Shown: positions 1-64,000 of the stretch, one piece after another | How the letters are laid out: every line of letters starts with the position of its first letter | How positions within the stretch are numbered: the stretch's first letter is position 1 | NCBI GenBank assembly: GCA_040398525.1 | Contig: JBBATY010000009.1 | Span: 22,416 to 86,415 of the forward strand | Reading direction: 5' to 3' | DNA from: Ilumatobacteraceae bacterium | GTDB taxonomy: Bacteria > Actinomycetota > Acidimicrobiia > Acidimicrobiales > Ilumatobacteraceae | Length of the DNA: 64,000 nt | The notes under the pieces: generated by a model | The model's database searches: none | What the model saw: the letters and a program-made list of their open reading frames with translations, nothing else | What the model was told of the DNA's origin: nothing | Position numbers and translations under genes: made by a program

Positions 1-1758
1 ACCGACCGAACGCACCCGATCGACCGGGCAGTCGGGCACGAGCCCCAGCACCAGCGCGTACAGCGGATCGATGTGGGCGCCGAACGCGCCGGCGAGCCGG
101 ATGTCGTCGAGCGTCTCGAGGCCGGCGTGGGCGACGAGCAGATCGATCCCGGCACGCAACGCGGCCTTGGCGAGCTGGATAGCTCGAACGTCGTTCTGGG
201 TGATCGACAGCTGCACGTCGCCGCGCTCGAAGACGACGTAGCGGAACGTCCGACCATCGGGCACGACCCTGGCGCAGTGCTTGGCCAGCCCGCCCTGGAT
301 CACGCCGTCGGTGTCGATGACCCCGGCGAGGTACATCTCGGCGACCACCTCGATGATGCCCGAACCGCAGATGCCGGAGATCTCGAGGTGCTCGACCGAC
401 TCGGCGAAGCCGGGGTCATCGCTCCACAGGTCGCTGCCGATCACCTTCACCCGCGCCTCGAGGGTCGTCCGGTCGATGCGGACCCTCTCGATGGCCCCCG
501 CCGTGGCGCGCTGGCCGCAGCTGAGCTGGGCGCCCTCGAATGCGGGGCCCGTCGGGCTCGACGCGGCGAACTGTTGCTTGCTGTCGCCGAGCACGATCTC
601 GGCGTTCGTGCCCACATCGACGACCAACTGGGTGGTCGCCGATCGATGGGGCCCCTCGGCCAGGACCACCGCCGCAGTGTCGGCACCGACGTGGCCGGCG
701 ATGCAGGGTCCGACGTAGGCGCGGGCACTGGGCAGCGGGAGATCGAGCTCGAGCGCCGGTAGCTGCACGGCCTCGGCAGTGGCCAACGTGAACGGCGCTT
801 GGCCGAGCGGGGTCGGGTCGATCCCGAGGAGCAGGTGATGCATGATCGGGTTGCCGACCAGGACGATCTCGAGCACCCTGTCGAGCCCGATGCCCGCCTC
901 GGCGGCCAGCTCGGTCACGAGGTCGGACAGCGCGTCGCGGACCGAGGTGGTGAGCTGCTCGTCGCCGCCCGGGTTCATCATCACGTACGAGACACGGCTC
1001 ATCAGGTCCTCGCCGAACCGGATCTGCGGGTTCATCCGTCCGCTCGATGCGAGGACCTCACCGGAGGCCAGGTCGCAGAGGTGCCCGGCAATGGTCGTGG
1101 AGCCGATGTCGACCGCGATGCCGGCGATCCGCTCGACGAATCCGGGCCAGACTGCAACGACCTGGCCCGGGCAGTTGGGGTCGTCGGAACGACGAACGGC
1201 CACCGTCGCTGCTCGGTCCTGACCGGCGAAGGCGCGGTGCACCTGCCGGAGCGCTGCAGGCGTCAGCCGATCGACGTGGCGCTGGTAGTCGGTGGCGAGT
1301 TGCTCGACGACGAGATCGCTCATGCTCGCTGCATCGCCGAGCACACTCGGCGCCAGTTCGAGGTAGGCGAGCGAGACCGCCGGGTCGAGGGTGACGTCGT
1401 CGAGAGCGAGCGCCTTGCGCACCACGGGGCGGTGCACCTGGCTCTCCGGCGGGACGTCGGCCACCACATCGCTCTGCACGAGCGCGCAACAGCCGAGGCG
1501 CCTCTCCGGTGCAAGTCCCTTGCGGTCGCGGTAGCGGGTCTCGGTCTCGGTGAAGGCGTTCAGCGATTCCGGTCCGACGTCGATCGCCCACTTCGCGAAC
1601 GAGCCGTCCTCGACGGTGACCTGGCACCGACCGCAGATCCCTCGACCACCGCAGACCGAGTCGAGATCGACCCCGAGGCCGCGCGCGGCATCGAGCAGGG
1701 ACGTGCCCTGCTCGACCTCGGCCGTGAGGCCGGACGGGGTGAAGACGACGCGCGGCAC
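1..1758 (-). CDS. Corrinoid reductive-activation protein (RACo/RamA-like: N-terminal 2Fe-2S ferredoxin plus ASKHA ATPase); C-terminus lies beyond the left window edge
   Basis: Absent from the ORF track because it has no stop inside the window. Manual reverse translation from GTG at 1758 (GGAGA just upstream) gives VPRVVFTPSGLTAEVEQGTSLLDAARGLGVDLDSVCGGRGICGRCQV (ferredoxin Cys motif). The same frame at nt 1140 reads FVERIAGIAVDIGSTTIAGH (ASKHA DIGTTT-type motif). At nt 120-1 it reads LETLDDIRLAGAFGAHIDPLYALVLGLVPDCPVDRVRSVG. The + strand ORFs 73..762 and 799..3078 are antisense shadows. Confidence 0.75.
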   Translation of the reverse strand, partial: MPRVVFTPSGLTAEVEQGTSLLDAARGLGVDLDSVCGGRGICGRCQVTVEDGSFAKWAIDVGPESLNAFTETETRYRDRKGLAPERRLGCCALVQSDVVADVPPESQVHRPVVRKALALDDVTLDPAVSLAYLELAPSVLGDAASMSDLVVEQLATDYQRHVDRLTPAALRQVHRAFAGQDRAATVAVRRSDDPNCPGQVVAVWPGFVERIAGIAVDIGSTTIAGHLCDLASGEVLASSGRMNPQIRFGEDLMSRVSYVMMNPGGDEQLTTSVRDALSDLVTELAAEAGIGLDRVLEIVLVGNPIMHHLLLGIDPTPLGQAPFTLATAEAVQLPALELDLPLPSARAYVGPCIAGHVGADTAAVVLAEGPHRSATTQLVVDVGTNAEIVLGDSKQQFAASSPTGPAFEGAQLSCGQRATAGAIERVRIDRTTLEARVKVIGSDLWSDDPGFAESVEHLEISGICGSGIIEVVAEMYLAGVIDTDGVIQGGLAKHCARVVPDGRTFRYVVFERGDVQLSITQNDVRAIQLAKAALRAGIDLLVAHAGLETLDDIRLAGAFGAHIDPLYALVLGLVPDCPVDRVRSVG

Positions 1759-1770
1759 GATGGTCTCCGG

Positions 1771-2670
1771 TCAGCCGCGACTGCGGCGCCTGCCCTCGCG
1801 CCCCTCGCGGGCACCAGCGGAGGCGTTGGGGTCGCGATTGGCCTTGATCCAGGCGAAGCAGTCGCGATCGTTGCCCATCAGCACGTCGGCGGCCATGATC
1901 GCCGACTTCACCTCCGGGTGCATCGGGTTCATGATCGCCGACGACATGCCGTTGGCCATCGCCATCGACAAGAACGTGCCGGTGATCTGGTTGCGGTTCG
2001 GCAACCCGAAGCTGACGTTCGATGCTCCGCAGGTCGTGTTCACACCGAGCTCGTCGACGAGCCGGCGCAGGAGGGCGAACACCTGGCGGCCTGCGGTGCC
2101 CATCGCCCCGATCGGCATCACGAGCGGGTCGACCACCACGTCGGACGCGGGGATCCCGTAGTCGGCAGCGCGATGGACAATCCGCTTGGCCACCTCGAAC
2201 CTGACATTGGGGTCCTCGGAGATGCCGGTCTCGTCGTTGCTGATCGCCACGACAGCGGCGCCGTACTTAGCGACGAGCGGCAACACCCGCTCCATCACCT
2301 CCTCTTCTCCGGTGACCGAGTTGACGAGCGGCTTGCCCTTGTACACGGCGAGCCCGGCCTCGAGGGCCTCGATGATCGACGAGTCGATCGAGAGCGGCAC
2401 ATCGGTGATCGACTGGACCAACTGGACCGCCCGAGCCAGCAGTGCGGGCTCGTCGGCCAGGGGGATGCCGGCGTTCACGTCGAGCATCTGCGCACCTGCC
2501 TCGACCTGGGCCAGGGCGTCGGCCTCGACACGGCTGAAGTCACCGTTCTTCATCTCCTCGGCGAGCAGCTTGCGCCCGGTCGGATTGATCCGCTCGCCGA
2601 TCATGACGAACGGCCGGTCGTGGCCGATCACCACTTCTTTGGTGGCGGAGCTGATGAGGGTGTCGGTCAT
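1771..2670 (-). CDS. Methyl-tetrahydrofolate:corrinoid methyltransferase (pterin-binding, MtgA/MtqA/MtrH-like)
   Basis: The ORF 1771..2991 has a junk N-terminal extension. The real start is the ATG at 2670 (MTDTLISSATKEVVIGHDRPFVMIGERINPTGRK...). The pterin-binding barrel pattern is recognisable (LDVNAG, SIDSS, NSV). The start overlaps the upstream stop (ATGA at 2667-2670). Confidence 0.85.
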   Translation of the reverse strand: MTDTLISSATKEVVIGHDRPFVMIGERINPTGRKLLAEEMKNGDFSRVEADALAQVEAGAQMLDVNAGIPLADEPALLARAVQLVQSITDVPLSIDSSIIEALEAGLAVYKGKPLVNSVTGEEEVMERVLPLVAKYGAAVVAISNDETGISEDPNVRFEVAKRIVHRAADYGIPASDVVVDPLVMPIGAMGTAGRQVFALLRRLVDELGVNTTCGASNVSFGLPNRNQITGTFLSMAMANGMSSAIMNPMHPEVKSAIMAADVLMGNDRDCFAWIKANRDPNASAGAREGREGRRRSRG

Positions 2671-3026
2671 GGCTGGCTGTCCTGGCTCTCGTTGGCCGCT
2701 GGGTCGCGGTCGGGATCGTTCGGGTCCCAGCCACCGTTGGTGACCAGGGTGTTGAGACGCTCGTTGGTGAACTCGCGCTCGATGTGCTCGGCGGTCGTGG
2801 TGACGCACTCGACGAGGTCGCCCACGACCGCGTGGGTGGTTCGCCGCCACTCGCCCACATACTCCTGGGCGGTCTTCTTGCCGGCCACCATCGCGGCGCG
2901 GTCGATCGCCTTCTGGAAACGGTGGGGGAGCATCACCTGGTGGCGCTCGCTGCCGAGGCGTCCGTTCACCTGGGCCGGGATGTCGCGCCACATGATGATG
3001 ACGAGCTCGTTGGAGTTGCGGGGCAT
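2667..3026 (-). CDS. Small conserved protein of the 'virulence factor' family that accompanies actinobacterial corrinoid methyltransferase loci
   Basis: Internal ATG at 3026 of ORF 2667..3149 gives MPRNSNELVIIMWRDIPAQVNGRLGSERHQVMLPHRFQKAIDRAAM.... It is packed between DUF1638 (stop 3028) and the pterin methyltransferase. The family label comes from memory of similar loci. Confidence 0.55.
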   Translation of the reverse strand: MPRNSNELVIIMWRDIPAQVNGRLGSERHQVMLPHRFQKAIDRAAMVAGKKTAQEYVGEWRRTTHAVVGDLVECVTTTAEHIEREFTNERLNTLVTNGGWDPNDPDRDPAANESQDSQP

Positions 3027-3027
3027 G

Positions 3028-3675
3028 TCAGACGGTCTCCTCGGTTCGGGTGCGGATCCCCACCTGCACGGCCGCTGAGAAGGGGCCGAGCCCCGTCCGG
3101 CGGACCTCGAAGGCAAGACCGAGTCGCTCGGCAGCGGCACGACCGGCATCGATCACGGCCTGGTCGCCGGACTGGGTGAGCAGCAGGACACGCCGGTAGT
3201 TGCCGAAGTACATGTCGCGTAGCTGCGGGTGACGGTCGAGGCCGAGCCCCTGCCAGACAAGCGCATCGAAGTGCTTGGCGAGGAAGTCGGTGAGGTAGAA
3301 GGTGCCGAGCTCGGAGTCGTGCTCGGCGTGGAACGCCTCCGAGCCGGTGAAGAACTCGTAGCAGTGGTCGCCGGGGAGCCGCACAGCGCTCGGCAGGTTG
3401 TCGATCAGACGATCGAAGCCTCCTCCGGTTCCGCAGTCGCCGTAGCCGAGCAGCACGGTGCGACCCTTGGCCACAGCATCGGTCTCGGCCAGCACAGCGT
3501 CGACTTCACCCGGAAGGCGTTCGGGGCGGTTGTGCAGCGCCGCGGGCAGGTAGCGCACCTCGACGGCGCGTTCGAGGCCGGCGGCCGCAAGCACGGCGCG
3601 CAGCTCGCTCACCAGGGCTCCGCAGGCGATGACGAGTGGACGCGTCTCGCTCGTGGGGATGGAGCGGTCCGACAT
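3028..3675 (-). CDS. DUF1638 domain protein (accessory protein of corrinoid methyltransferase clusters)
   Basis: Real start is the ATG at 3675 (MSDRSIPTSETRPLVIACGALVSELRAVL...GYGDCGTGG...) inside ORF 3028..4266. It lies 5 nt downstream of the corrinoid protein stop. Confidence 0.7.
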   Translation of the reverse strand: MSDRSIPTSETRPLVIACGALVSELRAVLAAAGLERAVEVRYLPAALHNRPERLPGEVDAVLAETDAVAKGRTVLLGYGDCGTGGGFDRLIDNLPSAVRLPGDHCYEFFTGSEAFHAEHDSELGTFYLTDFLAKHFDALVWQGLGLDRHPQLRDMYFGNYRRVLLLTQSGDQAVIDAGRAAAERLGLAFEVRRTGLGPFSAAVQVGIRTRTEETV

Positions 3676-3680
3676 CGGCC

Positions 3681-4400
3681 TCAGCGGACCGAGGGCCCGG
3701 GTGGCTCGGCCTTGCCGCGGCGGGCCTGGACGAACGACTTCGCCGTCTCGGCGGCGATCGCAGCATCGCGGCAGTAGGCGTCGGCCCCGATGGCGGCACC
3801 GAACTCCTCGTTCAACGGAGCGCCGCCGACGAGCACGATGTACTTCTCGCGCAGGCCGCGCTCGACCAGGGTGTCGATGACCACCTTCATGTACGGCATC
3901 GTGGTGGTGAGCAGCGCCGACATCCCGAGGATGTCCGGCTTGTGCTCGTCGAGCGCAGCGAGGAACTCGTCGGCGTCGGTGTTGATGCCGAGATCGATCA
4001 CCTCGAACCCGGCACCCTCCAGCATCATCGCCACCAGGTTCTTGCCGATGTCGTGGATGTCGCCCTTCACCGTGCCGATGACGACCTTGCCGATCGGCTC
4101 GGCGCCGGTCTCGGCGAGCAGTGGGCGGAGGATCTCCATACCCGACTTCATGGCATTGGCAGAGAGGAGGACCTCCGGCACGAACAGGATGCCGTCGCGG
4201 AAGTCGATGCCGACGATGCGCATTCCCTCGACGAGGGCATCGTTGAGCACCTTGTCGGGCGTCCATCCACGGTCGAGCAGGATCGTCGTCCCCTCGACGA
4301 TCTCGGGGCCGAGGCCGTCGTAGAGGTCCTCGTGCATCTGGGTGACCAGGTCCTCGTCGGACAGGCTGGAGAGGTCGAGATCGTCGCCTGCGTCGCTCAT
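3681..4400 (-). CDS. Cobalamin-binding corrinoid protein (MtgC/MtqC/MtbC-like)
   Basis: 239 aa. It has an N-terminal helical cap followed by a B12-binding Rossmann domain with the DxHxxG signature (GDIHDIGKN) and MSALLTTT/GGAP motifs. Confidence 0.9.
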   Translation of the reverse strand: MSDAGDDLDLSSLSDEDLVTQMHEDLYDGLGPEIVEGTTILLDRGWTPDKVLNDALVEGMRIVGIDFRDGILFVPEVLLSANAMKSGMEILRPLLAETGAEPIGKVVIGTVKGDIHDIGKNLVAMMLEGAGFEVIDLGINTDADEFLAALDEHKPDILGMSALLTTTMPYMKVVIDTLVERGLREKYIVLVGGAPLNEEFGAAIGADAYCRDAAIAAETAKSFVQARRGKAEPPGPSVR

Positions 4401-4426
4401 CTGTGCAGTCTCACTTCCGGTGCTGT

Positions 4427-4440
4427 TCCACGATGCGGAA
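4427..4440 (-). promoter_or_regulatory. Candidate operator (TTCC-N7-GGAA), 14-nt copy identical to one upstream of fhs
   Basis: The + strand reads tccacgatgcggaa at 4427-4440, 27-40 nt upstream of the corrinoid protein ATG (4400). The identical 14-mer occurs at 20462-20475. Including t4426, the element is TTCC-acgatgc-GGAA. Confidence 0.45.
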
Positions 4441-4500
4441 TCGTGTCCGTATGCCGAAACGCTAGCAGCTGTCGGACCGGAGAGCGAAGCGTTCGTCGGA

Positions 4501-5424
4501 TCAGGAGCCGGTGCGGATGGCCTGGATGTGGTCGTCGAAGCCGTCGCCCGTCATCAACGCCCGGCATCGCTCGAAGCGGCCCGTCGCGTAGGCCCAGAAA
4601 TCGTCGGCCGGGTTGCCGTTCGCGTGCTGGATGACGCCCCAGAGGGTCCACAGCAGATCGCACAGGGCCTTGTAGACGACCATCCGCCCGACCGCCGAGG
4701 CAGGAGGAGTCCGACCGAAGTACGCCTGCAGCAGCACGGCATCCTGTTCGGCATCGAAGCCACCTTCCACCGACAGATCACCGAGATCCCACATCGGGTC
4801 GTTGTTCCCCGAGTACTCGTAGTCGATGACGTACATCCGCTCACCCGTGTCGAGGAAGTTCTCGCACAGGGGGTCGCAATGCGACGGGACGAGCGGCACC
4901 GGGTGTGCCTCCAGCGCGGCGCGGGCCGATTCGGCCCGGGACTGCAACTCGTCGTATCCGACCGGGAGGGTGGCGCCCTTCGATGCGAGCAACCCCTTGT
5001 ACTCGTCGATCATCGCGAAGAGACGGAAGTCGACCGCGAACGGTGCTGCAGTGCGGTGGAGCCGGGCGAAGGCCTCGCCCGCTCGGGCGACACCACCGAG
5101 GTCGCGGAACCGTTCCGCGTCCATGGTGACCGAACCCTCGACGTAGCGGGTGACCATCAAGCCGTCCGCGGCGTCGAAGTGCACCAACGGCGCGTTGACA
5201 CCCGCCTCGGCTGCGCTCGCTGCAGCCACAGCTTCCGATGCTCGATCGATGTATTCGCTGGTACCGAGCCCGGGAAGCCTGAGCACCATCCGGCCATCGT
5301 CGGTGGCGACGAGGTAGTTGAGGTTGGTCAGCCCGGCGAGGCGAGTGGCGGTGGTGGGATCGCAGCCGCTCAGCAGGGGGACCCGTGCGAAGGCAGCCGC
5401 CAGTTGGTCGAGCTCGCTCGTCAT
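4501..5424 (-). CDS. Choline/ethanolamine kinase family phosphotransferase (APH fold)
   Basis: 307 aa. It carries the Brenner motif HCDPLCEN and a choline-kinase motif IDYEYSGNNDPMWDLGD. The start overlaps the upstream stop (ATGA at 5421-5424). Confidence 0.8.
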   Translation of the reverse strand: MTSELDQLAAAFARVPLLSGCDPTTATRLAGLTNLNYLVATDDGRMVLRLPGLGTSEYIDRASEAVAAASAAEAGVNAPLVHFDAADGLMVTRYVEGSVTMDAERFRDLGGVARAGEAFARLHRTAAPFAVDFRLFAMIDEYKGLLASKGATLPVGYDELQSRAESARAALEAHPVPLVPSHCDPLCENFLDTGERMYVIDYEYSGNNDPMWDLGDLSVEGGFDAEQDAVLLQAYFGRTPPASAVGRMVVYKALCDLLWTLWGVIQHANGNPADDFWAYATGRFERCRALMTGDGFDDHIQAIRTGS

Positions 5425-7862
5425 GCCCGCAGTTTCGCGCCGCTCGGGTCGTAGAGCGCGCCGTCGTGGCGACGAGCGGGAATCGCCTCGCCGTAGACCT
5501 CGATCACGAAGTCGGTGCGATCGGCGAGCTCGACGGGCACGTACCCATAGGCGATGGGCTTGCCGACGGTGTGCCCGAAGTTGGCGCTCGTGGTGAAGCC
5601 GACCACGCGCCCGTCGGCGATGATCGCCTCACCGCTCACGGGGAATGCCATCTCCTCGAGAGTGAACGTGCACAGCCGCCGGGCGACCCCGGCCTCGCGT
5701 TGCGCGACGAGCGCATCGCGCCCGCAGAAGTCGCCCTTGTCGAGGTCGACGCGCCACCCGAGACCGGCCTCCCACGGAGACGTGTCAGGGGTGACGTCGG
5801 TGCTCCAGTAGACGTAGCCCTTCTCCATGCGGAGCCGGTCGATCGCCCGGTAGCCGACGTCGGCGATGCCGTACGCCTGCCCGGCTTCCCGCAGCGTCTC
5901 GTAGACGTGCGCCGCATACTCGGTGGGGATGTGCAGCTCCCATCCGAGCTCACCGGTGTAGCCGACCCGGAGTGCGAACGCCGGTGCTGATGCGATGGTG
6001 AGCCAGCGTGCCCGCCCGTAGCGGAATGCCGCATTGGAGACGTCGTCCTCGCACACCGACTGCAGCACGTCGCGGGCGTGCGGCCCACATAGGTTGACGA
6101 CGGCATAGGCCGAGGTGACGTCGCGGACCGTCACCGAGCCATCGTCGGGCGACTGGCTGCGGATCCACCCCATGTCGTGGGCGCCGAATGCGGCGCCGGT
6201 CACCACGTACCACGTGTCCGGCGCCGTGCGGGCCATCGTGAGGTCGCACTCGATGCCGCCGCGCTCGTTGCACAGCTGCGTGTAGGTGACGGTGCCGATC
6301 GGTCGGTCCATGTCGGCCACCGACAGCCACTGCACTGCTGCGAGCGCCCCGGGCCCGGCGATCTCGAACTTCGCGAACGAGGTCTGATCGATGAGTGCGA
6401 CTCGTTCGCGCACCGCCGCGGCCTCGTCACCGACATGGTCGAACCAGTTGGGCGCCCCGAACGACGGACGATCGACGGCCTCGACCCCCTCCGGGGCGAA
6501 CCAGTTCGGACGCTCCCATCCACCGCGCGACCCGAACACCGCTCGCCTCGCGGCGAGGACGTCATGGAGTGGGCTGCGACGGACTCCGCGGCTGGTGACA
6601 TGCTCCGACCCCGGCGCCGCGAGCTTGTAGTGGTGGCCGTAGAGCTCGACCATGCGCGGGCCGATGAAGTGCTTCGTGGTGTGGTGGAACGAGAATCGAC
6701 GCACATCGAGCGGCCACAGGTCGAGCGACGGACGCCCGTCGAGGATCCACTCGGCCATCATCTTGCCCGCCCCGCCTCCAGCGGCGATCCCGTAGAGGAA
6801 GCCGGTGGCGAGGTAGAAGTTGTCGAGCTCGGGTGCCCGTCCCATCACGAAGTCGGCGTCGGCGGTGTAGGGGATCGGCCCGTTGATCAACGAACGGATA
6901 CCTGCCGTCTCGAGGACCGGCGTGCGCTTGACGGCGAGGTCGGCCAACTGGGCGAATCGGTCGTGGTTCGGGTCGAACAGCTGTCGCTGGAAGGGATGCG
7001 GGATCCCGTCGATCCCGAACGGCACGGTGTCGGGCTCGTAGCCCCCGACGAGCAGCCCGGGGCCGTCGGGCTTGTAGTACACGAGGTGGTCGGGGTCGCG
7101 CATCGTCGGCATGCGGCCCAGCTCGGCGGGCGTGTACTCGCTGATCGGGCCACTCAGCAGGTACTGGTGCTCGACCGCGACTGCGGGCACGCGGGCCCCC
7201 ACCATCTTGCCGACCTCCATGCCCCACATGCCGGCGGCGTTGACGACGATCTCGCACTCGATGTCGCCGCGATCGGTGTGGACGGTGGTCACGCGACGCC
7301 CGTCGACCGTCATCCGCTCGACCCTCGTGTGCTCGACCACGCGGGCGCCACGCTGGCGCGCCCCCTTGGCGATGGCCATCGTCACGCTCGCGGGATCGAT
7401 GTAGCCGTCGGTGGGCAGGAACGCTGCCGCGAGCACGTCGACCGTGCTCATCAGCGGGAACAGCTCCTGGGCGCGCTCGGGCGACACGATCTCCATGGGC
7501 AGGCCGAAGCTCTTCGCCATCGTCGCCAGGCGCCGCAGCTCCATCACCCGCTCGGGAGAGCACGCCAGGCGCAGGCTTCCCGTCTCGTGCCAGTCGACCG
7601 CCTGGCCGGTCTCGGCCTCGAGGCCGCGGTACATCTCGACGGACTGCTCGAGCATCCGGGTGGTGTTGCGGCTCGATCGGAGTTGACCGACCAGACCTGC
7701 GGCGTGCCAGGTCGCGCCGTCGGTCAGCTGGTGCTGCTCCAGCAGCACCACGTCGGTCTCACCCATCTTGGTGAGCCAGTAGGCCACGCTGCAGCCCAGG
7801 ATGCCGCCGCCGATCACGACGATGCGGGCACGGGTGGGGATGGTCGGATCGCTCATGGTCAT
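5421..7862 (-). CDS. FAD-dependent oxidoreductase fused to a GcvT aminomethyltransferase domain (dimethylglycine/sarcosine dehydrogenase family), paralogue 1
   Basis: Real start is the ATG at 7862 (MTMSDPTIPTRARIVVIGGGILGCSVAYWL...TWHAAGLVGQLRSS). The C-terminal half is a GcvT fold (GYTGELGWELH, RMEKGY). There is an ATGA overlap with the upstream paralogue at 7859-7862. Confidence 0.9.
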   Translation of the reverse strand: MTMSDPTIPTRARIVVIGGGILGCSVAYWLTKMGETDVVLLEQHQLTDGATWHAAGLVGQLRSSRNTTRMLEQSVEMYRGLEAETGQAVDWHETGSLRLACSPERVMELRRLATMAKSFGLPMEIVSPERAQELFPLMSTVDVLAAAFLPTDGYIDPASVTMAIAKGARQRGARVVEHTRVERMTVDGRRVTTVHTDRGDIECEIVVNAAGMWGMEVGKMVGARVPAVAVEHQYLLSGPISEYTPAELGRMPTMRDPDHLVYYKPDGPGLLVGGYEPDTVPFGIDGIPHPFQRQLFDPNHDRFAQLADLAVKRTPVLETAGIRSLINGPIPYTADADFVMGRAPELDNFYLATGFLYGIAAGGGAGKMMAEWILDGRPSLDLWPLDVRRFSFHHTTKHFIGPRMVELYGHHYKLAAPGSEHVTSRGVRRSPLHDVLAARRAVFGSRGGWERPNWFAPEGVEAVDRPSFGAPNWFDHVGDEAAAVRERVALIDQTSFAKFEIAGPGALAAVQWLSVADMDRPIGTVTYTQLCNERGGIECDLTMARTAPDTWYVVTGAAFGAHDMGWIRSQSPDDGSVTVRDVTSAYAVVNLCGPHARDVLQSVCEDDVSNAAFRYGRARWLTIASAPAFALRVGYTGELGWELHIPTEYAAHVYETLREAGQAYGIADVGYRAIDRLRMEKGYVYWSTDVTPDTSPWEAGLGWRVDLDKGDFCGRDALVAQREAGVARRLCTFTLEEMAFPVSGEAIIADGRVVGFTTSANFGHTVGKPIAYGYVPVELADRTDFVIEVYGEAIPARRHDGALYDPSGAKLRA

Positions 7863-10339
7863 GCCTTCACGCGTGCATTGGTGGGGTCGTAGAGGGGGGA
7901 GAGGGTCGCCTCGGCGGGCACCCGTTCGGTGGCGACCTCGAGCTCGTACGACCCGGCGAGCACCCAGTCGGCGGTGACGCCGGCGTGGTTGCGCACGTAG
8001 CCCATGCCGATGGAGCGTTCCACCGTGTAGCCGTAGCCGCCGCTGGTGAGCCACCCGCAGCGATCACCGTCGCGGTAGATCGTCTCCCTGCCGAGCAGCA
8101 CGACCCCTGGGTCCACCGTGAAGGTGGTGAGCACCTTGCGCACGCCCTGCTCGCGCTGGGCCACGATCGCCTCGCGCCCGATGAAGTCGATCCCGCTGCG
8201 CAGCTTGACGGCCCAGCCGAGGCCTGCCTCGATCGGCGTGTGGTCGGGCCCGATGTCCGAGCCCCACGCCCGGTACCCCTTCTCGAGGCGGCAGCTCTCG
8301 ATCGCCCGGTACCCGGCGTTGACGAGGCCGTGGGGAGCGCCGGCATCCATCAGCCGGTCGTACACCCGGGTCGCGTACTCGACCGGGAGATGGAGCTCCC
8401 AGCCGAGCTCGCCCATGTAGGTGACGCGCAACGCCCGCACCGGGCATCCGGCGACGCCGATGGTCTGCACCGTGCCGAACGGGAACGCCTCATTGGAGAC
8501 GTCAGCACGCGTCACGTGCTGGAGGATGCTGCGGGACTCGGGACCCATCAGCGTGAGGGTCGACCACGCCGAGGTGACGTCGAAGGCTTCGACGTGGGCA
8601 TCGGCTGGCAGGTTGCGCTCGATCCAGTCGAGGTCGTGGGTGGCGAACCCCGTGCCCGTGACGAGGTAGAACTCGTCGTGACCCACACGGGCGACGGTGA
8701 GGTCGCACTGAATGCCGCCGCGCTCGTCGAGCAGTTGCGTATAGGTCAGCGATCCGACGGGCTTGCGCACGTTGTTCGCACACAGTCGGTCGAGGGCTGC
8801 GCCAGCATCGGCACCCTTGATCGCGTACTTCGCGAACGACGTCTGATCGACGAGCACTGCAGCTTCGCGGCAGGCGCGGTGCTCGCGCCCGACTGCCGCG
8901 AACCAGTTCTGGCGCCCATAGGTGTAGACGTCGTGGTCGGCCTCGCCCTGCGTCGGGTCGTGGTACCAGTTCGGCCGTTCCCATCCGAGCTTCTCGCCGA
9001 ACACCGCACCGGCCGAACGCAGACGTTCGAACAGTGGCGAGACCCGCGCCGGTCGTCCGCTGTGGTGCTCCTCGAACGGCCACGCCATCGTGTAGTGCTT
9101 GGCGTAGGCCTCGAGCGTGCGGCTGCGCACCCAGTCGACATCGCGATGTGGCCGTCCGAAGCGCCGCAGGTCGACCACCCAGAGGTCGAACGGGGGCCGT
9201 CCGTCGTGCACCCACTCGGCAAGCGCCTGCCCCGCACCGCCACCCGCGGCGATGCCGAAGGCGTTGAAGCCTGCACCGACGAACAGGTTCGGCAGCTCGG
9301 GAGCTTCCCCGAGGATGAAGTTCCCGTCCGGCGTGAAGCTCTCCGGGCCGTTGATCAGGGTTCGGATGCCCACCTCCGCCAGCGCCGGCACACGGCCGAT
9401 GGCGAGCTCCATGATCGGGGCGAAGTGGTCGACATCGGCGTCGAGCAACTGGAACTGGAACGGTCGCGGGATCCCGTCGACCGCCCACGGGATCGGGTTC
9501 GGCTCGTACCCGCCCATGACGAGGCCGCCGACCTCCTCCTTGTAGTAGGTCAACCGGTCGGGGTCGCGCAGCGTGGGCAACGACCGCGGAACCTCCGGCG
9601 TGAACGGTTCGGTGATGACGTACTGGTGCTCGACCGAGACGAGCGGGACGCTCACGCCCACCGTCGCTGCCAGCTCGCGGGTCCACTGCCCGGCGCACAG
9701 CACCACCTTCTCGCACTCGATGCGGCCGCGATCGGTGACGACAGCACGGATCCGGCCGTCGACCACCTCGATCGAGAGGACCTCGGTGTGCTCGCACAGC
9801 GTCGCCCCGGCCATCCGGGCGCCACGGGCGAGGGCCATGGTGATGTCGCTCGGGCTGGCCTGGCCATCGGTGGGCAGGAATGCTGCTCCGACCAGGTCGT
9901 CGATCTCCATCAGCGGCCAGAGCTCCTGTGCCTCACGTGGTGAGAGCAGGTGCATCTCGAGCCCGAAGCTCTTCGCCGTCGTGGCTTGGCGCCGAACCTC
10001 CGTCCACCGCTCGTCATTGCAGGCCAGGCGCAGGCCGCCGTTCATCTTCCAACCCGTCGCCTGTCCCGTCTCGGCCTCGAGCCGTCGGTACAGGTCGACG
10101 CTGTTGCCGAGCAACTGGGTGATGTTCGCACTGGTGCGCAGCTGCCCGACGAGACCGGCAGCGTGGAAGGTCGAGCCCGAGGTGAGCTGATGCTTCTCGA
10201 CGAGCACGGTGTCGGTCCAGCCGAGCTTGGCGAGGTGGTAGGCGGTCGAGCACCCCACGATGCCGCCACCCACGACCACGGCCCGGGCCGATGTGGGGAA
10301 GTCGCTCATGGCTGCGACCGTAGTCGTTGGTTCCAACAT
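7859..10339 (-). CDS. FAD-dependent oxidoreductase fused to a GcvT domain (dimethylglycine/sarcosine dehydrogenase family), paralogue 2
   Basis: ARAVVVGGGIVGCSTAYHL...STFHAAGLVGQLRTS...YMGELGWELH...RLEKGY. The start is taken at the ATG at 10339 (MLEPTTTVAAMSDF). The ATG at 10309 is an alternative, and neither has a strong SD. Confidence 0.85.
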   Translation of the reverse strand: MLEPTTTVAAMSDFPTSARAVVVGGGIVGCSTAYHLAKLGWTDTVLVEKHQLTSGSTFHAAGLVGQLRTSANITQLLGNSVDLYRRLEAETGQATGWKMNGGLRLACNDERWTEVRRQATTAKSFGLEMHLLSPREAQELWPLMEIDDLVGAAFLPTDGQASPSDITMALARGARMAGATLCEHTEVLSIEVVDGRIRAVVTDRGRIECEKVVLCAGQWTRELAATVGVSVPLVSVEHQYVITEPFTPEVPRSLPTLRDPDRLTYYKEEVGGLVMGGYEPNPIPWAVDGIPRPFQFQLLDADVDHFAPIMELAIGRVPALAEVGIRTLINGPESFTPDGNFILGEAPELPNLFVGAGFNAFGIAAGGGAGQALAEWVHDGRPPFDLWVVDLRRFGRPHRDVDWVRSRTLEAYAKHYTMAWPFEEHHSGRPARVSPLFERLRSAGAVFGEKLGWERPNWYHDPTQGEADHDVYTYGRQNWFAAVGREHRACREAAVLVDQTSFAKYAIKGADAGAALDRLCANNVRKPVGSLTYTQLLDERGGIQCDLTVARVGHDEFYLVTGTGFATHDLDWIERNLPADAHVEAFDVTSAWSTLTLMGPESRSILQHVTRADVSNEAFPFGTVQTIGVAGCPVRALRVTYMGELGWELHLPVEYATRVYDRLMDAGAPHGLVNAGYRAIESCRLEKGYRAWGSDIGPDHTPIEAGLGWAVKLRSGIDFIGREAIVAQREQGVRKVLTTFTVDPGVVLLGRETIYRDGDRCGWLTSGGYGYTVERSIGMGYVRNHAGVTADWVLAGSYELEVATERVPAEATLSPLYDPTNARVKA

Positions 10340-10387
10340 GATCGGACAGTCCTGGCGTTTTCTGGAGGGAGGCGCAAAGATGACGCG

Positions 10388-11239
10388 ATGGGGACCGTCG
10401 AGCACCGGCTCGAGCACGACGTGCTGAGCGTCGTGTCGCTGCGCGGCTCGATGGGGGTACGTGACCTGGCTGTGCTCCTCGGCGTGTCCGAGCAGACGGT
10501 TCGCCGGGTCGTGCGCCCGATGGTGGCCCGCGGCCAGGTGGCCAAGGTCCACGGCGCGGTGGTCGCCACGCAGCGACCTGGCGAGCAGCCATTCCTCGCT
10601 CGGATGAACGTGGCTCGCCACGCCAAGGTCGCCATCGCAGCCGAGGTGGCCAAGCTGGTCGCAGACGGCGATTCGGTAGTGCTCGACACCGGCTCGACAA
10701 CTGGCTACATCGCCCAGGCCCTGCGGCAACACCGCGAGCTCACCGTGGTGACCAACTCTGCGTTCATCGCCACGAGCTTGGCCACCATTCCTGGGAACCG
10801 TGTGTACATCGCAGGAACCGAACTACGCAGCCACGACGGCGCGTCGTTCGATCGGCGTGCGTTCGAGGTGGTGCAGTCGATGCGCGTGCGGTGGGCCGTG
10901 CTGTCGGCCTCGGCGGTCGACGCAAGGCGCGGCTTCATGGTGCACGACCGCGCCGAGGCCGAGATGTCGGCGGCGATGGCGGCCATCGCCGACACACGGA
11001 TCATGGCGGTCGATCGCTCGAAGTGGGGACGCTGCGCGCTCGTGGCTGTCGAGGGGCTCCGAGCCGGCGACATCGTCGTCAGCGACGGCCCACCTGCGAC
11101 GGACTTCGCCTCGCTCCTCGAAACGATGCGGCTCGTCGACGCCTCGCCCGGGTCGATCGAGCGCGCCGTCTATGCTCGACCAACCGAGCAGGCGGGGCTC
11201 GGATTGGTTGCGGGGTCGGGGGAGGAGGACCACTGGTGA
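10388..11239 (+). CDS. DeoR family transcriptional regulator
   Basis: ATG at 10388 ([42 protein letters not shown]...). It has an N-terminal wHTH and a DeoR C-terminal sugar-phosphate-isomerase-like domain ([15 protein letters not shown]). GGAGGGAGG lies upstream. It is divergent from the DMGDH genes. Confidence 0.85.
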
Positions 11240-12258
11240 GCGAGCCCATGATCTCGGTGCGCAACCTGTGGAAGGTGTACGGACCGCGGCCTGAGCGCAT
11301 CGTCGGCTCGGCCGAGGCCGATCTGCCACGCAAGGAACTCGAGGCGCGAACCGGCAACGTCGTGGCGATGCGCGACATCGACCTCGACGTCGCCCCCGGT
11401 GAGGTGTTCGTGGTGATGGGCCTCTCCGGCAGCGGCAAGAGCACCCTGGTGCGCTGCCTGACGCGCCTCATCGAGCCGACGGCCGGGACCGTTCGCATCG
11501 GCGACACCGACGTGACCGCCGCAAGCGGCGACGCTCTGCTCGAGATCCGACGCCACAAGGTGAGCATGGTCTTCCAGCACTTCGGACTCCTTCCCCACCG
11601 CAGCCTGGTCGACAACGTGGCATTCGGCCTCGAGGTGCGTGGGGCCGACAAGGCCGAGCGGCGGGCTCGGGCCCTCGCCCAACTCGAGCTCGTGGGCTTG
11701 GCGGGGATGGGCGACTACCGGCCGCACCAGTTGAGCGGGGGCCAGCAGCAGCGGGTGGGCTTGGCTCGTGCACTGGCCACCGGGCCGGATGTGCTGCTCT
11801 TCGACGAGCCGTTCTCGGCGCTCGACCCACTCATCCGTCGCGAGATGCAGGACGAGGTCATCCGCCTGCGTCGAGAGGTGAACACCACGATGGTGTTCAT
11901 CACCCACGACCTCTCCGAAGCCCTGCGAATCGGAGACCGGATCGCGATCATGCGTGATGGCCGCTTCGTGCAGGTCGGCACGCCCGCAGAGGTTGTGCTC
12001 GAACCGGCCGACGATTACGTGCGCAACTTCGTTCGCGATGTGCCGCGATCGCACGTCGTGCCCGTGGGAGCCGTGATGGAACCGCTCGGTGACGGCCCGT
12101 TCGGTAGCGATGTGCCGGCCTCGGCCAAGGTGCGCGATGTGGTGGGTGAGGTCGCGCACCACGACCGGCCGATACGGGTGCTCGATGCCGCGGGTCAACC
12201 CGCCGGCCAGGTGACGCGCGCAGCGGTGTTGGCCGTCATCGCCGGAGAGGACCTGTGA
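11236..12258 (+). CDS. proV: Glycine betaine/proline betaine ABC transporter ATP-binding protein (ProV/OpuAA-like)
   Basis: GTG at 11236 is preceded by GGAGGAGGA and overlaps the DeoR stop (GTGA). Walker A is GLSGSGKST, the signature is LSGGQQQRV and Walker B is [11 protein letters not shown]. It has a C-terminal CBS-like tail. Confidence 0.85.
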
Positions 12259-12259
12259 G

Positions 12260-14200
12260 GTGACCGCGGCGACGCTGACCCCGTCACCGACGGTCGGGTC
12301 GGTGGGAGCGCGTCGGTGGCTGGTTCCGGTGGGGGTCTTCGCTGCGCTGTTCGTCGTCGCGTTTGCGGCGTCGCCCGATGTGCCCGATTGGCTCGACATC
12401 GGCTTCCAGAAATGGGTCCGCGACCGCTACCTCTGGACAGTCGAGAACAGCGACAACTGGATCTTCTCCTACATCTTCGAACCGATCGGTTCAGCGATCA
12501 ACTGGCTGGTCCGACAGGCGATCGACCTCCTCTCCTGGTTGAGGTGGACGGGAGTGCTGGCCATTGCCGGCGCCATCGCGTGGCGCGGCGGCGGGTGGCG
12601 CGCCTGTGCAGCAACCAGCGCTGCACTGCTCGGTGTGGGCGTGCTGGGCGTCTGGGACCCGGCCATGGTGACCCTGGCCGTGATGCTCGTCGCCGTCACC
12701 ATCGCGCTCGCTATCGGCATCCCGCTCGGAGTGTGGAGTGCTCGCTCGGCACGGGTCGAGAGCATCCTGCGACCCATCCTCGACACCGCCCAAGTGATGC
12801 CGGCATTCGTCTACCTGATCCCGCTGGTCGTGCTCTTCGGCATCAAGTACCCGCCGGCAGTCCTGGCAACGGTGATCTACGCCGTGCCCCCAGCCGTGCG
12901 CCTCACCAGCCACGGCCTGCGCAGCGTGCCCGTGGTGAGCAACGAGGTGGCAGTGTCGTTCGGCTGCACCTCGTGGCAGCAGCTGGTGAAGGTACAGGTC
13001 CCACTTGCCCGGCGAGCCATCCTGCTCGGCCTCAACCAGGTGATCATGATGGCGTTCGGAATCGTGGTCATCGCCTCGGTCCTCGGCGTCGACGACCTCG
13101 GCGGCCTGGTGCTGAAGGGGTTGCAGAAGAACGACGTCGGAGCCGCCTTCGTTCCCGGTCTGGCCATCGTGCTGCTCGCCATCGCGTTCGACCGTATGTC
13201 GACGGGGGAGCGGCCGGATGGGTCGACCGTGACGCGGCGCGACACGCTCATCGCCGCCGGCGTGGTCATCGCGGCCATCGCAGCTGCCTACGTCTTCAGC
13301 CAGCAGACGTTTCCGAGCTCGTTGACCGTCGACATCTCCGACCGCGTCAATCAGGTCGTCGACTGGTTCCAGGATGCGCTCGTCGACATCACCGAGACGA
13401 TCAACCGGGTCATCGTCACCGATCTGCTCGAGCCGATGCGCAGGTTCTTGACCGCCACCCCGTGGCTCGTGGTCGTGGTGGCGGTCGCTGCCATCGCCTA
13501 CGCCAGCCGGGGATGGCGCCTCGCCCTCGGCTGCGCCGCCTGCCTCGTCGCCATCGGCGCGTTGGGCGACATTCCCGGCGGTGAGGGGGGCAGGACGTCG
13601 TTGTGGGACCTGGCGATGAACACGCTCAGCCAGGTGCTGCTCGCCATCGTGATCAGCGTCCTCATCGCGCTGCCGCTCGGCGTCTGGGCCGGGAGGTCGC
13701 CACGGGTGGATGCAGCGTTGCGACCCATCCTCGACGCGGCGCAGGTGATGCCACAGTTCGTCTACCTGATCCCCGTGCTGTTCCTGTTCGACCCAGGCCG
13801 TGGGGCCGGTGTCGTGGCGTCGGTGATCTACGCCGTGCCTCCGTGCATCCGGTTGACGAGCCTCGGGCTGCGAGAGGTTCCGGTGGCGCCTCGCGAAGCA
13901 GCGGTGTCGTTCGGTGCCACGCCCCGCCAGGAACTGTTCAAGGTCCAGTTGCCCCTGGCGTTCCGCTCGATCATGCTGGGAATCAACCAGAGCATCCTGA
14001 TGGTGCTCGCCACGGTCATCATCGCTGCGCTCATCGGCGCTGGCGCACTCGGCCTCGTGTCGTACGAGGCGTTCGCCAAACCGATCCTGAAGATCGGCTC
14101 CGGCGCGGCTGGTGGCGTGGCTATCGTTCTGCTTGCCGTGGTGCTCGACCGCATCACCCAGGCATGGGGAACACCACGCCGGACCCGTCCGGCGCCGTGA
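12260..14200 (+). CDS. proW: Fused double permease of the glycine betaine/proline ABC transporter (ProW-ProW tandem)
   Basis: 646 aa with two BPD-type transmembrane domains. Each carries the same conserved block (ILDTAQVMPAFVYLIP...VIYAVPPAVRLTSHGL and ILDAAQVMPQFVYLIP...VIYAVPPCIRLTSLGL). Confidence 0.85.
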   Translation: MTAATLTPSPTVGSVGARRWLVPVGVFAALFVVAFAASPDVPDWLDIGFQKWVRDRYLWTVENSDNWIFSYIFEPIGSAINWLVRQAIDLLSWLRWTGVLAIAGAIAWRGGGWRACAATSAALLGVGVLGVWDPAMVTLAVMLVAVTIALAIGIPLGVWSARSARVESILRPILDTAQVMPAFVYLIPLVVLFGIKYPPAVLATVIYAVPPAVRLTSHGLRSVPVVSNEVAVSFGCTSWQQLVKVQVPLARRAILLGLNQVIMMAFGIVVIASVLGVDDLGGLVLKGLQKNDVGAAFVPGLAIVLLAIAFDRMSTGERPDGSTVTRRDTLIAAGVVIAAIAAAYVFSQQTFPSSLTVDISDRVNQVVDWFQDALVDITETINRVIVTDLLEPMRRFLTATPWLVVVVAVAAIAYASRGWRLALGCAACLVAIGALGDIPGGEGGRTSLWDLAMNTLSQVLLAIVISVLIALPLGVWAGRSPRVDAALRPILDAAQVMPQFVYLIPVLFLFDPGRGAGVVASVIYAVPPCIRLTSLGLREVPVAPREAAVSFGATPRQELFKVQLPLAFRSIMLGINQSILMVLATVIIAALIGAGALGLVSYEAFAKPILKIGSGAAGGVAIVLLAVVLDRITQAWGTPRRTRPAP

Positions 14201-14228
14201 CTCGCACAACACCAACAGGGGGAACCGA

Positions 14229-15242
14229 ATGAAGACAACACCACGCAGGACTCGGCTGCTGGCAGGCGGGCTCGCCGTCGCCGCGCTGCTCGCCGCCTGT
14301 GGCGGCGACGACGAGGCAGCCACCACCACAGCAGCACCCGACACCACTGCCGACTCCGGTGGCGGCGGAGAAGCTGGGGCGGGGATCGTCCTGGCGGCGA
14401 ACCCTTGGACCGGTTCGGCTGTGAACGCGTACGTGGCCAAGGTCGCGCTCGAAGCAGCAGGCACGCCGGTCGAGATCCTCGACATCGACGAGAACTCCAC
14501 CTGGGTGGGCCTCGACGACGGCAGCATCGATGCCGTGCTCGAGGTCTGGCCCTCGGGTCACGCCGCCGACTACGAGACCTACATCACCGGCAAGGGCTCG
14601 GTGGTCGACCTCGGCCTGCTCGGCCCGCAGGCGAAGATCGGCTGGTACGTGCCCACGTTCGTCGTCGACGAGAACCCGGCCCTGGCGACGTGGGAGGGCT
14701 TCAAGGACGCTGAGCTGGCGAAGCTGTTCGCAACCGACGAGTCCGGCGCCGACCTCGGCCAGTTCCTGATGGGCGACCCGAGCTACGTCACCTTCGACGA
14801 GCAGATCATCGCCAACCTCGAGCTGCCGCTCAAGTACGTCGTCGCCGGTTCCGAGACGGCCCTCATCACGGCCATCCAGAAGGCCGTCGACGAAAAGACC
14901 CCGCTGCTGCTGCAGTTCTGGCAGCCCCACTGGCTCCAGAGCAAGGTCGATCTCACCGAGGTGAAACTCCCCGAGGTCACCGAGGCCTGCGCGGCGTCGG
15001 CCGCTGCCGGCGACGGCGGGTACGTGTGCGACTACCCGGTCGACCAGCTCTACAAGGCCGGATCGGCCAAGCTCGAGGCCAAGAACAAGATGGCCTTCGA
15101 CTTCCTGAAGAAGTTCCAATTGACGACCGATCAGCAGAACGAGATCGCTGCGATGATCGACAGTGACGGCATGACGCCGTTGGATGCGGCCACGAAGTGG
15201 GTCGAGGCCAACGCTGATGTCGTCAAGGGGTGGATGGGCTGA
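14229..15242 (+). CDS. proX: Glycine betaine ABC transporter substrate-binding lipoprotein (ProX/OpuAC-like)
   Basis: ATG at 14229 (MKTTPRRTRLLAGGLAVAALLAACGG, a lipobox). An OpuAC-type fold pattern is present (ANPWTGS, EVWPSGH, GWYVP, FWQPHW). Confidence 0.85.
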   Translation: MKTTPRRTRLLAGGLAVAALLAACGGDDEAATTTAAPDTTADSGGGGEAGAGIVLAANPWTGSAVNAYVAKVALEAAGTPVEILDIDENSTWVGLDDGSIDAVLEVWPSGHAADYETYITGKGSVVDLGLLGPQAKIGWYVPTFVVDENPALATWEGFKDAELAKLFATDESGADLGQFLMGDPSYVTFDEQIIANLELPLKYVVAGSETALITAIQKAVDEKTPLLLQFWQPHWLQSKVDLTEVKLPEVTEACAASAAAGDGGYVCDYPVDQLYKAGSAKLEAKNKMAFDFLKKFQLTTDQQNEIAAMIDSDGMTPLDAATKWVEANADVVKGWMG

Positions 15243-15266
15243 CCCCGTCCGGCCCGACAGCGTGAT

Positions 15267-15294
15267 CGAGGGGGTGGCTGCGGCCGCCCCCTCG
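15267..15294. terminator. GC-rich hairpin between convergent proX and betA (probable bidirectional terminator)
   Basis: 12-bp stem cgagggggtggc (15267-15278) pairs with gccgccccctcg (15283-15294), with one G-U pair and the loop tgcg. There is no U-tract. Confidence 0.5.
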
Positions 15295-15306
15295 TCGCGT
15301 CCGGGC

Positions 15307-16959
15307 TCAGGCGTGCGGCGCCCGGTAGAACTCGGTGTGCTCGGGTGCCAGGGGCGTGTTGCCCAGGATCAGGTCGGCAGCCTTCTCGGCCATCATCATC
15401 ACCGGTGCATAGATGTTGCCGTTGGTGACGTAGCGCATCGCCGACGCGTCGACGACGCGCACGCCCTCGACCCCGTGGACCTTCATCGTGAGCGGGTCGA
15501 CGACGCTGTCGTCGTCTTCGCGGCCCATTCGACAGGTGCACGAGGGATGGAGCGCTGTCTCGCCGTCCTTGCGGACCCACTCGAGGATCTGCTCGTCGGT
15601 CTCGACCTGCGGCCCAGGGGAGATCTCGCCGCCGTCGTACGGTGCCAGAGCGGGCTGGGAGAGGATGCGCCGCGCCGTTCGGATCGCCTCGACCCACTCT
15701 CGGTGGTCCTCGGGGGTCGACAGGTAGTTGAAGCGGAGCGCTGGCTTCTCGCGGGGGTCGCTGCTGCGGATCAGCACCGAACCCTCGGAGTTCGAGTACA
15801 TCGGGCCGATGTGGACCTGATAGCCGTGTCCGCCTGCCGGTGCCGAGCCGTCGTAGCGAACGGCGATCGGCAGGAAGTGGAACATCAGGTTGGGGTACGT
15901 CACGTCGTCGTTGCTCCGGGCGAACCCGCCGGACTCGAAGTGGTTGCTGGCTCCGGGTCCTTTGCGTCGGAACAGCCAGTTCGCACCGATGAACGGGCGG
16001 CGCCAGAACTGCAGGTTCGGCTGTAGCGACACGGGTTGGCTGCATGCATGCTGGACGTACACCTCGAGGTGGTCCTGCATGTGCTGGCCGACAGCAGGGA
16101 GGTGGTGCACGACCGGGATGCCCAATGGCGCGAGATGCTCGGCATCGCCCACACCGCTCAGTTGCAGCAGTTGGGGGCTGTTGAACGCCCCGCCGCAGAG
16201 CACCACCTCGCCGGCACGCACCGTGCGCACCTTGCCGCGAACGCTGTACTCGACGCCTGTCGCGCGAACACCGTCGAACAGCACCCGGTGAACCAGGGCC
16301 CGCGTGGTGACCGTGAGGTTCGCCCGCGACATCACGGGGTGCAGGTACGCCCGTGCTGCGCTCAGACGCCGGCCGCGATGGACGTTACGGTCGAAGCGGG
16401 TGAAACCTTCCTGCCGGTAACCGTTCACGTCCGTGGTCCGTTCCCAGCCGGCCTGCTCGGTCGCCTCGAGGAACGCCTCGATCAGTGGATTGTCGGAGGG
16501 CCCGCGCTCGAGCACCAGTGGGCCCGAACCACCGCGGAAGTCGTCGGCGCCGGCGAGGCAGGTCTCCATGCGCTTGAAGTAGGGCAGGCAGTGCGCGTAG
16601 TCCCAGGTGTCCATCCCAGGGTCGGCAGCCCAGCGCTCGTAGTCCATCGGGTTGCCCCGCTGGAAGATCATCCCGTTGATGCTGCTCGAGCCTCCGAGCA
16701 CCTTTCCGCGGGCGTGGTAGACCCGCCGGCCGTTCATGTGCGGCTCTGGCTCGCTCTCGTACTTCCAGTCGTAGAAGCGGCTCCCGATCGGGAACATCAG
16801 CGCAGCGGGCATGTGGATGAACACGTCCCAGCGGTAGTCCGGTCGTCCGGCCTCGAGCACGAGGACCCGGTTCGCCGGATCCGCACTCAATCTGTTGGCC
16901 AGCGCCGAGCCGGCCGAGCCACCGCCGACGATCACGTAGTCGTACATCTCACCGGACAT
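15307..16959 (-). CDS. betA: Choline dehydrogenase (GMC oxidoreductase)
   Basis: 550 aa. It reads [54 protein letters not shown]...[18 protein letters not shown], with GMC signatures and a C-terminal [13 protein letters not shown] lies 8 nt upstream of the ATG. Confidence 0.85.
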
Positions 16960-17034
16960 CGTGGAGCCTCGTCTCTCGGACAGAAGTGGGGGCAGGGGTC
17001 AGGGGCAGGGACGTGGAGCGAGCGAGGGGCATCG

Positions 17035-17784
17035 TCATACGTGCTCCACAGCTGCACGCAGTCGTCGCGCTGCGGCGACGACGAGCCCGCCGATCTCCTC
17101 GGGTGCCCGGGTGCCGGGGAAGCGATGGGCTGGTCCGTGCGAATGGATGGCTGCGATCACATCGCCACGCTCGTTGCGGATCGGTGCCGCCACCGAGTTG
17201 GCGCCGTCGGCAAATTCCTCATAGTTCCAGGCGTAGCCGGTCTCGCGGATCTCGGCGAGCCGCCTCCGGAGGGTGCCAGGGTCGGTGATCGTGCGGCTGG
17301 TGAAGGCCTGTAAGGGGCCCTTCAGGTAGGCCTCGACGAAGGCCGGCTCGGCCCATGCGAGGAAGACGAGGCCGGAGGGCACCGCATGCATCACGATGCG
17401 CTCACCGGTCCAGTCGCGGACCTGGACCTGGTTGTCGGAGTCCGCCTGATCGACATAGTGCGCCATCCGTCCCTCGGGCACCGCCAGCCCAGCCGCCTCG
17501 CCGGTCTGACGGGCGAGCTCGACCAGGTGGGGGCGGGCGGCAGCCACCAGCGACCGTCCGGGCATGACGGCCGACGCGATCTCGATCAGGCCGCTGCCGA
17601 TGCGGTAGTTGCCTCCCGCAGCGATCTGTTCGACCACTCCGAGCTCCTCGAGGGTGGCGAGCAGTCGAGAAACGGTGCTTTTCGGCAGGTCGACTTGCTC
17701 GGCCAGCTGAGTGACACCAGCCGGACCGGCCGTCAGCGAGCGCAGCACGGCGAACGCTCGGTCGATCGACTGCACGGTGCTCAT
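17035..17784 (-). CDS. IclR family transcriptional regulator
   Basis: 249 aa. It starts MSTVQSIDRAFAVLRSL...GVTQLAEQVDLPKSTVSRLLATLEELG (wHTH) and continues with an IclR effector domain. Confidence 0.9.
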   Translation of the reverse strand: MSTVQSIDRAFAVLRSLTAGPAGVTQLAEQVDLPKSTVSRLLATLEELGVVEQIAAGGNYRIGSGLIEIASAVMPGRSLVAAARPHLVELARQTGEAAGLAVPEGRMAHYVDQADSDNQVQVRDWTGERIVMHAVPSGLVFLAWAEPAFVEAYLKGPLQAFTSRTITDPGTLRRRLAEIRETGYAWNYEEFADGANSVAAPIRNERGDVIAAIHSHGPAHRFPGTRAPEEIGGLVVAAARRLRAAVEHV

Positions 17785-17836
17785 GGTCGTCCCACTCTAC
17801 GGGACGCTGCCCGCACTGCGGAACAGCGACCGCCGG

Positions 17837-18700
17837 TCAGGCCGGGAAGGCTCCTTGCATGCGAGCCGCAGCGAGGGTGTTCTCCATCAGACACGCGATG
17901 GTCATCGGTCCGGTGCCGCCGGGCATCGGCGTGATCCATCCGGCGATCTCCTTCACGGCGTCGAAGTCGACGTCGCCCACCAGACCTGCCTCGGTGCGGC
18001 TGATGCCCACGTCGATGACGGCAGCGCCCGGTTTCACGTGCTGAGCAGTGATCATGCGGGCCTGGCCAGCACAGGCGACGATGATGTCGGCTGCGCTGCA
18101 GATCTCGATCATGTCGGCGGCGGGGGTGCGCGAGTGCGCAAGGGTGACCGTGGCATCGCAACCCTTGCGGCCGAGCAGCAGCACTTGCGGCAGTCCGGTG
18201 AGCGTGGAACGACCCACCACCACCGCACGCTTGCCGGCAGTGGGCACGTGGTAGCGCTCGAGGAGGCGCATGACGCCGAGGGGAGTGCAGCCGACGTGGC
18301 CCGACTGGCCGCGCACCAAACGGCCCATCGAGCGCTCGGTCAGACCATCGACGTCCTTCTCGAACGGGATCTGGTCGAGGACCAGCTCCATGTCGAGGCC
18401 GTCGGGCAGGGGGAACTGGCACAGGATGCCGTGCACGCTCGGATCAGCGGCCAATGCCGCAATGGTGTCGTTCACCTGTGCCTGGCTGGCCGTGGCCGGC
18501 AGGTCGGTGTGACGCGACTGGATGCCCGCCTCGCCAGCCTTCTTCTGCTTGGAGCGGATATAGCTCTGGCTCGGCTTGTCGTCGCCGACCAGCACCGTGG
18601 CCAGGCACACCGGCGGGTTGCCGGCGGCGTCGATGGTGGCGCGGATCTCGGCGAGAATGGTGTCGCGGACGACGTTGCCGTCGATGACGATGGCCGTCAC
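17837..18700 (-). CDS. folD: Bifunctional 5,10-methylene-THF dehydrogenase / methenyl-THF cyclohydrolase
   Basis: GTG at 18700 (VTAIVIDGNVVRD...VLVGDDKPSQSYIRSKQK...GRSTLTGLP...PMPGGTGPMT). The start overlaps the fhs stop (GTGA at 18697-18700). Confidence 0.9.
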   Translation of the reverse strand: MTAIVIDGNVVRDTILAEIRATIDAAGNPPVCLATVLVGDDKPSQSYIRSKQKKAGEAGIQSRHTDLPATASQAQVNDTIAALAADPSVHGILCQFPLPDGLDMELVLDQIPFEKDVDGLTERSMGRLVRGQSGHVGCTPLGVMRLLERYHVPTAGKRAVVVGRSTLTGLPQVLLLGRKGCDATVTLAHSRTPAADMIEICSAADIIVACAGQARMITAQHVKPGAAVIDVGISRTEAGLVGDVDFDAVKEIAGWITPMPGGTGPMTIACLMENTLAAARMQGAFPA

Positions 18701-20394
18701 GACAGGCCCACGATCTCGCCGTGCTCGTCGAAGTCGATGATCGACGCGGCGGGTGCCGAGCCGAGGCCCGGCATCGTCGTCATATCGCCGCAGATGGGGT
18801 AGACGAACCCGGCGCCCACGCTGGCGCGGGCCTCGCGCACGTTCACCGTGTGCCCCGTGGGGGCGCCCTTCAGCGAGGCATCGGCGCTGATCGACAGGTG
18901 GGTCTTGGCGATGCAGACCGGCAGGTTGCCGTAACCGTTGCGCTCGTAGCGGTCGAGTTGGGTGTTGGCGGCGGCCGAGTAGGTGACCTTGGCGGCGCCG
19001 TAGATCTTGGTGGCAACCTTCTCGATCTTGGTCTTCAGGCTGTCGGTGTCGTCGTAGCAGAACTGGAAGTTGCTCGGCTCGTCGCAGGCTTCGACCACTG
19101 CCTGGGCCAGCTCGGTGGCGCCCTTGCCACCCTCGCTGAAGTGGGTGCACACGGCCACTCGTGCGCCCACGCTCTCGGCGATCTCGCGGATGGCCTGGTG
19201 CTCGCTGGCGTAGTCGCCCGGGAACGCGTTGATGGCGACGACCGGCGAGACGCCGTGCACCTTCACGTTCTCGATCTGCTTGATGAGGTTGGCCGCGCCC
19301 GCACGCACATCGTCGGGGTTCTCGGCCAGCAGGTCGGCGGGCAGCGGCTTGCCCGGCGTGATCTTGAACTTGCCGCTGTGGGCCTTGAGGGCGCGCACGG
19401 TGGCGACGAGCACGGCAGCGTCGGGCACCATGCCCGAGTTGCGGCACTTGATGTTGAAGAAGCGCTCGGCACCCATGTCGGCACCGAACCCTGCCTCGGT
19501 GATGAGGTAGTCGCCGCCGCGGATGCCGATGAGGTCGCCCACGATCGACGAGTTGCCGTGGGCGATGTTTCCGAACGGACCGGCGTGCACGATGACGGGA
19601 GTGTGCTCGAGGGTCTGCAGCAGGTTGGGCTTCAGCGCCTCGCGCATGATGACGGCCATGGAGCCGGCGGCCTTCAGTTGCTCGGCGGTGACCGGCTCGC
19701 CATCGGGGGTGTACCCCACGACGATGCGACCCATACGGGCACGCATGTCCTCGAGCGAGGTCGACAGGGCGAAGATCGCCATCACCTCTGACGCGGCCGT
19801 GATGTCGAAGCCGGTCTGGCGGGTGACGCCGTCCATCTTGCCGCCGAGGCCGACGATGATGTTGCGCAGGCTGCGGTCGTTCACATCGAGCACGCGGCGC
19901 CAGGTGATGTTGTGCAGGTCGAGGCCGAGCTCGTTGCCCTGGTGGAGGTGGTTGTCGACCATGGCCGACAGCAGGTTGTGCGCGGCGGTGACGGCGTGGA
20001 AGTCGCCGGTGAGGTGGAGGTTGAGCAACTCCATCGGGATGACCTGGCTGTAGCCGCCGCCGGCCGCGCCACCCTTGATGCCGAAGGTGGGGCCCATGCT
20101 GGGCTGGCGCAGGCTGATGACGGCGTTCTTGCCGATGTGCTTCATCGCTTGGCCGAGGCCGACCGTGGTGGTGGTCTTGCCCTCGCCGAGCGGGGTGGGG
20201 GTGATGGCCGTGACGACGACGTACTTGGCCTTCGGCCGGTCGCTCAGTTCGTCGATGGCCTCGAGGCGGATCTTGGCAAGTTCGTCGCCGTGGGCCTCGA
20301 GCAGGTGCGGGCCGATGCCCATCTGCGCAGCGATGTCGGTGAGCGGTGCCAGCGTTGCGGCGCGAGCAATGGCGAGATCGGACGGAAAGGACAT
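18697..20394 (-). CDS. fhs: Formate-tetrahydrofolate ligase
   Basis: ATG at 20394 with GGGGG 9-13 nt upstream. It reads MSFPSDLAIARAATLAPLTDIAAQMGI...VVVTAITPTPLGEGKTTTTVGL...PSMGPTFGIKGGAAGGGY. Confidence 0.9.
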   Translation of the reverse strand: MSFPSDLAIARAATLAPLTDIAAQMGIGPHLLEAHGDELAKIRLEAIDELSDRPKAKYVVVTAITPTPLGEGKTTTTVGLGQAMKHIGKNAVISLRQPSMGPTFGIKGGAAGGGYSQVIPMELLNLHLTGDFHAVTAAHNLLSAMVDNHLHQGNELGLDLHNITWRRVLDVNDRSLRNIIVGLGGKMDGVTRQTGFDITAASEVMAIFALSTSLEDMRARMGRIVVGYTPDGEPVTAEQLKAAGSMAVIMREALKPNLLQTLEHTPVIVHAGPFGNIAHGNSSIVGDLIGIRGGDYLITEAGFGADMGAERFFNIKCRNSGMVPDAAVLVATVRALKAHSGKFKITPGKPLPADLLAENPDDVRAGAANLIKQIENVKVHGVSPVVAINAFPGDYASEHQAIREIAESVGARVAVCTHFSEGGKGATELAQAVVEACDEPSNFQFCYDDTDSLKTKIEKVATKIYGAAKVTYSAAANTQLDRYERNGYGNLPVCIAKTHLSISADASLKGAPTGHTVNVREARASVGAGFVYPICGDMTTMPGLGSAPAASIIDFDEHGEIVGLS

Positions 20395-20440
20395 GTGTGG
20401 ACCCCCAGACATGGAACGTTCGTGCCGAGAATAGCGCACA

Positions 20441-20475
20441 GGTTCCGGATGATGGAACCCGTCCACGATGCGGAA
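20441..20475 (-). promoter_or_regulatory. Two adjacent TTCC-N7-GGAA-type palindromic sites in the fhs upstream region
   Basis: GGTTCC-ggatgat-GGAACC lies at 20441-20459. It is immediately followed by tccacgatgcggaa at 20462-20475, the 14-mer identical to 4427-4440. Both lie 47-81 nt upstream of the fhs ATG. Confidence 0.45.
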
Positions 20476-20525
20476 CATCCAGTGTTCACGTCAGCGACAC
20501 CCGCCGATCGCCTGGAGGTACCGGT

Positions 20526-22589
20526 TCAGAGCAGGTGGCAGATTCGCAGCGCGTCGTAGATCGCAGCGTGGATGTTGCGGCCGGCCACGGCATCGCCGAT
20601 GCGCAGCAGGCGATAGGCGCCCTCGGGCTGCCGCACAACGGCTTGGGGCCGCCCAACCCGCAGAGCGTCGTGGTCGACCTCGCCGAGGTTCACCGAGCCG
20701 GGAACGAGCTGGTGATACAGGTCATCGTTGGCGAGCACGCCGTGGTCGGCCACGACGGCGTCCACCTCCACAGTGCGCCGGTGGCTGCTGTGGTCGCTGC
20801 CGATCTCGGCCTGCAGCCGCCCGTCGCGTCGGCGCACGGCCACGACCCGCTGGTTCAGGCTGACGCGGGTGTCGGTCTCGTTGAAGGCTCGGGCGTAGGG
20901 CACAAGGTTCATGCCGCCCACGTCGATGCCCAGAGTGCGCTCGGGGGTGACGATCTCGAGGCGCACCCCAGAGCGGACGAGCATCTCGGCTGTGGTCATC
21001 GCCGAATGCGAGCCGTCGTCGTCGTAGAGCAGCACGTCGCCGCTGAGGCGAGCATCGCCACCCACAACGTCCCACGACGAGGTGAGCAGGTGAGCGCCTT
21101 CTTCGACGTGCGGCAGCTGGGGCAGGCCGCCGGTGGCGACGACAACCACGTCAGGCCCGAGCGAGGCAATGAGGTCGGCATCGGCGAAAGTGTCGTAGCG
21201 CACCTCCACACCCAGCCGGTCGAGCTCGGCCACCCGCCAGTCGACGATGCCCATCAAATCGCGGCGGCGAGGGTTGCGAGCAGCCAGATGCAGCTGTCCA
21301 CCCGCCCACGGCATCGCCTCGAGCAGCACCACGTCGTGCCCGCGTTCGGCGCTCACCCGGGCTGCCTCGAGCCCGGCCGGCCCCGCACCCACCACGACCA
21401 CCCGCTGTGCGCTGTCGGCGCGCTCGATGACATGCGGCATGGCCAGCTCGCGGCCGGTGGCCGCGTTGTGGATGCACAGGGCCTCGCCCGCCTGGTAGAT
21501 GCGGTCGAGGCAATAGGTGGCACCGACGCAGGGGCGGATCGTGTGCTCGGCACCGATCTGGATCTTGCGCACCAGGTGCGGCTCGGCCATCTGGGCGCGG
21601 GTCATGCCGATGAGGTCGACGAGGCCCTCACGCACGGCGTGCCGTGCCGTGGCGACGTCGTCGACCTTCGCGGCGTGCAGCACCGCCACGTGCGGCGCCA
21701 CCTCGGCGAGCAGGGCCTTCACCCGCCCGGTCACATCGAGGTGCGGCGCCGAGGCCATGCCGTGGATGGGGATCACCTCGGTGAGCGCTACTTCGTCGGC
21801 CACGTTGCCGCGGATGACGTTGACGAAGTCGATCAGCCCGTCGGCGCACACCCGGCGCAGCATCGCCAGCCCTGCCGGTTCGTCGAAGCCGTCGACACCG
21901 GCCTCGTGCAGTCGTTCGTCGACCGCCATGCGCAGCCCCAGCGGCACGTCGGGCCCGATGCGACGGCGTACGGCGTGCAGCACCTCGAGCGAGAAGCGCA
22001 TCCGGTTCTCGACCGACCCTCCGTACAGGTCGGTGCGGCGGTTGGTGGCGGGCGACCAGAACTGGTCGAAGAGGTGCCCGTACGACTCGATCTCGATGCC
22101 GTCCATGCCGCCGGCCACCATGCGCTCAGCAGCGTCGGCGTACTCGCCCACGATGCGGTCGATGTCCCACTGCTCGGCCTCTTTCGGGTGGTTGCGGTGG
22201 GCGGGTTCGCGCAGACGCGACGGTGCCACCACCGGCAGCCAGTCGTCCTGGCCCCATCCGGTGCGCCGCCCCAGATGGGTGATCTGGATCATCGCCACGG
22301 CACCGTGCTCGTGGATCTCGTCGGTCATGGCCCGCAGCCACGGCACGATGGCGTCGTTCCAGGCGTGGAGGTTGCCGAACGCGGGTGGGCTGTCGGGCGA
22401 CACCACGGCCGAGCCGGCGGTCATCGTCATCGCCACACCGCCCTTGGCCTTCTCGACGTGATAGGCGCGGTACCGGTCCTTCGGCATGCCGTCTTCGGAG
22501 TAGGCGGGTTCGTGCGCGGAGGAGAAGATGCGGTTGCGCAGCGTGAGGTGCTTCAGGGTGAACGGGGCGAGGAGCGGATCGTCGGCCAT
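20526..22589 (-). CDS. Two-domain flavoprotein: OYE-like FMN TIM barrel plus FAD/NAD(P)-binding domain (TMADH / 2,4-dienoyl-CoA reductase / N-methylproline demethylase StcD / DgcA family)
   Basis: 687 aa. The N-terminus reads MADDPLLAPFTLKHLTLRNRIFSSAHEP...ITHLGRR...YGGSVENRMRF (OYE pattern). The C-terminal half carries RVVVVGAGPAGLEAA (GxGxxG). Confidence 0.8.
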   Translation of the reverse strand: MADDPLLAPFTLKHLTLRNRIFSSAHEPAYSEDGMPKDRYRAYHVEKAKGGVAMTMTAGSAVVSPDSPPAFGNLHAWNDAIVPWLRAMTDEIHEHGAVAMIQITHLGRRTGWGQDDWLPVVAPSRLREPAHRNHPKEAEQWDIDRIVGEYADAAERMVAGGMDGIEIESYGHLFDQFWSPATNRRTDLYGGSVENRMRFSLEVLHAVRRRIGPDVPLGLRMAVDERLHEAGVDGFDEPAGLAMLRRVCADGLIDFVNVIRGNVADEVALTEVIPIHGMASAPHLDVTGRVKALLAEVAPHVAVLHAAKVDDVATARHAVREGLVDLIGMTRAQMAEPHLVRKIQIGAEHTIRPCVGATYCLDRIYQAGEALCIHNAATGRELAMPHVIERADSAQRVVVVGAGPAGLEAARVSAERGHDVVLLEAMPWAGGQLHLAARNPRRRDLMGIVDWRVAELDRLGVEVRYDTFADADLIASLGPDVVVVATGGLPQLPHVEEGAHLLTSSWDVVGGDARLSGDVLLYDDDGSHSAMTTAEMLVRSGVRLEIVTPERTLGIDVGGMNLVPYARAFNETDTRVSLNQRVVAVRRRDGRLQAEIGSDHSSHRRTVEVDAVVADHGVLANDDLYHQLVPGSVNLGEVDHDALRVGRPQAVVRQPEGAYRLLRIGDAVAGRNIHAAIYDALRICHLL

Positions 22590-22652
22590 GTTCAGTCGTC
22601 ACCGTGTTCCGTCACCGGGTGTGCGTGTCGGTCGGGACCGCTTGCAGACATG

Positions 22653-24206
22653 TCAGTACCACTGGTCGGGCATCTCGGCCTTGCGGCGGGCGACGAACTC
22701 GCGCAGTTCGGCGTCGACGGCGTCGTCGATGGGCGGAGGCTCGTAGCGGGCGAGCGTCTCGGCGACGAGCGCAGCCGCACGCTCTTCGGATGTGTGAGAG
22801 CCGTTGTCGCGCCACTGTTCGAACGAATCGTTGTCGCTGAGCGCCGGCTCGAAGAACGCTGTTTCGTAGTGCCTCAGTGTGTGTTGTGCACCGAAGAAGT
22901 GCTTGCCGGGCCCGACCTCCGCAAAGGCGTCGAGCGCGAACTGGTCGTCGTCGAGCGGCACGCCCTTGAGGAATGTGTGCGCAGCTCCGCACAGGTCGAG
23001 GTCCATCATGAACTTCTCGTACCCCATCGCCAGGCCGCCTTCGAGCCAACCGGCGCTGTGCAGGATGAAGTTCGCGCCACACAGCAGTGCCGCCATCATG
23101 CTGACGGCCGATTCGGTCATCGCCTGGCCGTCAGGCACCTTCGACGAGGTGAAGGCGCCCGAGCACCGCAAGGGCAGGCCGACCCGACGTGCCAGCTGCC
23201 CGACCAGGAACGATCCGAGCGCCGGCTCGGGCGTGCCGAAGGTCGGGCTCCCGCTGCGCAGCGCCATCGACGACAGGAAGTTCCCGTAGATCACCGGCGA
23301 GCCCGGCCGCACCAGCTGCCCGAGGGCCACCCCGACCAGGGTCTCGGCATGGGCTTGGGCGACCGCGCCCGCTGTAGTGACCGGGCCCATCGCTCCACCG
23401 AGGATGAACGGCACCACGACCGGGGCTTGGTTCGCCCGGGCATACGTCTTCAATGCTCCAGTCATCGTCGCGTCCCACACGAGCGGTGAGTTGACATTGA
23501 CATTGCCGAGGATCACGCATGAGCGATCGACGACATCGGCGCCGAAGGCGATGCGGGCCATCTCGATCGAGTCGGCCGCTCGCTCGGGTGCCGTGACCGA
23601 TCCCATGAACGGCCGGTCGCTGAAGCGGAGGTGGGTGTAGACCATGTCGAGGTGGCGCTTGTTCACCGGGACATCGGTCGGCTCGCACACCGTCCCTCCC
23701 GAGTGGTGGAGCCACGGCGACGACTGCCCGAGCTTCACGAATCGTTCGAAATCGGCGATGGTGGCATAGCGGCGGCCACCGGGCAGGTCGCGAACGAAGG
23801 GCGAGCCGTACGCGGGGGAGAGGACCACGCTGTTGCCCCCGATCCGGACCGATCGGTCGGGGTTGCGCGCCAACTGCTCGAACTCACGTGGGGCAGTGGC
23901 GCACAGCGCACGCACGTGCCCGGGGTCGAATCGCACGAGCGACCCGTCGACCGTCGCGCCTGCGGCACGGAACAGCTCGAGCGCCTCGTCGTCACCCCTG
24001 ATCTCGATGCCGACGTCACGGAGGAGACGATCCGCGTGGGCCTCGATAGTGGCAAGTCCCTCTTCTCCGACGAGCTCGTACGGGGGGATCTCGCGCGTGA
24101 TGTACGCAGTTCCCTGACGGCTCGCAGCGCCAGCGCGGGCCTGAGCCCGCCCGGCACGACCTCCTGCCCGACGTCGAGCCGGCAATCCGTCGTCGGAGCT
24201 TCCCAT
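22653..24206 (-). CDS. MttB-superfamily methyltransferase, non-pyrrolysine (quaternary/methylated amine:corrinoid methyltransferase candidate), paralogue 1
   Basis: The start is taken at the ATG at 24206, with GAGGGGG 9-15 nt upstream. The family pattern is recognisable (NVNSPLVWD, PFILGGAMGPVT, GSPTFGTPEP, SAGWLEGGL, GPGKHFFG). There is no in-frame stop. Confidence 0.85.
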   Translation of the reverse strand: MGSSDDGLPARRRAGGRAGRAQARAGAASRQGTAYITREIPPYELVGEEGLATIEAHADRLLRDVGIEIRGDDEALELFRAAGATVDGSLVRFDPGHVRALCATAPREFEQLARNPDRSVRIGGNSVVLSPAYGSPFVRDLPGGRRYATIADFERFVKLGQSSPWLHHSGGTVCEPTDVPVNKRHLDMVYTHLRFSDRPFMGSVTAPERAADSIEMARIAFGADVVDRSCVILGNVNVNSPLVWDATMTGALKTYARANQAPVVVPFILGGAMGPVTTAGAVAQAHAETLVGVALGQLVRPGSPVIYGNFLSSMALRSGSPTFGTPEPALGSFLVGQLARRVGLPLRCSGAFTSSKVPDGQAMTESAVSMMAALLCGANFILHSAGWLEGGLAMGYEKFMMDLDLCGAAHTFLKGVPLDDDQFALDAFAEVGPGKHFFGAQHTLRHYETAFFEPALSDNDSFEQWRDNGSHTSEERAAALVAETLARYEPPPIDDAVDAELREFVARRKAEMPDQWY

Positions 24207-24367
24207 TGTCCAGACCCCCTCGACAGCAGACCGGATCATGCCTCGTCGGGCGGCGAGGGTATCACCCGGGCTTGCAGCATCGTTGACCTGCTCCTGTGCT
24301 ACAACTACGGTCCTCTACGTGCTCCGGGACATCTGTGCCCCGGAGACCGATACACCCTGGGGGGGAC

Positions 24368-26095
24368 ATGAGTTCACAGTTCGACAAGCTCCGTAGCGGG
24401 GTCGGCCCGCTGCAGGGCGAGGTCATCGACGCGTTTGCACAGGGCTCCATCTCACGCCGGTCCTTCTTGGTCCGCGGCAGCGTGGTGGGCCTGAGCGCAG
24501 CGTTCATGGGCTCGCTCGTGGCAGCGTGTGGTGGCGACGACAGCACCGCCACCGAGACCACTGCCGGTGGCGGCACCGAGACCACCGCTGCTGGCGGCGG
24601 CACCGAGACCACCGCCGCGCCGGCACCTGGCGGCCTCCAGCCGGGCGGTGTCCTGCGCATCGCTGCGCAGCGCCCGGGCAGCCCGCTCGACCCGGTGGCC
24701 ATGGACAACCTGGGTGCCTACACCCCGGTCGTCACGTGCTTCGAGTACCTCTGCGGCCCCGGCGAAGGCGCTGGGCTGGCACCGATGCTCGCCGAGTCGT
24801 GGGAGCCCAACGCCGACGGCAGCGCCTGGACGTTCAACCTGCGCAAGGGCGTGAAGTGGCACGACGGCACCGACTTCACGTCGGCCGATGTGGTGGCCAC
24901 CATGGAGCGGATGATCGAGGCCGGCAAGTTGTCGGCCTACATGGACCCGGGCGGCTGTGTCGCAGTCGACGACAGCACGGTCACCATGAACCTGAAGGCC
25001 CCCGACGGCCAGTTCCCGTACAACGTCTGCCACTGGAACCCGCAGACCGTCATCACCCCGGCAGCGTTCGCCACCGGCACGACGCTCGACCAGGCGCCGA
25101 ACGGCACCGGCGCGTTCAAGTTGGCGAAGTTCGACGTGGCCGTCGGTGCGACCTTCGAGGCCAACGCCGAGTACTGGGGCGGCAAGCCCACCCTCGACGG
25201 TCTCGAGTTCATCTTCAGCGACGACCTCGCCACCCAGGTGTCGGGTCTGCAGGGCGGCGCAGCTGACGCCATCGTGCAGTTCTCGGTCGTCGGCGGCGAG
25301 GCAATCCTGAACAGCTCCGACTTCGTCGTCCAGACGATCCGTGGCGCGGCCCACCGCCAGCTGTGGATGAATGTCCGCGAGGGTACCTTCACCGATGTGA
25401 AGCTCCGTACGGCCATCGCGCTCGCAGTCGACCGCCAGGCGTGCATCGACATCGTCCTCCAGGGCAAGGGTGACCTCGGCAACGACCACCCGATCGCCCC
25501 GGTGTACGAGTTCTGGGACTCGAGCCAGCCCCAGCGTGAGCGCGACGTCGATCAGGCCAAGGCGCTGCTCGATGAGACCGGCAACGCCGGAATGGCGATC
25601 ACCATGCATGTGCCGAAGCTGCAGGAGATCCCGCAGCTGGCCGAGCTGCTCCAGAGCCAGCTCAAGGAAGTCGGCATGGACGTCACGCTGAACGTCGAGA
25701 GCACCGACACCTTCTACGACCGCTGGTGCAAGGTGTACGACTCGACCAACGAGCCGGCCGGCTGCGACGGCGGCGAGGAGTTCGGCATCGTCGACTACGG
25801 CAACCGCGGTGTGCCCGACGTGTACCTGGTCAAGGCCTACGCGACCGGCGAGTGGAACTCGGCGCACTACAACAGCGCCGAATTCAACACCGCTGTCGCC
25901 GACTACCAGGCGGCGCTCACGCTCGAGGATCGCAAGGAGCCGGTGTCGCGGATCCAGTCGATCGCCAACGCCGACGTGCCGTACGTGATCCCGTACTTCT
26001 ACAACTCGCTGTACGCCACGACCAACAAGGTGACGGGCATCGTCGCCACCGGCCTCGGCCACTTCTACTGCGACAAGGCCGGGTTCACGGCCTGA
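24368..26095 (+). CDS. ABC transporter substrate-binding protein, family 5 (peptide/opine/nickel type), Tat signal plus lipobox
   Basis: ATG at 24368 after GGGGGGGA. It has SRRSFLVRGSVVGLSAAFMGSLVAACGG, a TETTAA-repeat linker, and family-5 blocks (AESWEPNADGSAWTFNLRKGVKWHDG). Confidence 0.85.
   Translation: MSSQFDKLRSGVGPLQGEVIDAFAQGSISRRSFLVRGSVVGLSAAFMGSLVAACGGDDSTATETTAGGGTETTAAGGGTETTAAPAPGGLQPGGVLRIAAQRPGSPLDPVAMDNLGAYTPVVTCFEYLCGPGEGAGLAPMLAESWEPNADGSAWTFNLRKGVKWHDGTDFTSADVVATMERMIEAGKLSAYMDPGGCVAVDDSTVTMNLKAPDGQFPYNVCHWNPQTVITPAAFATGTTLDQAPNGTGAFKLAKFDVAVGATFEANAEYWGGKPTLDGLEFIFSDDLATQVSGLQGGAADAIVQFSVVGGEAILNSSDFVVQTIRGAAHRQLWMNVREGTFTDVKLRTAIALAVDRQACIDIVLQGKGDLGNDHPIAPVYEFWDSSQPQRERDVDQAKALLDETGNAGMAITMHVPKLQEIPQLAELLQSQLKEVGMDVTLNVESTDTFYDRWCKVYDSTNEPAGCDGGEEFGIVDYGNRGVPDVYLVKAYATGEWNSAHYNSAEFNTAVADYQAALTLEDRKEPVSRIQSIANADVPYVIPYFYNSLYATTNKVTGIVATGLGHFYCDKAGFTA
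24566..24619 (+). repeat. Coding tandem repeat (2 x 27 nt, 24/27 identical) encoding GGGTETTAA GGGTETTAA in the SBP linker
   Basis: ggtggcggcaccgagaccaccgctgct followed by ggcggcggcaccgagaccaccgccgcg, in frame with the CDS. Confidence 0.8.
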
Positions 26096-26120
26096 TCTGC
26101 AGTAGCAGCCTTCGGATGGA

Positions 26121-26164
26121 CGGGGCCGGGCCGCTGCCCTCGCGCAGTGGCCCGGCCCCGTTTT
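26121..26164 (+). terminator. Intrinsic terminator/attenuator between the SBP gene and the permease genes
   Basis: Perfect 12-bp stem cggggccgggcc (26121-26132) pairs with ggcccggccccg (26149-26160), followed by TTTT (26161-26164). It sits in the 109-nt gap after the SBP stop. Confidence 0.7.
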
Positions 26165-26204
26165 CCGATCCCACACCATCCCGAGTGCTCCCTGACGGAC
26201 CCTG

Positions 26205-27155
26205 ATGCGACGCTTCCTCCTCAAACGACTCGTGTCCGCCATCGTCACCTTGTGGCTGTTGGCGACGATCGTCTTCCTCATCGTGAACGTGCTTCCCGGT
26301 GACGTCGGACGCAAGATCCTCGGGCCATTCGCCACGCAGGAGAGCGTCGCTGCCTACAACGAGCGCTTGGGCACCAACCGTCCGCTCATCGTGCAGTACC
26401 TCGACTCGATGCGACGGGTGTTCACCTTCAATTTCGGCGATGCGTACTCGACCAGTTCGCCGGTGAACGACATCATCTTCCCGGCACTCGGTCGCTCCGC
26501 CAAGCTGGCGCTCCTGGCGTTCGTCATCACCATCCCTCTATCGATCATGGCCGGCATCATCGCTGCCCGCCGACAGGACAAGCTCACCGACCGGGCCATC
26601 GTGAACGCCGGCTTGGCGACGTCGTCGATCCCCGAGTTCGTGTCCGCTGCCGTGCTCATGTCGATCTTCTGCGTGCACTGGAAGATCGGCGAGGTGTACG
26701 CCAACCCGCCTGACGGCACACCCCTGCTCGGGCAACTCCGCTACCTGCTCATGCCAGCGTTAGCAATGGCGATCGCCTACTTCGGCTATCTCGCACGGAT
26801 GACCAGGGCGGGTGTGATCGCCGCACAGAGCTCCGACTATGCCCGGACCGCCACGATGAAGGGCCTCCCGCAGAGCACGGTCATGCGACGTCATGTCCTG
26901 CGCAACGCGCTGGCTCCGACGATCACCGTCATCAGCGTGCAGATCGGCTACCTGATGGGCGGCATCATCGGAGTCGAGAAGGTCTTCAACTACAACGGCC
27001 TCGGCACCGTGATGTTGAACGCTCAAAAGGCCAAGGACATCCCGCTGTTGCAGGGGGCCGTGCTGCTCGTCGGCATCATCTACATGCTGTCCACGCTCAT
27101 CGCCGACCTGGTGATCGCCTACCTCAACCCCAGGGTCCGACTGGAGACGACATGA
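26205..27155 (+). CDS. ABC transporter permease (DppB/OppB-like)
   Basis: 316 aa. It starts MRRFLLKRLVSAIVTLWLLATIVFLIVNVLPGD and has a BPD transporter EAA-type loop (ARTATMKGLPQSTVMRRHVLRNAL). Confidence 0.9.
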   Translation: MRRFLLKRLVSAIVTLWLLATIVFLIVNVLPGDVGRKILGPFATQESVAAYNERLGTNRPLIVQYLDSMRRVFTFNFGDAYSTSSPVNDIIFPALGRSAKLALLAFVITIPLSIMAGIIAARRQDKLTDRAIVNAGLATSSIPEFVSAAVLMSIFCVHWKIGEVYANPPDGTPLLGQLRYLLMPALAMAIAYFGYLARMTRAGVIAAQSSDYARTATMKGLPQSTVMRRHVLRNALAPTITVISVQIGYLMGGIIGVEKVFNYNGLGTVMLNAQKAKDIPLLQGAVLLVGIIYMLSTLIADLVIAYLNPRVRLETT

Positions 27156-28075
27156 CGACGGACTCACCCCTCGATGAGACCTCCTCATCGACTCCCGATC
27201 CAGAGATCGTGATCGCCACGGGCATCCAGCAGGCGAGCGAACGCAAGGTTGCGCGGCGCGAGAATTGGCGGCTGATCCGTCGTCGTCCGGCCTTCATCAT
27301 CGGCGTGTTCATCGTGCTGGTGTGGGTGGTGTGCGCGATCTTCGGCAACCGCATCGCGCCCCACGATCCGCTCAACTACCGGGCGCAGGTGCACCTGTCG
27401 CCCCGAGCGGAGTTTCCCTTCGGCACCGACAAGAACGCCCGCGACGTGCTGTCCCGAGTGATCGCCGGTGCCCGCGACGTGCTCACCATCGCTCCGGCAG
27501 CCGCGATCCTCGGCGTCGTGTTCGGTGTGATCCTGGGCCTCCTCATGGGCTACATCGGCAAGCGCCTCGACATGGTGCTCAGCCGCGTCGTCGAGGCATT
27601 CCTCGCCCTTCCGGTCGTGCTCATCGCGTTGCTTGCCATCGTCACCCTCGGGAACTCGGCCTGGGTCGTCTTGGGTGTCGTCGCTGCGCTGTTCACCCCG
27701 ATCGTCGCTCGAACGGTGCGGGCAGCCGTGATGGCCGAACGCGACCTCGACTACGTCACCTCGGCCAAACTGCGCGGCGAGTCGTCGTCGTTCATCATGT
27801 TCCGCGAGATCCTTCCCAACGTGATGGGCCCGATCGTCGTCGAGCTCACGGTGCGCATCGGCTATGCGGTCTTCACGATCTCGACGCTGTCGTTCCTCGG
27901 GGCAGGCCCGCCGCCTCCGTCGCCCGACTGGGGTGCCCAGGTGAGCGAGGGGTACAACTCGATCAGCGCTGGCATCTGGTGGACGACGTTCTTCCCGGCA
28001 GCGGCGATCGCCAGCCTGGTGATCGCAGTCAATCTGATCGCCGACTCGGTGCAGTCGGTCCTGGAGGCATCGTGA
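27152..28075 (+). CDS. ABC transporter permease (DppC/OppC-like)
   Basis: 307 aa. It has FGTDKNARDVLSRVI and YVTSAKLRGESSSFIMFREILPN. The start overlaps the upstream stop (ATGA). Confidence 0.9.
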   Translation: MTTDSPLDETSSSTPDPEIVIATGIQQASERKVARRENWRLIRRRPAFIIGVFIVLVWVVCAIFGNRIAPHDPLNYRAQVHLSPRAEFPFGTDKNARDVLSRVIAGARDVLTIAPAAAILGVVFGVILGLLMGYIGKRLDMVLSRVVEAFLALPVVLIALLAIVTLGNSAWVVLGVVAALFTPIVARTVRAAVMAERDLDYVTSAKLRGESSSFIMFREILPNVMGPIVVELTVRIGYAVFTISTLSFLGAGPPPPSPDWGAQVSEGYNSISAGIWWTTFFPAAAIASLVIAVNLIADSVQSVLEAS

Positions 28076-30135
28076 CCGACCTCGCCGTCCCTGCGTCCAG
28101 CCCTGCCTCGAGCACGGCTGCGCTCGAGGTCCGCGACCTCGAGGTGGTCTACAAGGTCCGCGGCATCGACCGCATCGTGCTGCGCGGCGTGTCGTTCGCC
28201 ATCGCACCGGGCGAGGCCTACGGCCTCGTCGGTGAATCCGGCTGCGGCAAGAGCACCACCGCGTACGCCGCGCTTCGCTACCTGCCGCGTAACGGCCGGA
28301 TCACTTCCGGGCAGGTGCTGGTGGGCGGTCAGGACGTCACGGCGATGAGCGAGTCGCGGCTGCGCGAGTTCCGCGCCCGCGACGCATCGATGGTCTACCA
28401 GGACCCTGCGCAAGCGATGAACCCGACGATCCGCGTCGGCAGCCAGTTGATCGAGAGCTTCACCCTGCTCGGCCAGAACAAGCAGCAGGCGCAGGCTTCC
28501 GCGATCGAGGCGCTGCGCAAGGTGCGCATCGCCGACCCCGAGCGCGTGATGGACCGCTACCCGTTCCAGCTCTCGGGCGGGATGCAGCAGCGGGTCGTCA
28601 TCGCCATGGCGTTGGCCTGCGATCCGAAGCTGCTCGTGCTCGACGAACCCACGACAGGCCTCGACGCAACCGTGGAGGCCGAGGTGCTCGACCTCGTGCA
28701 GACCCTGCGCAAGGAGAGCGACGCTGCCGTCCTGTTGATCGCCCACAACCTCGGCATCATCCGTTCGTTGTGCGATCGGGTTGGCGTGATGTACGCCGGC
28801 CGCATCGTCGAACAGGGGCCCAGTTCGCAGGTGTTCGACAGCCCCCAGCATCCGTACACGGTCGGGCTGTTGCGCTCGCTACCGCGCCGGGGAGCGCGCA
28901 AGACCGAGAAGTCGCTCGCCACCATCCCGGGCATCCTGCCGCTCATCGGCGCCGATCTCCCCACCTGTGTGTTCGTCGATCGCTGTCCGCTGGCAGACGA
29001 CGTGTGCCGCACCGAGGTTCCGCCCGTCACCCCCATTGGCGACGACGGCACGCGGTACTCGCGCTGCCACCACGTCGACCGTATCGACCAGATCCACGAC
29101 GACGTCACCAAGGTGGGCATCAGCATGCTGGTGTCCGACGAGGCGCACCCCGACGTGTTGCAACTCAGCCATGTGTCGAAGACGTTCAAGCAGCGCAACA
29201 CGGCCATCCCAGCCCTCGTCGACGTCGACCTCGAACTCGTCGAGGGCGAGACGCTCGGCATCGTGGGCGAGTCCGGTTCCGGCAAATCGACACTCGCCAA
29301 GACGATGCTCGGCATCGAGAGCCTCGACACCGGTGGCTCGGTGTCGCTCGACGGCCACCAGCTCGCTGCGTCCACGGTCGACCGCACGGCCGACGACAAA
29401 CGGTCGATGCAGATGATCTTCCAGAACCCCGACTCGGCACTGAACCGCAGCTGGTCGGTGCGGCGCATCCTGGTGCGCAGTGTCGAGAAGCTCACCGGCA
29501 TCAAGGGCAAGGAGGCCAACGACCGTGTCGAGGCCCTCGCCGCGCACCTGCGGCTCACCCCTCGCCACCTCGACCTGAAGCCGCGCCAGCTCTCGGGCGG
29601 CCTGAAGCAGCGTGTTGCCATCGCCCGCGCCTTCGTCGGCGATCCGCGCATCGTGGTGTGCGACGAGCCCACCAGCGCCCTCGACGTGTCGGTGCAAGCC
29701 GCCATCTTGAACCTTCTCGCCGATCTGCAGTCCGAGAACAAGACGAGCTACGTCTTCATCTCCCACGACATGGGTGTGGTTCGCTATCTCGCTGATCGCA
29801 TCGCCGTGATGTACCTCGGCCGCATCCAGGAGATCGGCTCCACCGACGAGGTGTTCACGGGGCCCAACCACCCGTACACCGAGGCACTGCTCTCGGCCAT
29901 TCCCGATGTCGACGGCGGTATGCGGGAACGCGTCCGCCTCGGCGGCGAGATCCCCAGCCCGGCCAACCCGCCGTCGGGCTGTGTGTTCCATCCGCGCTGC
30001 CCGCGGGCCATGCCCGGGGTGTGCGAGATCAGCGAGCCACCGCTGCGCGAGGTCTCGCCGGGGCATGCGATGCGCTGCCACATCCCCATCGAGACCCTCG
30101 TCGAGCTGCAGCGCAAGCCCTCGGTCGACGCCTGA
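28072..30135 (+). CDS. Fused double ATP-binding protein (DppD-DppF type) of the family-5 ABC importer
   Basis: GTG at 28072 after GGAGG, overlapping the permease stop (GTGA). It has two Walker A motifs (GESGCGKST, GESGSGKST), two signatures (LSGGMQQRV, LSGGLKQRV) and oligopeptide-type C-terminal Cys motifs. Confidence 0.85.
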   Translation: MTDLAVPASSPASSTAALEVRDLEVVYKVRGIDRIVLRGVSFAIAPGEAYGLVGESGCGKSTTAYAALRYLPRNGRITSGQVLVGGQDVTAMSESRLREFRARDASMVYQDPAQAMNPTIRVGSQLIESFTLLGQNKQQAQASAIEALRKVRIADPERVMDRYPFQLSGGMQQRVVIAMALACDPKLLVLDEPTTGLDATVEAEVLDLVQTLRKESDAAVLLIAHNLGIIRSLCDRVGVMYAGRIVEQGPSSQVFDSPQHPYTVGLLRSLPRRGARKTEKSLATIPGILPLIGADLPTCVFVDRCPLADDVCRTEVPPVTPIGDDGTRYSRCHHVDRIDQIHDDVTKVGISMLVSDEAHPDVLQLSHVSKTFKQRNTAIPALVDVDLELVEGETLGIVGESGSGKSTLAKTMLGIESLDTGGSVSLDGHQLAASTVDRTADDKRSMQMIFQNPDSALNRSWSVRRILVRSVEKLTGIKGKEANDRVEALAAHLRLTPRHLDLKPRQLSGGLKQRVAIARAFVGDPRIVVCDEPTSALDVSVQAAILNLLADLQSENKTSYVFISHDMGVVRYLADRIAVMYLGRIQEIGSTDEVFTGPNHPYTEALLSAIPDVDGGMRERVRLGGEIPSPANPPSGCVFHPRCPRAMPGVCEISEPPLREVSPGHAMRCHIPIETLVELQRKPSVDA

Positions 30136-30136
30136 C

Positions 30137-30162
30137 GGGCATGCTGCGGAGGCAGCGTGCCC
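30137..30162. terminator. Hairpin between convergent ABC ATPase gene and soxD (possible bidirectional terminator)
   Basis: gggcatgctgc (30137-30147) pairs with gcagcgtgccc (30152-30162). The stem is 11 bp with one G-U pair and the loop ggag. There is no U-tract. Confidence 0.4.
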
Positions 30163-30181
30163 GCTCGCTGGTGCGGGCGGG

Positions 30182-30418
30182 TCAGTCGACGATGCGATCG
30201 ACGCTGGTGTCGCGCTGCACGGTGCACCAGCGGTGGCAGCCACCCGAGTGGAACCACCGCTCGGTCTGCACACCCGACCCGTTGGTGAAGAACCACACCC
30301 GGTGCAGGTCGCGTTCGATCGGGTCGGTGATCGACGCTGGCGCCTCGGGGTCTTCGCCGCCGAATCGGAACTCTTCCACCGGCCGCGGGCCGCAGTGTGG
30401 GCAGGGGATCGTCAGCAT
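30182..30418 (-). CDS. soxD: Sarcosine oxidase delta subunit-like
   Basis: 78 aa from the ATG at 30418. It reads MLTIPCPHCGPRPVEEFRFGG...HSGGCHRWC, a Cys3His zinc pattern typical of SoxD. Confidence 0.8.
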   Translation of the reverse strand: MLTIPCPHCGPRPVEEFRFGGEDPEAPASITDPIERDLHRVWFFTNGSGVQTERWFHSGGCHRWCTVQRDTSVDRIVD

Positions 30419-30426
30419 CGTGGCTC

Positions 30427-31635
30427 CTACTTGGTGCCGGTCGAGCCGAGGTCGGCCATCGGCTGGTCCTTGGCGAAGCGGTCGAGGGCGAACGGGGCGA
30501 TCAGCTCGGGCACGCGGCCCGTGGCGATGAGCTCGGCGAGCTGCTCGCCGCCGGCGGGAATGGCTTTGAAGCCCCACGTGCCCCAGCCAGTGGTGATGTA
30601 GAAGCCGTCGACGCCGGTGTGGCCGATGATGGGCGAGAAGTCGGCCGACACATCGCACCGCCCCGTCCACTGGCGCAGGATGCGCAGGTCGCGGGTGAAC
30701 GGCAGCACCATCGCCATCTTGCGCGAGCACTGCTGAAGGAACTGGAACGACGACTGCAGCGAGTAGCTGGCCTGCGGCTCGTACTCGTGGCCGATGAGCA
30801 TCTGCCCGCGGGCGGTCTGCGAGATGTACGAGTTCATCTCGGTGTCGGAGATGATGTTGGGGAACGTGCGGGCGTAGCTGTTGGTGACGAACGCCTGCAG
30901 CGGGTGGGTGCGGATGGGCAGGCGCAAGTCGGCGTGTGCTGCGAGCACCGACACGTTGCCGCCCACGGCGCTGACCACCGCGCCGGCGTGGATGTCGCCC
31001 GTGGGGGTGCGCACGCCGGTGACCCGGCCGCCGTCGCGCAGCAAGCCGATGACCGGCGTGTTCTGCACCACGTGCACGCCACGACGCATCGCCCCCTGGG
31101 CGTAGGCCCACACCACGCGGTCGTGGCGGGCCGAGGCGCCGGGAAGGTGGTAGCTCGCTCCGAGCACCGGGTAGCGGCCGCCACCGGAGAGGTCGATCTG
31201 CGGACAGAGGCGCTTCACTTCGGAGGGCTCGATGAAGTGGGTCTCCACCCCGAAGGCCTGATTCAGCAGGGCGCGGGCGCGCTGGGTGCGCAGCGTGGCT
31301 TCGCTGTGGGCCAGCCACATCAGACCCTTGGTGTCGTGCATGATCCAGCAGCCGGTCTCGGCCTCGAGTTGCTGGTACAGCCGCACGCTGTGGTCGTAGA
31401 ACTTGATCGACTCCGACAACCCGTAGTTGGAGCGGATGATCGTGGTATTGCGGCCCGAGTTGCCGCTGCCGATGTAGTTGGCCTCGATGACCAGCACGTC
31501 GGTGATGCCGTGGCGTTCGGCGAGGTGATAGGCGGTCGACAGACCGTGGCCGCCGCCACCGACGATGACGACGTCGTACGACGACTTCGGTTCGTGCCAG
31601 GCCAGTTCGAGCAGGGTTTCGACGAACTCGTTCAT
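30427..31635 (-). CDS. soxB: Sarcosine oxidase beta subunit-like (FAD/FMN flavoprotein)
   Basis: ATG at 31635 (MNEFVETLLELAWHEPKSSYDVVIVGGGGHGLSTAYHLAERHGI...GRNTTIIRSNY). The start overlaps the upstream stop (ATGA at 31632-31635). Confidence 0.85.
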   Translation of the reverse strand: MNEFVETLLELAWHEPKSSYDVVIVGGGGHGLSTAYHLAERHGITDVLVIEANYIGSGNSGRNTTIIRSNYGLSESIKFYDHSVRLYQQLEAETGCWIMHDTKGLMWLAHSEATLRTQRARALLNQAFGVETHFIEPSEVKRLCPQIDLSGGGRYPVLGASYHLPGASARHDRVVWAYAQGAMRRGVHVVQNTPVIGLLRDGGRVTGVRTPTGDIHAGAVVSAVGGNVSVLAAHADLRLPIRTHPLQAFVTNSYARTFPNIISDTEMNSYISQTARGQMLIGHEYEPQASYSLQSSFQFLQQCSRKMAMVLPFTRDLRILRQWTGRCDVSADFSPIIGHTGVDGFYITTGWGTWGFKAIPAGGEQLAELIATGRVPELIAPFALDRFAKDQPMADLGSTGTK

Positions 31636-32057
31636 GCCACGGCCCCCAGTCGGTCGGGCACCTCGTGGAACGCCGAGCCCGACACGATGAGCAACGTTCG
31701 GTCGGCCTCCATCACCAGCTTGATGGCCAGACCGCACACCATGCCCTGGGCCAGTGCCGGCCGGGTGGTGGGCAGCGGCCACTCGAGCTTGTGGGTCAGT
31801 GCCGTCAACTGCGCCGCATCGAGCCAGGCGCCACGGAACATGGCCTCGGGTTCGATGATCGCATGCGGGTCGGCGGTGGCCACCGCAGCGGCGTCGTCGA
31901 CGGTGGCGTCGATGACCAAGGCGTCGTCGGGGGCGACGCGCACCATGATGGCGCCGGCTGGCCAGGTGGCCGCGTCGATGGCGGCAGGCTTGGCCGTGAT
32001 GCGCACGCCCATCAGGGTGGAGAATCGCATCGGTTCGAGTGCGTCAGAGGCGGGCAC
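31632..32057 (-). CDS. soxG: Probable sarcosine oxidase gamma subunit-like protein (short)
   Basis: Assigned by position (after soxA, before soxB) and size class only. The start is uncertain: GTG at 32057 lies about 6 nt after GGAGG and overlaps the soxA 3' end, and ATG at 32030 is the alternative. No strong motif was recognised. Confidence 0.4.
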   Translation of the reverse strand: MPASDALEPMRFSTLMGVRITAKPAAIDAATWPAGAIMVRVAPDDALVIDATVDDAAAVATADPHAIIEPEAMFRGAWLDAAQLTALTHKLEWPLPTTRPALAQGMVCGLAIKLVMEADRTLLIVSGSAFHEVPDRLGAVA

Positions 32058-34218
32058 GGGCACCCTCCGGGTCGTAGAAGGGGGTCGGAGCGACGGTGGC
32101 GGTGCGACCGTCGATGAACACCGTGTCGAGGAACGGCAGGCGCTTCTGCCAACCGAGCAGCACCGCGTGCCCGAGCAGGGGAGAGCTGAAGCTGGTGGCC
32201 ACATGGCCGATCACCTCACCACCCTCTCGGTCGAAGATCGGGGCACCTTCCAGCGGCGCCGGGCCGTCCATTCGCATGCCGAACAGGCGGCGTGAATCGT
32301 CGAGGCTCGCGGTGCGTGCCAGCGACGGGCGACCGATGAAGAACGGCTTCTCCATCTTCACGGCCCAGTCGAGGCCCAACCTGGCGGGGGTGGAGTCCAT
32401 CTCGGAGTCGAGGCCCACCAGGAAGTGGCCCTTTTCGAGTCGCAGGCCGAACAGAGCCTGCAGGCCGTGCGGGTGGATGCCGAGATCGGCACCCAGCCGC
32501 ATCAGTTCGCGCCACAGTTCCACCGAGTGGGCCGTGAGGTGGTGCAACTCGAAGCTCGCCTCGCCGGTGAACGACAGGCGCATCACGTGGCAGGGCACAC
32601 CGGCCACGTCGGCGTGCACGTGCTGCAACATCTTCGGCGGCTCGGCCAACCCGGCACGGCGCAGCAGTTCGCCCGCCAGCGGTCCGGTGACATTGATGGC
32701 GGCGAGCGAGAACGTGCGGTCGAGCACGTGCACGTCGAGGCCCCAGGTCTCGATCCAGTCGCGCACCCACATCTCGGCGAACGAGGCACCACCCGAGGTG
32801 AAGCTGAGCGCGAATCGGTGATCGCTCTCGCGCAGGATCATCCCGTCGTCGATGACATGGCCGCGCTCGTTCAGCAGCAGGGCGTACCGGCTGCGGCCAG
32901 GGCGGATGTCGGCGACGTTGCACGGGTACAGCCGCTCGAGCGCCTCGACGACGTCGGGGCCCGACACGATCATCTTGCCCAGTGTGGACACGTCGCCCAG
33001 CGACACCGCCTCGCGGACGGCCCAGTACTCGCGCACGTGGTCGCCGTAGTTCCAGGGGCGCCACCAGCCGCCGAAGCGGTCCATGTGGGCGCCGAGGGCG
33101 AGGTGCTCGTCGTGCAGTGCAGTGCGCCGCCAGGCGTCGAGGTGCACGTCGGCGGCAGCTTCGGCGATGGTGAGCTGGCGCGACGCCGGGCGACCGGTGA
33201 ACGGCGCCGGCTCGGTGCCCGACCGGTCGGCGACGAAGGCACGCAGGTGAGGCATGCAGACACCGCCCTGGCAGGTGCCGGTGCCGCACAGGCTGGCCCG
33301 CTTCACCAGTTCGAGGTGCTGGAAGCCCTTCTGCCACACACCGTCGAGGTCGTCGACGGTCACTTTCGAGCAGGGGCACACGGTGCCTGCCTGTGGCGCA
33401 GGGGGGAGGTCGAAGCGCTCGGCGGCCGCTCCGACGACACGGACAGAGGGTTCGTCGGTCATGCGGGCGAGCAGGTCGCGGGGTGCCCGGCGGGCACTCG
33501 TGACCACCACGCTGCGGCACGCGTGCCGGGTGCCATCACGGGTGACCACGGTGTGCACCCAGCCGTCGTCGCCCTCGAAGTGGTCGAGGTCGTCGAGGTC
33601 GACGGTGACGCTGTCGTGCAGCTCGACACCGCGCTCGACGAGGTGTGCGGCCGCACCAGCAGTGAGGATGCCGCGCAGCATGTTGCCCTCGCACACCGGG
33701 TGCAGTTCGGCGGCACCCGTGGCGATGACCACCTCGTGGGCGTGCACGTGCAGCATGTGGTCGGAGCGGCGCACGATAACGGTGGGCCCCTGGTAGACGC
33801 CCACCACGTCGTCACCCGACCCGCTGTCGAGCACGAGCACGGTGTGGCCGTCCGCCTGTGCCGTGCCGGCCTCGGCGCGACCGGCTTCGCTCGCGCCGAT
33901 GACAGCGACGTCGACATGGGCGCGGCGCACGGTCACTTCCACAGGAGGTGCGATGCGGGTGGGGTCGGCGAGCACAGCGTTGCGCAGCGGCGGGCCACCC
34001 ACCAGGGGATGGCGGCGCACATCCAGACCCGGCTCGGCAGTCGTCTGACAGGTGCGGGTGAAGCCCACGCCGGCCACGACGGCCGAGCAGTTGCCGCAAT
34101 CACCTGCGAGGCAGAGGGTGCCGCCGTGTTGGGGGTGCTGGCCGGCGCGGATGATCGCATCGGCGATCGTGTCGCCGACGTCGAACGAGATGGGGGAGTC
34201 GTCGAACGCGAAACGCAT
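32044..34218 (-). CDS. soxA: Sarcosine oxidase alpha subunit-like (short form with C-terminal GcvT/THF-binding domain)
   Basis: 724 aa. It has an N-terminal Fer2_4-like segment, a degenerate dinucleotide fold (VAVIGASEAG), a Cys-rich SoxA-type segment (CPCSKVTVDDL...CGTGTCQGGVC) and a GcvT domain (SFTGEASFELH, RLEKGH). Confidence 0.8.
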   Translation of the reverse strand: MRFAFDDSPISFDVGDTIADAIIRAGQHPQHGGTLCLAGDCGNCSAVVAGVGFTRTCQTTAEPGLDVRRHPLVGGPPLRNAVLADPTRIAPPVEVTVRRAHVDVAVIGASEAGRAEAGTAQADGHTVLVLDSGSGDDVVGVYQGPTVIVRRSDHMLHVHAHEVVIATGAAELHPVCEGNMLRGILTAGAAAHLVERGVELHDSVTVDLDDLDHFEGDDGWVHTVVTRDGTRHACRSVVVTSARRAPRDLLARMTDEPSVRVVGAAAERFDLPPAPQAGTVCPCSKVTVDDLDGVWQKGFQHLELVKRASLCGTGTCQGGVCMPHLRAFVADRSGTEPAPFTGRPASRQLTIAEAAADVHLDAWRRTALHDEHLALGAHMDRFGGWWRPWNYGDHVREYWAVREAVSLGDVSTLGKMIVSGPDVVEALERLYPCNVADIRPGRSRYALLLNERGHVIDDGMILRESDHRFALSFTSGGASFAEMWVRDWIETWGLDVHVLDRTFSLAAINVTGPLAGELLRRAGLAEPPKMLQHVHADVAGVPCHVMRLSFTGEASFELHHLTAHSVELWRELMRLGADLGIHPHGLQALFGLRLEKGHFLVGLDSEMDSTPARLGLDWAVKMEKPFFIGRPSLARTASLDDSRRLFGMRMDGPAPLEGAPIFDREGGEVIGHVATSFSSPLLGHAVLLGWQKRLPFLDTVFIDGRTATVAPTPFYDPEGARARL

Positions 34219-34227
34219 GAACTGCTC

Positions 34228-36249
34228 TCAGGTCTCGTCGGCGCGCCGGATGGTGACCGGTTGACCGCCGAGTTGGTCGAAGGGGATATGGCAACGGATC
34301 ACGCCGCCATCGGGGGTAGGCGTGAGAGGGGGCTCGGTGGTGCGACAGAGGTCGCCGAGGAAGCGGGGGCACCGAGTGTGGAACACACAGCCGGAGGGGA
34401 CGTTCACTGCACTGGGGATCTCGCCCTCGAGACGGATGCGCTCGCGCTTGTCACCGTCGACCGACGGAGCTGCCGACAGCAGGGCCTCGGTGTAGGGGTG
34501 GTGCGGCCCGTCGAACACCCGCTCAGCTGGGCCGAGCTCCATGATCCGACCGAGGTAGAGCACGGCGATGCGGTCCGACAGGTACCGCACCACGCGAAGG
34601 TCGTGGGAGATGAACAGGTAGCTCGTGCGGCTGTCGCGCTGCAGGTCGCCGAGCAGGTTCAGGATCGCTGCCTGCACCGATACGTCGAGCGAGGAGGTCG
34701 GCTCGTCGCACACCACGATGCGCGGCTTGCCTGCGAACGCTCGGGCGATCGCGACGCGCTGCTTCAGACCGCCCGACAGCTGGACGGGCCGCATGTCGAG
34801 GTGGCGCTCGGTCAACCGCACGGCGCTGGTGATGGCGGTCAGCTCGCCTTCGACCTCGGCCGCCGGCACCTGCCCGAGACGGCGCAGGCTGCGGCCGACG
34901 ATGCGTCGCACACTGTGTCGGCGGTTGAGCGCCGAGTCCGGGTTCTGGAAGACGATCTGGATGGACCGGATCTGGTCGAGCGTTCGACGCTTGGTGCTCG
35001 TCGGCAGCTGCGCCCCGTCGAGGGTCAGCTCGCTGCCCTCGTCGGGAGGGGTGATCCCCAAGATGGCGTGGGCGAGCGTGGTCTTCCCGCTTCCGGACTC
35101 TCCGACCAGACCGAGGGTCTCACCGGGGAAGAGGTCGAGGTCGACGTCGCGGACTGCGTAGATCGGCTTGCCGGCCTGACGGAACGTCTTGCTCACCCCG
35201 CGCAGGGTCAGCAAGGGCCCGGCGGAGCGGTCGACGACCGATGGGAACCCACTCGGGAGCTCGGCGGCCGCCATTCCAGCCACCTGATCGGTGTGGTGGC
35301 AACGTACCGAACGACCGTCGAGGGTTGTCCACGGGGGCGCTTCCGATCGACACTGATCGGACGCGAGCGCGCAACGGTCGACGAACACACAGTTCGGCAG
35401 CTCGGCGCCGAGCACCGGCAGGAAGCCGGGAATCGTCTCGAGGCGTTGGGCCTCCTTGCGCGAGCCGTGCCGCGGCAAGCACCTCAGCAGCCCGACCGAG
35501 TACGGGTGCTGAGGATCGTCGAACACCTGCTGGGCGTCGCCCTCCTCGACCACCTGGCCCGCATAGAGCACACCGACCCTGTCGCACATGGAGCGGATCG
35601 CACCGAGGTTGTGGGAGATGAACAACACCGAGGTGCCGTACTCGCGGCGCAGTCCCCGGACCAGGTCGAGCACCTCGGCCTCGACGGTGGCGTCGAGACC
35701 AGTGGTCGGCTCGTCGAGGATGAGCAGCTGCGGGTTCGACGCGAGCGCCATCGCGATCACGACACGCTGCTGCATGCCGCCGGACAACTGGTGCGGGTAG
35801 CGGCTCAGCACCGACTCGGGATCGGCGATCTGGACCTTGGCCAGCATCTCGAGCGAGCGCTGGCGAGCCTCGTCCCTACCCAGACCGAGGACGTCGAACG
35901 CCTCCATCAACTGGGGCCCGACCCTGATGGTCGGGTTCATCGCCTGTCCAGGGTCCTGGTACACGATCGACGCATCGCGAGCACGCAACTGGCGGAGCTC
36001 GTCGCTGCCGAGCGACATCACGTCCCGCCCGCCGAGCCTCACCGACCCACCGAGGATGCGAGCGTTGTCCGGCAGGTATCGGACGGCGGCGTACGCGGCC
36101 GTGCTCTTGCCACAGCCGCTCTCACCTACCAGGCCGTACGACTCGCCCGGCTGGATGGCGAACGAGACCCCGCGGAGCACCTCGCGCGTGATCCCGCGCA
36201 CGACGTACCCGAGCCGTAGGTCGACGAACTCCAGTGCTGCGTCGCTCAC
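34228..36249 (-). CDS. Fused double ATP-binding protein (DppD-DppF type), paralogue of 28072..30135
   Basis: GTG at 36249 overlaps the upstream stop (GTGA). Motifs are GESGCGKST/LSGGMQQRV and GESGSGKTT/LSGGLKQRV. By eye it is about 70 % identical to the other ATPase over the N-terminal block. Confidence 0.85.
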   Translation of the reverse strand: MSDAALEFVDLRLGYVVRGITREVLRGVSFAIQPGESYGLVGESGCGKSTAAYAAVRYLPDNARILGGSVRLGGRDVMSLGSDELRQLRARDASIVYQDPGQAMNPTIRVGPQLMEAFDVLGLGRDEARQRSLEMLAKVQIADPESVLSRYPHQLSGGMQQRVVIAMALASNPQLLILDEPTTGLDATVEAEVLDLVRGLRREYGTSVLFISHNLGAIRSMCDRVGVLYAGQVVEEGDAQQVFDDPQHPYSVGLLRCLPRHGSRKEAQRLETIPGFLPVLGAELPNCVFVDRCALASDQCRSEAPPWTTLDGRSVRCHHTDQVAGMAAAELPSGFPSVVDRSAGPLLTLRGVSKTFRQAGKPIYAVRDVDLDLFPGETLGLVGESGSGKTTLAHAILGITPPDEGSELTLDGAQLPTSTKRRTLDQIRSIQIVFQNPDSALNRRHSVRRIVGRSLRRLGQVPAAEVEGELTAITSAVRLTERHLDMRPVQLSGGLKQRVAIARAFAGKPRIVVCDEPTSSLDVSVQAAILNLLGDLQRDSRTSYLFISHDLRVVRYLSDRIAVLYLGRIMELGPAERVFDGPHHPYTEALLSAAPSVDGDKRERIRLEGEIPSAVNVPSGCVFHTRCPRFLGDLCRTTEPPLTPTPDGGVIRCHIPFDQLGGQPVTIRRADET

Positions 36250-37145
36250 CGGTCGAGGACCCCCTGGATACCGTCGGCGATCAGGTTGATCGCCACGACG
36301 AGGGATGCAAGTGCGACGGCGGGGACCACACACGGCCACCAGACATCGCTCAGCAGTCCAGCCCGCTCTTCGAAGATCGTGCGACCCCAGTCGGGGGAGC
36401 CGGGCTGGGTGCCGAAACCGATGAAGGCCAGACCCGCCATGGTGAACACGGCGTAGCCGAGGCGAACGGTGAACTCCACCACGATCGGTCCCATGACGTT
36501 CGGCAGGATCTCGACGAACATGATGTAGCTCGACCGCTCACCACGCAGTTCGGCAGCACGAACGTAGTCGAGGTTGCGTTCGGCTTGGACTGCTGCACGA
36601 ATCGTTCGGGCGATGATCGGACCGAACAGCGCACCGATCAGAAGGATGATCGTGAAACGACCACTCGACAGAGCGGTGAGTGCGAGGAGTGCCACGAGGA
36701 TGAGCGGAAGGCTCATCAGCGCTTCGATGAACCGACTCAGGATGTCGTCGATCGGGCCGCGGAAGTAGCCCATCAACAACCCGAGCACGACACCGATGAT
36801 CGTGCCGAGCACGACTGCGGCAGGCGCGACGATCATGATCTCCCGCGCCCCGTAGATCGCCCTGCTGTAGACGTCGCGACCGAAGCGATCGGTGCCGAAC
36901 CAATAGCCCTCGTTGAAGAACGGACGGATCCACTTGCTGGTCGGGTCCTGCTTCGACGGGTCGTGCGTTGCGAAGAACCCCGGAGCGACTGCGCAGAGCA
37001 CCCAGAAGAGGAAGATCGCAACACCGACGAGGAACGTCCTCGAGCGCAGCAGCATGCGCCGCGTCTCTCGACGAATGCTCGAGGTCGCGACTCCTGTCGG
37101 AGCAGGCGAAACGGTCTCCGGAGCCGAAGCGGACAGGTCGCTCAT
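36246..37145 (-). CDS. ABC transporter permease (DppC/OppC-like)
   Basis: ATG at 37145 (MSDLSASAPETV...) overlaps the upstream stop (ATGA). It has FGTDRFGRDVYSRAI and YVRAAELRGERSSYIMFVEILPN. Confidence 0.9.
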   Translation of the reverse strand: MSDLSASAPETVSPAPTGVATSSIRRETRRMLLRSRTFLVGVAIFLFWVLCAVAPGFFATHDPSKQDPTSKWIRPFFNEGYWFGTDRFGRDVYSRAIYGAREIMIVAPAAVVLGTIIGVVLGLLMGYFRGPIDDILSRFIEALMSLPLILVALLALTALSSGRFTIILLIGALFGPIIARTIRAAVQAERNLDYVRAAELRGERSSYIMFVEILPNVMGPIVVEFTVRLGYAVFTMAGLAFIGFGTQPGSPDWGRTIFEERAGLLSDVWWPCVVPAVALASLVVAINLIADGIQGVLDR

Positions 37146-38089
37146 TGGACGTACCCGTACCTGATCCGCGGGTTGAGCCATGCGCTCAACACGTCGGCGA
37201 CGAGGTTCAAGAGCATCGCGATGGCCCCCACGATGAAGACCGAGGCCATGAGCATCGGGATGTCCCGATCGCTCGCAGCGTCGAAGATGAGCAGGCCGAG
37301 GCCTCGGTAGTTGAACAACGTCTCGGTGACGAGCAGGCCACCAAGGAGGTAGCTGATCTGCACCGCGATCACGGCGATCGTGGGCAGCAGCGCGTTGCGC
37401 AACACGTGTCGACGCAAGACCGTGCGCCGTGGCAGCCCCTTCAACGTTGCAGTCCTCGTGTAATCCGCAGCGAGCGCCTCGATCGTGCCGGCGCGGGCCA
37501 TCCGCGCGAGGTACCCGAACAGGATGGCGCTCAGGGTGACCGCCGGCAGGATGAGCACCTCGATCTGCTCCCACAACGAGCCCTTGGCAGACCCGCCTGG
37601 CGGAAGCCATCCGAGCTTCACGGCGAAGACGATGATCAGGACGATCCCGATCACGAACTCCGGGGTGACCGCGAGGCTGAGCCCCGTGATCGTGACCGCA
37701 CGGTCGGTGGCCTTCCCTTTGCGCAACGCAGCGAGAGCACCCCCGACGATGCCGAGCGGAACGACGATGAGCACCGTCATCGCCGCCAGCTTCATCGACG
37801 CCCAGAGCGCCTTCGGGATGAAGTCCATCACCGGCGCCTTGTACTTGTACGAGTTCCCGAAATCACCGGTCAGCACTCCGCCGAACCAGCGGAGGTACCG
37901 ACCGACCAGCGGTCCGTCGACCCCCAACTCGCGGTTGAGGTTGTCGACGGACTGCTGGTCGGCGAACGGCCCGAGGATCGCTCTACCGACGCTGCCGGGA
38001 AGCACCGCAGCAATGAAGAACACCACCACGCTCAACAAGAACAGCGTGATGAGCGCCAGACCAAGCCGGCGGAGCACGAAACGACCCAT
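37142..38089 (-). CDS. ABC transporter permease (DppB/OppB-like)
   Basis: 315 aa. It starts MGRFVLRRLGLALITLFLLSVVVFFIAAVLPGS and carries YTRTATLKGLPRRTVLRRHVLRNAL. Confidence 0.9.
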   Translation of the reverse strand: MGRFVLRRLGLALITLFLLSVVVFFIAAVLPGSVGRAILGPFADQQSVDNLNRELGVDGPLVGRYLRWFGGVLTGDFGNSYKYKAPVMDFIPKALWASMKLAAMTVLIVVPLGIVGGALAALRKGKATDRAVTITGLSLAVTPEFVIGIVLIIVFAVKLGWLPPGGSAKGSLWEQIEVLILPAVTLSAILFGYLARMARAGTIEALAADYTRTATLKGLPRRTVLRRHVLRNALLPTIAVIAVQISYLLGGLLVTETLFNYRGLGLLIFDAASDRDIPMLMASVFIVGAIAMLLNLVADVLSAWLNPRIRYGYVQ

Positions 38090-38112
38090 CGGTGACGATC
38101 ACCCAGCGGTGA

Positions 38113-39888
38113 TCAGGAGATGGTTGCGTTGTCGGTGAAGTAGTGGCCCATGCCGGTCGCCACCGCACCGGCGACATTGGCACGCGTCGCCGACAGGAAG
38201 TTGATGGCGAACGGGATGATCATCGGCACTTCGTCCTGCAGGACCGCGGTGATCTTCTCGCCGGCAGCTGCCTGGCTCTGCAGATCGGGCGACGACGAGT
38301 AGGTGTCGACCAGCGAGTCGAAGTCCGCATTGGCGAACTCCGCCGCGTTCCACACACCCGCGCCGTCCTCGACGCTCGTGAAGCTCTTGAGCGCTGCGTT
38401 GAGGTAGACGTCGGGAACGCCGCGGTGGCCGTAGTCGGTGATGCCGATGTCGCTGCCGGGAACGCTCGGGTCGTAGGTGCGGACCCAGTTCTTGTCGTAG
38501 TAGTCGTCGCGCAGCTCGATCGTCAGGTTGATGCCGATCTCCTTGGCGTTGTTCTGCAGGATGACCGCCAGGTCGGGCGCCTCGAAGTAGTTGATGCCGT
38601 AGAGCGTGGCATCGAAGCCGCCGCCGGCGTCGGCCACCAGCTGCTTGGCCTTCTCCACGTCGAACGGGGTCTCCGGGACGTTGCCTGCCGACGGGTACAT
38701 CGCGAACAGCGGCGAGTCGTAGGCGGTCGCCGCACGGCCGCCGAGCAGCGCCTCGATGATCGCCGCACGGTCGGTCGCAAGGGCCATGGCCTGGCGGATG
38801 CGCTTGTCGGCGAACGGGCCTTCCGAGCAGCGCATGTGGATCTGGCGATGGTTCGCCGACGCGATCTCGCTGATGATGTAGTCCGGGTTGTCGAACAGCG
38901 ACTCGGCGCCAGAGAAGTTGAACTGCGGGAGGGCGTCGATCTCGCCGGCCTGCAGCGCAGCGACGGCTGCAGCCTGATCGCTGAAGAAGGTGAACTCGAG
39001 CCCGGCCAGCTTCAGCGGGTTGCCCCAGTAGGCGGGGTTCGGCACGTAGACGATGCCGCTCACGGCATCGAAGCTCTTGATCGTCCACGGGCCCGTGGTG
39101 GCGATCTTGCCTGCGGCCACGTCGGCGGCGAAGTTCGACGTGTCGGTCACCGATGCCGGCAGGATGATCGCGTTGTAGTTGTCGCTCGAGACGATGTACG
39201 GGAAGTTGGCGAACGGGCCATTGAGCTTGAACACGACCGTGGCGTCGTCGAGCGCCGTCGTGCCACCCGGCGAGAGCTTGCCGGTGCTGAACGCGGAGAG
39301 TGCGTTGGAGTTGTTGTCCGGGTTGACCAGACGCTCCATCGTGGCCACGACATCGGCCGCCGTCACCGGCGCGCCATCGCTGAACTTGGCGTTCGGGTTG
39401 AGCTTGAACGTCCACTCCGAGGCATCTGCGTTCGCCGACCACTCGGCGGCGATCGAGGGGCTGAGCGTCAGGTCGGAGTTCGAGAGCGTGAGGAACTGGC
39501 CGACCTGGCTGAGCAGGATCAGGCCGGCACCGTCGTTGATCAGCACCGGGTCGAGCGTCGCCGAGGCTGCCGAGGGTGCGTAGTTGGCGCAGCGCAGCGT
39601 GCCACCGACGGTCGGAGCGGCCGTGGTCTCGGTCGGAGCAGCCGTCGTCTCCGTGCCGCCACCGCTGGTGGTCGCCGGCGCAGCGGTCGTGCCGGTCGAC
39701 TCCTCGTCACCGCCGCAGGCTGCGAGCAGCGCGCCGATGGTCGGCAGCGACATGCCGACCACGGTGCCTCGACGGATGAACGACCGGCGGGACAGGCGCC
39801 CGGCAAGGTACTCGTCGATGACGTGGTTGCTGATCTCTCCCTGCGAGCGACGAATTGCGTCGATGCGGCCCGAGGACTTGTTGTTCAC
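38113..39888 (-). CDS. ABC transporter substrate-binding protein, family 5, Tat signal plus lipobox; paralogue of 24368..26095
   Basis: The start is taken at GTG 39888, with GGGGG 5 nt upstream. TTG at 39900 is an alternative. It has SRRSFIRRGTVVGMSLPTIGALLAACGG, a TETTAAP repeat linker and AAEWSANADASEWTFKLNPNAKFSDG. Confidence 0.85.
   Translation of the reverse strand: MNNKSSGRIDAIRRSQGEISNHVIDEYLAGRLSRRSFIRRGTVVGMSLPTIGALLAACGGDEESTGTTAAPATTSGGGTETTAAPTETTAAPTVGGTLRCANYAPSAASATLDPVLINDGAGLILLSQVGQFLTLSNSDLTLSPSIAAEWSANADASEWTFKLNPNAKFSDGAPVTAADVVATMERLVNPDNNSNALSAFSTGKLSPGGTTALDDATVVFKLNGPFANFPYIVSSDNYNAIILPASVTDTSNFAADVAAGKIATTGPWTIKSFDAVSGIVYVPNPAYWGNPLKLAGLEFTFFSDQAAAVAALQAGEIDALPQFNFSGAESLFDNPDYIISEIASANHRQIHMRCSEGPFADKRIRQAMALATDRAAIIEALLGGRAATAYDSPLFAMYPSAGNVPETPFDVEKAKQLVADAGGGFDATLYGINYFEAPDLAVILQNNAKEIGINLTIELRDDYYDKNWVRTYDPSVPGSDIGITDYGHRGVPDVYLNAALKSFTSVEDGAGVWNAAEFANADFDSLVDTYSSSPDLQSQAAAGEKITAVLQDEVPMIIPFAINFLSATRANVAGAVATGMGHYFTDNATIS
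39610..39651 (-). repeat. Coding tandem repeat (2 x 21 nt, 19/21 identical) encoding ETTAAPT ETTAAPT in the SBP linker
   Basis: The + strand reads ggtcggagcggccgtggtctc followed by ggtcggagcagccgtcgtctc. Confidence 0.75.
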
Positions 39889-40022
39889 GTTGACCCCCAA
39901 AAATTGTCGAAACGGTTGTATCAGTATGGCACGCGCACGCGTCGTAGGGGAACAACCTCCGTTGCTGTGGTGCACGCCGGCTGCGGCGCTGCGTACATCG
40001 CCACCGACATAGGCTTACGAAC

Positions 40023-41186
40023 ATGGACCCGCAGCGGCGACGCGAGCTACACCTGCAACACGTGCGCGACGCGCTCACCCGGGCGGAAGCGGCCGGGTAC
40101 GACGAGGCGTGGGCGATGCCGAGCGCGTTCTACACCGAGCAGGCGGTGCTCGACCTCGAATGTCGGGAGCTGTTCGGCCGCGAATGGGTGTGCATCGGGC
40201 GCGCCGACGAGATCCCCGAGCCTGGCGACTTCATGACCTTCCAACTGTGCGACGAGCCGCTGGTCGCCGTGCGCTCAGCCGACCATGCAATCCGGGTGTT
40301 GTCGAACGTGTGCCGCCATCGCGGTGCGCTGGTCGCCGAGGGTCGCGGCACGGCGAGCCACCTGCAATGCCCGTACCACCACTGGACCTACGAGCTCGAC
40401 GGCACGCTGGCACGTGCGCCTCGGCTCGAGCAGCATCGCACCTTCGATCCCGCCCAGTGCTCGCTGCCGTCGTTCGCCACCGAGGATTGGATGGGCTTTC
40501 TGTTCGTCTCGCTCGCCGACGAACCCGCGCCACTGGCACCGCAGCTCAAGGGCATCGAGGATCTGGTGCGGCCCTATCACCTCGAACTCGCCACCACGCG
40601 CTTCGTCGCCGACGAGGTCTGGCCGACCAACTGGAAGTGCTTCGTCGAGAACTTCATGGAGGGCTACCACCTCACGCCACTGCACCGCACGACGCTGCAT
40701 CCGGTGAACCCCACCCGATTGTGCCGCCACTATCCGCCCGGCGACGCCTACTTCGGCTACCACGCCGGCTTCACGCCTGGCCTGCCGCGCCTCGAGCCCG
40801 GCCACCCCGACCTCACACCAGAGCAGGTCGACGACTGCATCATGTTCGCGGTCCCGCCCGGGCTGGTGGCCGGCTGCGCGTCCGACTACAGCTCATTCAT
40901 CTGCGTGCAGCCGGAGTCGGTCGACCGCGTGCGCCTGAAGCTGGGGTTGATGTTCTTCGGTGACCGATGGACCGAGGACGACATCGAGACAGCGGCACGG
41001 CTGTTCCAGGAGACCAATGCCGAGGATCGTGCGGTCCTCGAAGGGATCACCCGCGGCCATGCCTCAGGACGGCACAGCGCAGGTCCCCTCGCGCCCGCAG
41101 CGTTCGAGGGGACCCTGCACGACTTCTCCCGGTATCTCGCCCGCCGGTTGGCCGCGGCACTCGAGCAGGCTGTCCCGAACCACTGA
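40023..41186 (+). CDS. Rieske [2Fe-2S] non-haem iron oxygenase, alpha-subunit type (GbcA / Stc2 / CntA-like N-methyl amine demethylase family)
   Basis: 387 aa. The Rieske motif is CRHRG...CPYHHW and the mononuclear iron motif is NFMEGYHLTPLH. Confidence 0.8.
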   Translation: MDPQRRRELHLQHVRDALTRAEAAGYDEAWAMPSAFYTEQAVLDLECRELFGREWVCIGRADEIPEPGDFMTFQLCDEPLVAVRSADHAIRVLSNVCRHRGALVAEGRGTASHLQCPYHHWTYELDGTLARAPRLEQHRTFDPAQCSLPSFATEDWMGFLFVSLADEPAPLAPQLKGIEDLVRPYHLELATTRFVADEVWPTNWKCFVENFMEGYHLTPLHRTTLHPVNPTRLCRHYPPGDAYFGYHAGFTPGLPRLEPGHPDLTPEQVDDCIMFAVPPGLVAGCASDYSSFICVQPESVDRVRLKLGLMFFGDRWTEDDIETAARLFQETNAEDRAVLEGITRGHASGRHSAGPLAPAAFEGTLHDFSRYLARRLAAALEQAVPNH

Positions 41187-41209
41187 AGCGAGCGGCTCGG
41201 CGCCGACCA

Positions 41210-43669
41210 TCAGGCCCGCATGCGCAGGCCCTCGGGGTCGAGCACCGGCTCGTGCTGCAGCGTCGCCGGGCGGCGACGGCCCATGATCTCGATCTCGAAG
41301 CCCGATTCGGCCGTGGCGATCTCGGTGGGGACGTAGCCGAGGGCCAGCGACACCTGCGAGTAGTGGGCGTAGCCGCCACTGGTGATCCAGCCGACCACCT
41401 CGCCGTTGTGCCACACCGGCTCGTCACCGATCACGTCGGCTGGCGAATCCGGATCGACGTCGACACGGAACATCACCAGCTTGCGCTTCGGTCCACCTGC
41501 GGCGATCTCGGCCTCGACAGCCTCGCGTCCGATGAAGTCGTGGTCGAACTTCAGCGACCGGTCCATACCCGCCTCGAGCGGCGTGTAGATGGGCCGGTAC
41601 TCGCGGTACCAGGTACCGAAGTTCTTCTCGAGACGCATCGTGATGAGCGCACGGAAGCCGAACAGGCGCATGTCGAACTCCTGGCCGGCCTCCCAGATGA
41701 GATCGAACAGGTAGCGCTGGTACTCGGGCTCCATCCAGATCTCGTACCCGAGGTCGCCCGAGTACGTCATCCGGCTCAGCCACACGGGTGCCATGCCGAG
41801 GTTCACCTTGCGGAACGCCATGAACGGGAAGTCCTTCGTGGCGAGCGAGGTGTCGGTGATCTTCTGCAGCACGTCGCGCGAACGCGGGCCGGCCACGGTG
41901 AGCCCCACCATCGACAGACGGAGGTTCTCGAAGCGGATGGGGCTGCCCTCGGGCAGGTGCGAGAGGAACCAGCGCGGGTGGTGCACCTCGGCGGCCTGCG
42001 AGCCGAACAGGAAGAACTCGTCCTCGCCGATGCGGCTGACCGAGAACTCGCCCTCGATGCGGCCCTGTGGGTTGAGCATCGCGGTGAGGTTGGTGCGGCC
42101 GATCTTCGGCAGGCTGTTGGTGAACAAGCCCTGCAACCAGTCCGCGGCGCCGGGGCCGCTGACCTTGTACTTGGCGAAGTTCGAGGCCTCGCTGAACCCC
42201 ACCCGCTCGCGCACGGCGCGGCTCTCCTCGGCCACCACGTCGAACGCGTTCGAACGGAGGAACGTGATGTTCTCGTACGGCTCGAGGCCCGGCTTCTGGA
42301 ACCACAGCGGGTGCTCGAGCCCCATCGCTGCACCCCACACCGCATTGTGCGCGGTGAGGCGGTCGTAGATGGGCGTGGTGAGCAGCGGGCGGGCCGCGGG
42401 CAGTTCCTCGTTGGGGAACGTGATGCGGAAGCGCCGCGAGTAGTTCTCACGCACTTTCGAGTTGGTGTAGGCGAGGGTGGCGAAGTCGCCGTAGCGGGCC
42501 ACGTCCATGCCCCAGATGTCGGCACCCGGGTCGCCGTTCACCATCCACTCGGCGAGGCTGAGGCCCACGCCGCCGCCCTGCGACAGACCGGCCATCACGG
42601 CGCACGCCGACCACATGCCGCGCATGCCCTTGATCGGGCCCACCAACGGGTTTCCGTCGGGACTGAACGTGAACGGGCCGTTCACGAAGCGCTGGATGCC
42701 GGCGCGCCCCACAGCGGGGAAGTGCTCGAAGGCACGCTCGAGCTCGGGCGAGATTCGGTCGAGATCGTGGGGGAGCAACTGCGAGACGAAGTCCCACGGG
42801 GTCTGCTTGGCCGACCACACCCGGTTCTCCTGCTCGTAGGTGCCGAGCAGGATGCTCTGGCCCTCCTGGCGGGCGTAGATCTCGCCAGCGAAGTCGATCA
42901 TGTGCGGCAACTCGCGGCCGTGCGTCTGGTTGTACTCGATCACCTCTTGCATCGGCTCGGTCATCAGGTAGTGGTGCTCCATCGCCAGCACCGGCAGCTC
43001 GAGACCGCACATCCGGCCGACCTCACGGGCCCACAGGCCGCCGGCGTTGACGACATGCTCGGTGTGGATGACGCCCTTGTCGTCGCCGGTGCTCGGGTCG
43101 TAGCAATGGACGTCCCACGTGCCGTCGGCGCGCTGGGTGAGCTTGTTCACCCAAGTGTGCTGATAGGTCTCGGCCCCGCGGTTGCGGGCGCAGATGAGGT
43201 AGGCGTTGGTGACGCCGGTCGGGTCGACGCTGCCCTCGTCCTCGTCGTACATCGCACCGACGAAGAAGCGCTCCTCGAGCAACGGGTTCAGCTCCTTGGC
43301 CTCCTTCATCGACAGCATCTCGGTCTTCATGCCGAGGTAGCGACCTCGGGCATGGGCCATGCGCAGCCAGTCGAGGCGCTCGGGGGTGTCGGCCAGCTGC
43401 AGGCCACCGGGCAGGTGGATGCCACAGTTCTGGCCGCTCTCGGCCTCGATCTCGCGGTACAGGTTCACCGTGTACTGCTGGAGTCGAGCCACGTTGGGGT
43501 CGCCGTTCAGCGTGTGCATGCCGCCTGCGGCATGCCAGGTGCTGCCCGAGGTGTACGTCGCCTTCTCGACGAGGACGACATCGGACCAGCCGGCCTTGGT
43601 GAGGTGGTACAGCACACTGGCGCCGACCACACCTCCACCGATGACGACGACCTGGGTTGAGGTTTTCAT
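41210..43669 (-). CDS. FAD-dependent oxidoreductase fused to a GcvT domain (dimethylglycine dehydrogenase/oxidase family), paralogue 3, divergent subfamily
   Basis: ATG at 43669, with AGGAG 7 nt upstream. It reads MKTSTQVVVIGGGVVGASVLYHL...GSTWHAAGGMHTLNG...YSGDLGYEIW...RLEKNF. Confidence 0.9.
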   Translation of the reverse strand: MKTSTQVVVIGGGVVGASVLYHLTKAGWSDVVLVEKATYTSGSTWHAAGGMHTLNGDPNVARLQQYTVNLYREIEAESGQNCGIHLPGGLQLADTPERLDWLRMAHARGRYLGMKTEMLSMKEAKELNPLLEERFFVGAMYDEDEGSVDPTGVTNAYLICARNRGAETYQHTWVNKLTQRADGTWDVHCYDPSTGDDKGVIHTEHVVNAGGLWAREVGRMCGLELPVLAMEHHYLMTEPMQEVIEYNQTHGRELPHMIDFAGEIYARQEGQSILLGTYEQENRVWSAKQTPWDFVSQLLPHDLDRISPELERAFEHFPAVGRAGIQRFVNGPFTFSPDGNPLVGPIKGMRGMWSACAVMAGLSQGGGVGLSLAEWMVNGDPGADIWGMDVARYGDFATLAYTNSKVRENYSRRFRITFPNEELPAARPLLTTPIYDRLTAHNAVWGAAMGLEHPLWFQKPGLEPYENITFLRSNAFDVVAEESRAVRERVGFSEASNFAKYKVSGPGAADWLQGLFTNSLPKIGRTNLTAMLNPQGRIEGEFSVSRIGEDEFFLFGSQAAEVHHPRWFLSHLPEGSPIRFENLRLSMVGLTVAGPRSRDVLQKITDTSLATKDFPFMAFRKVNLGMAPVWLSRMTYSGDLGYEIWMEPEYQRYLFDLIWEAGQEFDMRLFGFRALITMRLEKNFGTWYREYRPIYTPLEAGMDRSLKFDHDFIGREAVEAEIAAGGPKRKLVMFRVDVDPDSPADVIGDEPVWHNGEVVGWITSGGYAHYSQVSLALGYVPTEIATAESGFEIEIMGRRRPATLQHEPVLDPEGLRMRA

Positions 43670-43712
43670 GCGGTACTCCTGGACTGAAGGTGGCTGAGCT
43701 GCCGGATTGAGT

Positions 43713-43739
43713 GATACGGGAACGAGCGATACGGGAACG
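43713..43739. repeat. Tandem direct repeat gatacgggaacg x2 (3-nt spacer) in the MttB-2 / DMGDH-3 intergenic region
   Basis: The 12-mers at 43713-43724 and 43728-43739 are identical. They lie directly after the MttB-2 stop (43741) and 44-70 nt upstream of the DMGDH-3 ATG. Confidence 0.6.
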
Positions 43740-43740
43740 G

Positions 43741-45357
43741 TCAGTAGTCGGTGGCGACGCCGCCCTCGGCGACGCGCCGAGCGACGAACTCGTCGAGCTC
43801 CTGGCGTCGGTCGGCGGGCATGATGGGCGCTTCGTAGGCTTCGAGGAACCTGGTGACGAGCTGCTTGGCCTTGCCGTCGGCGGTGGGCGAGCCGGCTTCC
43901 TCCCAGCTCTCGTAGTTGCGCCAGTCGCTGAGGAAGGGGCGGTAGAAGGCGTCGCGGAACCGGGCCTGGGTGTGGGCGGTGCCGAAGAAGTGGCCACCTG
44001 GGCCAACCTCTTCGATGGTGTCGATGGCCAGCGTGTCGGCGTCGACGATGACCGGCTCCATCATCTTGGTGACCATTTGCAGCAGGTCGGCGTCGAGCAG
44101 CATCTTCTCGAGGCTGGCGTGGAGGCCGCCCTCCATCCACCCGGCGCCGTGCATCATGAAGTTGACGCCACCCATGACCGCGCCCCACAGCGCGAAGACG
44201 CTCTCGTAGGCGGCCTGGGCGTCGAGCGCGTTCGCAGCGCACACGTTCGAGCTGCGGTAGGGGATGCCGTAGCGACGAGCGAGTTGGCCACCGATGATTG
44301 CGGTGCGCACGTACTCGGGGGTGCCGAAGGCCGGTGCGCCGCTCTGCATGTCGACGTTCGAGGTGAACCCGCCGTACATGGCTGGGGCGCCGGGGTTGAC
44401 GATCTGCAAGAAGGCGATTCCTGCGAGCGCTTCGGCGTTCTGCTGGGCCAGAGCACCGGCCAGTGTGATGGGAGCCATCGCCCCGGCCAGCGTGAAAGGG
44501 GTGACCACGACGGGCTGGTTGTGGAGTGCGAACTCGATCATCCCCTGAGCCATCGGGATGTCGAGGCGCAGCGGCGAGTTGGTGTTCACCACGGTGATGA
44601 GCGACGGCTCACGGTCGATGGTGGCCTGATCGACCCCACGGGCGATGCGCACCATCTCGATGCAGTCGATGTTGCGTTGGCGACCGAGGCTGTAGCAGTA
44701 CATCCCCTTGTCGGTCATCGTCAGGATGTCGTGCGACGCCTCGAGGTGGCGCACCGAGTGGTGGATGTCGATCGGCTCGACCGGATAGCCCGGCACGTAG
44801 TGGATGACGTTCAGCATCTGGGCCAGCTTCAGCAGGTCGCGGAAGCCTTCGCGGTCACCGGTGCGGCGAACGCCGTTGCGGTCGATGTAGTGCGGGGTGC
44901 TCGCCACGGTGCCGAAGGTGAGCCAGCGACCACCGATGCGCACGTTGTGATCCGGGTTCCAACTGTGCAGCGTGTACTCGCTGGGCGCAGTGGTGATGGC
45001 CGACTCGATCAGCTCGCGGGGGAACCGCACCCGATGGTTGCTCTCGTCGACGTCGGCGCCGGCCGCCTTCATGATGCTGCGCGACTCGGGGCACATGAAC
45101 TCCATGCCGATGCGCTCGAGGATGACCAGCGAGGCTTCGTGGATCGACTCCAGCTCGTCGGCCGACACGACCTCGGTGTGGTTGAGGCGCATCTGCGGCT
45201 GCTTGAAGGGCAGCTGCTCGGGGAGCCGCGGCCCGGCACCCGCGCCGCGATCTCGGCCACGACGTCGCGGCGCAGCGCCCGGGTCGCTCGGGGGGACGGA
45301 TCCGGCGTCGATCTGCGGCTCGTTCACGGTGCGCGACACTACACCGGCCGACATCAT
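43741..45357 (-). CDS. MttB-superfamily methyltransferase, non-pyrrolysine, paralogue 2
   Basis: 538 aa. It has NTNSPLRLD, VVTPFTLAGAMAPITLAGAL, GAPAFGTPEY, GAGWMEGGL and GPGGHFFG. The N-terminal tail is Arg/Gly-rich. There is no in-frame stop. Confidence 0.85.
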   Translation of the reverse strand: MMSAGVVSRTVNEPQIDAGSVPPSDPGAAPRRRGRDRGAGAGPRLPEQLPFKQPQMRLNHTEVVSADELESIHEASLVILERIGMEFMCPESRSIMKAAGADVDESNHRVRFPRELIESAITTAPSEYTLHSWNPDHNVRIGGRWLTFGTVASTPHYIDRNGVRRTGDREGFRDLLKLAQMLNVIHYVPGYPVEPIDIHHSVRHLEASHDILTMTDKGMYCYSLGRQRNIDCIEMVRIARGVDQATIDREPSLITVVNTNSPLRLDIPMAQGMIEFALHNQPVVVTPFTLAGAMAPITLAGALAQQNAEALAGIAFLQIVNPGAPAMYGGFTSNVDMQSGAPAFGTPEYVRTAIIGGQLARRYGIPYRSSNVCAANALDAQAAYESVFALWGAVMGGVNFMMHGAGWMEGGLHASLEKMLLDADLLQMVTKMMEPVIVDADTLAIDTIEEVGPGGHFFGTAHTQARFRDAFYRPFLSDWRNYESWEEAGSPTADGKAKQLVTRFLEAYEAPIMPADRRQELDEFVARRVAEGGVATDY

Positions 45358-45428
45358 TCCTTGTACGGTTGTGTTGTCAATGACGGCTGCGCAGCCGACA
45401 CAGTGCCCGAGCCGCGGGAGGTCATGGG

Positions 45429-46595
45429 GTGAGCACGATCGTCGACATCAGGGCCACACCCGTGAACGTCCCGATGCGGGCCCCGTACCGGTTCTCCTTC
45501 GGCACCCTGGCCAGTTTCACCACGACCATCATCGAGGTCACCGACAGCGACGGCGTGACCGGCATCGGGGAGTCCCCGCACGGCGATCTCACGGGGCTGG
45601 TCGAGGCGATGATGCATCGCCTCGTCGGCCGGAACGTCGACGACCTCAACGGGTGCGAGGCAGCATGTGTCGCTTCGACTGGGTTCAGCCTCTGGGACGA
45701 CGCAGCACGCGAGCGTCGCGCCTTCGGCGGTATCGAGCTCGCACTCTGGGACCTGCGTGCCCGACGCGCCGGCGTCCCCCTGGTCGATCTGCTCGGTGGT
45801 CGGGTGCGCGACCAGGTCGCCTTCACCGAGTACTTCGCGCTGCGCGTGGGTGCCGAGGAGACGCCGGCCGACGTCGTCCGCTATTGCGAACGGATGGCAG
45901 CCGACCACGAGGCGCCGTGGTTCGAGGGCAAGCTCGGGGTGCTCGGTGTCGACGACGAGATGGCCCTCGTGGCGGACCTGGTGCGCGCCCTTGGCCCGGG
46001 CAAGGTGCTTCGGCTCGACGCCAACGGCGCCTACACGGTTCCGACGGCCCGGCAGGTGGTCCGGCGACTCGCCGACCTCGGTGTCGGCTGGCTCGAGGAC
46101 CCGTGCCGCACCCTCGACGAGGTGGCGCGCTTGCGAGCCGACGGAGCGCCCATCTCGTTCTCGACCCATCAAGCCGACCTGCCGCGCGCCGCGCGGACAG
46201 GCGTGCCCGACGGCTTCTGCCTCGACATCACCGAGTTGGGCGGTGTGCGCCGCACCCAGGACTTCCTCCGGGCCTGCGCCGCGCTCGGCATCGACTTCTG
46301 GTGCTACAGCGGCGATGCCGGCGTGATGACGGCTGCATACCTGCACCTCACGGCAGCCGAGCCTTCGATGATCCGTCCCCACCAGAGCCTGTTCCGATAC
46401 ACCGGCGATGTGGTGATCGAGCAGGGCCACTTCTCACCTCGCGCCGGCACCCTGCCGGTGCCGACCGGCCCGGGGCTCGGTGTCGAGCTCGATCGGGTTG
46501 CACTCGCTCGGATGCACGAGCGCTACCGCAACGAGGGCCAGATGGCGACAGCGGCACCGGACAGCGGGTACCGCCAGCAGTTCCGCCAGCAGTAG
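45429..46595 (+). CDS. Enolase-superfamily enzyme (mandelate racemase / muconate lactonising enzyme family)
   Basis: GTG at 45429 after GGGAGG. It has an N-terminal capping domain and barrel blocks (LRLDANGAY, GWLEDP, CLDITELGGV). The specific reaction cannot be assigned by eye. Confidence 0.75.
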   Translation: MSTIVDIRATPVNVPMRAPYRFSFGTLASFTTTIIEVTDSDGVTGIGESPHGDLTGLVEAMMHRLVGRNVDDLNGCEAACVASTGFSLWDDAARERRAFGGIELALWDLRARRAGVPLVDLLGGRVRDQVAFTEYFALRVGAEETPADVVRYCERMAADHEAPWFEGKLGVLGVDDEMALVADLVRALGPGKVLRLDANGAYTVPTARQVVRRLADLGVGWLEDPCRTLDEVARLRADGAPISFSTHQADLPRAARTGVPDGFCLDITELGGVRRTQDFLRACAALGIDFWCYSGDAGVMTAAYLHLTAAEPSMIRPHQSLFRYTGDVVIEQGHFSPRAGTLPVPTGPGLGVELDRVALARMHERYRNEGQMATAAPDSGYRQQFRQQ

Positions 46596-46650
46596 GGCGC
46601 CGACGGTGGGGCCAGCGCTGCACCGCTCACCAGGAAGGTAGGGTTCGCCC

Positions 46651-47277
46651 GTGGCCAGGACTCCCGACCTCGTACGGCGTCAGGAACTGCTCGACCGCAT
46701 CGTCGATTACCTCGCCGCGCACGGACTGGCTCATGTGACGCTGCGACCGCTGGCCACGGCCCTGGGAGTGAGCATCAACCGGCTCGTGCACCACTTCGGC
46801 TCCAAAGAAGAGCTGATCGCGACCGCGCTCGGTCGGGTCGTCGAGCTCCAGGCCGAGGTGCAGGACGAGTGGATGCGCCGGGACGCCGACATCACCCTGG
46901 CCGAGCTGCACCGGAAGTGGTGGCGGTGGATGAACTCGTCCCCGGAGAACCTCGCCCTCGTCCGCCTCGGCTACGAGGCTGCTGCGCTCGACACCACCGT
47001 CAGCGGCCTTCCGGGCGAGGTCCGCGCCGACCAGCTCGCTGTCTGGCGTCGCGGGTTCGAGAAGATGCTCGTCAACGAAGGCCTCGAGCCTGAGCTGGCC
47101 CGAGTCGAGGCGTCGATCCAGAAGGTCCTCTTCACCGGGATCGTGATCGAGCTGCTCGCGACCGGCGATAAGAAACGGCTGACCCAGACCCTCGAGACCT
47201 CCCTCGACCGGCTGACGAGGCGACTCGACACGGTCACCTCGGCCACCGATCAGCGTGCGGCCTTCTCCTCTTCGTAG
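46651..47277 (+). CDS. TetR family transcriptional regulator
   Basis: 208 aa from GTG 46651, with an N-terminal HTH (HVTLRPLATALGVSINRLVHHFGSKEEL). TAGGGT lies 6 nt upstream of the start, so the transcript may be leaderless. Confidence 0.85.
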   Translation: MARTPDLVRRQELLDRIVDYLAAHGLAHVTLRPLATALGVSINRLVHHFGSKEELIATALGRVVELQAEVQDEWMRRDADITLAELHRKWWRWMNSSPENLALVRLGYEAAALDTTVSGLPGEVRADQLAVWRRGFEKMLVNEGLEPELARVEASIQKVLFTGIVIELLATGDKKRLTQTLETSLDRLTRRLDTVTSATDQRAAFSSS

Positions 47278-48431
47278 GCGGCGATCGCCGTGAGCTGTGC
47301 GCCGAGCGTCGCGTCCACCCAACGGGAGCCCGCGCCGACCACGCGGTCGTAGCTCGCCTGCGGGGCTCCCAGCTGGCCCGTGAAGTGGGGCATCACCTGC
47401 TCGGCGAACAGCTCGTAGTGACGGAGTGTCGCCGGGAAGTCGGCGAGGTCGGCACCCAGGAACAAGAAGGCGCCGAACCCTCCGGTCTTGTCGACGAGCC
47501 GCTCGATCTGCTCGATCGCCATCTCCGGTGTCCCGATCACCATCCGTCCGCTCTCGTTGACGTAGTCGATGAACTCGTCGTAGTCACTCGGTGGTGGGGG
47601 AGCGCTCGGATCGCCCGTCGGGATGATGTGGCTGAGGTAGTCGAGCACCCACATCAAGCCGTAGCGGCAGTTCTCCTTGGCCTGCTCGAAGGTCTCGGCG
47701 ATGTGCATCGGGCCCATCAGCCGCCACTGCTCGCGCGACGCGGCGTGACCATGACGTGCCGCCTCGTCCTGCCAGACGTTGAAGTTGTAGTCGAGCACCT
47801 GGAACCCGGCTGGTTCGGTGGCCGCGATCGACAGCAGCCCGGTGCCGTAGCGACCCGCCAGCTTCGATCCCGACGGGCTGATCGACGAGGCCACGACGAC
47901 GTCGAAGTCGCTGTAGGGGCGGACCTGCAGAACAGCCTCGTTGCAGGTGAACCAGTCGGTCTGCGCCGACACCGTCTCGCCGGCGAACAGCCGCATGATG
48001 ACGTCGAACGACTCCTCCATCCGCGGGCGCTGCTGCATCGGGTCGATGCCCAGCATCGAGGCGTCACTCGTGAGCTGGCCGGGGCCGGCCCCGAACATCG
48101 TTCTCCCCCTCGTGAGGTGATCCAGCATCACGATGCGATCAGCGAGGATGAACGGATGGTGGTAGGGGAGCGAGTTCACGCCGGTGCCGAGCTTGATGTG
48201 ACGCGTCCGCTCGGCGGCAGCCGCAATGAAAACCTCGGGGCTCGCGATCAGCTCGCTCCCGGCCGAGTGGTGCTCGCCGATCCAGGCCTCGGCGTAGCCG
48301 AGGCGATCGAGGTGCTCGACGAGCTGCAGGTCGCGATGGAGGGCGAGTGTCGGGTTGACGCCGGTACGGTGCATCGGAGGCAGGAAGACACCGAACCGCA
48401 GCGGCGCAGGGTGAGGTCGGAACGTCGGCAT
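47250..48431 (-). CDS. LLM-class flavin-dependent monooxygenase/oxidoreductase (luciferase-like)
   Basis: 393 aa. It has RFGVFLPPMH...GYAEAWIGEHH...KLGTGVNSLPYHHP. Its 3' end overlaps the TetR 3' end by 28 nt (convergent). Confidence 0.8.
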   Translation of the reverse strand: MPTFRPHPAPLRFGVFLPPMHRTGVNPTLALHRDLQLVEHLDRLGYAEAWIGEHHSAGSELIASPEVFIAAAAERTRHIKLGTGVNSLPYHHPFILADRIVMLDHLTRGRTMFGAGPGQLTSDASMLGIDPMQQRPRMEESFDVIMRLFAGETVSAQTDWFTCNEAVLQVRPYSDFDVVVASSISPSGSKLAGRYGTGLLSIAATEPAGFQVLDYNFNVWQDEAARHGHAASREQWRLMGPMHIAETFEQAKENCRYGLMWVLDYLSHIIPTGDPSAPPPPSDYDEFIDYVNESGRMVIGTPEMAIEQIERLVDKTGGFGAFLFLGADLADFPATLRHYELFAEQVMPHFTGQLGAPQASYDRVVGAGSRWVDATLGAQLTAIAAYEEEKAAR

Positions 48432-48500
48432 GGGCAGATCCTGTCACAGGCGACGGAGCGGCTGTCGCGGTCCGGCCAGTACCGCATAGATTCCCGGACA

Positions 48501-49610
48501 ATGGACCATCGTCGGTGGAGGCATGTTGTCGGACGAGTGGCGCTCGTCGCCGTCGGCGTGGTGGGCCTGGCGAGCCTGCTCGCTCCGGAGCCGGCGTCCT
48601 CGGCCGGACCGGTCACCGTGGCCATCAAGCCGGTCGAACCGTTCGTCTACTTCAATGGCGATGACCCGCCGACCGGGTACAGCATCGATCTCTGGAACGA
48701 GGTCGCAGCCCAACTGGCGCTCGACACCACCTGGGTCGAGTACGAGACCGTCGGTCAGGTGATCTACGCCCTCTCACTCGACGAGGTCGACGCCGGCATT
48801 GCGGCGATCAGCATGACCAAGGCACGCGAGGAGATCATCGACTTCTCGCACCCCTACTTCGACAGCGGGATGAAGTTGATGGTCCGTTCAGCCGACGAGC
48901 GCTCGCTGTGGAGTACGGCGACGGGAGTGCTCCTGCGGCCGCGGCTACTCGTCCCGCTGCTGGTGTTCACCCTTCTCACCATCGTCTTCGGACATCTCGT
49001 GTGGCTCGCCGAGCGTCGGCACAACCCCGACTTCCCGAGCCGCTACCGGCGCGGTTCGGCCGCCGGGATGTGGTGGGCGTTCTCGATGATCACCGTGGGC
49101 AGCGACGCCAACAAGTCGATCAACCGCAGTGCCGGCCGGATCCTGAGCGGCATCTGGATGGCCGTCAGCCTGTTCACCGTCGCGGTCGTCACCGGTGAGG
49201 TCGCCTCGGCGCTCACGGTCGAGCAGATCCGCGGCGACATCACCTCGGTCTCCGACCTCGATGGCCGCCCCGTGGCGACGGTCGAGGACACCGTTGCGGT
49301 CTCGTCGGTCCAGCAGCGCGGCCTCAACTACGTCGAAACGGCGAACATCGACCAGGCGATCGACCTGCTGGTGGACGGCGAGGTCGACGGTGTGGTGTTC
49401 GATGCGCCGATCCTCGAGTTCCGGGCCAACACCCGACCCGGCCTCGACGTCGACGTGGTGGGTGGCCTGTTCGACCTCGACAAGTACGGGATCGGATTCC
49501 CCGTGGGCTCGACCCTGCGCGAACAGGTCAACCCGGTGTTGCTCGACCTCCAACGCGACGGAACGCTCGAACAGCTCTACCAGAAGTGGTTCACCACCGC
49601 CGACGAGTGA
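48501..49610 (+). CDS. Prokaryotic ionotropic glutamate receptor-like ligand-gated channel (GluR0 architecture: S1 - M1 - pore loop - M2 - S2)
   Basis: ATG at 48501 and a signal-like N-terminus. The SBP family-3 lobe is split by LLVPLLVFTLLTIVFGHLVWLAE (M1), AAGMWWAFSMITVGSDA (pore loop) and RILSGIWMAVSLFTVAVVTGEVASALTVE (inner helix, resembling the iGluR SYTANLAAFLTVE region). A second SBP lobe then runs to the C-terminus. Confidence 0.7.
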   Translation: MDHRRWRHVVGRVALVAVGVVGLASLLAPEPASSAGPVTVAIKPVEPFVYFNGDDPPTGYSIDLWNEVAAQLALDTTWVEYETVGQVIYALSLDEVDAGIAAISMTKAREEIIDFSHPYFDSGMKLMVRSADERSLWSTATGVLLRPRLLVPLLVFTLLTIVFGHLVWLAERRHNPDFPSRYRRGSAAGMWWAFSMITVGSDANKSINRSAGRILSGIWMAVSLFTVAVVTGEVASALTVEQIRGDITSVSDLDGRPVATVEDTVAVSSVQQRGLNYVETANIDQAIDLLVDGEVDGVVFDAPILEFRANTRPGLDVDVVGGLFDLDKYGIGFPVGSTLREQVNPVLLDLQRDGTLEQLYQKWFTTADE

Positions 49611-49624
49611 GGCAGCAGAGTGGG

Positions 49625-50872
49625 TCAGTCGACCGTGCCGTACGCGCCCGACTCTCCCCGGGTGCGGGCCGCGAGCACCGTGTCGATCGCTGTTCGGAGG
49701 CTGCCGACGAACTCGTCGATCAGGCCGTCGTGGACCGCATTGACCGTGCAGTGCAGTGACGCAGGCGGTGCCTGCTTGTCGACGTACCAGCCCAGTCGCC
49801 ACAGCTCGTCCGCAATGGCGAACACGTCGAGGTGGTCCGGGTCCGCAGCCCCGAACGCCACCAGCGTCGAGTCGGGCGCCGCCCTCACCACCAACTCCGG
49901 CGTCGATGCGATCGCCGCTGCCAGTTGCTCGGCGCCACGGCGGGCCGTCGCCGCCAGGCGGAGATAGCCCTCGTCGCCGAGATGCTGCAGCACCGCCCAG
50001 GCAGCGGCGATCGAGCCGCCACCCTTGGTGCCGAGCACCCCGGACGAGCCGTAGAGACCGCCGAGCCAGTTGTCGGTCACGAAGGTCTGGTAGGCGCGCA
50101 ACGTGCGGTTGCGATACATGATGACCGACGCACCCTTGGCGGTGTAGCCGTACTTGTGCAGATCGACCGAGACGCTCGTCACCCCGTGCACGGACAGGTC
50201 CCACGCAGGGATCGGGAAGCCGAGACGGCGCAGGTAGGGGAGGGTGACCCCTCCCATGCAGGCATCGACGTGGCAGTTGATGTCGCGTGCGGCGGCGAGG
50301 GCGGCAATCTCTTCGATCGGATCGACGACGCCCTGCGGATACTGCGGAGCGGAGCCCACCATCAGCACGGTGTCGTCGTCGACGGCGCCAGCCATCGCCT
50401 CGGGGTCGGCCCGCCAGTCGGCGCGGACAGGCACCCGCCGGCTCTCCAGGCCGAAGTAGTGGCAGGCCTTCTCGAACGCAGCATGGGCACTCGTCGGCAG
50501 CACGATGTTCGGGCTCGTCACACCTCGTTCGGCGCGGCCGCGTTCCCGAGCCGCCTTCACCGCCATGAGGATGCTCTCCGTCCCTCCGGAGGTCATGAAC
50601 CCTGCTGCGTCCGGACCGGCGCCCACCCAGTCGGCGACGATGCTCACGACCTCGGCCTGCATCCGTCGCAGGCTCGGGAACGCATCGGTGTTCAGCGCGT
50701 TGTCGCCACTGAACCGTCGGTAGGCCTCGTCGGCCACTTCGTGCACCTCGGGCCCTGCGCTGTAGGCGAGCGAGAAGGCACGGCCGTCACGCCACCGCAC
50801 ATCACTCGACTGCATCGCCTCGAGCTCGGCGAGCACCTCGGCGACTGGTCGGCTGGACTCGGGAAGCGGCAT
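49625..50872 (-). CDS. PLP-dependent group II decarboxylase / sphingosine-1-phosphate-lyase-like enzyme
   Basis: ATG at 50872 inside ORF 49625..52333. It has SGGTESILMAVKAARE and the PLP-lysine block VSVDLHKYGYTAKG. There is no N-terminal TM segment. Confidence 0.75.
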   Translation of the reverse strand: MPLPESSRPVAEVLAELEAMQSSDVRWRDGRAFSLAYSAGPEVHEVADEAYRRFSGDNALNTDAFPSLRRMQAEVVSIVADWVGAGPDAAGFMTSGGTESILMAVKAARERGRAERGVTSPNIVLPTSAHAAFEKACHYFGLESRRVPVRADWRADPEAMAGAVDDDTVLMVGSAPQYPQGVVDPIEEIAALAAARDINCHVDACMGGVTLPYLRRLGFPIPAWDLSVHGVTSVSVDLHKYGYTAKGASVIMYRNRTLRAYQTFVTDNWLGGLYGSSGVLGTKGGGSIAAAWAVLQHLGDEGYLRLAATARRGAEQLAAAIASTPELVVRAAPDSTLVAFGAADPDHLDVFAIADELWRLGWYVDKQAPPASLHCTVNAVHDGLIDEFVGSLRTAIDTVLAARTRGESGAYGTVD

Positions 50873-50923
50873 GGTTGCGAACCTAGTCCTGCTGCTGCGG
50901 GCGCGCCGCCTACGCTCGCCGCG

Positions 50924-52141
50924 ATGCAGCGTCCCGGACCCGAGCCCACGTCCTTCGATGCCGACCGGTGGGCGACCGAGTTCATGCTCGATCCGACCGT
51001 CACCTTCTTGAACCACGGCTCGTTCGGTGCATGCCCACGAGATGTGTTTGCCGTGGCTCAGGACCTCCAGGCCCAGATGGAGCGACAACCGGTCGAGTGG
51101 CTGGCCCGACGCAGCACCGGGCTGCTCGCCGAAGCCCGAGCCGCTCTCGCGACCTATCTGGGGGCGGAGACCGACGACGTGGTCTACGTGCCCAATCCGA
51201 CGACGGCCGTGAACATCGTCGCCCGCAGCCTGCGGCTCGAGCCCGGCGACGAGGTACTGAGCAACAATCACGAGTACGGGGCCATGAACTACACGTGGCG
51301 GTTCCTGTGCGGGCGAGCCGGCGCCAGCTACATCCAAGTGCCGATCCCCGTGCCGGTCACCACCCACGACGACCTCGTCGAGCGCATCTGGAGCGCGGTC
51401 ACGCCGCGCACCCGGGTGCTGTTCCTCAGCCACCTCACCAGCGACACTGCGCTCGTGTTCCCGGTACACGAGCTGTGCAGCCGGGCCCGCGAGGCAGGCA
51501 TCCTCACCATCGTCGACGGAGCGCACGTCCCGGCCCACCTGCCGCTCGATCTGGCCACGCTCGGCGCCGACGTGTACACCGGCGCCTGCCACAAATGGCT
51601 GTGCGCGCCCAAGGGATCGGCCTTCCTGTGGACTCGCCGCGAGGTGCAGCCACTCATCGAGCCCCTCGTGGTCAGCTGGGGATGGGAGCCGGTCGAGCCT
51701 GGGAGGTCGCGCTACATCGACCTGCTCGAGTGGCAGGGAACCCGCGACCTCGGCGCCTACCTGGCGACTCCGGCGGCGATCACCTTTCAGCGCACTCACG
51801 ATTGGGAGCGCGTTCGCGACCGCTGCCAGCTGCTGGCGGACCAGGCGCAGCAGCGCTTCCACGCCCTGCTCGGCGAGCAGGCCCTCAGCCCGCTCCACAC
51901 CGGGGACGAACGCTCGCCCCGCTGGTTCGGACAGATGGTGGCGATTCGTCTCCCGGCAGCGGTCGACGTCGCCGATCTGAAGCGCCGCCTCTATGGCGAC
52001 TGGCGCATCGAGGTGCCGGTGTACCGCTGGAACGACATCCCGATCCTGCGGATCTCGATCCAGGCGTACACCCGCGAGACCGACCTCGACCGGCTCGAGG
52101 AGGCCCTGACAGCACTCGTCCTGCCTGCGCCGTCTCGCTAA
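50924..52141 (+). CDS. Class V aminotransferase-fold PLP enzyme (isopenicillin-N-epimerase / cysteine desulfurase-like)
   Basis: ATG at 50924 inside ORF 49832..52141. It has TFLNHGSFGACP, SHLTSDTALVFPV and the lysine block GACHKWLCAPKGSAFL. Confidence 0.75.
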   Translation: MQRPGPEPTSFDADRWATEFMLDPTVTFLNHGSFGACPRDVFAVAQDLQAQMERQPVEWLARRSTGLLAEARAALATYLGAETDDVVYVPNPTTAVNIVARSLRLEPGDEVLSNNHEYGAMNYTWRFLCGRAGASYIQVPIPVPVTTHDDLVERIWSAVTPRTRVLFLSHLTSDTALVFPVHELCSRAREAGILTIVDGAHVPAHLPLDLATLGADVYTGACHKWLCAPKGSAFLWTRREVQPLIEPLVVSWGWEPVEPGRSRYIDLLEWQGTRDLGAYLATPAAITFQRTHDWERVRDRCQLLADQAQQRFHALLGEQALSPLHTGDERSPRWFGQMVAIRLPAAVDVADLKRRLYGDWRIEVPVYRWNDIPILRISIQAYTRETDLDRLEEALTALVLPAPSR

Positions 52142-52151
52142 GGTCGCGGCC

Positions 52152-53024
52152 GTGGGCATGCCGCGCGACATCGGGGTGATCGATCTGATGCTCGCCATCC
52201 CCGAGCCCGGTCGACGGAGCGAGTGGTACTCGTTCCTGCGCCCGAACCTGCGCGACGACGAGAGCCGTTCGATGGAGATGCCCGCCCAGCACCTGTTCCG
52301 CGACATCCCCGACGATCCCACCGATGCCGACATGATCGCCTGGACGCTGGGCGAGATGGACCGTCATGGCATCGACCGGGCCCTCATCGGGGTGAGCCTC
52401 GACGGTGGCATCCAGAACGAGGCGTTGGAGCGCCACCCCGAGCGCTTCGTGGGATGTCTGCATGTCGACCCGAACGACGGGATGGCCGCCGTGCGGGCGA
52501 TCCGTGAGGCCCACCGACGGTTCGACCTGCGTGGCGTGTCGTTGTTCCCGTCCGGCTGCACCCCGCCGGTGCCGATCGACGATCGCAGGATGTACCCCGT
52601 GTACACGACGTGCGCCGAGCTCGGGGTACCGGTGCTCTGCTGCGTCGGCGTTCCCGGGCCGCGGGTGCCGATGGCGCCCCAGCACGTCGAGCGGATCGAC
52701 GAGGTGTGCTGGTGGTTCCCCGAGCTCACCTTCGTGATGCGCCACGGCGCAGAGCCATGGGTCGATCTGGCGGTGAAGCTGCTCCAGAAGTGGCCGAACC
52801 TGTACTACTCGACGTCGGCGTTCACTCCTCGTCGGTACCCGCAGGAGATCATCGACTACGCGAACGGACGTGGGGCCGACAAGGTGATGTACGCCGGCTA
52901 CTTCCCGATGGGGCTCAGCCTCGAGCGGATCTTCCGCGAGCTCCCGGATGTCCCGCTGCGCGAAGAAGTCTGGCCGAAGTTCCTTCGCGACAACGCTGTG
53001 CGCGTGTTCGGGCTCGATCGATGA
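52152..53024 (+). CDS. Amidohydrolase-2 (ACMSD-like metal-dependent hydrolase/decarboxylase) family protein
   Basis: 290 aa from GTG 52152 (ATG 52158 is an alternative). It has VIDLMLAIP near the N-terminus and a TIM-barrel hydrolase pattern (HGIDRALI, MRHGAEPW, KVMYAGYFP). Confidence 0.65.
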   Translation: MGMPRDIGVIDLMLAIPEPGRRSEWYSFLRPNLRDDESRSMEMPAQHLFRDIPDDPTDADMIAWTLGEMDRHGIDRALIGVSLDGGIQNEALERHPERFVGCLHVDPNDGMAAVRAIREAHRRFDLRGVSLFPSGCTPPVPIDDRRMYPVYTTCAELGVPVLCCVGVPGPRVPMAPQHVERIDEVCWWFPELTFVMRHGAEPWVDLAVKLLQKWPNLYYSTSAFTPRRYPQEIIDYANGRGADKVMYAGYFPMGLSLERIFRELPDVPLREEVWPKFLRDNAVRVFGLDR

Positions 53025-53998
53025 CCGCGACAGCCGTGCCCGACACATCGGGAGCGCGGTGGCCATGGCCGGTCCCGTTCGGTTGGTTCGCTGTCGCGTG
53101 GGCGGACGAGTTGCTCCAAGGGCAGATCGTCCCCCGGAGGCTGTTCGGCGCCGACACGGTGCTATGGCGCGACGACACAGGCACGGCCCACCTGCACGAC
53201 GCGTACTGCCCGCACCTCGGGGCGCACCTCGGCCACGGGGGATGCGTCCGCGGGGTCAACATCGTCTGCCCGTTCCACGGATGGGAGTTCGACCCACAGG
53301 GCCGCAACGCAACGATCCCGTACAGCGGGCGGACGAATGGCCTCGCGCGGCTCCGTCACTACCCGGTCGTCGAACGCAACGGCCTGGTGCTGGCCTGGCA
53401 CCACCCCCACGCCGCCGACCCGCTCTGGGAGGTGCCCGAGGTTCCCGAGTTCGGCGACCACGGGATCGCCGAGGAGTTCAGCGACTCGCACCGCCGTGTG
53501 TTCGACATCGCCGCTCCGTGGCAGGAGATGGCCGAGAACGGTGTCGACACCGCCCACTTCAGGTACGTCCACGGCACAGCCGAGGTGCCTGTCCTCGACA
53601 GCTACGAGACCGAGGGCCATCGCAGTCGGATGCGGTCACGTCAGTTCTTCGTCACACCCCGCGGCACGACCGAGGGTCGAATCGACAGCGACGGATACGG
53701 CCCCGGCTTCTCGGTGGTCCGCTTCTCCGGCATCGTCGAGACCCTCCTGCTGGGGTGTGCCACACCCGTCGAGCGCGACCGCTGCGAGATGCGCTTCACG
53801 TTCCGGGTGCGACGTTTCGCCGACGACCGCGTCACGTCGACCGTCGGTGCGGCCTTCGTCGACGAGGTCTCGCGGCAGTTGCTCGAGGACAAGCCGATCT
53901 GGGAGCACAAGCGCTACCTCGACCGACCCGCACTTGCCGACACCGACGGCCCCTTCATCGCCTTCCGGCGGTGGGCGGCGCAGTTCTATGCCGACTAG
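53021..53998 (+). CDS. Rieske [2Fe-2S] oxygenase, KshA-like family
   Basis: ATG at 53021 overlaps the upstream stop (ATGA). The Rieske motif is CPHLGAHL...CPFHGW and the iron motif is ENGVDTAHFRYVH. Confidence 0.8.
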   Translation: MTATAVPDTSGARWPWPVPFGWFAVAWADELLQGQIVPRRLFGADTVLWRDDTGTAHLHDAYCPHLGAHLGHGGCVRGVNIVCPFHGWEFDPQGRNATIPYSGRTNGLARLRHYPVVERNGLVLAWHHPHAADPLWEVPEVPEFGDHGIAEEFSDSHRRVFDIAAPWQEMAENGVDTAHFRYVHGTAEVPVLDSYETEGHRSRMRSRQFFVTPRGTTEGRIDSDGYGPGFSVVRFSGIVETLLLGCATPVERDRCEMRFTFRVRRFADDRVTSTVGAAFVDEVSRQLLEDKPIWEHKRYLDRPALADTDGPFIAFRRWAAQFYAD

Positions 53999-54023
53999 CT
54001 CGACCCTCTAGGAGCACCGACCC

Positions 54024-54854
54024 ATGGCCATCACCTTCGGGGTCCTCTCCGCGCTACTCCTCGGCCTGTCGGACTTCCTGGCCGCCCGGGCGGCCCGGCA
54101 CGCTGCATCGCTCAGCGTGACGCGCACCGTCGTCAGCACCTCGCTCGTGTTCTCGCCCCTCCTGCTCCTCCTCGTCGACTCGGCGCCGACACGGCGCGAC
54201 CTACTCCTCGGAGCCGGATCGGGCATCGCGATGATCACCGGTCTGATGCTGCTGTACCACGGCTACAAGGTGGCCAGGATGGGCATTGTCGCCCCGACCT
54301 CGTCGGTGCTCCTCGCGGCGGTGCCCGTCATCGTCGATCTGATCCGCGGCGAGCGACCGGGCACACTCGGGGCGATCGGCATCGTGATCGGGCTCGTGGC
54401 CCTGGTGCTCACCTCGTACACACCTGGCGGGCAGGGGAGTGCCACGCTCGGCGCTGTGCTCGGACTTGCGTCGGGTGTCGCATTCGGCATCGCCTTCACC
54501 CTGATGGGCGAGGTCGGCGAGGACGCCGGCCTAGCGCCCGTCCTCGCCCAGCGCCTGGCCGGGTTCCTGCTCCTGACGGTGGTCTACCTCATCGGACGCG
54601 ACCCCTTCCTCGTCACCCACCACAGCGCTCGACGAACAGCTGCCCTCGCTGGTCTCGTCGCCATGTTCGCGATCGCCTTCCTCCAACTCGGCTTCCGTGC
54701 AGGCGCGTCAGGACCTGTGTCGGTGGCCGCGTCACAGTTCGCGACGGTCGCCGTGATCCTGTCGGTCGTGTTCAACCGCGAGCGGATGCGCTGGTGGCAA
54801 GGCCTCGGTGTCGGTGCCACAGCTGTCGGCGTTGCGCTGATCGCCCTCGGCTGA
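54024..54854 (+). CDS. EamA/DMT-superfamily transporter
   Basis: 276 aa, about 10 hydrophobic helices in two EamA-like halves. AGGAGC lies 8 nt upstream of the ATG. Confidence 0.75.
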   Translation: MAITFGVLSALLLGLSDFLAARAARHAASLSVTRTVVSTSLVFSPLLLLLVDSAPTRRDLLLGAGSGIAMITGLMLLYHGYKVARMGIVAPTSSVLLAAVPVIVDLIRGERPGTLGAIGIVIGLVALVLTSYTPGGQGSATLGAVLGLASGVAFGIAFTLMGEVGEDAGLAPVLAQRLAGFLLLTVVYLIGRDPFLVTHHSARRTAALAGLVAMFAIAFLQLGFRAGASGPVSVAASQFATVAVILSVVFNRERMRWWQGLGVGATAVGVALIALG

Positions 54855-54897
54855 CCACGTCGGTCGCCCCTGCTGCTGCACGGCTAGGGTGACCGCC

Positions 54898-55275
54898 ATG
54901 GACGATCGCAGCAAGCCGAGCATCAGCATCCCCGAAGATGCCCCTCCCACCGAGCTGGTCATCGACGACGAGATCGTCGGCGAGGGCGACGAGGCCACGG
55001 TCGGAAAGCGCGTCACGGTGCACTACGCAGGTGTCGCCTGGAGCACCGGGCGCGAGTTCGATGCCAGCTGGAACCGGGGCGAGACGTTCTCGTTCCGTCT
55101 CGGGGCGCGCGAGGTCATCGAGGGCTGGGACCGTGGGGTCAAGGGCATGCGTGTCGGCGGGCGGCGACGACTGACGATCCCAGCGGACCTCGGCTACGGC
55201 AGCCGTGGCGCCGGCGGCGTGATCAAGGGGGGCGAGACCCTGGTCTTCGTCGTCGATCTCGTCTCGGTGCGCTAG
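54898..55275 (+). CDS. FKBP-type peptidyl-prolyl cis-trans isomerase
   Basis: VTVHYAGVAWSTGREFDASWNRGETFSFRLGAREVIEGWDRGVKGMRVGGRRRLTIPADLGYG...LVFVVDLVSV. The start is ATG 54898 or GTG 54889. Confidence 0.9.
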   Translation: MDDRSKPSISIPEDAPPTELVIDDEIVGEGDEATVGKRVTVHYAGVAWSTGREFDASWNRGETFSFRLGAREVIEGWDRGVKGMRVGGRRRLTIPADLGYGSRGAGGVIKGGETLVFVVDLVSVR

Positions 55276-55294
55276 GCCGAGGGCGCTCTCCCGA

Positions 55295-56809
55295 ATGAGT
55301 CGAGCCGACCGACTGCGCGCCCGTCGCAGCGGCAGCGGTGTGCGATCGCAACCGTTCCGCCAGCTCCGCAACCCGTACCGACCGATCGAGGTGCTCTCCG
55401 TCGACCAGGTCGAGCATCTGCACCGCGCGGCACTGCGCTTGCTGGCCGACACGGGGATGCGCGTCCTCGACGCCGGAGCACGCGACCGCTACCGAGCGGC
55501 GGGCTGCTCAGTCGACGAGCTCGTGGTGCGCATCGACCCCGACCTCGTCGAACAGGCGCTCACGACCGCTCCGAGCGAGTTCCGCCTCCGGGCCCGCAAC
55601 CCCGAGCACACCATCACGATCGGCGGCGACCACGTCGTGTTCGGCGCCATCGGCGGGCCTGCCTTCGTGCACGACCTCGACCGCGGCCGACGAGCCGGTA
55701 CGTCAGCCGAGGTCGACGACTACCTGAAGCTGATCCAGAGCCTCGGCGTCATCCATCAGGAGGGCGGCGGCCCGTTCGAGGCACTCGACCTCCCGCCGGA
55801 CACGCGGCACCTCGATCTCAACCTCAGCCTGATCCGTCTGCTCGACAAGAACTGGCAGGGCAATGCGCTCGGCCGGGACCGAGCCGCCGATTCCATCGAC
55901 ATGGCGGCGATCGCGCTCGGCGTCGATCGTGACGGGCTGCTCGACGAGCCAGCCGTGCTCGCGATCATCAACACGAACACACCGCTCACGCTGGACGTCG
56001 CCATGGCCGAGAGCCTGATGGAGCTCGCCGAGGCAGGACAGGTCGTGTGCGTCACCCCGTTCACCCTGGCTGGCGCCATGGCACCAGCCACGCTTGCAGG
56101 GGCCCTCACGCTGCAGCATGCCGAGGCCCTCGCCGGGGTCACCCTCACCCAGATCGTGAGACCTGGCGCACCAGTTGTCTACGGCTCGTTCACCTCCAAC
56201 GTCGATCTCCGTAGCGGATCACCGGCGTTCGGCACACCGGAGTACACCAAGGCTGCGCAAGCCGGTGGTCAATTGGCTCGCAGATGCGGGTTGCCCTACC
56301 GCTCGTCCAACACCAACGCATCCAACACCGTCGACGCCCAGTCCACCTACGAGAGCTCGATGTCGCTGTGGGGCGCGGTGATGGGTGGGGCCAACCTGAT
56401 CAACCACGCAGCAGGTTGGCTCGAAGGTGGCCTCACCGCATCGTTCGAGAAGCTCATCATCGACGCCGAGATGCTGCAGATGATGGCCGAATATCTGCGC
56501 CCGATCGAGGTCGACGACGACTCGCTCGCCCTCGACGCCATCGCCGAGGTGGGTCCAGGTGGGCACTTCTTCGCCTCACCGCACACGCTCTCGCGCTACG
56601 AAACGGCGTTCTACACGCCGATGGTGTCGGATTGGCGCCCGTTCGAGACCTGGTCCGAGCAGGGCTCGACCAACGCCACCACCCGCGCGAACGGGATCTG
56701 GAAGCAATTGCTCGACCACTACGAGCAGCCGGCGCTCGATCCGGCGATCGACGAGCAGTTGGTCGACTTCGTGGCGAGACGCAAAGAGGTGCTCGGCTCA
56801 GCCCGCTGA
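55295..56809 (+). CDS. MttB-superfamily methyltransferase, non-pyrrolysine, paralogue 3 (close relative of paralogue 2)
   Basis: 504 aa. It has NTNTPLTLD, VCVTPFTLAGAMAPATLAGAL, GSPAFGTPEY, AAGWLEGGL and GPGGHFFA. There is no in-frame stop. Confidence 0.85.
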   Translation: MSRADRLRARRSGSGVRSQPFRQLRNPYRPIEVLSVDQVEHLHRAALRLLADTGMRVLDAGARDRYRAAGCSVDELVVRIDPDLVEQALTTAPSEFRLRARNPEHTITIGGDHVVFGAIGGPAFVHDLDRGRRAGTSAEVDDYLKLIQSLGVIHQEGGGPFEALDLPPDTRHLDLNLSLIRLLDKNWQGNALGRDRAADSIDMAAIALGVDRDGLLDEPAVLAIINTNTPLTLDVAMAESLMELAEAGQVVCVTPFTLAGAMAPATLAGALTLQHAEALAGVTLTQIVRPGAPVVYGSFTSNVDLRSGSPAFGTPEYTKAAQAGGQLARRCGLPYRSSNTNASNTVDAQSTYESSMSLWGAVMGGANLINHAAGWLEGGLTASFEKLIIDAEMLQMMAEYLRPIEVDDDSLALDAIAEVGPGGHFFASPHTLSRYETAFYTPMVSDWRPFETWSEQGSTNATTRANGIWKQLLDHYEQPALDPAIDEQLVDFVARRKEVLGSAR

Positions 56810-58693
56810 GCCGGTAGCTGCCTCGGCTTCGTCGCCCGCACCAGGGCCCCCGTCAGCCCGAGCCTCGAGGTCGGCCCACTGCAGCAGTTGCATGATGCCT
56901 GCGATCGGAGCGAACAGCGTGCCGACCACCGAGGCGACGACGTTCACCACACCGAAGGACCAATCGGTGATCAGGAGCGCTGCGATCCCGACGGTCGGCG
57001 GGAGCACGCTCGCGAAGAAGACCGACACGCCGGCTAGGCCGAGTGAGCGCAATCGCATACCTTCCGTCAGCTCGGTGCTGCGCCGCAGCGGGTGCGAACC
57101 GTGCAACGCAGCCGGGATGGCAACCGCCCAGCGAGCGAGGCACCAGATCACCACCGGGAACAGCACCACCGTGGTCATCGCCGACAGCGCAGCGACCGTG
57201 AGACCCCACGACATCCCGATCACCCGCCGCCGCGACCATGCCATGCCGACGAGCTCACGGAACGCCGGGGGAGTGCCCCGGTCGATCATCGCCTCCACCA
57301 TCAACATGGTGGTTACCGCCACTGTCGCGGTGGCGGGAAGCACGAACACGCCCCCGATCGCCAGCGCCAGAGCACCCCCCGAGCCCGACGAGCGGTCGGC
57401 CACGTCGGCCAGGTCACCGACGTCGGTGCCTCCAAGCACGATCACCTGGAGGAGGGCACCGAGCGCGCCGGCGATCGGGAGCAGCGCACCGACGCGCATC
57501 ACCTGCCGCGGCGCCCGACGAATGAACGTCAGCGCGGTCGACACGATCTGCCCGAGGCGGCGACGCACGACAAGAGGAGCGGTCACCACCGGCCGCCACA
57601 CCGTGGCGCGCAGGGCCATCACCAACGCCACCAGGACAGCGACGATGAGTAGGCCCATCGCCACCGGCCTGTCGAACAGACCGAACATCACGATCGATGC
57701 TCGCCGGGTTGCCGAGCAGAACGCGTCCGTCACTGCGGTGCCCCCGCTCGGCAGGTCGACAGCGCCCCGACGACCCTCCTCGTCCGCCCACGACACCGGC
57801 TCGGACCACTGACGCTTCGAGATCGGACCGGTCGGGCCGTTGTTGAACGATGGTCGTTGCTCACCCCAGCGACCCTCGTAGCGGGCCCACCTCGGCAGCT
57901 GTGAGTCGTCGAGGAGCTCCACCTCGGCAGCCACGTCCTCGTGCGGGCCGCGGGTGTCGTCGCAGCCGAACCCGCTCGCCGCGCTCTTGCCGAACCAGCG
58001 AGCCGCACGGAAGTACGACGCGTGACTACCGGCGGCCACGTACACCACCGGACGGGTCCCGTCGACCACCTCGAGCACATCACCGCTCCAGTCCGACAGC
58101 TCGGCCCCTTCGTGCTGTGCGAAGGCAACCTGGTACGGGCCGACCGACCGCGCCTCTGCCGCGTCGTCTGCCTTGAAGTGAACCTGGATCATCTCCCAGT
58201 CACCCTCGTGGCGGTCGTTCCAATCGTTGTAGAGGTAGAAGAACCAGTACTGCACGACCAACTCTCCGGGACGGCCATCCTCGGTGGCCACCCGGGCGAA
58301 CACGGTCGGGGCGGTGCGCCATGCGTCGAACAACTCCTCGTAGTCGCACTTCGGTCGCAGCGCGTTGCCGGGATAGTCGAGATGCCAGCTGTCGTCACCC
58401 GGATCGGGGAGATCCGCCTCGGTCGGTGCAGCGATGTCCTGGTCACCGCCGGTCAACACCACGCCATTGCGCCCGATGCCGTCCACACCGAGCACGGCCT
58501 CGGGATGCATCACCCGATACGGCTCACCGGGTCCACACGGCACCGGCTGCTCGACGACGCGCAGGAGGGGGAGGTAGGCATCGATCAGCTCGTGCTCGTC
58601 GGACCCGGCAGCCAACGCTGGCACGGCGCTCGCCACGAACAGCGACGACACGAGGACCGACACCCACACGACCACTCGGCACCATCCCCGCAC
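56798..58693 (-). CDS. Membrane protein: signal peptide, Vps62/DUF946-like extracytoplasmic domain, C-terminal polytopic membrane domain
   Basis: 631 aa. It starts MRGWCRVVVWVSVLVSSLFVASAVPALAAG. The motif VVQYWFFYLYNDWNDRHEGDWEMIQVHF resembles the Vps62-type WFFY...H.GDWE signature. About 6 hydrophobic helices follow after residue 340. Confidence 0.55.
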   Translation of the reverse strand: MRGWCRVVVWVSVLVSSLFVASAVPALAAGSDEHELIDAYLPLLRVVEQPVPCGPGEPYRVMHPEAVLGVDGIGRNGVVLTGGDQDIAAPTEADLPDPGDDSWHLDYPGNALRPKCDYEELFDAWRTAPTVFARVATEDGRPGELVVQYWFFYLYNDWNDRHEGDWEMIQVHFKADDAAEARSVGPYQVAFAQHEGAELSDWSGDVLEVVDGTRPVVYVAAGSHASYFRAARWFGKSAASGFGCDDTRGPHEDVAAEVELLDDSQLPRWARYEGRWGEQRPSFNNGPTGPISKRQWSEPVSWADEEGRRGAVDLPSGGTAVTDAFCSATRRASIVMFGLFDRPVAMGLLIVAVLVALVMALRATVWRPVVTAPLVVRRRLGQIVSTALTFIRRAPRQVMRVGALLPIAGALGALLQVIVLGGTDVGDLADVADRSSGSGGALALAIGGVFVLPATATVAVTTMLMVEAMIDRGTPPAFRELVGMAWSRRRVIGMSWGLTVAALSAMTTVVLFPVVIWCLARWAVAIPAALHGSHPLRRSTELTEGMRLRSLGLAGVSVFFASVLPPTVGIAALLITDWSFGVVNVVASVVGTLFAPIAGIMQLLQWADLEARADGGPGAGDEAEAATGSAG

Positions 58694-58831
58694 GGGCGGC
58701 GAGCGTATCCGATGAGCCCCAAACCGGCGGGAGAGGACGGCCCGACGACGGGTCCGCTCGGTCCGATCCCCACACTCGTCCGTATTGACATAACGATGAT
58801 TATGGGCGTTCTGGTGTGGAGTGCCGACCGC

Positions 58832-59194
58832 TCAGCCGGGCCCGAGCCGACGCTGCGCGAGCGGCTCTGCGGCGTCCAGCAGCCACCGAAGCGCATCCCG
58901 CACCTCGGCCAGGCTCATCGGATGCTCGAGGTCGCGACGAGTGTCGGCGACCGCGCACTGCAGCACGAACACCTCGTCGTGCAGCGCATCGAGCTCGCGC
59001 CTGGCCATCACCAACTCGTCATCACCCAACGCGAGCTCCGCCGCACGCTGCCGAGCGACCCAGTCCCACTGCCGACAGCGCTGCGAACAGAACATTCGCG
59101 GCCGACCGGGGCCGACCCGCTCCGCCAGCGGGATCCGACACCACCGGCATCGCCGCTGTTGCCGGACCTCGCCCTCACTGGACAATTTCGTCAT
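58832..59194 (-). CDS. Hypothetical small zinc-ribbon protein
   Basis: ATG at 59194 (MTKLSSEGEVRQQRRCRWCRIPLAERVGPGRPRMFCSQRCRQWDW...). It has a CxxC...CxxxC pattern followed by a helical tail. Confidence 0.5.
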   Translation of the reverse strand: MTKLSSEGEVRQQRRCRWCRIPLAERVGPGRPRMFCSQRCRQWDWVARQRAAELALGDDELVMARRELDALHDEVFVLQCAVADTRRDLEHPMSLAEVRDALRWLLDAAEPLAQRRLGPG

Positions 59195-59264
59195 GACGAA
59201 ATAGTACGCGAACGGGCGGATCCGTGACGGATCACTGCCGTGCGCCGCTTCCGACAGCTGACCG

Positions 59265-60134
59265 TCAGGCGTCCATGCCGAACCGTGCGGCCAGCCCGGC
59301 CGCCAGCTCGTCGAGACGCTCACCCGGCAGCGGTGGCAGCATCACGCGTGTCACCCCGAGCTCGGCGAGCTGCTCGATGCGCGTCGACATCTCGTCGAAC
59401 GTCCGCCCGCCTCCCCCGGCGGTGAGCTCGACCTCGTTCGGGTCGCGGCCGAGCACCGCGCACTCGTCGCGGACCATTGCGAACGATGCGCTCAGCTCAT
59501 CGATGCTGCCGCTCCCGGGGAAGAACCCGTCGCCGATCCGGGCTGCGCGACGTGCGGCCGGCGCCGTGTGGCCGCCGATCACGATCGGGATGGTCCCCCG
59601 AACCGGCCTGGGCCGGCTGATGCATCGCTCGAACGAGGTATAGGTGCTCGAGAAGGTGGTCTTGTCGCCCGTCCACAGCGCACGGAGTGCGCCCACGTAG
59701 TCGTCGTGCCGCCGCCCACGGTCCTCGAAGGGGACACCGAGCGCGTCGAACTCCTCGCGCAACCAGCCGACTCCGGTGCCGAGGATCACCCGACCGCCAC
59801 TCAAGGCATCGAGCGTGGCGACCTCCTTGGCCACCACCAGCGGGTTGCGCTGGGGCAGGATCAAGATGCCCGTCCCCAGTTTGATGCGCTCGGTCACCGC
59901 AGCGACGTAGGTCAGCCAGATGAGCGGATCGGGCAAGTCGAACTCCTCGGCTCCGCCGGCCATCTTGCCGGAGCGGTCGTAGGGGTACTGCGACTCGTAG
60001 CCCGAGGGCACGACGACGTGCTCGACGGTCCAGAGCGACTCGAAGCCGAGTTGTTCGGCACGAACGGCGAGTTGCCGCGCCCCAGCTGCCGACGACCCCA
60101 TACCGGTGTTGGCGAAGATCAATCCGAATCTCAT
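59265..60134 (-). CDS. LLM-class (probably F420-dependent) oxidoreductase
   Basis: 289 aa. It reads MRFGLIFANTG...GFESLWTVEHVVVP...KLGTGILILPQRNPL...GRVILGTGVGW, typical of the actinobacterial F420-dependent LLM subgroup. Confidence 0.75.
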   Translation of the reverse strand: MRFGLIFANTGMGSSAAGARQLAVRAEQLGFESLWTVEHVVVPSGYESQYPYDRSGKMAGGAEEFDLPDPLIWLTYVAAVTERIKLGTGILILPQRNPLVVAKEVATLDALSGGRVILGTGVGWLREEFDALGVPFEDRGRRHDDYVGALRALWTGDKTTFSSTYTSFERCISRPRPVRGTIPIVIGGHTAPAARRAARIGDGFFPGSGSIDELSASFAMVRDECAVLGRDPNEVELTAGGGGRTFDEMSTRIEQLAELGVTRVMLPPLPGERLDELAAGLAARFGMDA

Positions 60135-60177
60135 GGCGGCACCCTAGGCGGGCATCACCACCACCGACGCAGTTGCA

Positions 60178-61047
60178 TCACTGGTCGGTGAACGACTGCC
60201 TCCACACCGCCTCGAGGCGATCGAGCCGCGTCGTGGCCACCTCGCGCAGTTGTTCCGCAACCGCTGCCACGAACAGGTTGAACACCGCCAGCGTGCCGAC
60301 ATGGCTGTCGAAGGGCCCCGAGCTGGCCGCGCTGATCACGAAGGTTGCATCGGCCACAGCAGCGAGAGGCGACAGGACGCTGTCGGTGAGCGCGACCGAC
60401 CAGACCCCTGCGGCCGCCGCAGTCCGGGCGGCGTCGACCACCCAGCGCTCGTAGCGCCGCAGATCGAGCACGACGAGCACATCGGTCGAGCGCAGCAGCG
60501 CCAGATGGCGGGCGACGGCGATCTCGTTGCCGTCGACGAGGACGACGTCGTCGCGCAGCACCCCGAGATCGCCGGCGAACTGCTGGGCCACACCACGCGA
60601 CGCGTCACCCGACAGGACGAGCACCCGCGCCGTCTGATCGGCGAGCCGCCGTGCCGCGATGTCGAGGGTCGCTGCATCGACGCCCGAGAGCGACGACTGC
60701 ACGTTCGACCGCTCGACGGCTGACAGCTGCTCGACGAGTGGACCGCCCGACTGCTCGCGGATGCGCTCCGCAGCAGGGCGCAGCTGCCGACCGAGATCGT
60801 CGCGGACCGACGCCTGCAGGCCCGTGAAGCCGTCGAACCCGAGCTTCGCGGCGAGCCGCACCACCGTCGCTGCCCCAGCACCCGCTGCGCTGGCGAGATC
60901 GGCAACCGTCCCGAACGCGACGAGCTGCGGCCGAGCCAGGACCACCTCGGCCACGAGCCGTTCCGACCGGGTCAGCGACCCACTCAGCTCCCCGATCCGA
61001 GCAGCGACGTCCACGGTCGGAGTGTACCAACCACGATCCCGCGGCAC
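60178..61047 (-). CDS. RpiR/MurR family transcriptional regulator (HTH_6 + SIS domain)
   Basis: LTRSERLVAEVVLARPQLVAFGTVADLASAAGAGAATVVRLAAKLGFDGF followed by a SIS fold (VLVLSGDASRGVA). The start is GTG 61047 or GTG 61014. Confidence 0.8.
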   Translation of the reverse strand: MPRDRGWYTPTVDVAARIGELSGSLTRSERLVAEVVLARPQLVAFGTVADLASAAGAGAATVVRLAAKLGFDGFTGLQASVRDDLGRQLRPAAERIREQSGGPLVEQLSAVERSNVQSSLSGVDAATLDIAARRLADQTARVLVLSGDASRGVAQQFAGDLGVLRDDVVLVDGNEIAVARHLALLRSTDVLVVLDLRRYERWVVDAARTAAAAGVWSVALTDSVLSPLAAVADATFVISAASSGPFDSHVGTLAVFNLFVAAVAEQLREVATTRLDRLEAVWRQSFTDQ

Positions 61048-61056
61048 TGGTTGATC

Positions 61057-61084
61057 TGTTCCAGCTTGTGTAGTATCTGGAACA
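61057..61084. promoter_or_regulatory. Perfect 8-bp inverted repeat (TGTTCCAG-N12-CTGGAACA) framing a TAGTAT -10-like box; candidate RpiR operator on a probably leaderless promoter
   Basis: tgttccag (61057-61064) and ctggaaca (61077-61084) are exact reverse complements. TAGTAT lies at 61071-61076, 7 nt before the ATG at 61084. The right arm ends on the A of that ATG. Confidence 0.5.
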
Positions 61085-62052
61085 TGTCTTCCGTGCTGGT
61101 CGCTGCCTCCTCCGCACCCGTGGCTCCGTTCGTCGTGGAGGTCCCACCCTTCTCACTGCCGACACCGACCGGCGCGGTCGACGCCGAGGCGCTCGTTGCT
61201 GCCGCCGGACGCGCTGGCCGATTGCTGCCAGCAGCGGCCTACGAGGCGCTCACCTCATTCGCTGACGAGCCCCACCGGAGCGGCGCCATGCTGCTCCGCG
61301 GCATCGCCATCGGCGAGCTTCCCCCCACACCGTCGAGCCCGACCGCCCCGACCGGGAAGGATCTGCGCACCGAGATGGTCCTGCTCACCGTGGCACGGGT
61401 GCTCGGCCAACCTGTCGGCTACCTCCCCGAGCACGGGGGCGACCTCGTCCAGCAGATCGTCCCCACTCAGACCGCGAGCAACCGCCAGGTGTCGACCTCG
61501 TCGAAGGTCGAGCTGATGTTCCACACCGAGGCCGCCTTCCATCCACATCGTCCTCGTTACCTGCTGCTCCTCTGCCTCCGCGGCGACAGCGAGGCACGCA
61601 CCACCCTGGCCTCGATCGGCGAAGTGCTCCCCCACCTTCCCGCTGATGTCGTCGACACCTTGTTCGAGCCCCGGTTCCGCACAGCAGTCGACGAGAGCTA
61701 CCTCCACGGCCGCCGGAACGTGCTCGGCCCGTGCATGCCGGTGCTGTCCGGAGCCGCCGATGCACCGACGCTGGTGTTCGATGCCGACCTGATGGTTGGC
61801 GTCGATGCCGCCGCCGACGATGCGCTGCGCACGCTGTCGGCTGCGATCGCCGAGCACCACGTGGCGATCGCGCTCGAGGCTGGCGACCTGCTGGTCGTCG
61901 ACAACACCGTCGCAGTGCACGGCCGGTCACCCTTCAGGCCGCGCTTTGACGGCACTGACCGGTGGCTCCAACGGGCATTCGTCGTGAGCGACCTCGCGCC
62001 CAGCGCTGCCGATCGACACGGCCGGACCATCGTCACCCGCTTCGGCGTCTGA
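61084..62052 (+). CDS. Clavaminate-synthase-like Fe(II)/2-oxoglutarate-dependent oxygenase (VioC/AsnO/MppO-type amino-acid hydroxylase family)
   Basis: ATG at 61084 (MSSVLVAASS...). The facial triad pattern is LMFHTEAAFHPHRPRYLLLLCLRGD (HxE) plus VAVHGRSPF, with RWLQR near the C-terminus. Confidence 0.7.
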   Translation: MSSVLVAASSAPVAPFVVEVPPFSLPTPTGAVDAEALVAAAGRAGRLLPAAAYEALTSFADEPHRSGAMLLRGIAIGELPPTPSSPTAPTGKDLRTEMVLLTVARVLGQPVGYLPEHGGDLVQQIVPTQTASNRQVSTSSKVELMFHTEAAFHPHRPRYLLLLCLRGDSEARTTLASIGEVLPHLPADVVDTLFEPRFRTAVDESYLHGRRNVLGPCMPVLSGAADAPTLVFDADLMVGVDAAADDALRTLSAAIAEHHVAIALEAGDLLVVDNTVAVHGRSPFRPRFDGTDRWLQRAFVVSDLAPSAADRHGRTIVTRFGV

Positions 62053-63148
62053 CGACGTCGGCCCCGCCCACCGCAACGACCGACGCCTGCGGCACGCGCA
62101 ACGCACGGCTCCAGCGGATCGCCGGACGCTCGACGGCCCACCAGAGCACCCACCCGGCGCCGATGGATGCTGCGACCATTGGAACGAGCATCACCGCCTC
62201 CGCCCAGGCGCTGTCGCCGAGCAGGCGGGACCGCAGCCACTCGACCACGCCGATCACCGGAGCGTGGATCAGGTAGAGGCTGTAGCTGATCGTGCCGAGG
62301 AACTGCACCGACCGCCAGCGCAGCCATCGCGACATCCGGTCCCCGTGCGTCGCAGCCATCACCAGCGGGGCGGTCACGACGACCGTGGCCACCATCTGCT
62401 CGCGGTGCACGACCCAGGCGAGCGCGAGCAGGCCGTGGAACCCCCACCACAGCCGAGCATCGATCAGAGCGGCCGCTCGCCAACACACGAGCACGCCGGA
62501 GACGAACGCGAACCAGTAGGCGATGAACTCCGGCCGGGGCGCGAGGCTCCATCCGACGACGGGCCATACGAGGGCCGTCGCTGCCAGCACCGTGGCCCAC
62601 CCTTGCCATCCACCGGGTCGACGACGTTCGTGGACCTGCATCCACCACAGGACGAGAGCGAACGCGGCATAGAACTGCATCTCGAGGTACAGGGTCCAGT
62701 GCACACCGTTCACGAGCCTCACGCCCAGCAGATGCGGCAGGTATGCCAGGTGGGCCAACCACGACCCGATCCCGGGCGGGGCATATGCCTCCTGCTTCAC
62801 CCGTGCCGCCACGACGCTGACCGTCACGGCGACCACGAGCGAGGCGTAGTACGGCGGCGACAGCCGCACCAGACGTCGGGTGAGGAAGTTCGCCATCCGC
62901 GGCCCGTCCATCTCGACGGGCAGCAGGCTGTGAGCGATCACGAAACCGCTCACGACGAAGAAGACCAGCACCCCCATCCCGCCGCGGAGCACGAGCCACT
63001 CGTAGAGCACGCCCGGCAGCACCGGAGCGAGCTCCGGGATCCTCAGGTGGTTGAAGACGACCCACAGGCAGGCCAAGCCGCGCAGGCCGTCCACGAAGCA
63101 GAAGTGACGACCACTCGGGTGGCTCACCTGCAGACCTGGCGAGGTCAC
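62033..63148 (-). CDS. Acyltransferase family 3 (membrane O-acyltransferase)
   Basis: GTG at 63148 overlaps the upstream stop (GTGA). It has FVDGLRGLACLWVVFNH...VLVFFVVSGFVI...SPPYY...HWTLYLEMQFY...ISYSLYLIHAPV. Confidence 0.8.
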   Translation of the reverse strand: MTSPGLQVSHPSGRHFCFVDGLRGLACLWVVFNHLRIPELAPVLPGVLYEWLVLRGGMGVLVFFVVSGFVIAHSLLPVEMDGPRMANFLTRRLVRLSPPYYASLVVAVTVSVVAARVKQEAYAPPGIGSWLAHLAYLPHLLGVRLVNGVHWTLYLEMQFYAAFALVLWWMQVHERRRPGGWQGWATVLAATALVWPVVGWSLAPRPEFIAYWFAFVSGVLVCWRAAALIDARLWWGFHGLLALAWVVHREQMVATVVVTAPLVMAATHGDRMSRWLRWRSVQFLGTISYSLYLIHAPVIGVVEWLRSRLLGDSAWAEAVMLVPMVAASIGAGWVLWWAVERPAIRWSRALRVPQASVVAVGGADVVRRRSG

Positions 63149-64000
63149 GATGTCACGACGACCGGCTCGACCGGCCGGCGCAGGGAGCGACTCCAGGTCA
63201 GCGCCGGCAGCTCGACCCGACGATGGAACGCTGCGGCGACCGCAAGCGATGCGAGCACCGCGGGCACGATCATCAGCGCCTGGCCCGTCGCACCGACCCC
63301 CAGCAGCTGTTCGCCGAACCAGTCGACCACGCCGATCACGGGGGCATGGACGAGGTACAGGCTGTACGAGACTGCCCCGAGCCGCTGCAGCGGGCGCTGA
63401 CCCAACCAGCGCTGCATCCGGTCGCCGACCGTTGCGACGTGCAGCAGCGGGCCGGTCAGCACGACGGCACCGACGAGCGGATCCCCCCACCGCAGCCAGG
63501 CTGCGCCGAGGATCACGTGGTACAGCCAGTACAGGCCGACGTCGAGCGCCCCCTGCCAGAGCCACCACGTGAATGCTCCCGACAGGAAGGCGAACGCATA
63601 GGCGCCGAGATGGGTCTGGTTGACGAGCTCGAGCCCACGGAGCGGCCAGATCGCTGCCAGGACGGCCAGCACCATCAGAGCCGACTGCTCGAGCTCGATC
63701 GATCGGGACGCGAGCCGCTGCAGGACCCACACGACGAGCGCGAACCCCACGTAGAACTGCATCTCGATCGCCAAGGTCCAGAACACAGCGTTGATCGGTT
63801 CGGCCTCGACCAAGCCGGGAAGGTAGGCGAGGTGGGCGACCACCGAACCGACCGACGGAGCCTGTCCTCCGTCGCCGCGCACCACCGAGCCCCCGACCGT
63901 CACCACCACAGCGAGCGCGATCGCGACGTAATACGGGGGTGAGAGCCGCATCCACCGACGCGTCAGGAACCTGCCGATGCGACCTGCGTCGACGGACGCC
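63145..64000 (-). CDS. Acyltransferase family 3, tandem paralogue; N-terminus lies beyond the right window edge
   Basis: The reading frame stays open upstream of the listed ATG (63951): ...ASVDAGRIGRFLTRRWMRLSPPYY aligns with ANFLTRRLVRLSPPYY about 75 aa into the neighbouring paralogue. It also has FWTLAIEMQFY and VSYSLYLVHAPV. Confidence 0.75.
   Translation of the reverse strand, partial: ASVDAGRIGRFLTRRWMRLSPPYYVAIALAVVVTVGGSVVRGDGGQAPSVGSVVAHLAYLPGLVEAEPINAVFWTLAIEMQFYVGFALVVWVLQRLASRSIELEQSALMVLAVLAAIWPLRGLELVNQTHLGAYAFAFLSGAFTWWLWQGALDVGLYWLYHVILGAAWLRWGDPLVGAVVLTGPLLHVATVGDRMQRWLGQRPLQRLGAVSYSLYLVHAPVIGVVDWFGEQLLGVGATGQALMIVPAVLASLAVAAAFHRRVELPALTWSRSLRRPVEPVVVTS

Follow-up and report, generated by a model that had tools for sequence, protein, structure and literature searches.

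A predicted corrinoid methyl-transfer cassette of the aerobic MtgBCD type in an Ilumatobacteraceae demethylase island

Introduction

Corrinoid-dependent transfer of methyl groups from quaternary amines to tetrahydrofolate (THF) has been described in both anaerobic and aerobic microorganisms. On the anaerobic side, MtgABC of Desulfitobacterium hafniense and MtgB/MtgC of Methanolobus vulcani share a three-component chemistry, and the residues with which D. hafniense MtgB contacts glycine betaine have been identified as Y97, R312, H348, and F356 (PMC13080624). In the strictly anaerobic acetogen Eubacterium limosum, one corrinoid protein (MtqC) and one THF methyltransferase (MtqA) serve the MttB paralogues MtcB, MtpB, and MtyB, which act on different quaternary amines, and the MthKBCA system of the same organism places a choline-kinase-type gene next to a corrinoid module, with MthK phosphorylating choline and MthB demethylating phosphocholine (PMC12155760).

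The closest described systems come from aerobes. Genetics and proteomics in Ruegeria pomeroyi established an MtgBCD route operating with RamA, DUF1638, and MetF2, all of which are induced by glycine betaine together with MtgB, MtgC, and MtgD, and knocking out mtgC or mtgD abolished growth on this substrate (Mausz et al., PNAS 2025, PMC12478193). The same work mapped the route to operons of other aerobes, assigned ∼5% of ocean mtgC reads to Actinomycetota, and noted several MttB paralogues per genome in the hosts. DUF1638 had been implicated in B12 reactivation by Phaeobacter inhibens genetics (Price et al. 2018, PMC5764234), a role to which PMC12478193 also ties it.

Here, we compare these systems with a locus at one end of a 64-kb stretch of Ilumatobacteraceae DNA (referred to below as the window). 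A preliminary description had read it as a complete corrinoid module that lacks a substrate methyltransferase in its own operon, would be served in trans by three MttB paralogues, and represents a poorly described route in an aerobe.

Results

Window positions 1 to 4400 carry, on the minus strand, five co-directional genes that are spaced as originally claimed, overlapping or at most 12 nt apart (going from mtgC to the RACo gene, the junctions are gaps of 5 and 1 nt, an overlap of 4 nt, and a gap of 12 nt), and the family placements proposed for them (B12-binding, DUF1638, Virulence_fact, Pterin_bind, and RACo) all hold in Pfam profile searches. The first gene (3681-4400) encodes an MtgC-type cobalamin-binding protein that combines a cap domain (PF02607, B12-binding_2, 101.5 bits) with a Rossmann B12 domain (PF02310, B12-binding, 55.6 bits); its GDIHDIGKN contains the DxHxxG motif (as DIHDIG), and the SAL and GG motifs are also found. 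Unlike anaerobe-type MtgC, it does not reach the curated threshold of either NCBIfam model for such proteins (NF047995, 207.8 bits against 370; NF047996, 171.3 bits against 310). It is followed by a DUF1638 protein (PF07796; 3028-3675; 89.9 bits), a small Virulence_fact protein (PF13769; 2667-3026; 67 bits), and an MtgD-type methylcorrinoid:THF methyltransferase with a pterin-binding TIM barrel (1771-2670; PF00809, 99.4 bits), which passes the NCBIfam model NF005719 for methyl-THF:corrinoid methyltransferases (358 bits; cut-off 259). The fifth gene (1-1758) encodes a RACo/RamA-like, ATP-dependent corrinoid reductive activase. The protein begins with a [2Fe-2S] ferredoxin domain (Fer2), from which a linker (RACo_linker) and a middle region (Raco_middle) lead to an ASKHA domain (RACo_C_ter), and it scores below the cut-offs of the NCBIfam AcsV and RamA models. 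The reading frame runs off the window at position 1: the first 586 codons lie inside and the 3′ end outside, the RACo_C_ter match covers model positions 2-201 of 261, and ∼102 residues are missing relative to the 688-aa protein of relatives. The module is therefore not complete as seen, and because the window edge cuts the RACo gene, neither its completeness nor the absence of an MttB gene in cis could have been read from the window.

Relatives provide the missing flank. The metagenome contig L088 matches window positions 1-4070 at 99.26% identity (30 mismatches, zero gaps). Beyond the window edge it supplies the remainder of RACo, 688 aa in all, then an MttB gene (519 aa) with an ATG that overlaps the stop codon of RACo, and then an MTHFR-like gene; the full 688-aa RACo is also present in contig L002. 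This order is common to all six contigs with an identical MtgD protein, five of which (the L001-L005 set) were compared at the nucleotide level and are ∼97% identical to the window. The cassette was found at 17 Acidimicrobiia genome loci. All 10 of these more distant genomes with sequence past RACo have MttB as the next gene, and the MTHFR-like gene follows MttB in each of the 8 loci that extend that far, with ETF alpha and beta genes just past the cassette in relatives. The left flank described here is that of relatives, the nearest being 99.3% rather than 100% identical. On this basis, window 1-4400 is predicted to hold the five genes nearest the promoter in a cassette of seven, with the order mtgC, DUF1638, PF13769, mtgD, RACo (ramA-like), mttB (mtgB-like), and MTHFR-like (metF2-like), and the reported lack of a substrate methyltransferase reflects the position of the window edge. 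The 288-aa MTHFR-like protein gives a weak Pfam match (PF02219, 33.7 bits; cut-off 24), falls far below the cut-offs of the NCBIfam MTHFR models, and shows no similarity to the Sinorhizobium meliloti MTHFR at E ≤ 1e-5.

The cassette proteins resemble those of the S. meliloti mtg cluster, with identities of 74% for MtgC, 63% for MtgD, 61% for MttB, 52% for RACo (an ASKHA protein), 47% for DUF1638, and 38% for PF13769, and MtgD is 73% identical to its homologue in Azoarcus KH32C. The two sets are orthologous, and the original assignment of the module to a corrinoid-dependent methyl-transfer unit of the quaternary-amine:THF type holds.

The cis MttB (PF06253) has an unbroken reading frame with no in-frame amber codon and belongs to the non-pyrrolysine MttB superfamily. 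Its best PDB match is the S. meliloti cluster MttB (4yyc, 671 bits), and it shares its fold with D. hafniense MtgB (2qne, 416 bits; 45% identity). In the alignment it keeps three of the four glycine betaine contacts—Y97, R312, and H348—but not F356, a position occupied by Gly in the cis MttB, in 4yyc, and in all three paralogues encoded in the window; in the cis MttB, a Trp four residues upstream might act as a replacement. The three dispersed paralogues are real, as the preliminary description had stated. Paralogue 2 (22653-24239, minus strand; Pfam MTTB 751 bits and tblastn), also non-pyrrolysine, shares 56% identity with the cis MttB, retains the equivalents of Y97, R312, and H348, and adjoins a flavoprotein with Oxidored_FMN and Pyr_redox_2 domains (20526-22589). 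Paralogue 3 (43741-45357, minus strand; Pfam MTTB 638 bits) has Ala in place of Y97 and lies among an MR/MLE-family enzyme, a DAO-GCV_T demethylase, and a Rieske oxygenase, a setting that resembles proline-betaine or hydroxyproline-betaine catabolism. Paralogue 4 (55340-56809, plus strand), found by tblastn at 42% identity to the cis MttB, has Gly at the Y97 position and matches 2qne, 9yce, and 4yyc equally (all ∼372 bits). No second copy of MtgC, MtgD, or RACo was found in the 64-kb window, and it is plausible that the single set is used in trans by these three paralogues, which would parallel the sharing of MtqC and MtqA in E. limosum.

Regarding the accessory proteins, alignment of DUF1638 shows invariant Cys18, Cys81, Cys105, His48, and His104, and a search of the PDB for folds similar to its AF2 model (pLDDT 85) gave nothing significant. 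The PF13769 gene keeps a constant position in every Acidimicrobiia cassette, has DUF1638 or MTHFR as its neighbor in both S. meliloti and Azoarcus, and is fused as a domain to Fer2-RACo in one alphaproteobacterium, Terrarubrum flagellatum; the same PDB search with its model (AF2, pLDDT 81) returned no match. PF13769 is a conserved accessory of the module that is probably tied to RACo-dependent reactivation.

A choline-kinase/APH-family gene (4501-5424; Pfam APH and Choline_kinase) lies 100 nt upstream of mtgC in the same orientation and overlaps by 4 nt the nearer of two tandem DAO-FAO_M-GCV_T flavoenzyme genes of the dimethylglycine/sarcosine-dehydrogenase (DMGDH) type (5421-7856 and 7859-10309, minus strand; Pfam). 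The two flavoenzymes are 50% identical to each other and are predicted to be THF-dependent oxidative N-demethylases. A divergent DeoR regulator (10388-11239) is followed by an OpuA-type betaine/choline ABC importer on the plus strand (ATPase 11248-12258, permease 12260-14200, OpuAC ∼14112-15242), and this DeoR and OpuA unit likewise adjoins the DMGDH-like/kinase pair in Dongia. Further along, Pfam identifies FolD (17837-18700) and formate-THF ligase (FTHFS; 18697-20394), both on the minus strand. The island of O2- or flavin-dependent demethylases comprises, besides the DMGDH-like genes, others for SoxABD-like enzymes, a GMC oxidoreductase, and Rieske oxygenases. The nearest genomes are Ilumatobacteraceae/Acidimicrobiia metagenome-assembled genomes, and the description of the setting as an oxidative demethylase island of an aerobic-looking actinobacterium stands.

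Ilumatobacteraceae genomes carry either all seven genes of the cassette or none of them at one fixed site, which lies between the kinase gene and an MFS gene that converges on it. The kinase occupies that site with no corrinoid cassette beside it in L006, L008, L010, L016, L019, L020, L041, L043, and all proteobacterial loci. The DMGDH-like/kinase pair is found in Acidimicrobiia, Dongiaceae, Rhodospirillaceae, and Binatia, and most of the 80 genome loci preserve this order whether or not they carry the cassette. Judged from this gene order, the kinase gene forms a conserved unit of its own with the flavin demethylase gene upstream of it and is not part of the corrinoid module.

Discussion

In this study, we compared a truncated corrinoid module with its relatives and with described systems, and we consider it likely that it belongs to a catabolic seven-gene cassette that demethylates a carboxylated quaternary amine, most probably glycine betaine. 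In the mechanism we propose, the MttB-family enzyme would transfer a methyl group from the amine to the Co(I) of MtgC, the likeliest substrate being glycine betaine brought in by the neighboring OpuA-type transporter. MtgD would pass the methyl group from MtgC to THF, if flux runs in the catabolic direction, the MTHFR-like enzyme would oxidize methyl-THF to methylene-THF, and the window-encoded FolD and formate-THF ligase would take the C1 unit onward to formate. MtgC oxidized to Co(II) would be re-reduced by RACo with ATP and its [2Fe-2S] domain, probably with help from DUF1638 and the PF13769 protein, and the island's DMGDH-like flavoenzymes and Sox-like enzymes would remove the second and third methyl groups.

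The same parts could also be read as mainly anabolic, that is, as a split methionine synthase in which MtgD runs from methyl-THF to Co(I) and the homocysteine-binding subunit MtgE is encoded elsewhere. MtgC, MtgD, the RamA-like protein, and DUF1638 are indeed components of split MetH in P. inhibens and R. pomeroyi, where they serve both functions (PMC5764234 and PMC12478193). We nevertheless regard a mainly anabolic role as unlikely here, given that the cassette carries its own MttB and MTHFR-like genes, is placed within a methylamine-catabolic island, and is dispensable, being present or absent at one site in sister genomes; moreover, tblastn with S. meliloti Bmt/MtgE found zero MtgE/Bhmt homologues in the window or the cassette flanks. 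By analogy with those two organisms, a second role of the module in methionine synthesis is possible.

A different substrate is suggested by the kinase. As in E. limosum MthK/MthB, it could phosphorylate choline for the cis MttB to demethylate phosphocholine, after which the tandem DMGDH-like enzymes would demethylate phospho-dimethyl- and then phospho-monomethyl-ethanolamine, so that ten co-directional genes would form one choline-to-phosphoethanolamine pathway in an aerobe. Besides the precedent itself (PMC12155760), the strand and proximity of the kinase gene fit this scheme, no terminator-like site or riboswitch was found between it and mtgC, and the acid-binding R312 and H348 are kept in the cis MttB. 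However, the conserved partner of the kinase across four lineages is the DMGDH-like gene, the kinase still stands at this site in many genomes that lack the cassette, and over the 80 loci its co-localization is with the DMGDH-like gene and not with the MttB/corrinoid genes. Furthermore, the S. meliloti cluster protein to which the cis MttB is 61% identical has kinase-free surroundings, the aromatic Y97 that the cis MttB keeps belongs to a pair not conserved in MthB, MtcB, MtpB, and MtyB (PMC13080624), and the top NCBIfam match of the kinase is a GntI kinase model, scored under its cut-off. Although E. limosum MthKBCA and this locus both place a choline-kinase-type gene beside a corrinoid module, the kinase of this lineage is tied to a flavin demethylase gene and outlasts the cassette, unlike in MthKBCA, and the host is aerobic-looking in place of a strictly anaerobic acetogen; we thus judge the phosphocholine scheme improbable. 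Finally, the original reading of an orphan MtgC/MtgD/RACo module fed only in trans by the three paralogues, for which one can cite the absence of MttB from window 1-4400, an Azoarcus sp. KH32C module (pAZKH) with no MttB within 9 kb, and the dispersed mtg genes of R. pomeroyi (PMC12478193), is refuted for this lineage by the RACo-to-MttB order in the 99.3% identical contig, the six contigs with identical MtgD, and all 10 related genomes long enough, and retains almost no probability.

The gene content places this locus next to the aerobic MtgBCD systems of R. pomeroyi DSS-3, P. inhibens, and S. meliloti, whose parts list matches ours (PMC12478193 and PMC5764234): a non-pyrrolysine MttB, MtgC, MtgD, an activase resembling RamA/RACo, DUF1638, and, as a putative counterpart in our case, an MTHFR paralogue. 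As in those aerobes, flavin demethylases and THF-linked C1 oxidation stand alongside, and there are several MttB paralogues per MtgC. With the 2025 description of MtgBCD in R. pomeroyi, the view that an aerobic corrinoid route of this kind is poorly described is out of date, and in gene content the operon matches that betaine demethylase. It differs in that (i) the host is an actinobacterium (Acidimicrobiia, Ilumatobacteraceae-like), in which the system is known from its genes; (ii) the seven genes are packed into a single cassette, in contrast to their scattered locations in R. pomeroyi; (iii) the MTHFR-like gene is short (288 aa) and lacks the MetV-like partner found in S. meliloti and Azoarcus; and (iv) no MtgE homologue was found in the window or the cassette flanks. 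With the anaerobic MtgABC and MtgB/MtgC systems the cassette is predicted to share the three-component chemistry, and the cited papers, compared by description, do not report DUF1638 or PF13769 genes in the clusters of these anaerobes. [quoted passage not shown]

The corrinoid genes and the left edge of the window

The five genes at the left end of the window, where G+C is ∼68 to 70% and where third-position GC and Pfam matches place real genes on the minus strand only, are real and were rightly classified. Pfam and NCBIfam profile matches bear out the families given in the preliminary description, namely, a corrinoid protein, MtgC (3681-4400, minus strand; 239 aa; PF02607 and PF02310; motifs DIHDIG, SAL, and GG), a DUF1638 protein (3028-3675, minus; 215 aa; PF07796), a PF13769 "Virulence_fact" protein (2667-3026, minus; 119 aa), a pterin-binding methyltransferase, MtgD (1771-2670, minus; 299 aa; PF00809), which exceeds the cutoff of NCBIfam NF005719, and a RACo-type activase with Fer2, linker, middle, and ASKHA domains, which runs on the minus strand from 1758 down to position 1. 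The spacers between these genes (5 nt, 1 nt, a 4-nt overlap, and 12 nt) are also as first described. The same description called the module complete and its operon devoid of a substrate methyltransferase, neither of which can be read from the window, as RACo runs off its edge: the C-terminal domain is matched at model positions 2 to 201 of 261, so that the gene is cut, and 586 residues are visible compared to 688 in relatives.

Contigs encoding exactly the window's pterin-binding protein were looked up, and at all six places listed an MttB-family gene (494 to 519 aa as called) directly follows RACo. An MTHFR-like gene comes after mttB in all of these places that extend further, and beyond it, on long enough contigs, lie a convergent MFS gene, the ETF alpha and beta genes, and another DAO-GCV_T gene. 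Compared as DNA, five of the six contigs show ∼97% nucleotide identity to the window, and positions 11 to 126 are 100% conserved between the window and these five; an exact 32-mer from this stretch had no match among the GTDB representative genomes. A second look-up, with the window's own DUF1638 protein, retrieved a contig (L088) that is 99.26% identical to window positions 1 to 4070 (30 mismatches, 0 gaps) and reaches window position 1. Past that position, L088 encodes the remainder of RACo, then a 519-aa MttB whose ATG shares the sequence ATGA with the stop codon of RACo, and then the MTHFR-like protein. The preliminary description had itself named an mttB gene immediately left of the window as the finding that speaks against an orphan module, and L088 carries exactly this gene; the orphan interpretation is an artifact of the window edge.

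Relation to the aerobic MtgBCD system

An oxygen-independent corrinoid route in an aerobe was earlier regarded as poorly described, which no longer holds since the work of Mausz et al. (PNAS 2025, PMC12478193) on the aerobe Ruegeria pomeroyi. During growth of R. pomeroyi on glycine betaine, the MttB-family MtgB, the B12-binding MtgC, and the pterin-binding MtgD are induced, together with a RamA-like activase, a DUF1638 protein, and the MetF paralogue MetF2, and knockouts of mtgC or mtgD abolish glycine betaine use and cause methionine auxotrophy (PMC12478193). According to the same study, mtg genes of other aerobes often lie in operons, one MtgC can be accompanied by up to seven MttB paralogues, and Actinomycetota contribute ∼5% of ocean mtgC reads.

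The window proteins align with the Sinorhizobium meliloti cluster cited by Mausz et al. at 74% identity for MtgC, 63% for MtgD, 61% for the MttB encoded in cis after RACo, 52% for RACo, 47% for DUF1638, and 38% for PF13769; the two sets are orthologues. The S. meliloti MttB is identical to PDB 4yyc over reconstructed residues 10 to 524, and 4yyc is also the top PDB match of the cis MttB. The window's MtgC falls below the cutoffs of the NCBIfam models for anaerobe-type MtgC. Judged by sequence, the system is to be set with the aerobic-type MtgBCD instead of the Desulfitobacterium hafniense type, as its putative actinobacterial member. The S. meliloti record that carries the cluster, CP090106.1, is 3.7 Mb long and labeled "plasmid pSymB"; it appears to be the chromosome under the wrong label.

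A related module on plasmid pAZKH of the betaproteobacterium Azoarcus sp. KH32C (L093, 163231-181506) comprises, in this order, a corrinoid protein, DUF1638, PF13769, a MetV-like protein, MTHFR, a pterin-binding protein, and RACo within an island for glycine betaine transport, DMGDH (dimethylglycine dehydrogenase), ETF, and PurU, and tblastn found no MttB within 9 kb of it. MttB-less modules such as this one thus exist elsewhere; neither layout, with or without MttB in cis, would be unusual. No homologue of MtgE/Bhmt was found in the window.

A seven-gene cassette at a polymorphic site

To place the module among related genomes, homologues of the adjacent choline-kinase/APH-family gene (4501-5424, minus) were aligned, and the resulting 80 genome loci with 10-kb flanks were scanned with the window's proteins. 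Corrinoid genes lie downstream of the kinase gene in 17 Acidimicrobiia loci, whose hosts are Ilumatobacteraceae, "Acidimicrobiaceae," and unclassified Actinomycetota MAGs. The order mtgC, DUF1638, PF13769, mtgD, RACo, and mttB is kept in 10 of the 10 loci that reach past RACo, and the MTHFR-like gene follows in all 8 that reach further still. All seven genes are absent from eight sister loci with matching flanks (L006, L008, L010, L016, L019, L020, L041, and L043), in which the kinase gene is followed by the convergent MFS gene and, in 5 of the 5 that are long enough, by ETF genes beyond. This presence or absence at one site, between the kinase gene and the convergent MFS gene, defines a self-contained seven-gene cassette, which fits a unit carrying its own substrate methyltransferase. 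The 74% identity of MtgC to the S. meliloti protein suggests that the cassette was transferred laterally between phyla. Among otherwise syntenic Ilumatobacteraceae, the cassette, whose boundary falls at window positions 4401 to 4500, is absent from L006, L008, L016, L019, and L020 and present in L011, L013, L015, L022, and L024.

The kinase gene itself invites another explanation, in which phosphocholine made by the kinase feeds the corrinoid module, as in the MthK/MthB-type route (PMC12155760). The survey argues against a dedicated link of this kind. The kinase gene shares 4 nt with the DMGDH-like gene upstream of it, forming a translationally coupled pair (4501-7856, minus) that is conserved in Acidimicrobiia, Dongiaceae (including the cultured Dongia mobilis, D. 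sedimenti, and D. deserti), Rhodospirillaceae, and Binatia (loci L006 to L085), often alongside genes for a DeoR regulator and an importer of the OpuA type. This pair occurs with or without the corrinoid cassette, and we consider the phosphocholine route to be of low probability. An elaborated version, a ten-gene hybrid choline pathway in aerobic freshwater and soil Acidimicrobiia, would read two DMGDH-like genes, the kinase gene, mtgC, DUF1638, PF13769, mtgD, RACo, mttB, and the MTHFR-like gene as one co-directional series: the kinase would phosphorylate choline, the cobalamin system would take off the quaternary methyl group, and the two flavin/THF demethylases would strip the last two methyls from the phospho-amino-alcohol. 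Were it true, PF13769 and DUF1638 would be hitherto unrecognized subunits that enable a RACo-type activase to work in an oxygen-exposed cell, but we regard this pathway as very improbable. The idea of a kinase dedicated to the corrinoid module is rejected by the 80-locus survey, in which the pairing of the kinase gene with the DMGDH-like gene persists without the cassette.

Between the kinase gene and mtgC, no riboswitch and no terminator-like or promoter-like site was detected: Rfam at gathering thresholds found no cobalamin riboswitch or other family in the whole window, Rfam at an E value of ≤1 found none in the kinase-mtgC gap, and a promoter and terminator scan of positions 1 to 11500 gave nothing beyond chance.

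MttB paralogues and their probable substrates

In MtgB of D. hafniense, four residues contact glycine betaine, Y97, R312, H348, and F356 (Picking et al., JBC 2026, PMC13080624). We rebuilt the sequences of 9yce and 4yyc from PDB alignments and aligned them with the four MttB proteins of the window lineage, that is, the cis MttB and paralogues 2 (22653-24239, minus), 3 (43741-45357, minus), and 4 (55340-56809, plus). The equivalents of the Tyr, Arg, and His are kept in the cis MttB and paralogue 2. At the position of F356, each of the four proteins has Gly, as does the S. meliloti MttB, with a Trp four residues upstream, and the Y97 equivalent is also missing in paralogues 3 and 4. Conservation of the Arg and His suggests acidic quaternary amines as substrates of all four proteins. 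For the cis MttB, the most likely substrate is glycine betaine, given its orthology and a context of an OpuA-type importer, DMGDH-like and Sox-like genes, and ETF. A heteromeric sarcosine-oxidase-like set occupies 30182-34218 (minus), with SoxD (30182-30418), a SoxB-like DAO protein (30427-31635), a 126-aa open reading frame without assignment (31632-32012), and a SoxA-like protein with Fer2_4 and GCV_T domains (32044-34218), all on the minus strand.

For the remaining paralogues, gene neighbors point to other betaines. Paralogue 2 adjoins a 687-aa flavoprotein with Oxidored_FMN and Pyr_redox_2 domains (region 20526-24239, minus), a domain pair shared with demethylases of the N-methylproline and di-/trimethylamine dehydrogenase type, which would point to a second substrate of the betaine type. 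This region lies directly upstream of the genes for formate-THF ligase and FolD. Paralogue 3 adjoins an MR/MLE enzyme, a Rieske oxygenase, and a DAO-GCV_T enzyme; the group is flanked by a peptide/opine-type ABC transporter, and the whole (40023-46595) is similar to clusters for the catabolism of proline-betaine or hydroxyproline-betaine. One substrate class may here be served by both oxygenase and corrinoid demethylases. As the 64-kb window encodes a single MtgC, a single MtgD, and a single RACo, it is plausible that the three paralogues use this one set in trans, which would match both the proposal for R. pomeroyi and the MtqC/MtqA precedent of Eubacterium limosum.

PF13769 and DUF1638

All Acidimicrobiia cassettes have the PF13769 gene in one and the same place. 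It lies just upstream of the MetV-like/MTHFR pair in S. meliloti and Azoarcus sp. KH32C, in the latter also directly adjoining DUF1638. Terrarubrum flagellatum encodes PF13769 as an N-terminal fusion to Fer2-RACo (L087, 9995-12277; plasmid NZ_CP091854.1) in an operon of the order B12-binding protein, DUF1638, and PF13769::RACo. This fusion supports a predicted role of PF13769 with the activase, and the name "Virulence_fact" is misleading for what appears to be an accessory of corrinoid reactivation. Its AF2 model (pLDDT 81) had no usable fold match in the PDB (best Foldseek E value of 0.14, TM <0.3), its profile matched no PDB sequence, and a literature search found no paper on it. The AF2 model of DUF1638 (pLDDT 85) bears a weak, unassignable likeness to generic two-lobed alpha/beta folds (E ≥0.017, TM ≤0.41), and a phmmer search of the PDB had no significant match. 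Genetics in Phaeobacter inhibens implicate the DUF1638 family in B12 reactivation (Price et al. 2018, PMC5764234). Alignment revealed invariant Cys and His residues in DUF1638, and we speculate that they may bind metal.

Implications

None of these results overturns current understanding; their value is modest and lies in the wider taxonomic range, the polymorphism of the cassette, the link between PF13769 and RACo, and the unexplained kinase/DMGDH-like pair. Two leads reach wider. One is PF13769, a conserved accessory to reactivation by RACo and DUF1638, which at least one genome encodes as a fusion with RACo; the other is the tight pairing, across several phyla, of a choline-kinase-like gene with a dimethylglycine-dehydrogenase-like gene. 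Our analysis would extend aerobic cobalamin-dependent betaine demethylation beyond marine Proteobacteria, to Acidimicrobiia that are widespread, uncultured, and close to Ilumatobacteraceae. In these genomes the system takes the form of a compact cassette of seven genes, acquired or lost together. The result implies for these actinobacteria both a demand for cobalamin and a route of osmolyte turnover.

Follow-up and report, generated by a model that had tools for sequence, protein, structure and literature searches.

Three distinct non-pyrrolysine MttB-family genes and a predicted aerobic-type corrinoid operon in an uncultured Ilumatobacteraceae actinobacterium

Background

The stretch of DNA analysed here (the window; 64,000 nucleotides) comes from an uncultured actinobacterium of the family Ilumatobacteraceae, a freshwater or soil organism known from metagenome-assembled genomes (MAGs), and it contains three MttB-family genes, hereafter P1, P2 and P3, which we interpret as old, distinct copies of a methyl-removing enzyme. 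The three products probably serve as 'MT1' components, the substrate-specific part of a cobalamin-dependent methyl-transfer system that resembles MtgBCD of the aerobic type, and the window holds one complete aerobic-type MtgC/MtgD/RamA/DUF1638 operon (positions 1-4400). This reading builds on the observed family membership of the three proteins, on the presence and orthology of the carrier components and on conserved gene pairs. The system adds one more case to an aerobic pathway described not long ago and does not represent a new kind. The genes considered in this paper are listed in Table 1.

Table 1. Genes of the window considered in this study, with their positions and the basis of each assignment
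Feature	Position	Strand	Basis or remark
RACo/RamA-type reductive activator of corrinoid proteins (2Fe-2S + ASKHA)	1-1758	-	Pfam Fer2, RACo_linker, Raco_middle, RACo_C_ter
Pterin-binding methyl-corrinoid:THF methyltransferase, MtgD type	1771-2670	-	Pfam Pterin_bind
Small PF13769 ('virulence factor') protein, conserved in corrinoid operon	2667-3026	-	Pfam
DUF1638 protein	3028-3675	-	Pfam DUF1638 2e-25; 47% identical to S. meliloti protein
Corrinoid (cobalamin-binding) protein, MtgC type, presumed shared methyl acceptor	3681-4400	-	Pfam B12-binding + B12-binding_2
Choline/ethanolamine-kinase-family protein, immediately upstream of corrinoid gene	4501-5424	-	Pfam Choline_kinase, 64 bits (cut-off 29)
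DMGDH-1, DMGDH/sarcosine-dehydrogenase family, upstream in corrinoid operon	5421-7862	-	Pfam; PDB DMGDH 1e-164
DMGDH-2, DMGDH/sarcosine-dehydrogenase family, upstream in corrinoid operon	7859 to about 10300	-	Pfam
FolD	17837-18700	-	Pfam; 79% identical to FolD of locus L001
Formate-THF ligase	18697-20478	-	Pfam
OYE (FMN) + Pyr_redox_2 flavoprotein, directly downstream of P1	20526-22589	-	Pfam
P1, non-Pyl MttB-family methyltransferase, P1-type orthogroup	22653-24206	-	Pfam MTTB 4e-226
Family-5 (Opp/Dpp-like) ABC importer 'a', divergent from P1: binding protein, two permeases, fused ATPase	24296-30135	+	Pfam
SoxD, heterotetrameric-sarcosine-oxidase-like set	30182-30418	-	Pfam, NCBIfam
SoxB-like	30427 to about 31650	-	Pfam, NCBIfam; a small ORF lies between it and SoxA-like
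SoxA-like (Fer2_4 + GCV_T)	32044-34218	-	Pfam, NCBIfam
Second family-5 ABC importer 'b'	34228-39975	-	Pfam
Rieske oxygenase alpha subunit, CntA/Stc2/GbcA group (acts on quaternary amines)	40023-41186	+	PDB matches
DMGDH-3, dimethylglycine-dehydrogenase-family flavoprotein (DAO + FAO_M + GCV_T), directly downstream of P2	41210-43660	-	Pfam
P2, non-Pyl MttB-family methyltransferase, P2-type orthogroup	43741-45357	-	Pfam MTTB 9e-192
Enolase-superfamily (MR/MLE) enzyme, divergent from P2	45429-46595	+	Pfam
TetR-family regulator beside P2 module	46651-47277	+	Pfam; conserved near P2 orthologues
P3, non-Pyl MttB-family methyltransferase, P3-type orthogroup	55295-56809	+	Pfam MTTB 1e-194

Results and discussion

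The three genes encode full-length, non-pyrrolysine members of the MttB family

The ORFs of P1, P2 and P3 run from start to stop with neither an internal stop nor an in-frame UAG. Their products match the PF06253 profile with 638-751 bits (gathering cut-off 25), each covering profile positions 1-500, and score 261-311 bits against TIGR02369, the model of the pyrrolysine (Pyl)-type trimethylamine methyltransferases, far below its cut-off of 525. These results bear out the original prediction of three uninterrupted, non-Pyl MttB-superfamily genes, and the sequence blocks that it quoted were found in the proteins. A tblastn search with one family member returned exactly three family copies in the window. 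The start of P1 at 24206 agrees with that of a 517-aa database protein of 100% identity; the exact start of P2 is uncertain, its conserved basic tail beginning at about residue 29. Arg/Gly-rich N-terminal tails had been pointed out for all three proteins, and they are indeed present, conserved inside each orthogroup and within the coverage of the Pfam profile; for a P2 orthologue annotated with 483 aa, the tail is encoded in frame upstream of the annotated ATG. The tails are a family trait and nothing peculiar to the window.

Given full-length identities of 35-54% to the solved structures of DhMtgB, the glycine betaine:corrinoid methyltransferase of Desulfitobacterium hafniense (PDB 2QNE/9YCE), and of Sinorhizobium meliloti 4YYC, P1-P3 are predicted to fold as TIM barrels whose C-terminal extension helps to form the active site of the partner. 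The residues replacing pyrrolysine, whose comparison had been proposed with the original prediction, were aligned, but the column concerned falls in a loop with an indel, so that no single replacement residue can be named.

P1, P2 and P3 are deep paralogues

The pairwise identities are 48% between P2 and P3, 44% between P1 and P3, and 39% between P1 and P2. The genes had been described as one distant and two closely related copies; P2 and P3 do form sister groups (bootstrap 100), but at just 48% identity the closeness was overstated, and the mutual identities of 39-48% indicate that all three are deep paralogues instead of a recent duplication with an outlier. In a tree that left out MtpB, MtcB, MtyB, MthB and the Ruegeria pomeroyi MtgB1/2 proteins, four orthogroups were recovered, i.e. 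the P1 (bootstrap 100), P2 (98), P3 (100) and 4YYC types, each of which spans Ilumatobacteraceae and Alphaproteobacteria. DhMtgB was an outgroup to all four (bootstrap 92-100), and P1-P3 do not cluster with it. P1 is 65-66% identical to its alphaproteobacterial homologues, orthologues of P2 (63-99% identical) occur in 80 Acidimicrobiia MAGs, those of P3 are 70-99% identical, and all three types are found together on one contig in at least one other genome. Both the four cross-phylum orthogroups and this co-occurrence speak for different functions. A fourth, 4YYC-type paralogue is probably located just left of the window; the 4YYC-type members of Ilumatobacteraceae sit downstream of RACo, not at the positions of P1, P2 or P3.

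A rival view would make P1-P3 redundant MtgB isozymes, all acting on glycine betaine and set apart only by regulation, kinetics or partner operon. In its favour, the three proteins and 4YYC group next to DhMtgB, at a great distance from Pyl-type MttB, and in R. pomeroyi a pair of PF06253 proteins (MtgB1 and MtgB2) is induced by glycine betaine, choline and carnitine. We regard such redundancy as unlikely, partly because each of the three is closer to its alphaproteobacterial counterparts (55-66% identity) than to the other two, which implies an ancient split that two phyla have preserved.

The betaine-binding residues are partly conserved

The active site also bears on this question. In DhMtgB, glycine betaine is bound by the quartet Y97, F356, R312 and H348, of which R312 and H348 hold the carboxylate, and the substitution Y97A raises the Km several hundred-fold (PMC13080624). 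R312 is kept in all 360 aligned sequences and H348 in 359 of them, both being retained in P1-P3, and this invariance of the carboxylate-binding pair would suit glycine betaine isozymes. On the other hand, all three proteins have Gly where DhMtgB has F356, and position 97, which is Tyr in the P1 and 4YYC types and Ala or Gly in the P2 and P3 types, is Tyr in P1, Ala in P2 and Gly in P3; the full DhMtgB quartet is therefore present in none of P1-P3. The loss of F356, together with that of Y97 in P2 and P3, makes the betaine pocket different from the only structurally defined one, and the systematic difference at position 97 between the groups, in view of the effect of Y97A on the Km of DhMtgB, argues against redundancy.

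One corrinoid operon is encoded in the window

A single corrinoid protein had been postulated, and exactly one is encoded in the window, beside a pterin methyltransferase, a RACo/RamA activator and a DUF1638 protein. It carries the motifs DIHDIG, SALLTT and VGGAP, is 76% identical to the cobalamin-binding protein of the S. meliloti MtgBCDE locus, and has MtgC as its top NCBIfam model, with a score under the cut-off of that model. The MtgD-type protein scores 357 bits against NCBIfam PRK07535 (cut-off 259) and shares 63% identity with the methyltetrahydrofolate-cobalamin methyltransferase of S. meliloti. The RACo/RamA protein (51% identical to an S. meliloti ASKHA protein) has its C-terminus cut by the window start, the full gene encoding 688 aa in the same species. 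By analogy with aerobic split MetH/Mtg systems, the DUF1638 protein, whose gene is called as 215 aa in the related locus L100, would be a component of the reactivation module. The PF13769 gene encodes 119 aa in L100, and its homologue in the S. meliloti locus (43% identical) lies upstream of MTHFR_C/MTHFR.

Upstream of these genes, the choline-kinase-like protein matches PDB 3dxq (6e-107) and LicA (2e-32), and the order of its gene and the corrinoid gene is conserved in L100 and in a second related locus, L101. Identity is 50% between DMGDH-1 and DMGDH-2, and 32-33% between either of them and DMGDH-3. The pair of FolD and formate-THF ligase genes is also found downstream of P1 and its OYE gene in L001. 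No homologue of MtgE/bmt (the homocysteine module), of the S. meliloti MTHFR or of the non-canonical MTHFR of relatives was found within the window; MtgE and MTHFR genes may lie elsewhere in the genome.

P1-P3 are located 18-51 kb from the corrinoid operon, and none is adjacent to it in the window. In 8-10 related genomes, the P2 orthologue lies 2-4 kb from a corrinoid-DUF1638-PF13769-pterin methyltransferase-RACo-MttB cluster, and in locus L005 the corrinoid gene is directly upstream of the P2 orthologue. We infer that all three methyltransferases use the one corrinoid protein of the window, and that several substrates feed one corrinoid protein is a plausible arrangement, which has already been proposed by Mausz et al. 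2025 (PMC12478193) and is already demonstrated in Eubacterium limosum.

P1 and P2 have recurring flavoenzyme partners

The OYE flavoprotein downstream of P1 has histamine and trimethylamine dehydrogenases among its best PDB relatives, one of its homologues (57% identical) is annotated as N-methylproline demethylase, and its gene always follows the P1 orthologue in loci L001-L003 and in Shinella; the protein is a candidate oxidative N-demethylase for the product of P1. Importer 'a' is likewise kept beside P1 orthologues. The association of P1 with an OYE-type demethylase and a family-5 ABC importer, part of the original prediction, is thus a stable linkage in relatives, and for the OYE gene in Shinella as well.

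For P2, the neighbours named beforehand were DMGDH-3, an enolase-superfamily enzyme and a GbcA-like Rieske oxygenase, and they differ in how well they are kept. DMGDH-3 matches mammalian DMGDH over its full length (7e-166), and in 44 of 47 genomes its orthologue lies immediately downstream of that of P2. The MR/MLE gene is less constant, and 18 of 62 loci have it upstream of the P2 gene; its product, possibly a racemase or epimerase, is 43% identical to a Mesorhizobium MR/MLE protein encoded beside an MttB gene. Its assignment as an HpbD orthologue was rejected, the match being just 1.6e-20. The Rieske oxygenase and importer 'b' are confined to the nearest relatives, and the former is closer to the carnitine monooxygenase CntA (PDB 6y8j, 2e-41, followed by Stc2) than to GbcA, scoring 161 bits against the NCBIfam GbcA model (cut-off 670). 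Importer 'b' is 36-63% identical to importer 'a'; L024 has it, and L001, L005 and L006 do not. In L005 and L006, too, the Sox-like set separates the P2 module from the P1 module.

Genes for glycine betaine metabolism are plentiful in the window (BetA, an OpuA-type importer, three DMGDH-family enzymes and the Sox-like set), as redundant MtgB isozymes would lead one to expect; yet P1 and P2 are paired with flavoenzymes of separate families, OYE in the former case and DMGDH in the latter. Moreover, racemase/epimerase-type genes (MR/MLE, Asp/Glu racemase and the proline racemase family) recur beside MttB-family genes, and the achiral glycine betaine would need none. Gene context cannot discriminate the substrates, however, because in Alphaproteobacteria DMGDH-like, Sox-like and OYE-like partners adjoin all four types.

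P3 has a conserved position and is under apparent purifying selection

FKBP and EamA, taken earlier as hints to the specificity of P3, are conserved in position and give no substrate clue, and no conserved catabolic or corrinoid partner of P3 was found in the Ilumatobacteraceae loci compared. This isolation is what might lead one to suppose that at least one paralogue acts without a corrinoid protein, be it as a dead relic, with another cofactor or acceptor, or in a non-methyltransferase role. We consider this highly improbable: full-length orthologues, 70-85% identical over dozens of species-level genomes, indicate purifying selection, the acid-binding Arg and His are invariant, and in Alphaproteobacteria the P3-type genes belong to catabolic clusters that also encode transporters and flavoenzymes for N-demethylation. 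Furthermore, every characterised member of the family methylates a corrinoid (PMC8604678, PMC12155760, PMC13080624).

Comparison with characterised systems

Among the closest counterparts is the aerobic MtgBCD(E) system, a glycine betaine demethylase/split methionine synthase, of R. pomeroyi, Phaeobacter inhibens and S. meliloti (PMC12478193). Genetic evidence shows that aerobic R. pomeroyi needs this system to demethylate glycine betaine. It has the same component set (PF06253/MtgC/MtgD/RamA/DUF1638; window proteins 47-76% identical to those of S. meliloti), an aerobic host, several PF06253 paralogues per genome and genes for the later demethylations nearby. The window differs from it in belonging to the phylum Actinomycetota, in the choline-kinase-like gene of its corrinoid operon, in the absence from the window of MtgE and MTHFR (dual role with methionine synthesis, MetF2-type), and in that the mtgC neighbour of S. 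meliloti is of the 4YYC type while P1-P3 are of other types. The 4YYC protein itself ('putative trimethylamine methyltransferase', ligand in the structure unknown), encoded within that mtgC locus, is the closest solved structure to P1 (54% identity), with which it shares the motif AGWLEGGL and the basic N-terminal tail, but it forms an orthogroup of its own (bootstrap 100).

DhMtgB is likewise a non-Pyl member of the superfamily, 35-40% identical to P1-P3 over the full length, but lacks the basic N-terminal extension that the three share. E. limosum MtpB, MtcB, MtyB and MthB, acting on proline betaine, carnitine, gamma-butyrobetaine and phosphocholine, respectively, are a precedent for MttB paralogues of differing specificity on a cobalamin-to-THF methyl chain, and MthB needs a co-encoded choline kinase, which recalls the choline-kinase-like gene beside the corrinoid gene of the window. 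E. limosum is, however, an anaerobic acetogen, whose operons are without the oxidative N-demethylases seen beside P1 and P2. Pyl-type MttB of Methanosarcina barkeri (PDB 7XCL) belongs to the same Pfam family and presumably is a TIM barrel as well, but is only 25-29% identical to P1-P3 and has different residues at the R312 and H348 positions, and its in-frame UAG has no equivalent in P1-P3.

Proposed pathway and substrates

In the proposed pathway, each MttB-family enzyme would bind a quaternary ammonium compound with an acidic group (a betaine) in its TIM barrel and offer one of the N-methyl groups to the corrinoid protein in its Co(I) state, from which the pterin-binding methyltransferase would pass the methyl on to tetrahydrofolate, while RamA/RACo and the DUF1638 protein would re-reduce oxidised cofactor. 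The C1 unit on THF could then be oxidised by FolD and formate-THF ligase (together 17837-20478), and the leftover tertiary amine may be demethylated by the adjacent flavoenzyme, i.e. the OYE-type protein for P1, and DMGDH-3 followed by the Sox-like enzymes for P2. The host would run this pathway as an aerobe, as is suggested by several window genes for O2-dependent enzymes (Rieske oxygenases, luciferase-like monooxygenases, TauD and BetA).

On balance, we favour a difference in substrate among P1, P2 and P3. Individual assignments are tentative at best: P2 might act on a trimethyl betaine such as glycine betaine, handing its product to DMGDH-3 and the Sox-like enzymes; P1 might take a cyclic betaine with two N-methyl groups, for example proline betaine, yielding N-methylproline for the StcD-like OYE enzyme; and phosphocholine is a doubtful candidate for one of the paralogues, suggested by the choline-kinase-like gene in the corrinoid operon.

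Proline or hydroxyproline betaine, other chiral amino-acid betaines, and phosphocholine by way of the choline-kinase-like gene are candidate substrates for the modules that recur across the two phyla, P1-OYE and P2-DMGDH3(-MR/MLE). It is a serious possibility, though somewhat short of our expectation, that these modules are cobalamin-dependent, O2-independent first-step demethylases for substrates other than glycine betaine, which run in aerobes alongside Rieske oxygenases of the Stc2/HpbBC/CntA type. If so, the P1-OYE and P2-DMGDH3 modules would extend the MttB superfamily by new substrate specificities.

Results

Translation of the window, which has a G+C content of 68%, confirmed that the three MttB-like genes of the original prediction, here called P1, P2 and P3, are uninterrupted non-pyrrolysine (non-Pyl) family members, each matching the Pfam family MTTB (PF06253) end to end (E-values of 1e-192 to 4e-226) and scoring 261-311 bits, far below the NCBIfam cut-off of 525 for the pyrrolysine-type trimethylamine methyltransferase. 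A tblastn search of the window with a family member as query recovered these three copies only. The P1 start at 24206 coincides with that of a 100%-identical database protein. The sequence blocks quoted in the prediction are present in the proteins, and its description of two closely related paralogues and a distant one has the branching order right but overstates the closeness of P2 and P3, since the pairwise identities are 48% (P2-P3), 44% (P1-P3) and 39% (P1-P2).

Named homologues of the three proteins come from metagenome-assembled genomes (MAGs) of Ilumatobacteraceae, Acidimicrobiaceae or unclassified Actinomycetota. When one genome per species was scanned with P2, 585 relatives were obtained, the best 80 of which all belong to such actinobacterial MAGs, from lakes, rivers, glacier-fed streams, groundwater and soil. 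The gene order is the same on contigs encoding 99-100% identical proteins. Our literature search returned nothing tying MttB function to Ilumatobacteraceae or to 4YYC, an MttB-family structure from S. meliloti.

A neighbour-joining tree was built from 42 sequences (477 columns, 200 bootstraps, rooted on Pyl-type MttB), with DhMtgB (the glycine betaine:corrinoid methyltransferase of Desulfitobacterium hafniense), 4YYC and Pyl-type MttB as its only reference enzymes. It contains four orthogroups with bootstrap values of 98-100, the P1, P2, P3 and 4YYC types, each with members from both Ilumatobacteraceae and Alphaproteobacteria; the P1 and 4YYC types are sisters, as are the P2 and P3 types (bootstrap 100 in both cases). 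DhMtgB, the only biochemically characterised sequence among those compared with these orthogroups, falls outside all four. Because the window proteins are closer to their alphaproteobacterial counterparts (55-66% identity) than to one another, the three are ancient paralogues, kept or exchanged as distinct types. The identity across phyla is unusually high for the corrinoid protein, P1, the pterin methyltransferase and the OYE flavoprotein (table below), which suggests that the whole methyl-transfer system may have been exchanged horizontally between phyla.

Features of the window, with identities to alphaproteobacterial counterparts
Feature	Position (strand)	Remark	Identity (counterpart)
RACo/RamA reductive activator	left edge (-)	truncated by window edge	51% (S. 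meliloti)
Pterin-binding methyltransferase	(-)		63% (S. meliloti)
PF13769 ('virulence factor') small protein	2667-3026 (-)		43% (S. meliloti)
DUF1638	3028-3675 (-)		47% (S. meliloti)
Corrinoid protein	3681-4400 (-)	DxHxxG, SxL, GG motifs, all canonical	76% (S. meliloti, L018:13701-14399)
Choline/ethanolamine-kinase-family	4501-5424 (-)		
OYE flavoprotein	20526-22589 (-)	OYE + Pyr_redox_2	59% (Shinella)
P1	22653-24206 (-)	open frame 22653-24239	65% (Shinella)
Family-5 ABC importer 'a'	24296-30135 (+)		
Inserted segment	34228-41186	importer 'b' + CntA/Stc2-like Rieske oxygenase	
Family-5 ABC importer 'b'	34228-39975 (-)		
DMGDH-3	41210-43660 (-)		
P2	43741-45357 (-)		
GluR0-like ORF	~48615-49610 (+)	SBP_bac_3 + ligand-gated ion channel domains	
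Conserved block	49625-54000	after P2's TetR	
P3	55295-56809 (+)		
631-aa ORF	56798-58693 (-)	12-bp convergent overlap with P3 3' end	

With the remaining ORFs searched against Pfam, NCBIfam and PDB, the window as a whole proved to be a single large island of methylated-amine catabolism. At its left end, a minus-strand operon runs in the order DMGDH-2, DMGDH-1, choline/ethanolamine-kinase-family gene, corrinoid protein, DUF1638, PF13769, pterin-binding methyltransferase and RACo/RamA, the methyltransferase scoring above the NCBIfam cut-off for methyl-THF:corrinoid methyltransferases. To the right of the operon lie an OpuA-type importer, a BetA choline dehydrogenase (above the equivalog cut-off), an IclR regulator, FolD and formate-THF ligase. 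The gene of 4YYC is located inside the S. meliloti MtgBCDE locus of Mausz et al. 2025 (PMC12478193), and, judged by sequence identity, the proteins of the window operon are orthologous to those of that locus. No MTHFR and no homocysteine module was found in the window, nor did any cobalamin riboswitch or other RNA match Rfam at the gathering threshold.

Several smaller features of the operon were also observed. The DUF1638 gene starts 6 nt past the stop codon of the corrinoid gene, in a seemingly empty stretch of 530 bp. In both phyla the PF13769 gene is retained within the corrinoid operon, and in S. meliloti (L018:10150-10452) MTHFR_C and MTHFR follow just downstream of it. The choline-kinase-like gene, directly upstream of the corrinoid gene and translationally coupled to DMGDH-1, encodes a protein matching PDB 3dxq (6e-107) and LicA (2e-32), and is absent from the corrinoid operons of the other Ilumatobacteraceae examined.

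In 8-10 genomes of Ilumatobacteraceae the genes run from the corrinoid protein through DUF1638, PF13769, the pterin methyltransferase, RACo, a 4YYC-type MttB and a non-canonical MTHFR to P2 and DMGDH-3, with a short gap before P2, and in one further genome the corrinoid gene is directly upstream of the P2 orthologue. The 4YYC-type MttB directly after RACo in relatives (L080, L086, L093, L095 and others) is 61-62% identical to S. meliloti 4YYC. The assignment of the adjoining 277-aa ORF as an MTHFR is supported by PDB 7xg9 (5e-24) and not by Pfam. A further gene in the same orientation, overlapping the stop codon of RACo by 4 bp, is seen in the window's own species before its contig breaks off. 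We consider it fairly probable that the sequence immediately to the left of the window encodes an MTHFR and a fourth paralogue, of the 4YYC type.

The neighbourhood that had been noted for P1, a family-5 importer and an OYE-type demethylase-like gene, is conserved: P1 orthologues are always divergent from the importer and followed by a 680-aa OYE flavoprotein (loci L001-L003 of related genomes), and in Shinella an OYE flavoprotein gene comes 31 bp after an MttB gene. Solved structures related to this flavoprotein include trimethylamine and histamine dehydrogenases, and one homologue with 57% identity carries the annotation N-methylproline demethylase. StcD and DgcA are members of the same family.

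Downstream of P2 orthologues, a DMGDH-3 orthologue lies on the same strand in 44 of the 47 genomes with enough downstream sequence, and an enolase-superfamily (MR/MLE) gene is divergently upstream in 18 of 62; the label GbcA for the Rieske gene fails, its score being 161 bits against a model cut-off of 670 and its best PDB match CntA. DMGDH-3 and DMGDH-1 match mammalian DMGDH equally strongly. The enolase-superfamily gene was also considered as HpbD (hydroxyproline betaine epimerase), and this was rejected: the match to HpbD structures reaches only 1.6e-20 and is far surpassed by those to uncharacterised MR/MLE proteins. In relatives, P2, DMGDH-3, Sox-like genes, importer 'a', P1 and OYE form a single contiguous cluster. 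The segment carrying importer 'b' and the Rieske oxygenase is inserted between the Sox-like genes and DMGDH-3, an insertion common to the closest relatives (L024) only; O2-dependent and B12-dependent attack on quaternary amines thus appear to be encoded side by side in this genome. No reductase partner of the Rieske protein was seen nearby. Farther along, the block of a PLP decarboxylase, a class-V aminotransferase, an Amidohydro_2 protein and a KshA-like Rieske oxygenase is shared with L006, L024 and L037, and the GluR0-like ORF is located between a luciferase-like monooxygenase and the PLP decarboxylase.

The position of P3 near FKBP is likewise kept in its orthologues, with RpiR and TauD downstream, but the Ilumatobacteraceae loci examined contain no catabolic neighbour that could hint at specificity. 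Alphaproteobacterial P3-type genes adjoin DMGDH-like or OYE-like flavoenzymes, Sox genes, racemases and Opp-like importers, and two of them overlap a DMT transporter. No promoter-like or terminator-like sites were found around P3. The 631-aa ORF convergent with it has coding-like composition and no Pfam match, and is called as a 625-aa gene on other contigs of the same species.

In DhMtgB, glycine betaine is contacted by Y97 and F356 (cation-pi) and by R312 and H348 (carboxylate) (Picking et al. 2026, PMC13080624). We compared these positions in an alignment of 366 sequences.

Residues at the substrate-contacting positions, DhMtgB numbering
Position	P1 and 4YYC types	P2 type	P3 type	Overall
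Y97	Tyr (120/120 in P1 type)	Ala or Gly	Gly	
R312	Arg	Arg	Arg	360/360
H348	His	His	His	359/360
F356	Gly, or Ala (20/120 P1-type)	Gly	Gly	

As R312 and H348 are kept, Y97 is changed in the P2 and P3 types and F356 is replaced throughout, P1, P2 and P3 probably all bind an acidic quaternary amine, in pockets unlike that of DhMtgB and unlike one another. The original prediction had proposed aligning the residue that replaces pyrrolysine; no single one can be named, because this column falls in an indel-bearing loop. The Arg/Gly-rich N-terminal tails that it reported are borne out as conserved basic motifs, one per orthogroup and absent from DhMtgB and Pyl-type MttB: RxRTGGRAxR...AFIxRxIPxY (P1 type), GRRRGRDR...GPRLPEQ (P2 type) and RxxRAxxR...LPxxxxxNPY (P3 type). 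Many database entries miss the tail through a late annotated start; P2 orthologues, for instance, are often given as 483 aa from an internal ATG, with the tail encoded in frame upstream (L005:9851-10000). The tails were rejected as Tat signals, because their basic region does not lead into a hydrophobic stretch and the family profile itself covers the tail.

Discussion

On the best-supported reading, P1, P2 and P3 would be substrate-specific methyltransferases, each loading one shared corrinoid protein of the MtgC type. MtgD would hand the methyl group from this carrier to THF, RamA and DUF1638 would reactivate the cofactor, and the adjoining flavoenzymes would remove the remaining N-methyl groups. 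We lean slightly towards different substrates for the three, on account of their ancient split, their co-retention in the same genomes, their different partner enzymes and the Y97 signature. These substrates cannot be read from gene context, since every type is found somewhere with DMGDH-like, Sox-like and OYE-like partners. As a tentative guess, P2 might act on a trimethyl betaine such as glycine betaine, demethylated in three steps (P2, DMGDH-3, Sox); an equally speculative candidate for P1 is a dimethyl cyclic betaine such as proline betaine, demethylated in two (P1 and the StcD-like OYE flavoprotein). In E. limosum, choline must be phosphorylated by MthK before the MttB-family enzyme MthB demethylates it, and the window resembles this system in that its choline-kinase-like gene adjoins the corrinoid gene; by this analogy one paralogue could conceivably act on phosphocholine, a guess as tentative as the other two.

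Though well organised and a source of testable orthogroups, the locus does not represent a new mechanism, because an aerobic cobalamin-dependent MtgBCD pathway in which as many as seven PF06253 paralogues are presumed to supply a single MtgC had already been described in 2025 (Mausz et al., PMC12478193), and several paralogues sharing one carrier have been demonstrated biochemically in E. limosum (PMC8604678, PMC12155760, PMC12478193). Actinomycetota account for 5% of marine mtgC reads (Mausz et al., PMC12478193). The four cleanly separated orthogroups, with their partner enzymes and diagnostic residue 97, provide concrete, ranked targets for assays of substrate specificity, and several are represented in culturable Shinella, Mesorhizobium and Sinorhizobium. 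According to the titles of the P2-relative records, Ilumatobacteraceae occur widely in lakes, rivers, glacier-fed streams and soils. If they do pass the methyl groups of several osmolytes through one B12 carrier, aerobic cobalamin-dependent demethylation would reach beyond the marine Proteobacteria, and the environmental demand for cobalamin would also be increased.

Follow-up and report, generated by a model that had tools for sequence, protein, structure and literature searches.

A family-5 ABC importer joined to a trimmed sarcosine-oxidase-type module in a freshwater Ilumatobacteraceae bacterium: a candidate fusion of two methylated-amine modules

An eight-gene unit in the genome of a freshwater Ilumatobacteraceae bacterium (Acidimicrobiia) places a family-5 ABC importer and a sarcosine-oxidase-like enzyme in one 9.7-kb run on the minus strand, at positions 30182-39888 of the 64,000-nucleotide stretch analyzed here (the window). 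We lean toward the view that two methylated-amine modules, a Sox enzyme from a betaine-demethylation operon and a quaternary-ammonium importer, have become fused here in a lineage-specific way. In waters and soils, carbon, nitrogen, and C1 units circulate to a large extent as glycine betaine, choline esters, and similar osmolytes. An aerobic corrinoid/MttB route for betaine was shown only recently, in marine Proteobacteria (PMC12478193). The compact MttB-DMGDH-short-Sox operon considered below is common to freshwater Acidimicrobiia and Chloroflexota, and a dedicated clade of family-5 importers moves with it. If quaternary amines are what these importers bind, the automatic label “peptide/nickel ABC transporter” misleads for this clade, and the betaine uptake capacity of abundant lineages would be underestimated. 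The trimmed α and γ subunits, in turn, would mark the minimal parts of a TSOX-type enzyme, with the NAD-binding domain of α predicted to be dispensable.

The gene order is a family-5 SBP, two permeases, a fused double ATPase, and SoxA-, SoxG-, SoxB-, and SoxD-like subunits, with gaps of 23 nt or less. The unit and its two bordering intergenic regions are as follows:

39889-40022: divergent intergenic region between SBP_II and a Rieske gene, 134 nt, presumed from sequence reading to hold the promoter/operator
38113-39888, minus strand: SBP_II, an SBP_bac_5 lipoprotein (PF00496, 243 bits)
37142-38089, minus strand: permease of the OppB/DppB type (BPD_transp_1 and BPD_transp_1_N)
36246-37145, minus strand: permease of the OppC/DppC type (BPD_transp_1 and OppC_N)
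34228-36249, minus strand: fused double ATPase, OppD-OppF in one chain (two ABC_tran and two oligo_HPY domains)
32044-34218, minus strand: short SoxA-like α subunit, 724 aa (Fer2_4, SO_alpha_A3, GCV_T, GCV_T_C)
31632-32030, minus strand: short SoxG-like γ subunit, 132 aa from ATG (fold match to 2gag_C/1vrq_C)
30427-31635, minus strand: SoxB-like β subunit with a DAO fold (323 bits to 2gag_B)
30182-30418, minus strand: SoxD-like δ subunit, 78 aa (PF04267, 64.5 bits)
30136-30181: convergent intergenic region with a GC-rich hairpin, GGGCATGCTGC-GGAG-GCAGCGTGCCC, from sequence reading

An earlier note on this DNA had described this order, strand, and tight spacing, together with three start/stop overlaps, and all of these hold when the junctions are read again in the sequence. 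SBP_II is separated from the first permease by 23 nt, the two permeases share an ATGA (37142-37145), the second permease and the ATPase share a GTGA (36246-36249), and 9 nt lie between the ATPase and soxA. The distance from soxA to the γ open reading frame is 13 nt if the latter begins at its ATG; the two genes overlap if an upstream GTG (32057 or 32063) is used. A further ATGA overlap (31632-31635) joins γ to soxB, and 8 nt separate soxB from soxD. Contigs from three other studies span the ATPase/soxA junction (X3 record 13, X8 record 22, and X9 record 29), and four contigs span the convergent junction of soxD with the ATPase of the neighboring importer ABC_I, so these junctions are real and not assembly artefacts. 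The eight genes are very probably co-transcribed in the host genome. A sigma-70 consensus scan of the 134-nt divergent region (39889-40022) found no site. The hairpin at 30136-30181 is likely a bidirectional terminator; it was not called by a T-tract terminator scan.

The four Sox-like subunits resemble a heterotetrameric sarcosine oxidase in composition, as α, β, and δ are recognized by Pfam and γ by its fold, but α is not full length. The α domain order is Fer2_4 with four Cys, a reduced Rossmann region, a BFD-like/SO_alpha_A3 segment with four Cys, GCV_T, and GCV_T_C. At 724 aa, compared with ∼965-1000 in full-length SoxA, the protein has lost ∼240 aa from its dinucleotide-binding (NAD-binding) domain in five deletions, and the motif there is degenerate, with VIGASEAG standing where GxGxxG is expected. 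The folate domain is complete (GCV_T 1-255/255, 218.6 bits, plus GCV_T_C), and the C-terminal 430 aa align with residues 502-962 of 2gag_A (182 bits). Both Cys4 sets are conserved in the alignment columns; both are predicted to bind Fe-S, and they may leave room for a dehydrogenase mode.

The β subunit scores far higher against the crystallized TSOX β subunit 2gag_B than against other solved flavoproteins, and the equivalents of His173 and Lys358 are identical in phmmer alignments to 2gag_B and 1vrq_B. In TSOX β, His173 carries the covalent FMN, and Lys358 likewise counts among the catalytic residues. The δ subunit carries a CPHC...H..GC..WC pattern. The earlier note's soxG label stands at the level of fold and not at the level of sequence family: the γ open reading frame matches nothing in Pfam, NCBIfam, or a PDB profile search, whereas its AF2 model (pLDDT 91) finds the γ subunits 2gag_C and 1vrq_C as its best Foldseek matches (TMq 0.71-0.74), which indicates a SoxG fold. 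This reading frame is kept in all loci compared. All Sox subunits fall under NCBIfam curated cut-offs, soxA with 275 against 1164 (TIGR01372), soxB with 401 against 529 (TIGR01373), and soxD with 60 against 116.5. The genome encodes only one Sox-type heterotetramer. The domain evidence supports a Sox-type secondary-amine oxidase or dehydrogenase, as had been proposed, and because α retains the complete GCV_T and GCV_T_C folate module, an N-methyl amino acid fits as the substrate class, most simply sarcosine derived from betaine.

The genes around the unit form a methylated-amine island. It holds three MttB genes, the corrinoid protein MtgC, the pterin-binding methyltransferase MtgD, RACo/RamA, and DUF1638, as well as three DMGDH-like genes, a GMC oxidoreductase, FolD, FTHFS, and an OpuA-type ABC importer. 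That the island already has a betaine importer of the OpuA type counts against betaine import by family 5. The nearest neighbors of the unit are as follows:

43741-45357, minus strand: MttB2, a non-Pyl MttB-family methyltransferase (PF06253, 638 bits)
41210-43615, minus strand: DMGDH3, a dimethylglycine/sarcosine-dehydrogenase-type flavoprotein (DAO-FAO_M-GCV_T-GCV_T_C)
40023-41186, plus strand: Rieske oxygenase, distantly GbcA-like (Rieske and Ring_hydroxyl_A; GbcA model 162 against a cut-off of 670)
24296-30135, plus strand: ABC_I, a paralogous family-5 importer with SBP_I, two permeases, and a fused ATPase, convergent with soxD and divergent from MttB1
20526-24314, minus strand: MttB1 and then an OYE/TMADH-type flavoprotein, with FTHFS and FolD downstream

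Synteny was compared across 10 + 80 loci, the 80 drawn from Actinomycetota and Chloroflexota, and the sox module is intact in every one. DMGDH is the immediate upstream neighbor of soxA in 39 of the 59 loci with enough upstream DNA (20/26 in Chloroflexota), and MttB, DMGDH, and soxA are contiguous in 35 of 53 (19/23 in Chloroflexota). By gene order, the short sox module has its steady companion in the MttB-DMGDH pair directly upstream and not in the transporter; the same order marks DMGDH3 as the ancestral upstream neighbor of soxA, and MttB2 as the first gene of a conserved MttB-DMGDH-Sox operon. In the window, the Rieske gene and the importer of the unit (ABC_II) sit between DMGDH3 and soxA, an arrangement that recurs in four loci (L019, L021, L023, and L024). 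The direct ABC-soxA junction is confined to the window and three loci (L023, L024, and L061), and close relatives without ABC_II have unrelated opposite-strand genes upstream of soxA. The distribution points to a pump placed next to sox only recently.

We propose that module 1, a trimmed heterotetrameric sarcosine-oxidase-type enzyme made of short SoxA, short SoxG, SoxB, and SoxD, would oxidize an N-methyl amino acid at the flavins of its β subunit and load the C1 unit onto tetrahydrofolate at the GCV_T domain of α. Ancestrally, SoxAGBD would have come last in an MttB, DMGDH, SoxAGBD operon that removes the methyl groups of a trimethylammonium compound one by one, in the simplest case taking glycine betaine through dimethylglycine and sarcosine to glycine, with the released C1 units taken up by the FolD and FTHFS of the island. 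The MttB-DMGDH-Sox order follows just this logic, which speaks against the earlier note's preference for a substrate other than free sarcosine from betaine. Module 2, SBP_II with the two permeases and the fused ATPase, belongs to a family-5 clade that travels with demethylation genes and would import the entry substrate or its precursor, most likely a quaternary ammonium compound of the betaine or choline-ester type. In the sublineage of the window, a Rieske-oxygenase and ABC_II block would have been inserted between DMGDH3 and soxA, so that the sox genes would now be read through from the transporter promoter. The betaine of this operon may be other than glycine betaine, because MttB2 is less MtgB-like than MttB1 (290 and 394 bits, respectively, to MtgB 9yce). 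Approximately nine DMGDH/SARDH-like paralogues in the genome are potential sarcosine oxidizers and count against the fusion proposal.

The importer has the components of a family-5 (cluster C) system of the Opp/Dpp/Nik type, namely an SBP_bac_5 protein, OppB and OppC permeases, and oligo_HPY ATPases. SBP_II has an N-terminal extension with a twin-arginine motif (SRRSFIRRG), a lipobox (LLAAC), and a TETTAAP-type linker, and it is 36% identical to SBP_I over the full length. Neither SBP reaches the cut-off of a named family-5 equivalog (NikA, DppA, OppA, GsiB, CntA, or SapA); the best NCBIfam equivalog match is Opp5A_nikA (112 for SBP_II and 156 for SBP_I, with a cut-off of 600). The genome has 11-12 SBP5 genes in 3.6 Mb. 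Twenty operon-linked SBPs form one clade (support 96/95) that leaves out the seven other SBP5 paralogues of the genome (24-33% identity), and because all operon-linked SBPs fall in this one clade, a functional tie between transporter and demethylation pathway is supported. A reverse search finds clade members inside MttB2-DMGDH3-ABC-MttB1-OYE-FTHFS operons without Sox (L103, L109, L111, and L120), beside a choline-dehydrogenase-like GMC gene (L114, 73% identical), and beside a choline sulfatase (L106) or sulfatase (L104). The importer probably brings in a quaternary ammonium precursor, by analogy with Prb and proline betaine. The earlier note had excluded small betaines from the ligands of family-5 SBPs. 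PrbABCD of Sinorhizobium meliloti (Alloing et al. 2006, cited in PMC3557214 and PMC11337228) speaks against this generalization, since the citing papers describe it as an ABC importer of the Opp-like kind that takes up proline betaine. A more far-reaching reading is possible, though we hold it only tentatively: the operon-linked SBPs (SBP_I, SBP_II, and their Acidimicrobiia/Chloroflexota relatives) would be an unrecognized clade binding quaternary ammonium compounds (betaines and choline esters such as choline-O-sulfate) that supplies the aerobic demethylation carried out by abundant freshwater bacteria along the corrinoid/MttB route, partnered by a trimmed Fe-S TSOX variant that would act not as an oxidase but as a sarcosine dehydrogenase linked to tetrahydrofolate.

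The model of the earlier note, that the transporter imports the direct Sox substrate (sarcosine or another free amino acid with an N-methyl or N-alkyl group, or else a small N-methylated peptide that is first cleaved) within a self-contained uptake and oxidation unit, we judge rather improbable. It draws on the 9-nt ATPase/soxA gap and the translational-coupling overlaps throughout, and on eight loci with a same-clade ABC co-directional with sox. The ABC genes precede sox in the window, L023, L024, and L061, and they follow soxD in L028, L030, L098, and L102. It also draws on the near relatives (SoxA identity ≥67%), in which a clade ABC gene shares the fetched locus with sox in 9 of the 11 loci with enough downstream DNA, so selection for co-localization is real in this group and counts against the fusion proposal. 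The direct junction has the narrow distribution described above. AapF, the second-best PDB match of SBP_II, binds the small N-substituted glycinamide HEHEAA (PMC11168924), as such a model would favor. However, the conserved partner of sox is MttB-DMGDH, eight genomes carry members of the SBP clade away from the SoxB orthologue, on another contig or at a distance of 2 Mb, with the clade still linked to MttB and DMGDH, and the choline sulfatase and choline-dehydrogenase-like neighbors would act before any sarcosine step. The importer, then, probably does not carry the Sox substrate itself.

Somewhat less likely again is that both family-5 systems are ordinary di-/oligopeptide importers that came to lie near sox as modules were shuffled within a plastic island and that have no substrate pathway in common with it. 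Peptides are the default family-5 ligands, the best PDB match (8upi) is a peptide ABC SBP, and gene neighborhoods around sox are highly variable; an SBP_I orthologue (L105, 59% identity) has DPP-IV, M20, and beta-lactamase-family peptidases as neighbors, a context that suggests a peptide ligand there. Shuffling accounts poorly for a single clade set apart from the seven other paralogues, or for linkage that repeats in at least five arrangements in two phyla; by rough estimate, one SBP5 system would fall within 10 kb of a given locus by chance ∼10% of the time, and two flanking it would be far rarer. An Agrobacterium-like opine or other N-alkyl secondary-amine oxidase with an opine-type importer is very improbable. 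Sox β and α are homologous to OoxB and OoxA, and the PDB relatives of the SBP include AgaA and AccA (66-88 bits), but an opine oxidase frees a keto acid and not a C1 unit, so the α folate domain would be of no use to it, contrary to the opine-like substrate once suggested. The complete GCV_T and GCV_T_C and the SoxG-fold subunit would serve to capture the C1 unit of N-methyl groups, the island around the unit contains methyl-group and C1 metabolism genes only, and β is much nearer to true TSOX β than to any other solved flavoprotein. Identity as OoxAB/NoxAB was considered and rejected, as the folate domain and the SoxG-fold and SoxD subunits are all present.

Among known systems, TSOX/SoxBDAG (Corynebacterium sp. 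U-96 1vrq/1x31 and Stenotrophomonas maltophilia 2gag) shares with the window four subunits, the FMN-His, Lys358, the SoxD family, the α folate domain, and the SoxG fold. It differs in having an α of ∼965 aa, in contrast to the shortened window protein with its five NAD-domain deletions and two conserved Cys4 motifs, and a γ of ∼190-200 aa, compared with 132 aa and no sequence-level match in the window. The window module also has the order A-G-B-D, is embedded behind MttB-DMGDH, and scores below the NCBIfam cut-offs. The opine oxidases OoxAB/NoxAB, with AgaA/AccA, have distantly homologous flavoprotein subunits and family-5 SBPs; to our knowledge they have no folate-binding domain and no γ or δ subunit, and the genomic context in the window is instead methyl and C1 metabolism.

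The aerobic MtgBCD system of Ruegeria pomeroyi (PMC12478193) is matched in the window, by Pfam domains, for MttB/MtgB (pfam06253), the corrinoid protein, the pterin-binding methyltransferase, RamA/RACo, and DUF1638, and the function proposed for these genes follows that work. Later demethylation steps are often co-located with MtgBCD betaine demethylation (PMC12478193), and the window likewise co-locates such steps and C1 oxidation genes. In contrast to that system, the hosts are Actinomycetota/Chloroflexota rather than Proteobacteria, MttB, DMGDH, and Sox occupy one contiguous operon, and the linked importer is a family-5 ABC rather than a BCCT or OpuA type. For such an importer the closest likeness, as far as the published descriptions go, is PrbABCD, likewise an Opp/family-5-type system that serves a small quaternary ammonium compound.

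The operon comprises eight closely packed minus-strand genes, called in the window from an ORF listing and third-position GC. Identities come from Pfam and NCBIfam, except that of the small soxG ORF, which was assigned by fold search.

38113-39888, minus strand, SBP_bac_5 protein (SBP_II)
37142-38089, minus strand, OppB-type permease
36246-37145, minus strand, OppC-type permease
34228-36249, minus strand, fused double ATPase with two ABC_tran and two oligo_HPY regions
32044-34218, minus strand, SoxA-like protein of 724 aa
31632-32030, minus strand, small ORF, shortened SoxG by predicted fold
30427-31635, minus strand, SoxB-like protein
30182-30418, minus strand, SoxD-like protein

This order agrees with that described in an earlier note, as do the overlaps (ATGA at 37142-37145, GTGA at 36246-36249, and ATGA at 31632-31635) and the gaps of 23, 9, and 8 nt. 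Sequencing runs of three further studies gave contigs that span the ATPase/soxA junction, and four contigs span the convergent junction between soxD and ATPase_I, the ATPase of the paralogous importer ABC_I, so the arrangement is not an assembly artefact. The window DNA is also present in metagenomes that several studies obtained from fresh water, aquaculture, and drinking water. A consensus promoter and terminator scan, ill-suited to an actinobacterium with 68% GC (the content of the window), gave matches no commoner than in shuffled sequence. ATPase_I and soxD converge, and the space between their stop codons (30136-30181) holds a GC-rich hairpin that lacks a T tract, probably a bidirectional terminator.

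The sox genes encode a short relative of heterotetrameric sarcosine oxidase (TSOX), each subunit of which scores below its NCBIfam cut-off. The SoxB-like beta subunit scores 323 bits against crystallised TSOX beta subunits and, when aligned to them, retains Lys358 and a histidine in the column of His173, the covalent FMN site. The SoxA-like alpha subunit has a complete folate module (GCV_T and GCV_T_C in Pfam), and its alignment to 2gag_A begins only at residue 298. Compared with family members of 960-990 aa, it has five deletions that cost the dinucleotide-binding domain some 240 residues, and its first glycine motif is degenerate. Two Cys4 sets (36/41/44/57 and 281/283/316/321) are kept across the short family, and also in many, not all, long SoxA-family proteins; they may bind Fe-S clusters. 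The short form is essentially one 50%-identity cluster, with a few relatives of intermediate length (867-914 aa). The small ORF is present in every related locus. It matched no Pfam or NCBIfam family, and its profile did not match SoxG among PDB sequences; the fold search settled its identity. The best matches of its AF2 model (pLDDT 91) are TSOX gamma subunits (TMq 0.71-0.74), which identifies it, on predicted structure, as a shortened SoxG. The host genome encodes one heterotetramer of Sox type, together with some nine DMGDH-like paralogues. The folate domain, SoxG, and SoxD argue for N-methyl removal with C1 capture.

The window around the operon is a methylated-amine island.

1-4400, RACo/RamA, pterin-binding methyltransferase, DUF1638, and corrinoid protein
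5421-10732, two DMGDH-like genes
11236-15242, OpuA-type importer
24296-30135, plus strand, second, paralogous family-5 importer (ABC_I, with binding protein SBP_I), converging on soxD
55340-56809, plus strand, third MttB-family methyltransferase (PF06253, 643 bits)
Divergent from SBP_II, Rieske oxygenase
Also in the window, GMC oxidoreductase, IclR regulator, FolD, and FTHFS
Also in the window, OYE/TMADH-type flavoprotein and the MttB-family methyltransferase MttB1
Also in the window, DMGDH3 (a dimethylglycine/sarcosine-dehydrogenase-type flavoprotein), the methyltransferase MttB2, and an enolase-superfamily gene

These genes make up the set for aerobic betaine demethylation by MtgBCD, a route whose later steps are often encoded close by (PMC12478193). 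The island apparently handles several kinds of methylated amine. A pairing of MttB1 with the OYE flavoprotein for proline betaine (MtpB/StcD-like), served by ABC_I, was dropped, MttB1 being the closer MtgB relative. Near the third MttB gene are a KshA-like Rieske oxygenase (53111-53998), an amidohydrolase, and a class-V aminotransferase. Within the corrinoid module, a PF13769 ('Virulence_fact') ORF (2667-3026, minus strand) separates the pterin-binding methyltransferase from DUF1638 and recurs adjoining the operon in five other loci. A GluR0-like protein with SBP_bac_3 and Lig_chan ion-channel domains (48267-49610, plus strand) sits at the island edge.

By source names the host belongs to the Ilumatobacteraceae, class Acidimicrobiia. 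Short SoxA occurs in 21 of 24 same-genus genomes. With one genome per species, a wider scan yielded 80 loci whose short SoxA proteins are 56-95% identical (46 from Actinomycetota, 33 from Chloroflexota, mostly Limnocylindria, and one other), onto which the window proteins were mapped by tblastn. The A-G-B-D module is intact in all loci compared. Its constant neighbour is a DMGDH3-type gene, which lies directly upstream of soxA and co-directional with it in 39 of the 59 loci that have 3 kb or more of upstream sequence, including 20 of 26 in Chloroflexota, and is usually itself preceded by an MttB2-type gene (35 of 53 loci). Loci lacking this neighbour are concentrated among the window's own near relatives. 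In some, opposite-strand unrelated genes (an exporter pair, nitroreductase, MerR, sigma factor) split DMGDH3 from soxA; in others, the Rieske gene and the ABC_II block, the operon's own importer genes, lie between them. The MttB-DMGDH-short-SoxAGBD operon is common to Acidimicrobiia and Limnocylindria/Chloroflexia (L040-L101, the 33 Chloroflexota loci). SoxA identity of 59-68% across Acidimicrobiia and Chloroflexota suggests that the operon passed between phyla. At one locus (L014, G004:C5:884000-904000), SoxB, SoxD, DMGDH3, and SBP_I each align in two tblastn pieces and SoxA has one in-frame TGA, reflecting either locus decay or sequencing frameshifts.

Compared from end to end, SBP_I (24296-26095) and SBP_II show 36% identity. 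Both have an unusual N-terminal extension of about 30 conserved residues before a twin-arginine signal (..VID.(Y/F)..G..SRRSF..), a lipobox, and, past the lipobox cysteine, a Thr/Ala/Pro-rich linker of TETTAAP type. The other members of the 11-12 SBP_bac_5 genes in the host genome are 24-33% identical to these two. In a maximum likelihood tree, all 20 binding proteins that adjoin a sox or MttB operon, four of them from Chloroflexota, form one clade (support 96/95), and seven other paralogues of the genome fall outside it. Invariant residues specific to the clade are Tyr231, His347, Arg348, Asp391, Tyr464, Asp485, Arg489, and Trp513. The linkage takes at least five forms: the importer lies upstream of sox and co-directional, downstream of soxD and convergent, after soxD and co-directional, divergent and upstream of MttB (in Chloroflexota), or about 5 kb downstream. 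The exact ABC_II-soxA junction is confined to the window and three loci, which were retrieved twice apiece (L019/L023, L021/L024, and L018/L061).

In a reverse search, 27 of 301 Acidimicrobiia genomes had the clade, and contexts were read in twenty fetched loci. Four genomes of one genus in the same family (L103, L109, L111, L120) place the importer within MttB2-DMGDH3-ABC-MttB1-OYE-FTHFS or MttB2-DMGDH3-ABC-FTHFS-FolD operons without Sox, which is on a separate contig, a different way of wiring the same island. Another member follows a choline-dehydrogenase-like GMC gene (L114). Two SBP_I orthologues, 59-62% identical, adjoin sulfatases: a choline sulfatase (Sulfatase and Choline_sulf_C; L106:11080-12609) is divergent from one, and a sulfatase (L104:12461-14005) directly follows the ATPase of the other's system. 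These neighbours make choline-O-sulfate a candidate ligand in the genomes concerned. The C-terminal domain of choline sulfatase had no match in the window's genome, but the control likewise matched no genome, so this negative says nothing either way; a literature search for a link between family-5 binding proteins and choline-O-sulfate gave nothing relevant.

These contexts bear on what the operon imports and oxidizes. The earlier note held that the Sox substrate is probably the imported compound, rather than sarcosine from betaine. In eight of the genomes with fetched clade loci, the SoxB orthologue lies apart from the clade member, on a different contig or at a distance of 2 Mb, and MttB, DMGDH, and choline-gene contexts recur; the clade thus goes with the entire quaternary-amine pathway rather than with Sox in particular. 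Because the order MttB, DMGDH, Sox is conserved, betaine-derived sarcosine is the simplest candidate for the Sox substrate. An opine is disfavoured by the folate domain together with SoxG and SoxD, and the folate domain and C1-metabolism context make opine and nickel-chelate ligands of the importer unlikely. In one case an orthologue adjoins DPP-IV, M20, and beta-lactamase-family peptidases (L105), which suggests a peptide ligand there.

Our reading is that the operon arose by a recent fusion, in which the promoter of an importer that would bring in the pathway's entry substrate may now stand ahead of the genes for the last demethylase, Sox. Uncertainties remain, as MttB2 is less MtgB-like than MttB1 and one orthologue has the peptide-type context. 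The fusion reading follows from betaine-derived sarcosine as the simplest substrate, together with family-5 precedents for betaine transport and amine binding. The earlier note's claim that family-5 binding proteins do not take small betaines is contradicted by PrbABCD, an Opp-like importer of proline betaine as cited in PMC3557214 and PMC11337228. The second-best PDB relative of SBP_II is AapF, whose ligand is a small amine (PMC11168924).
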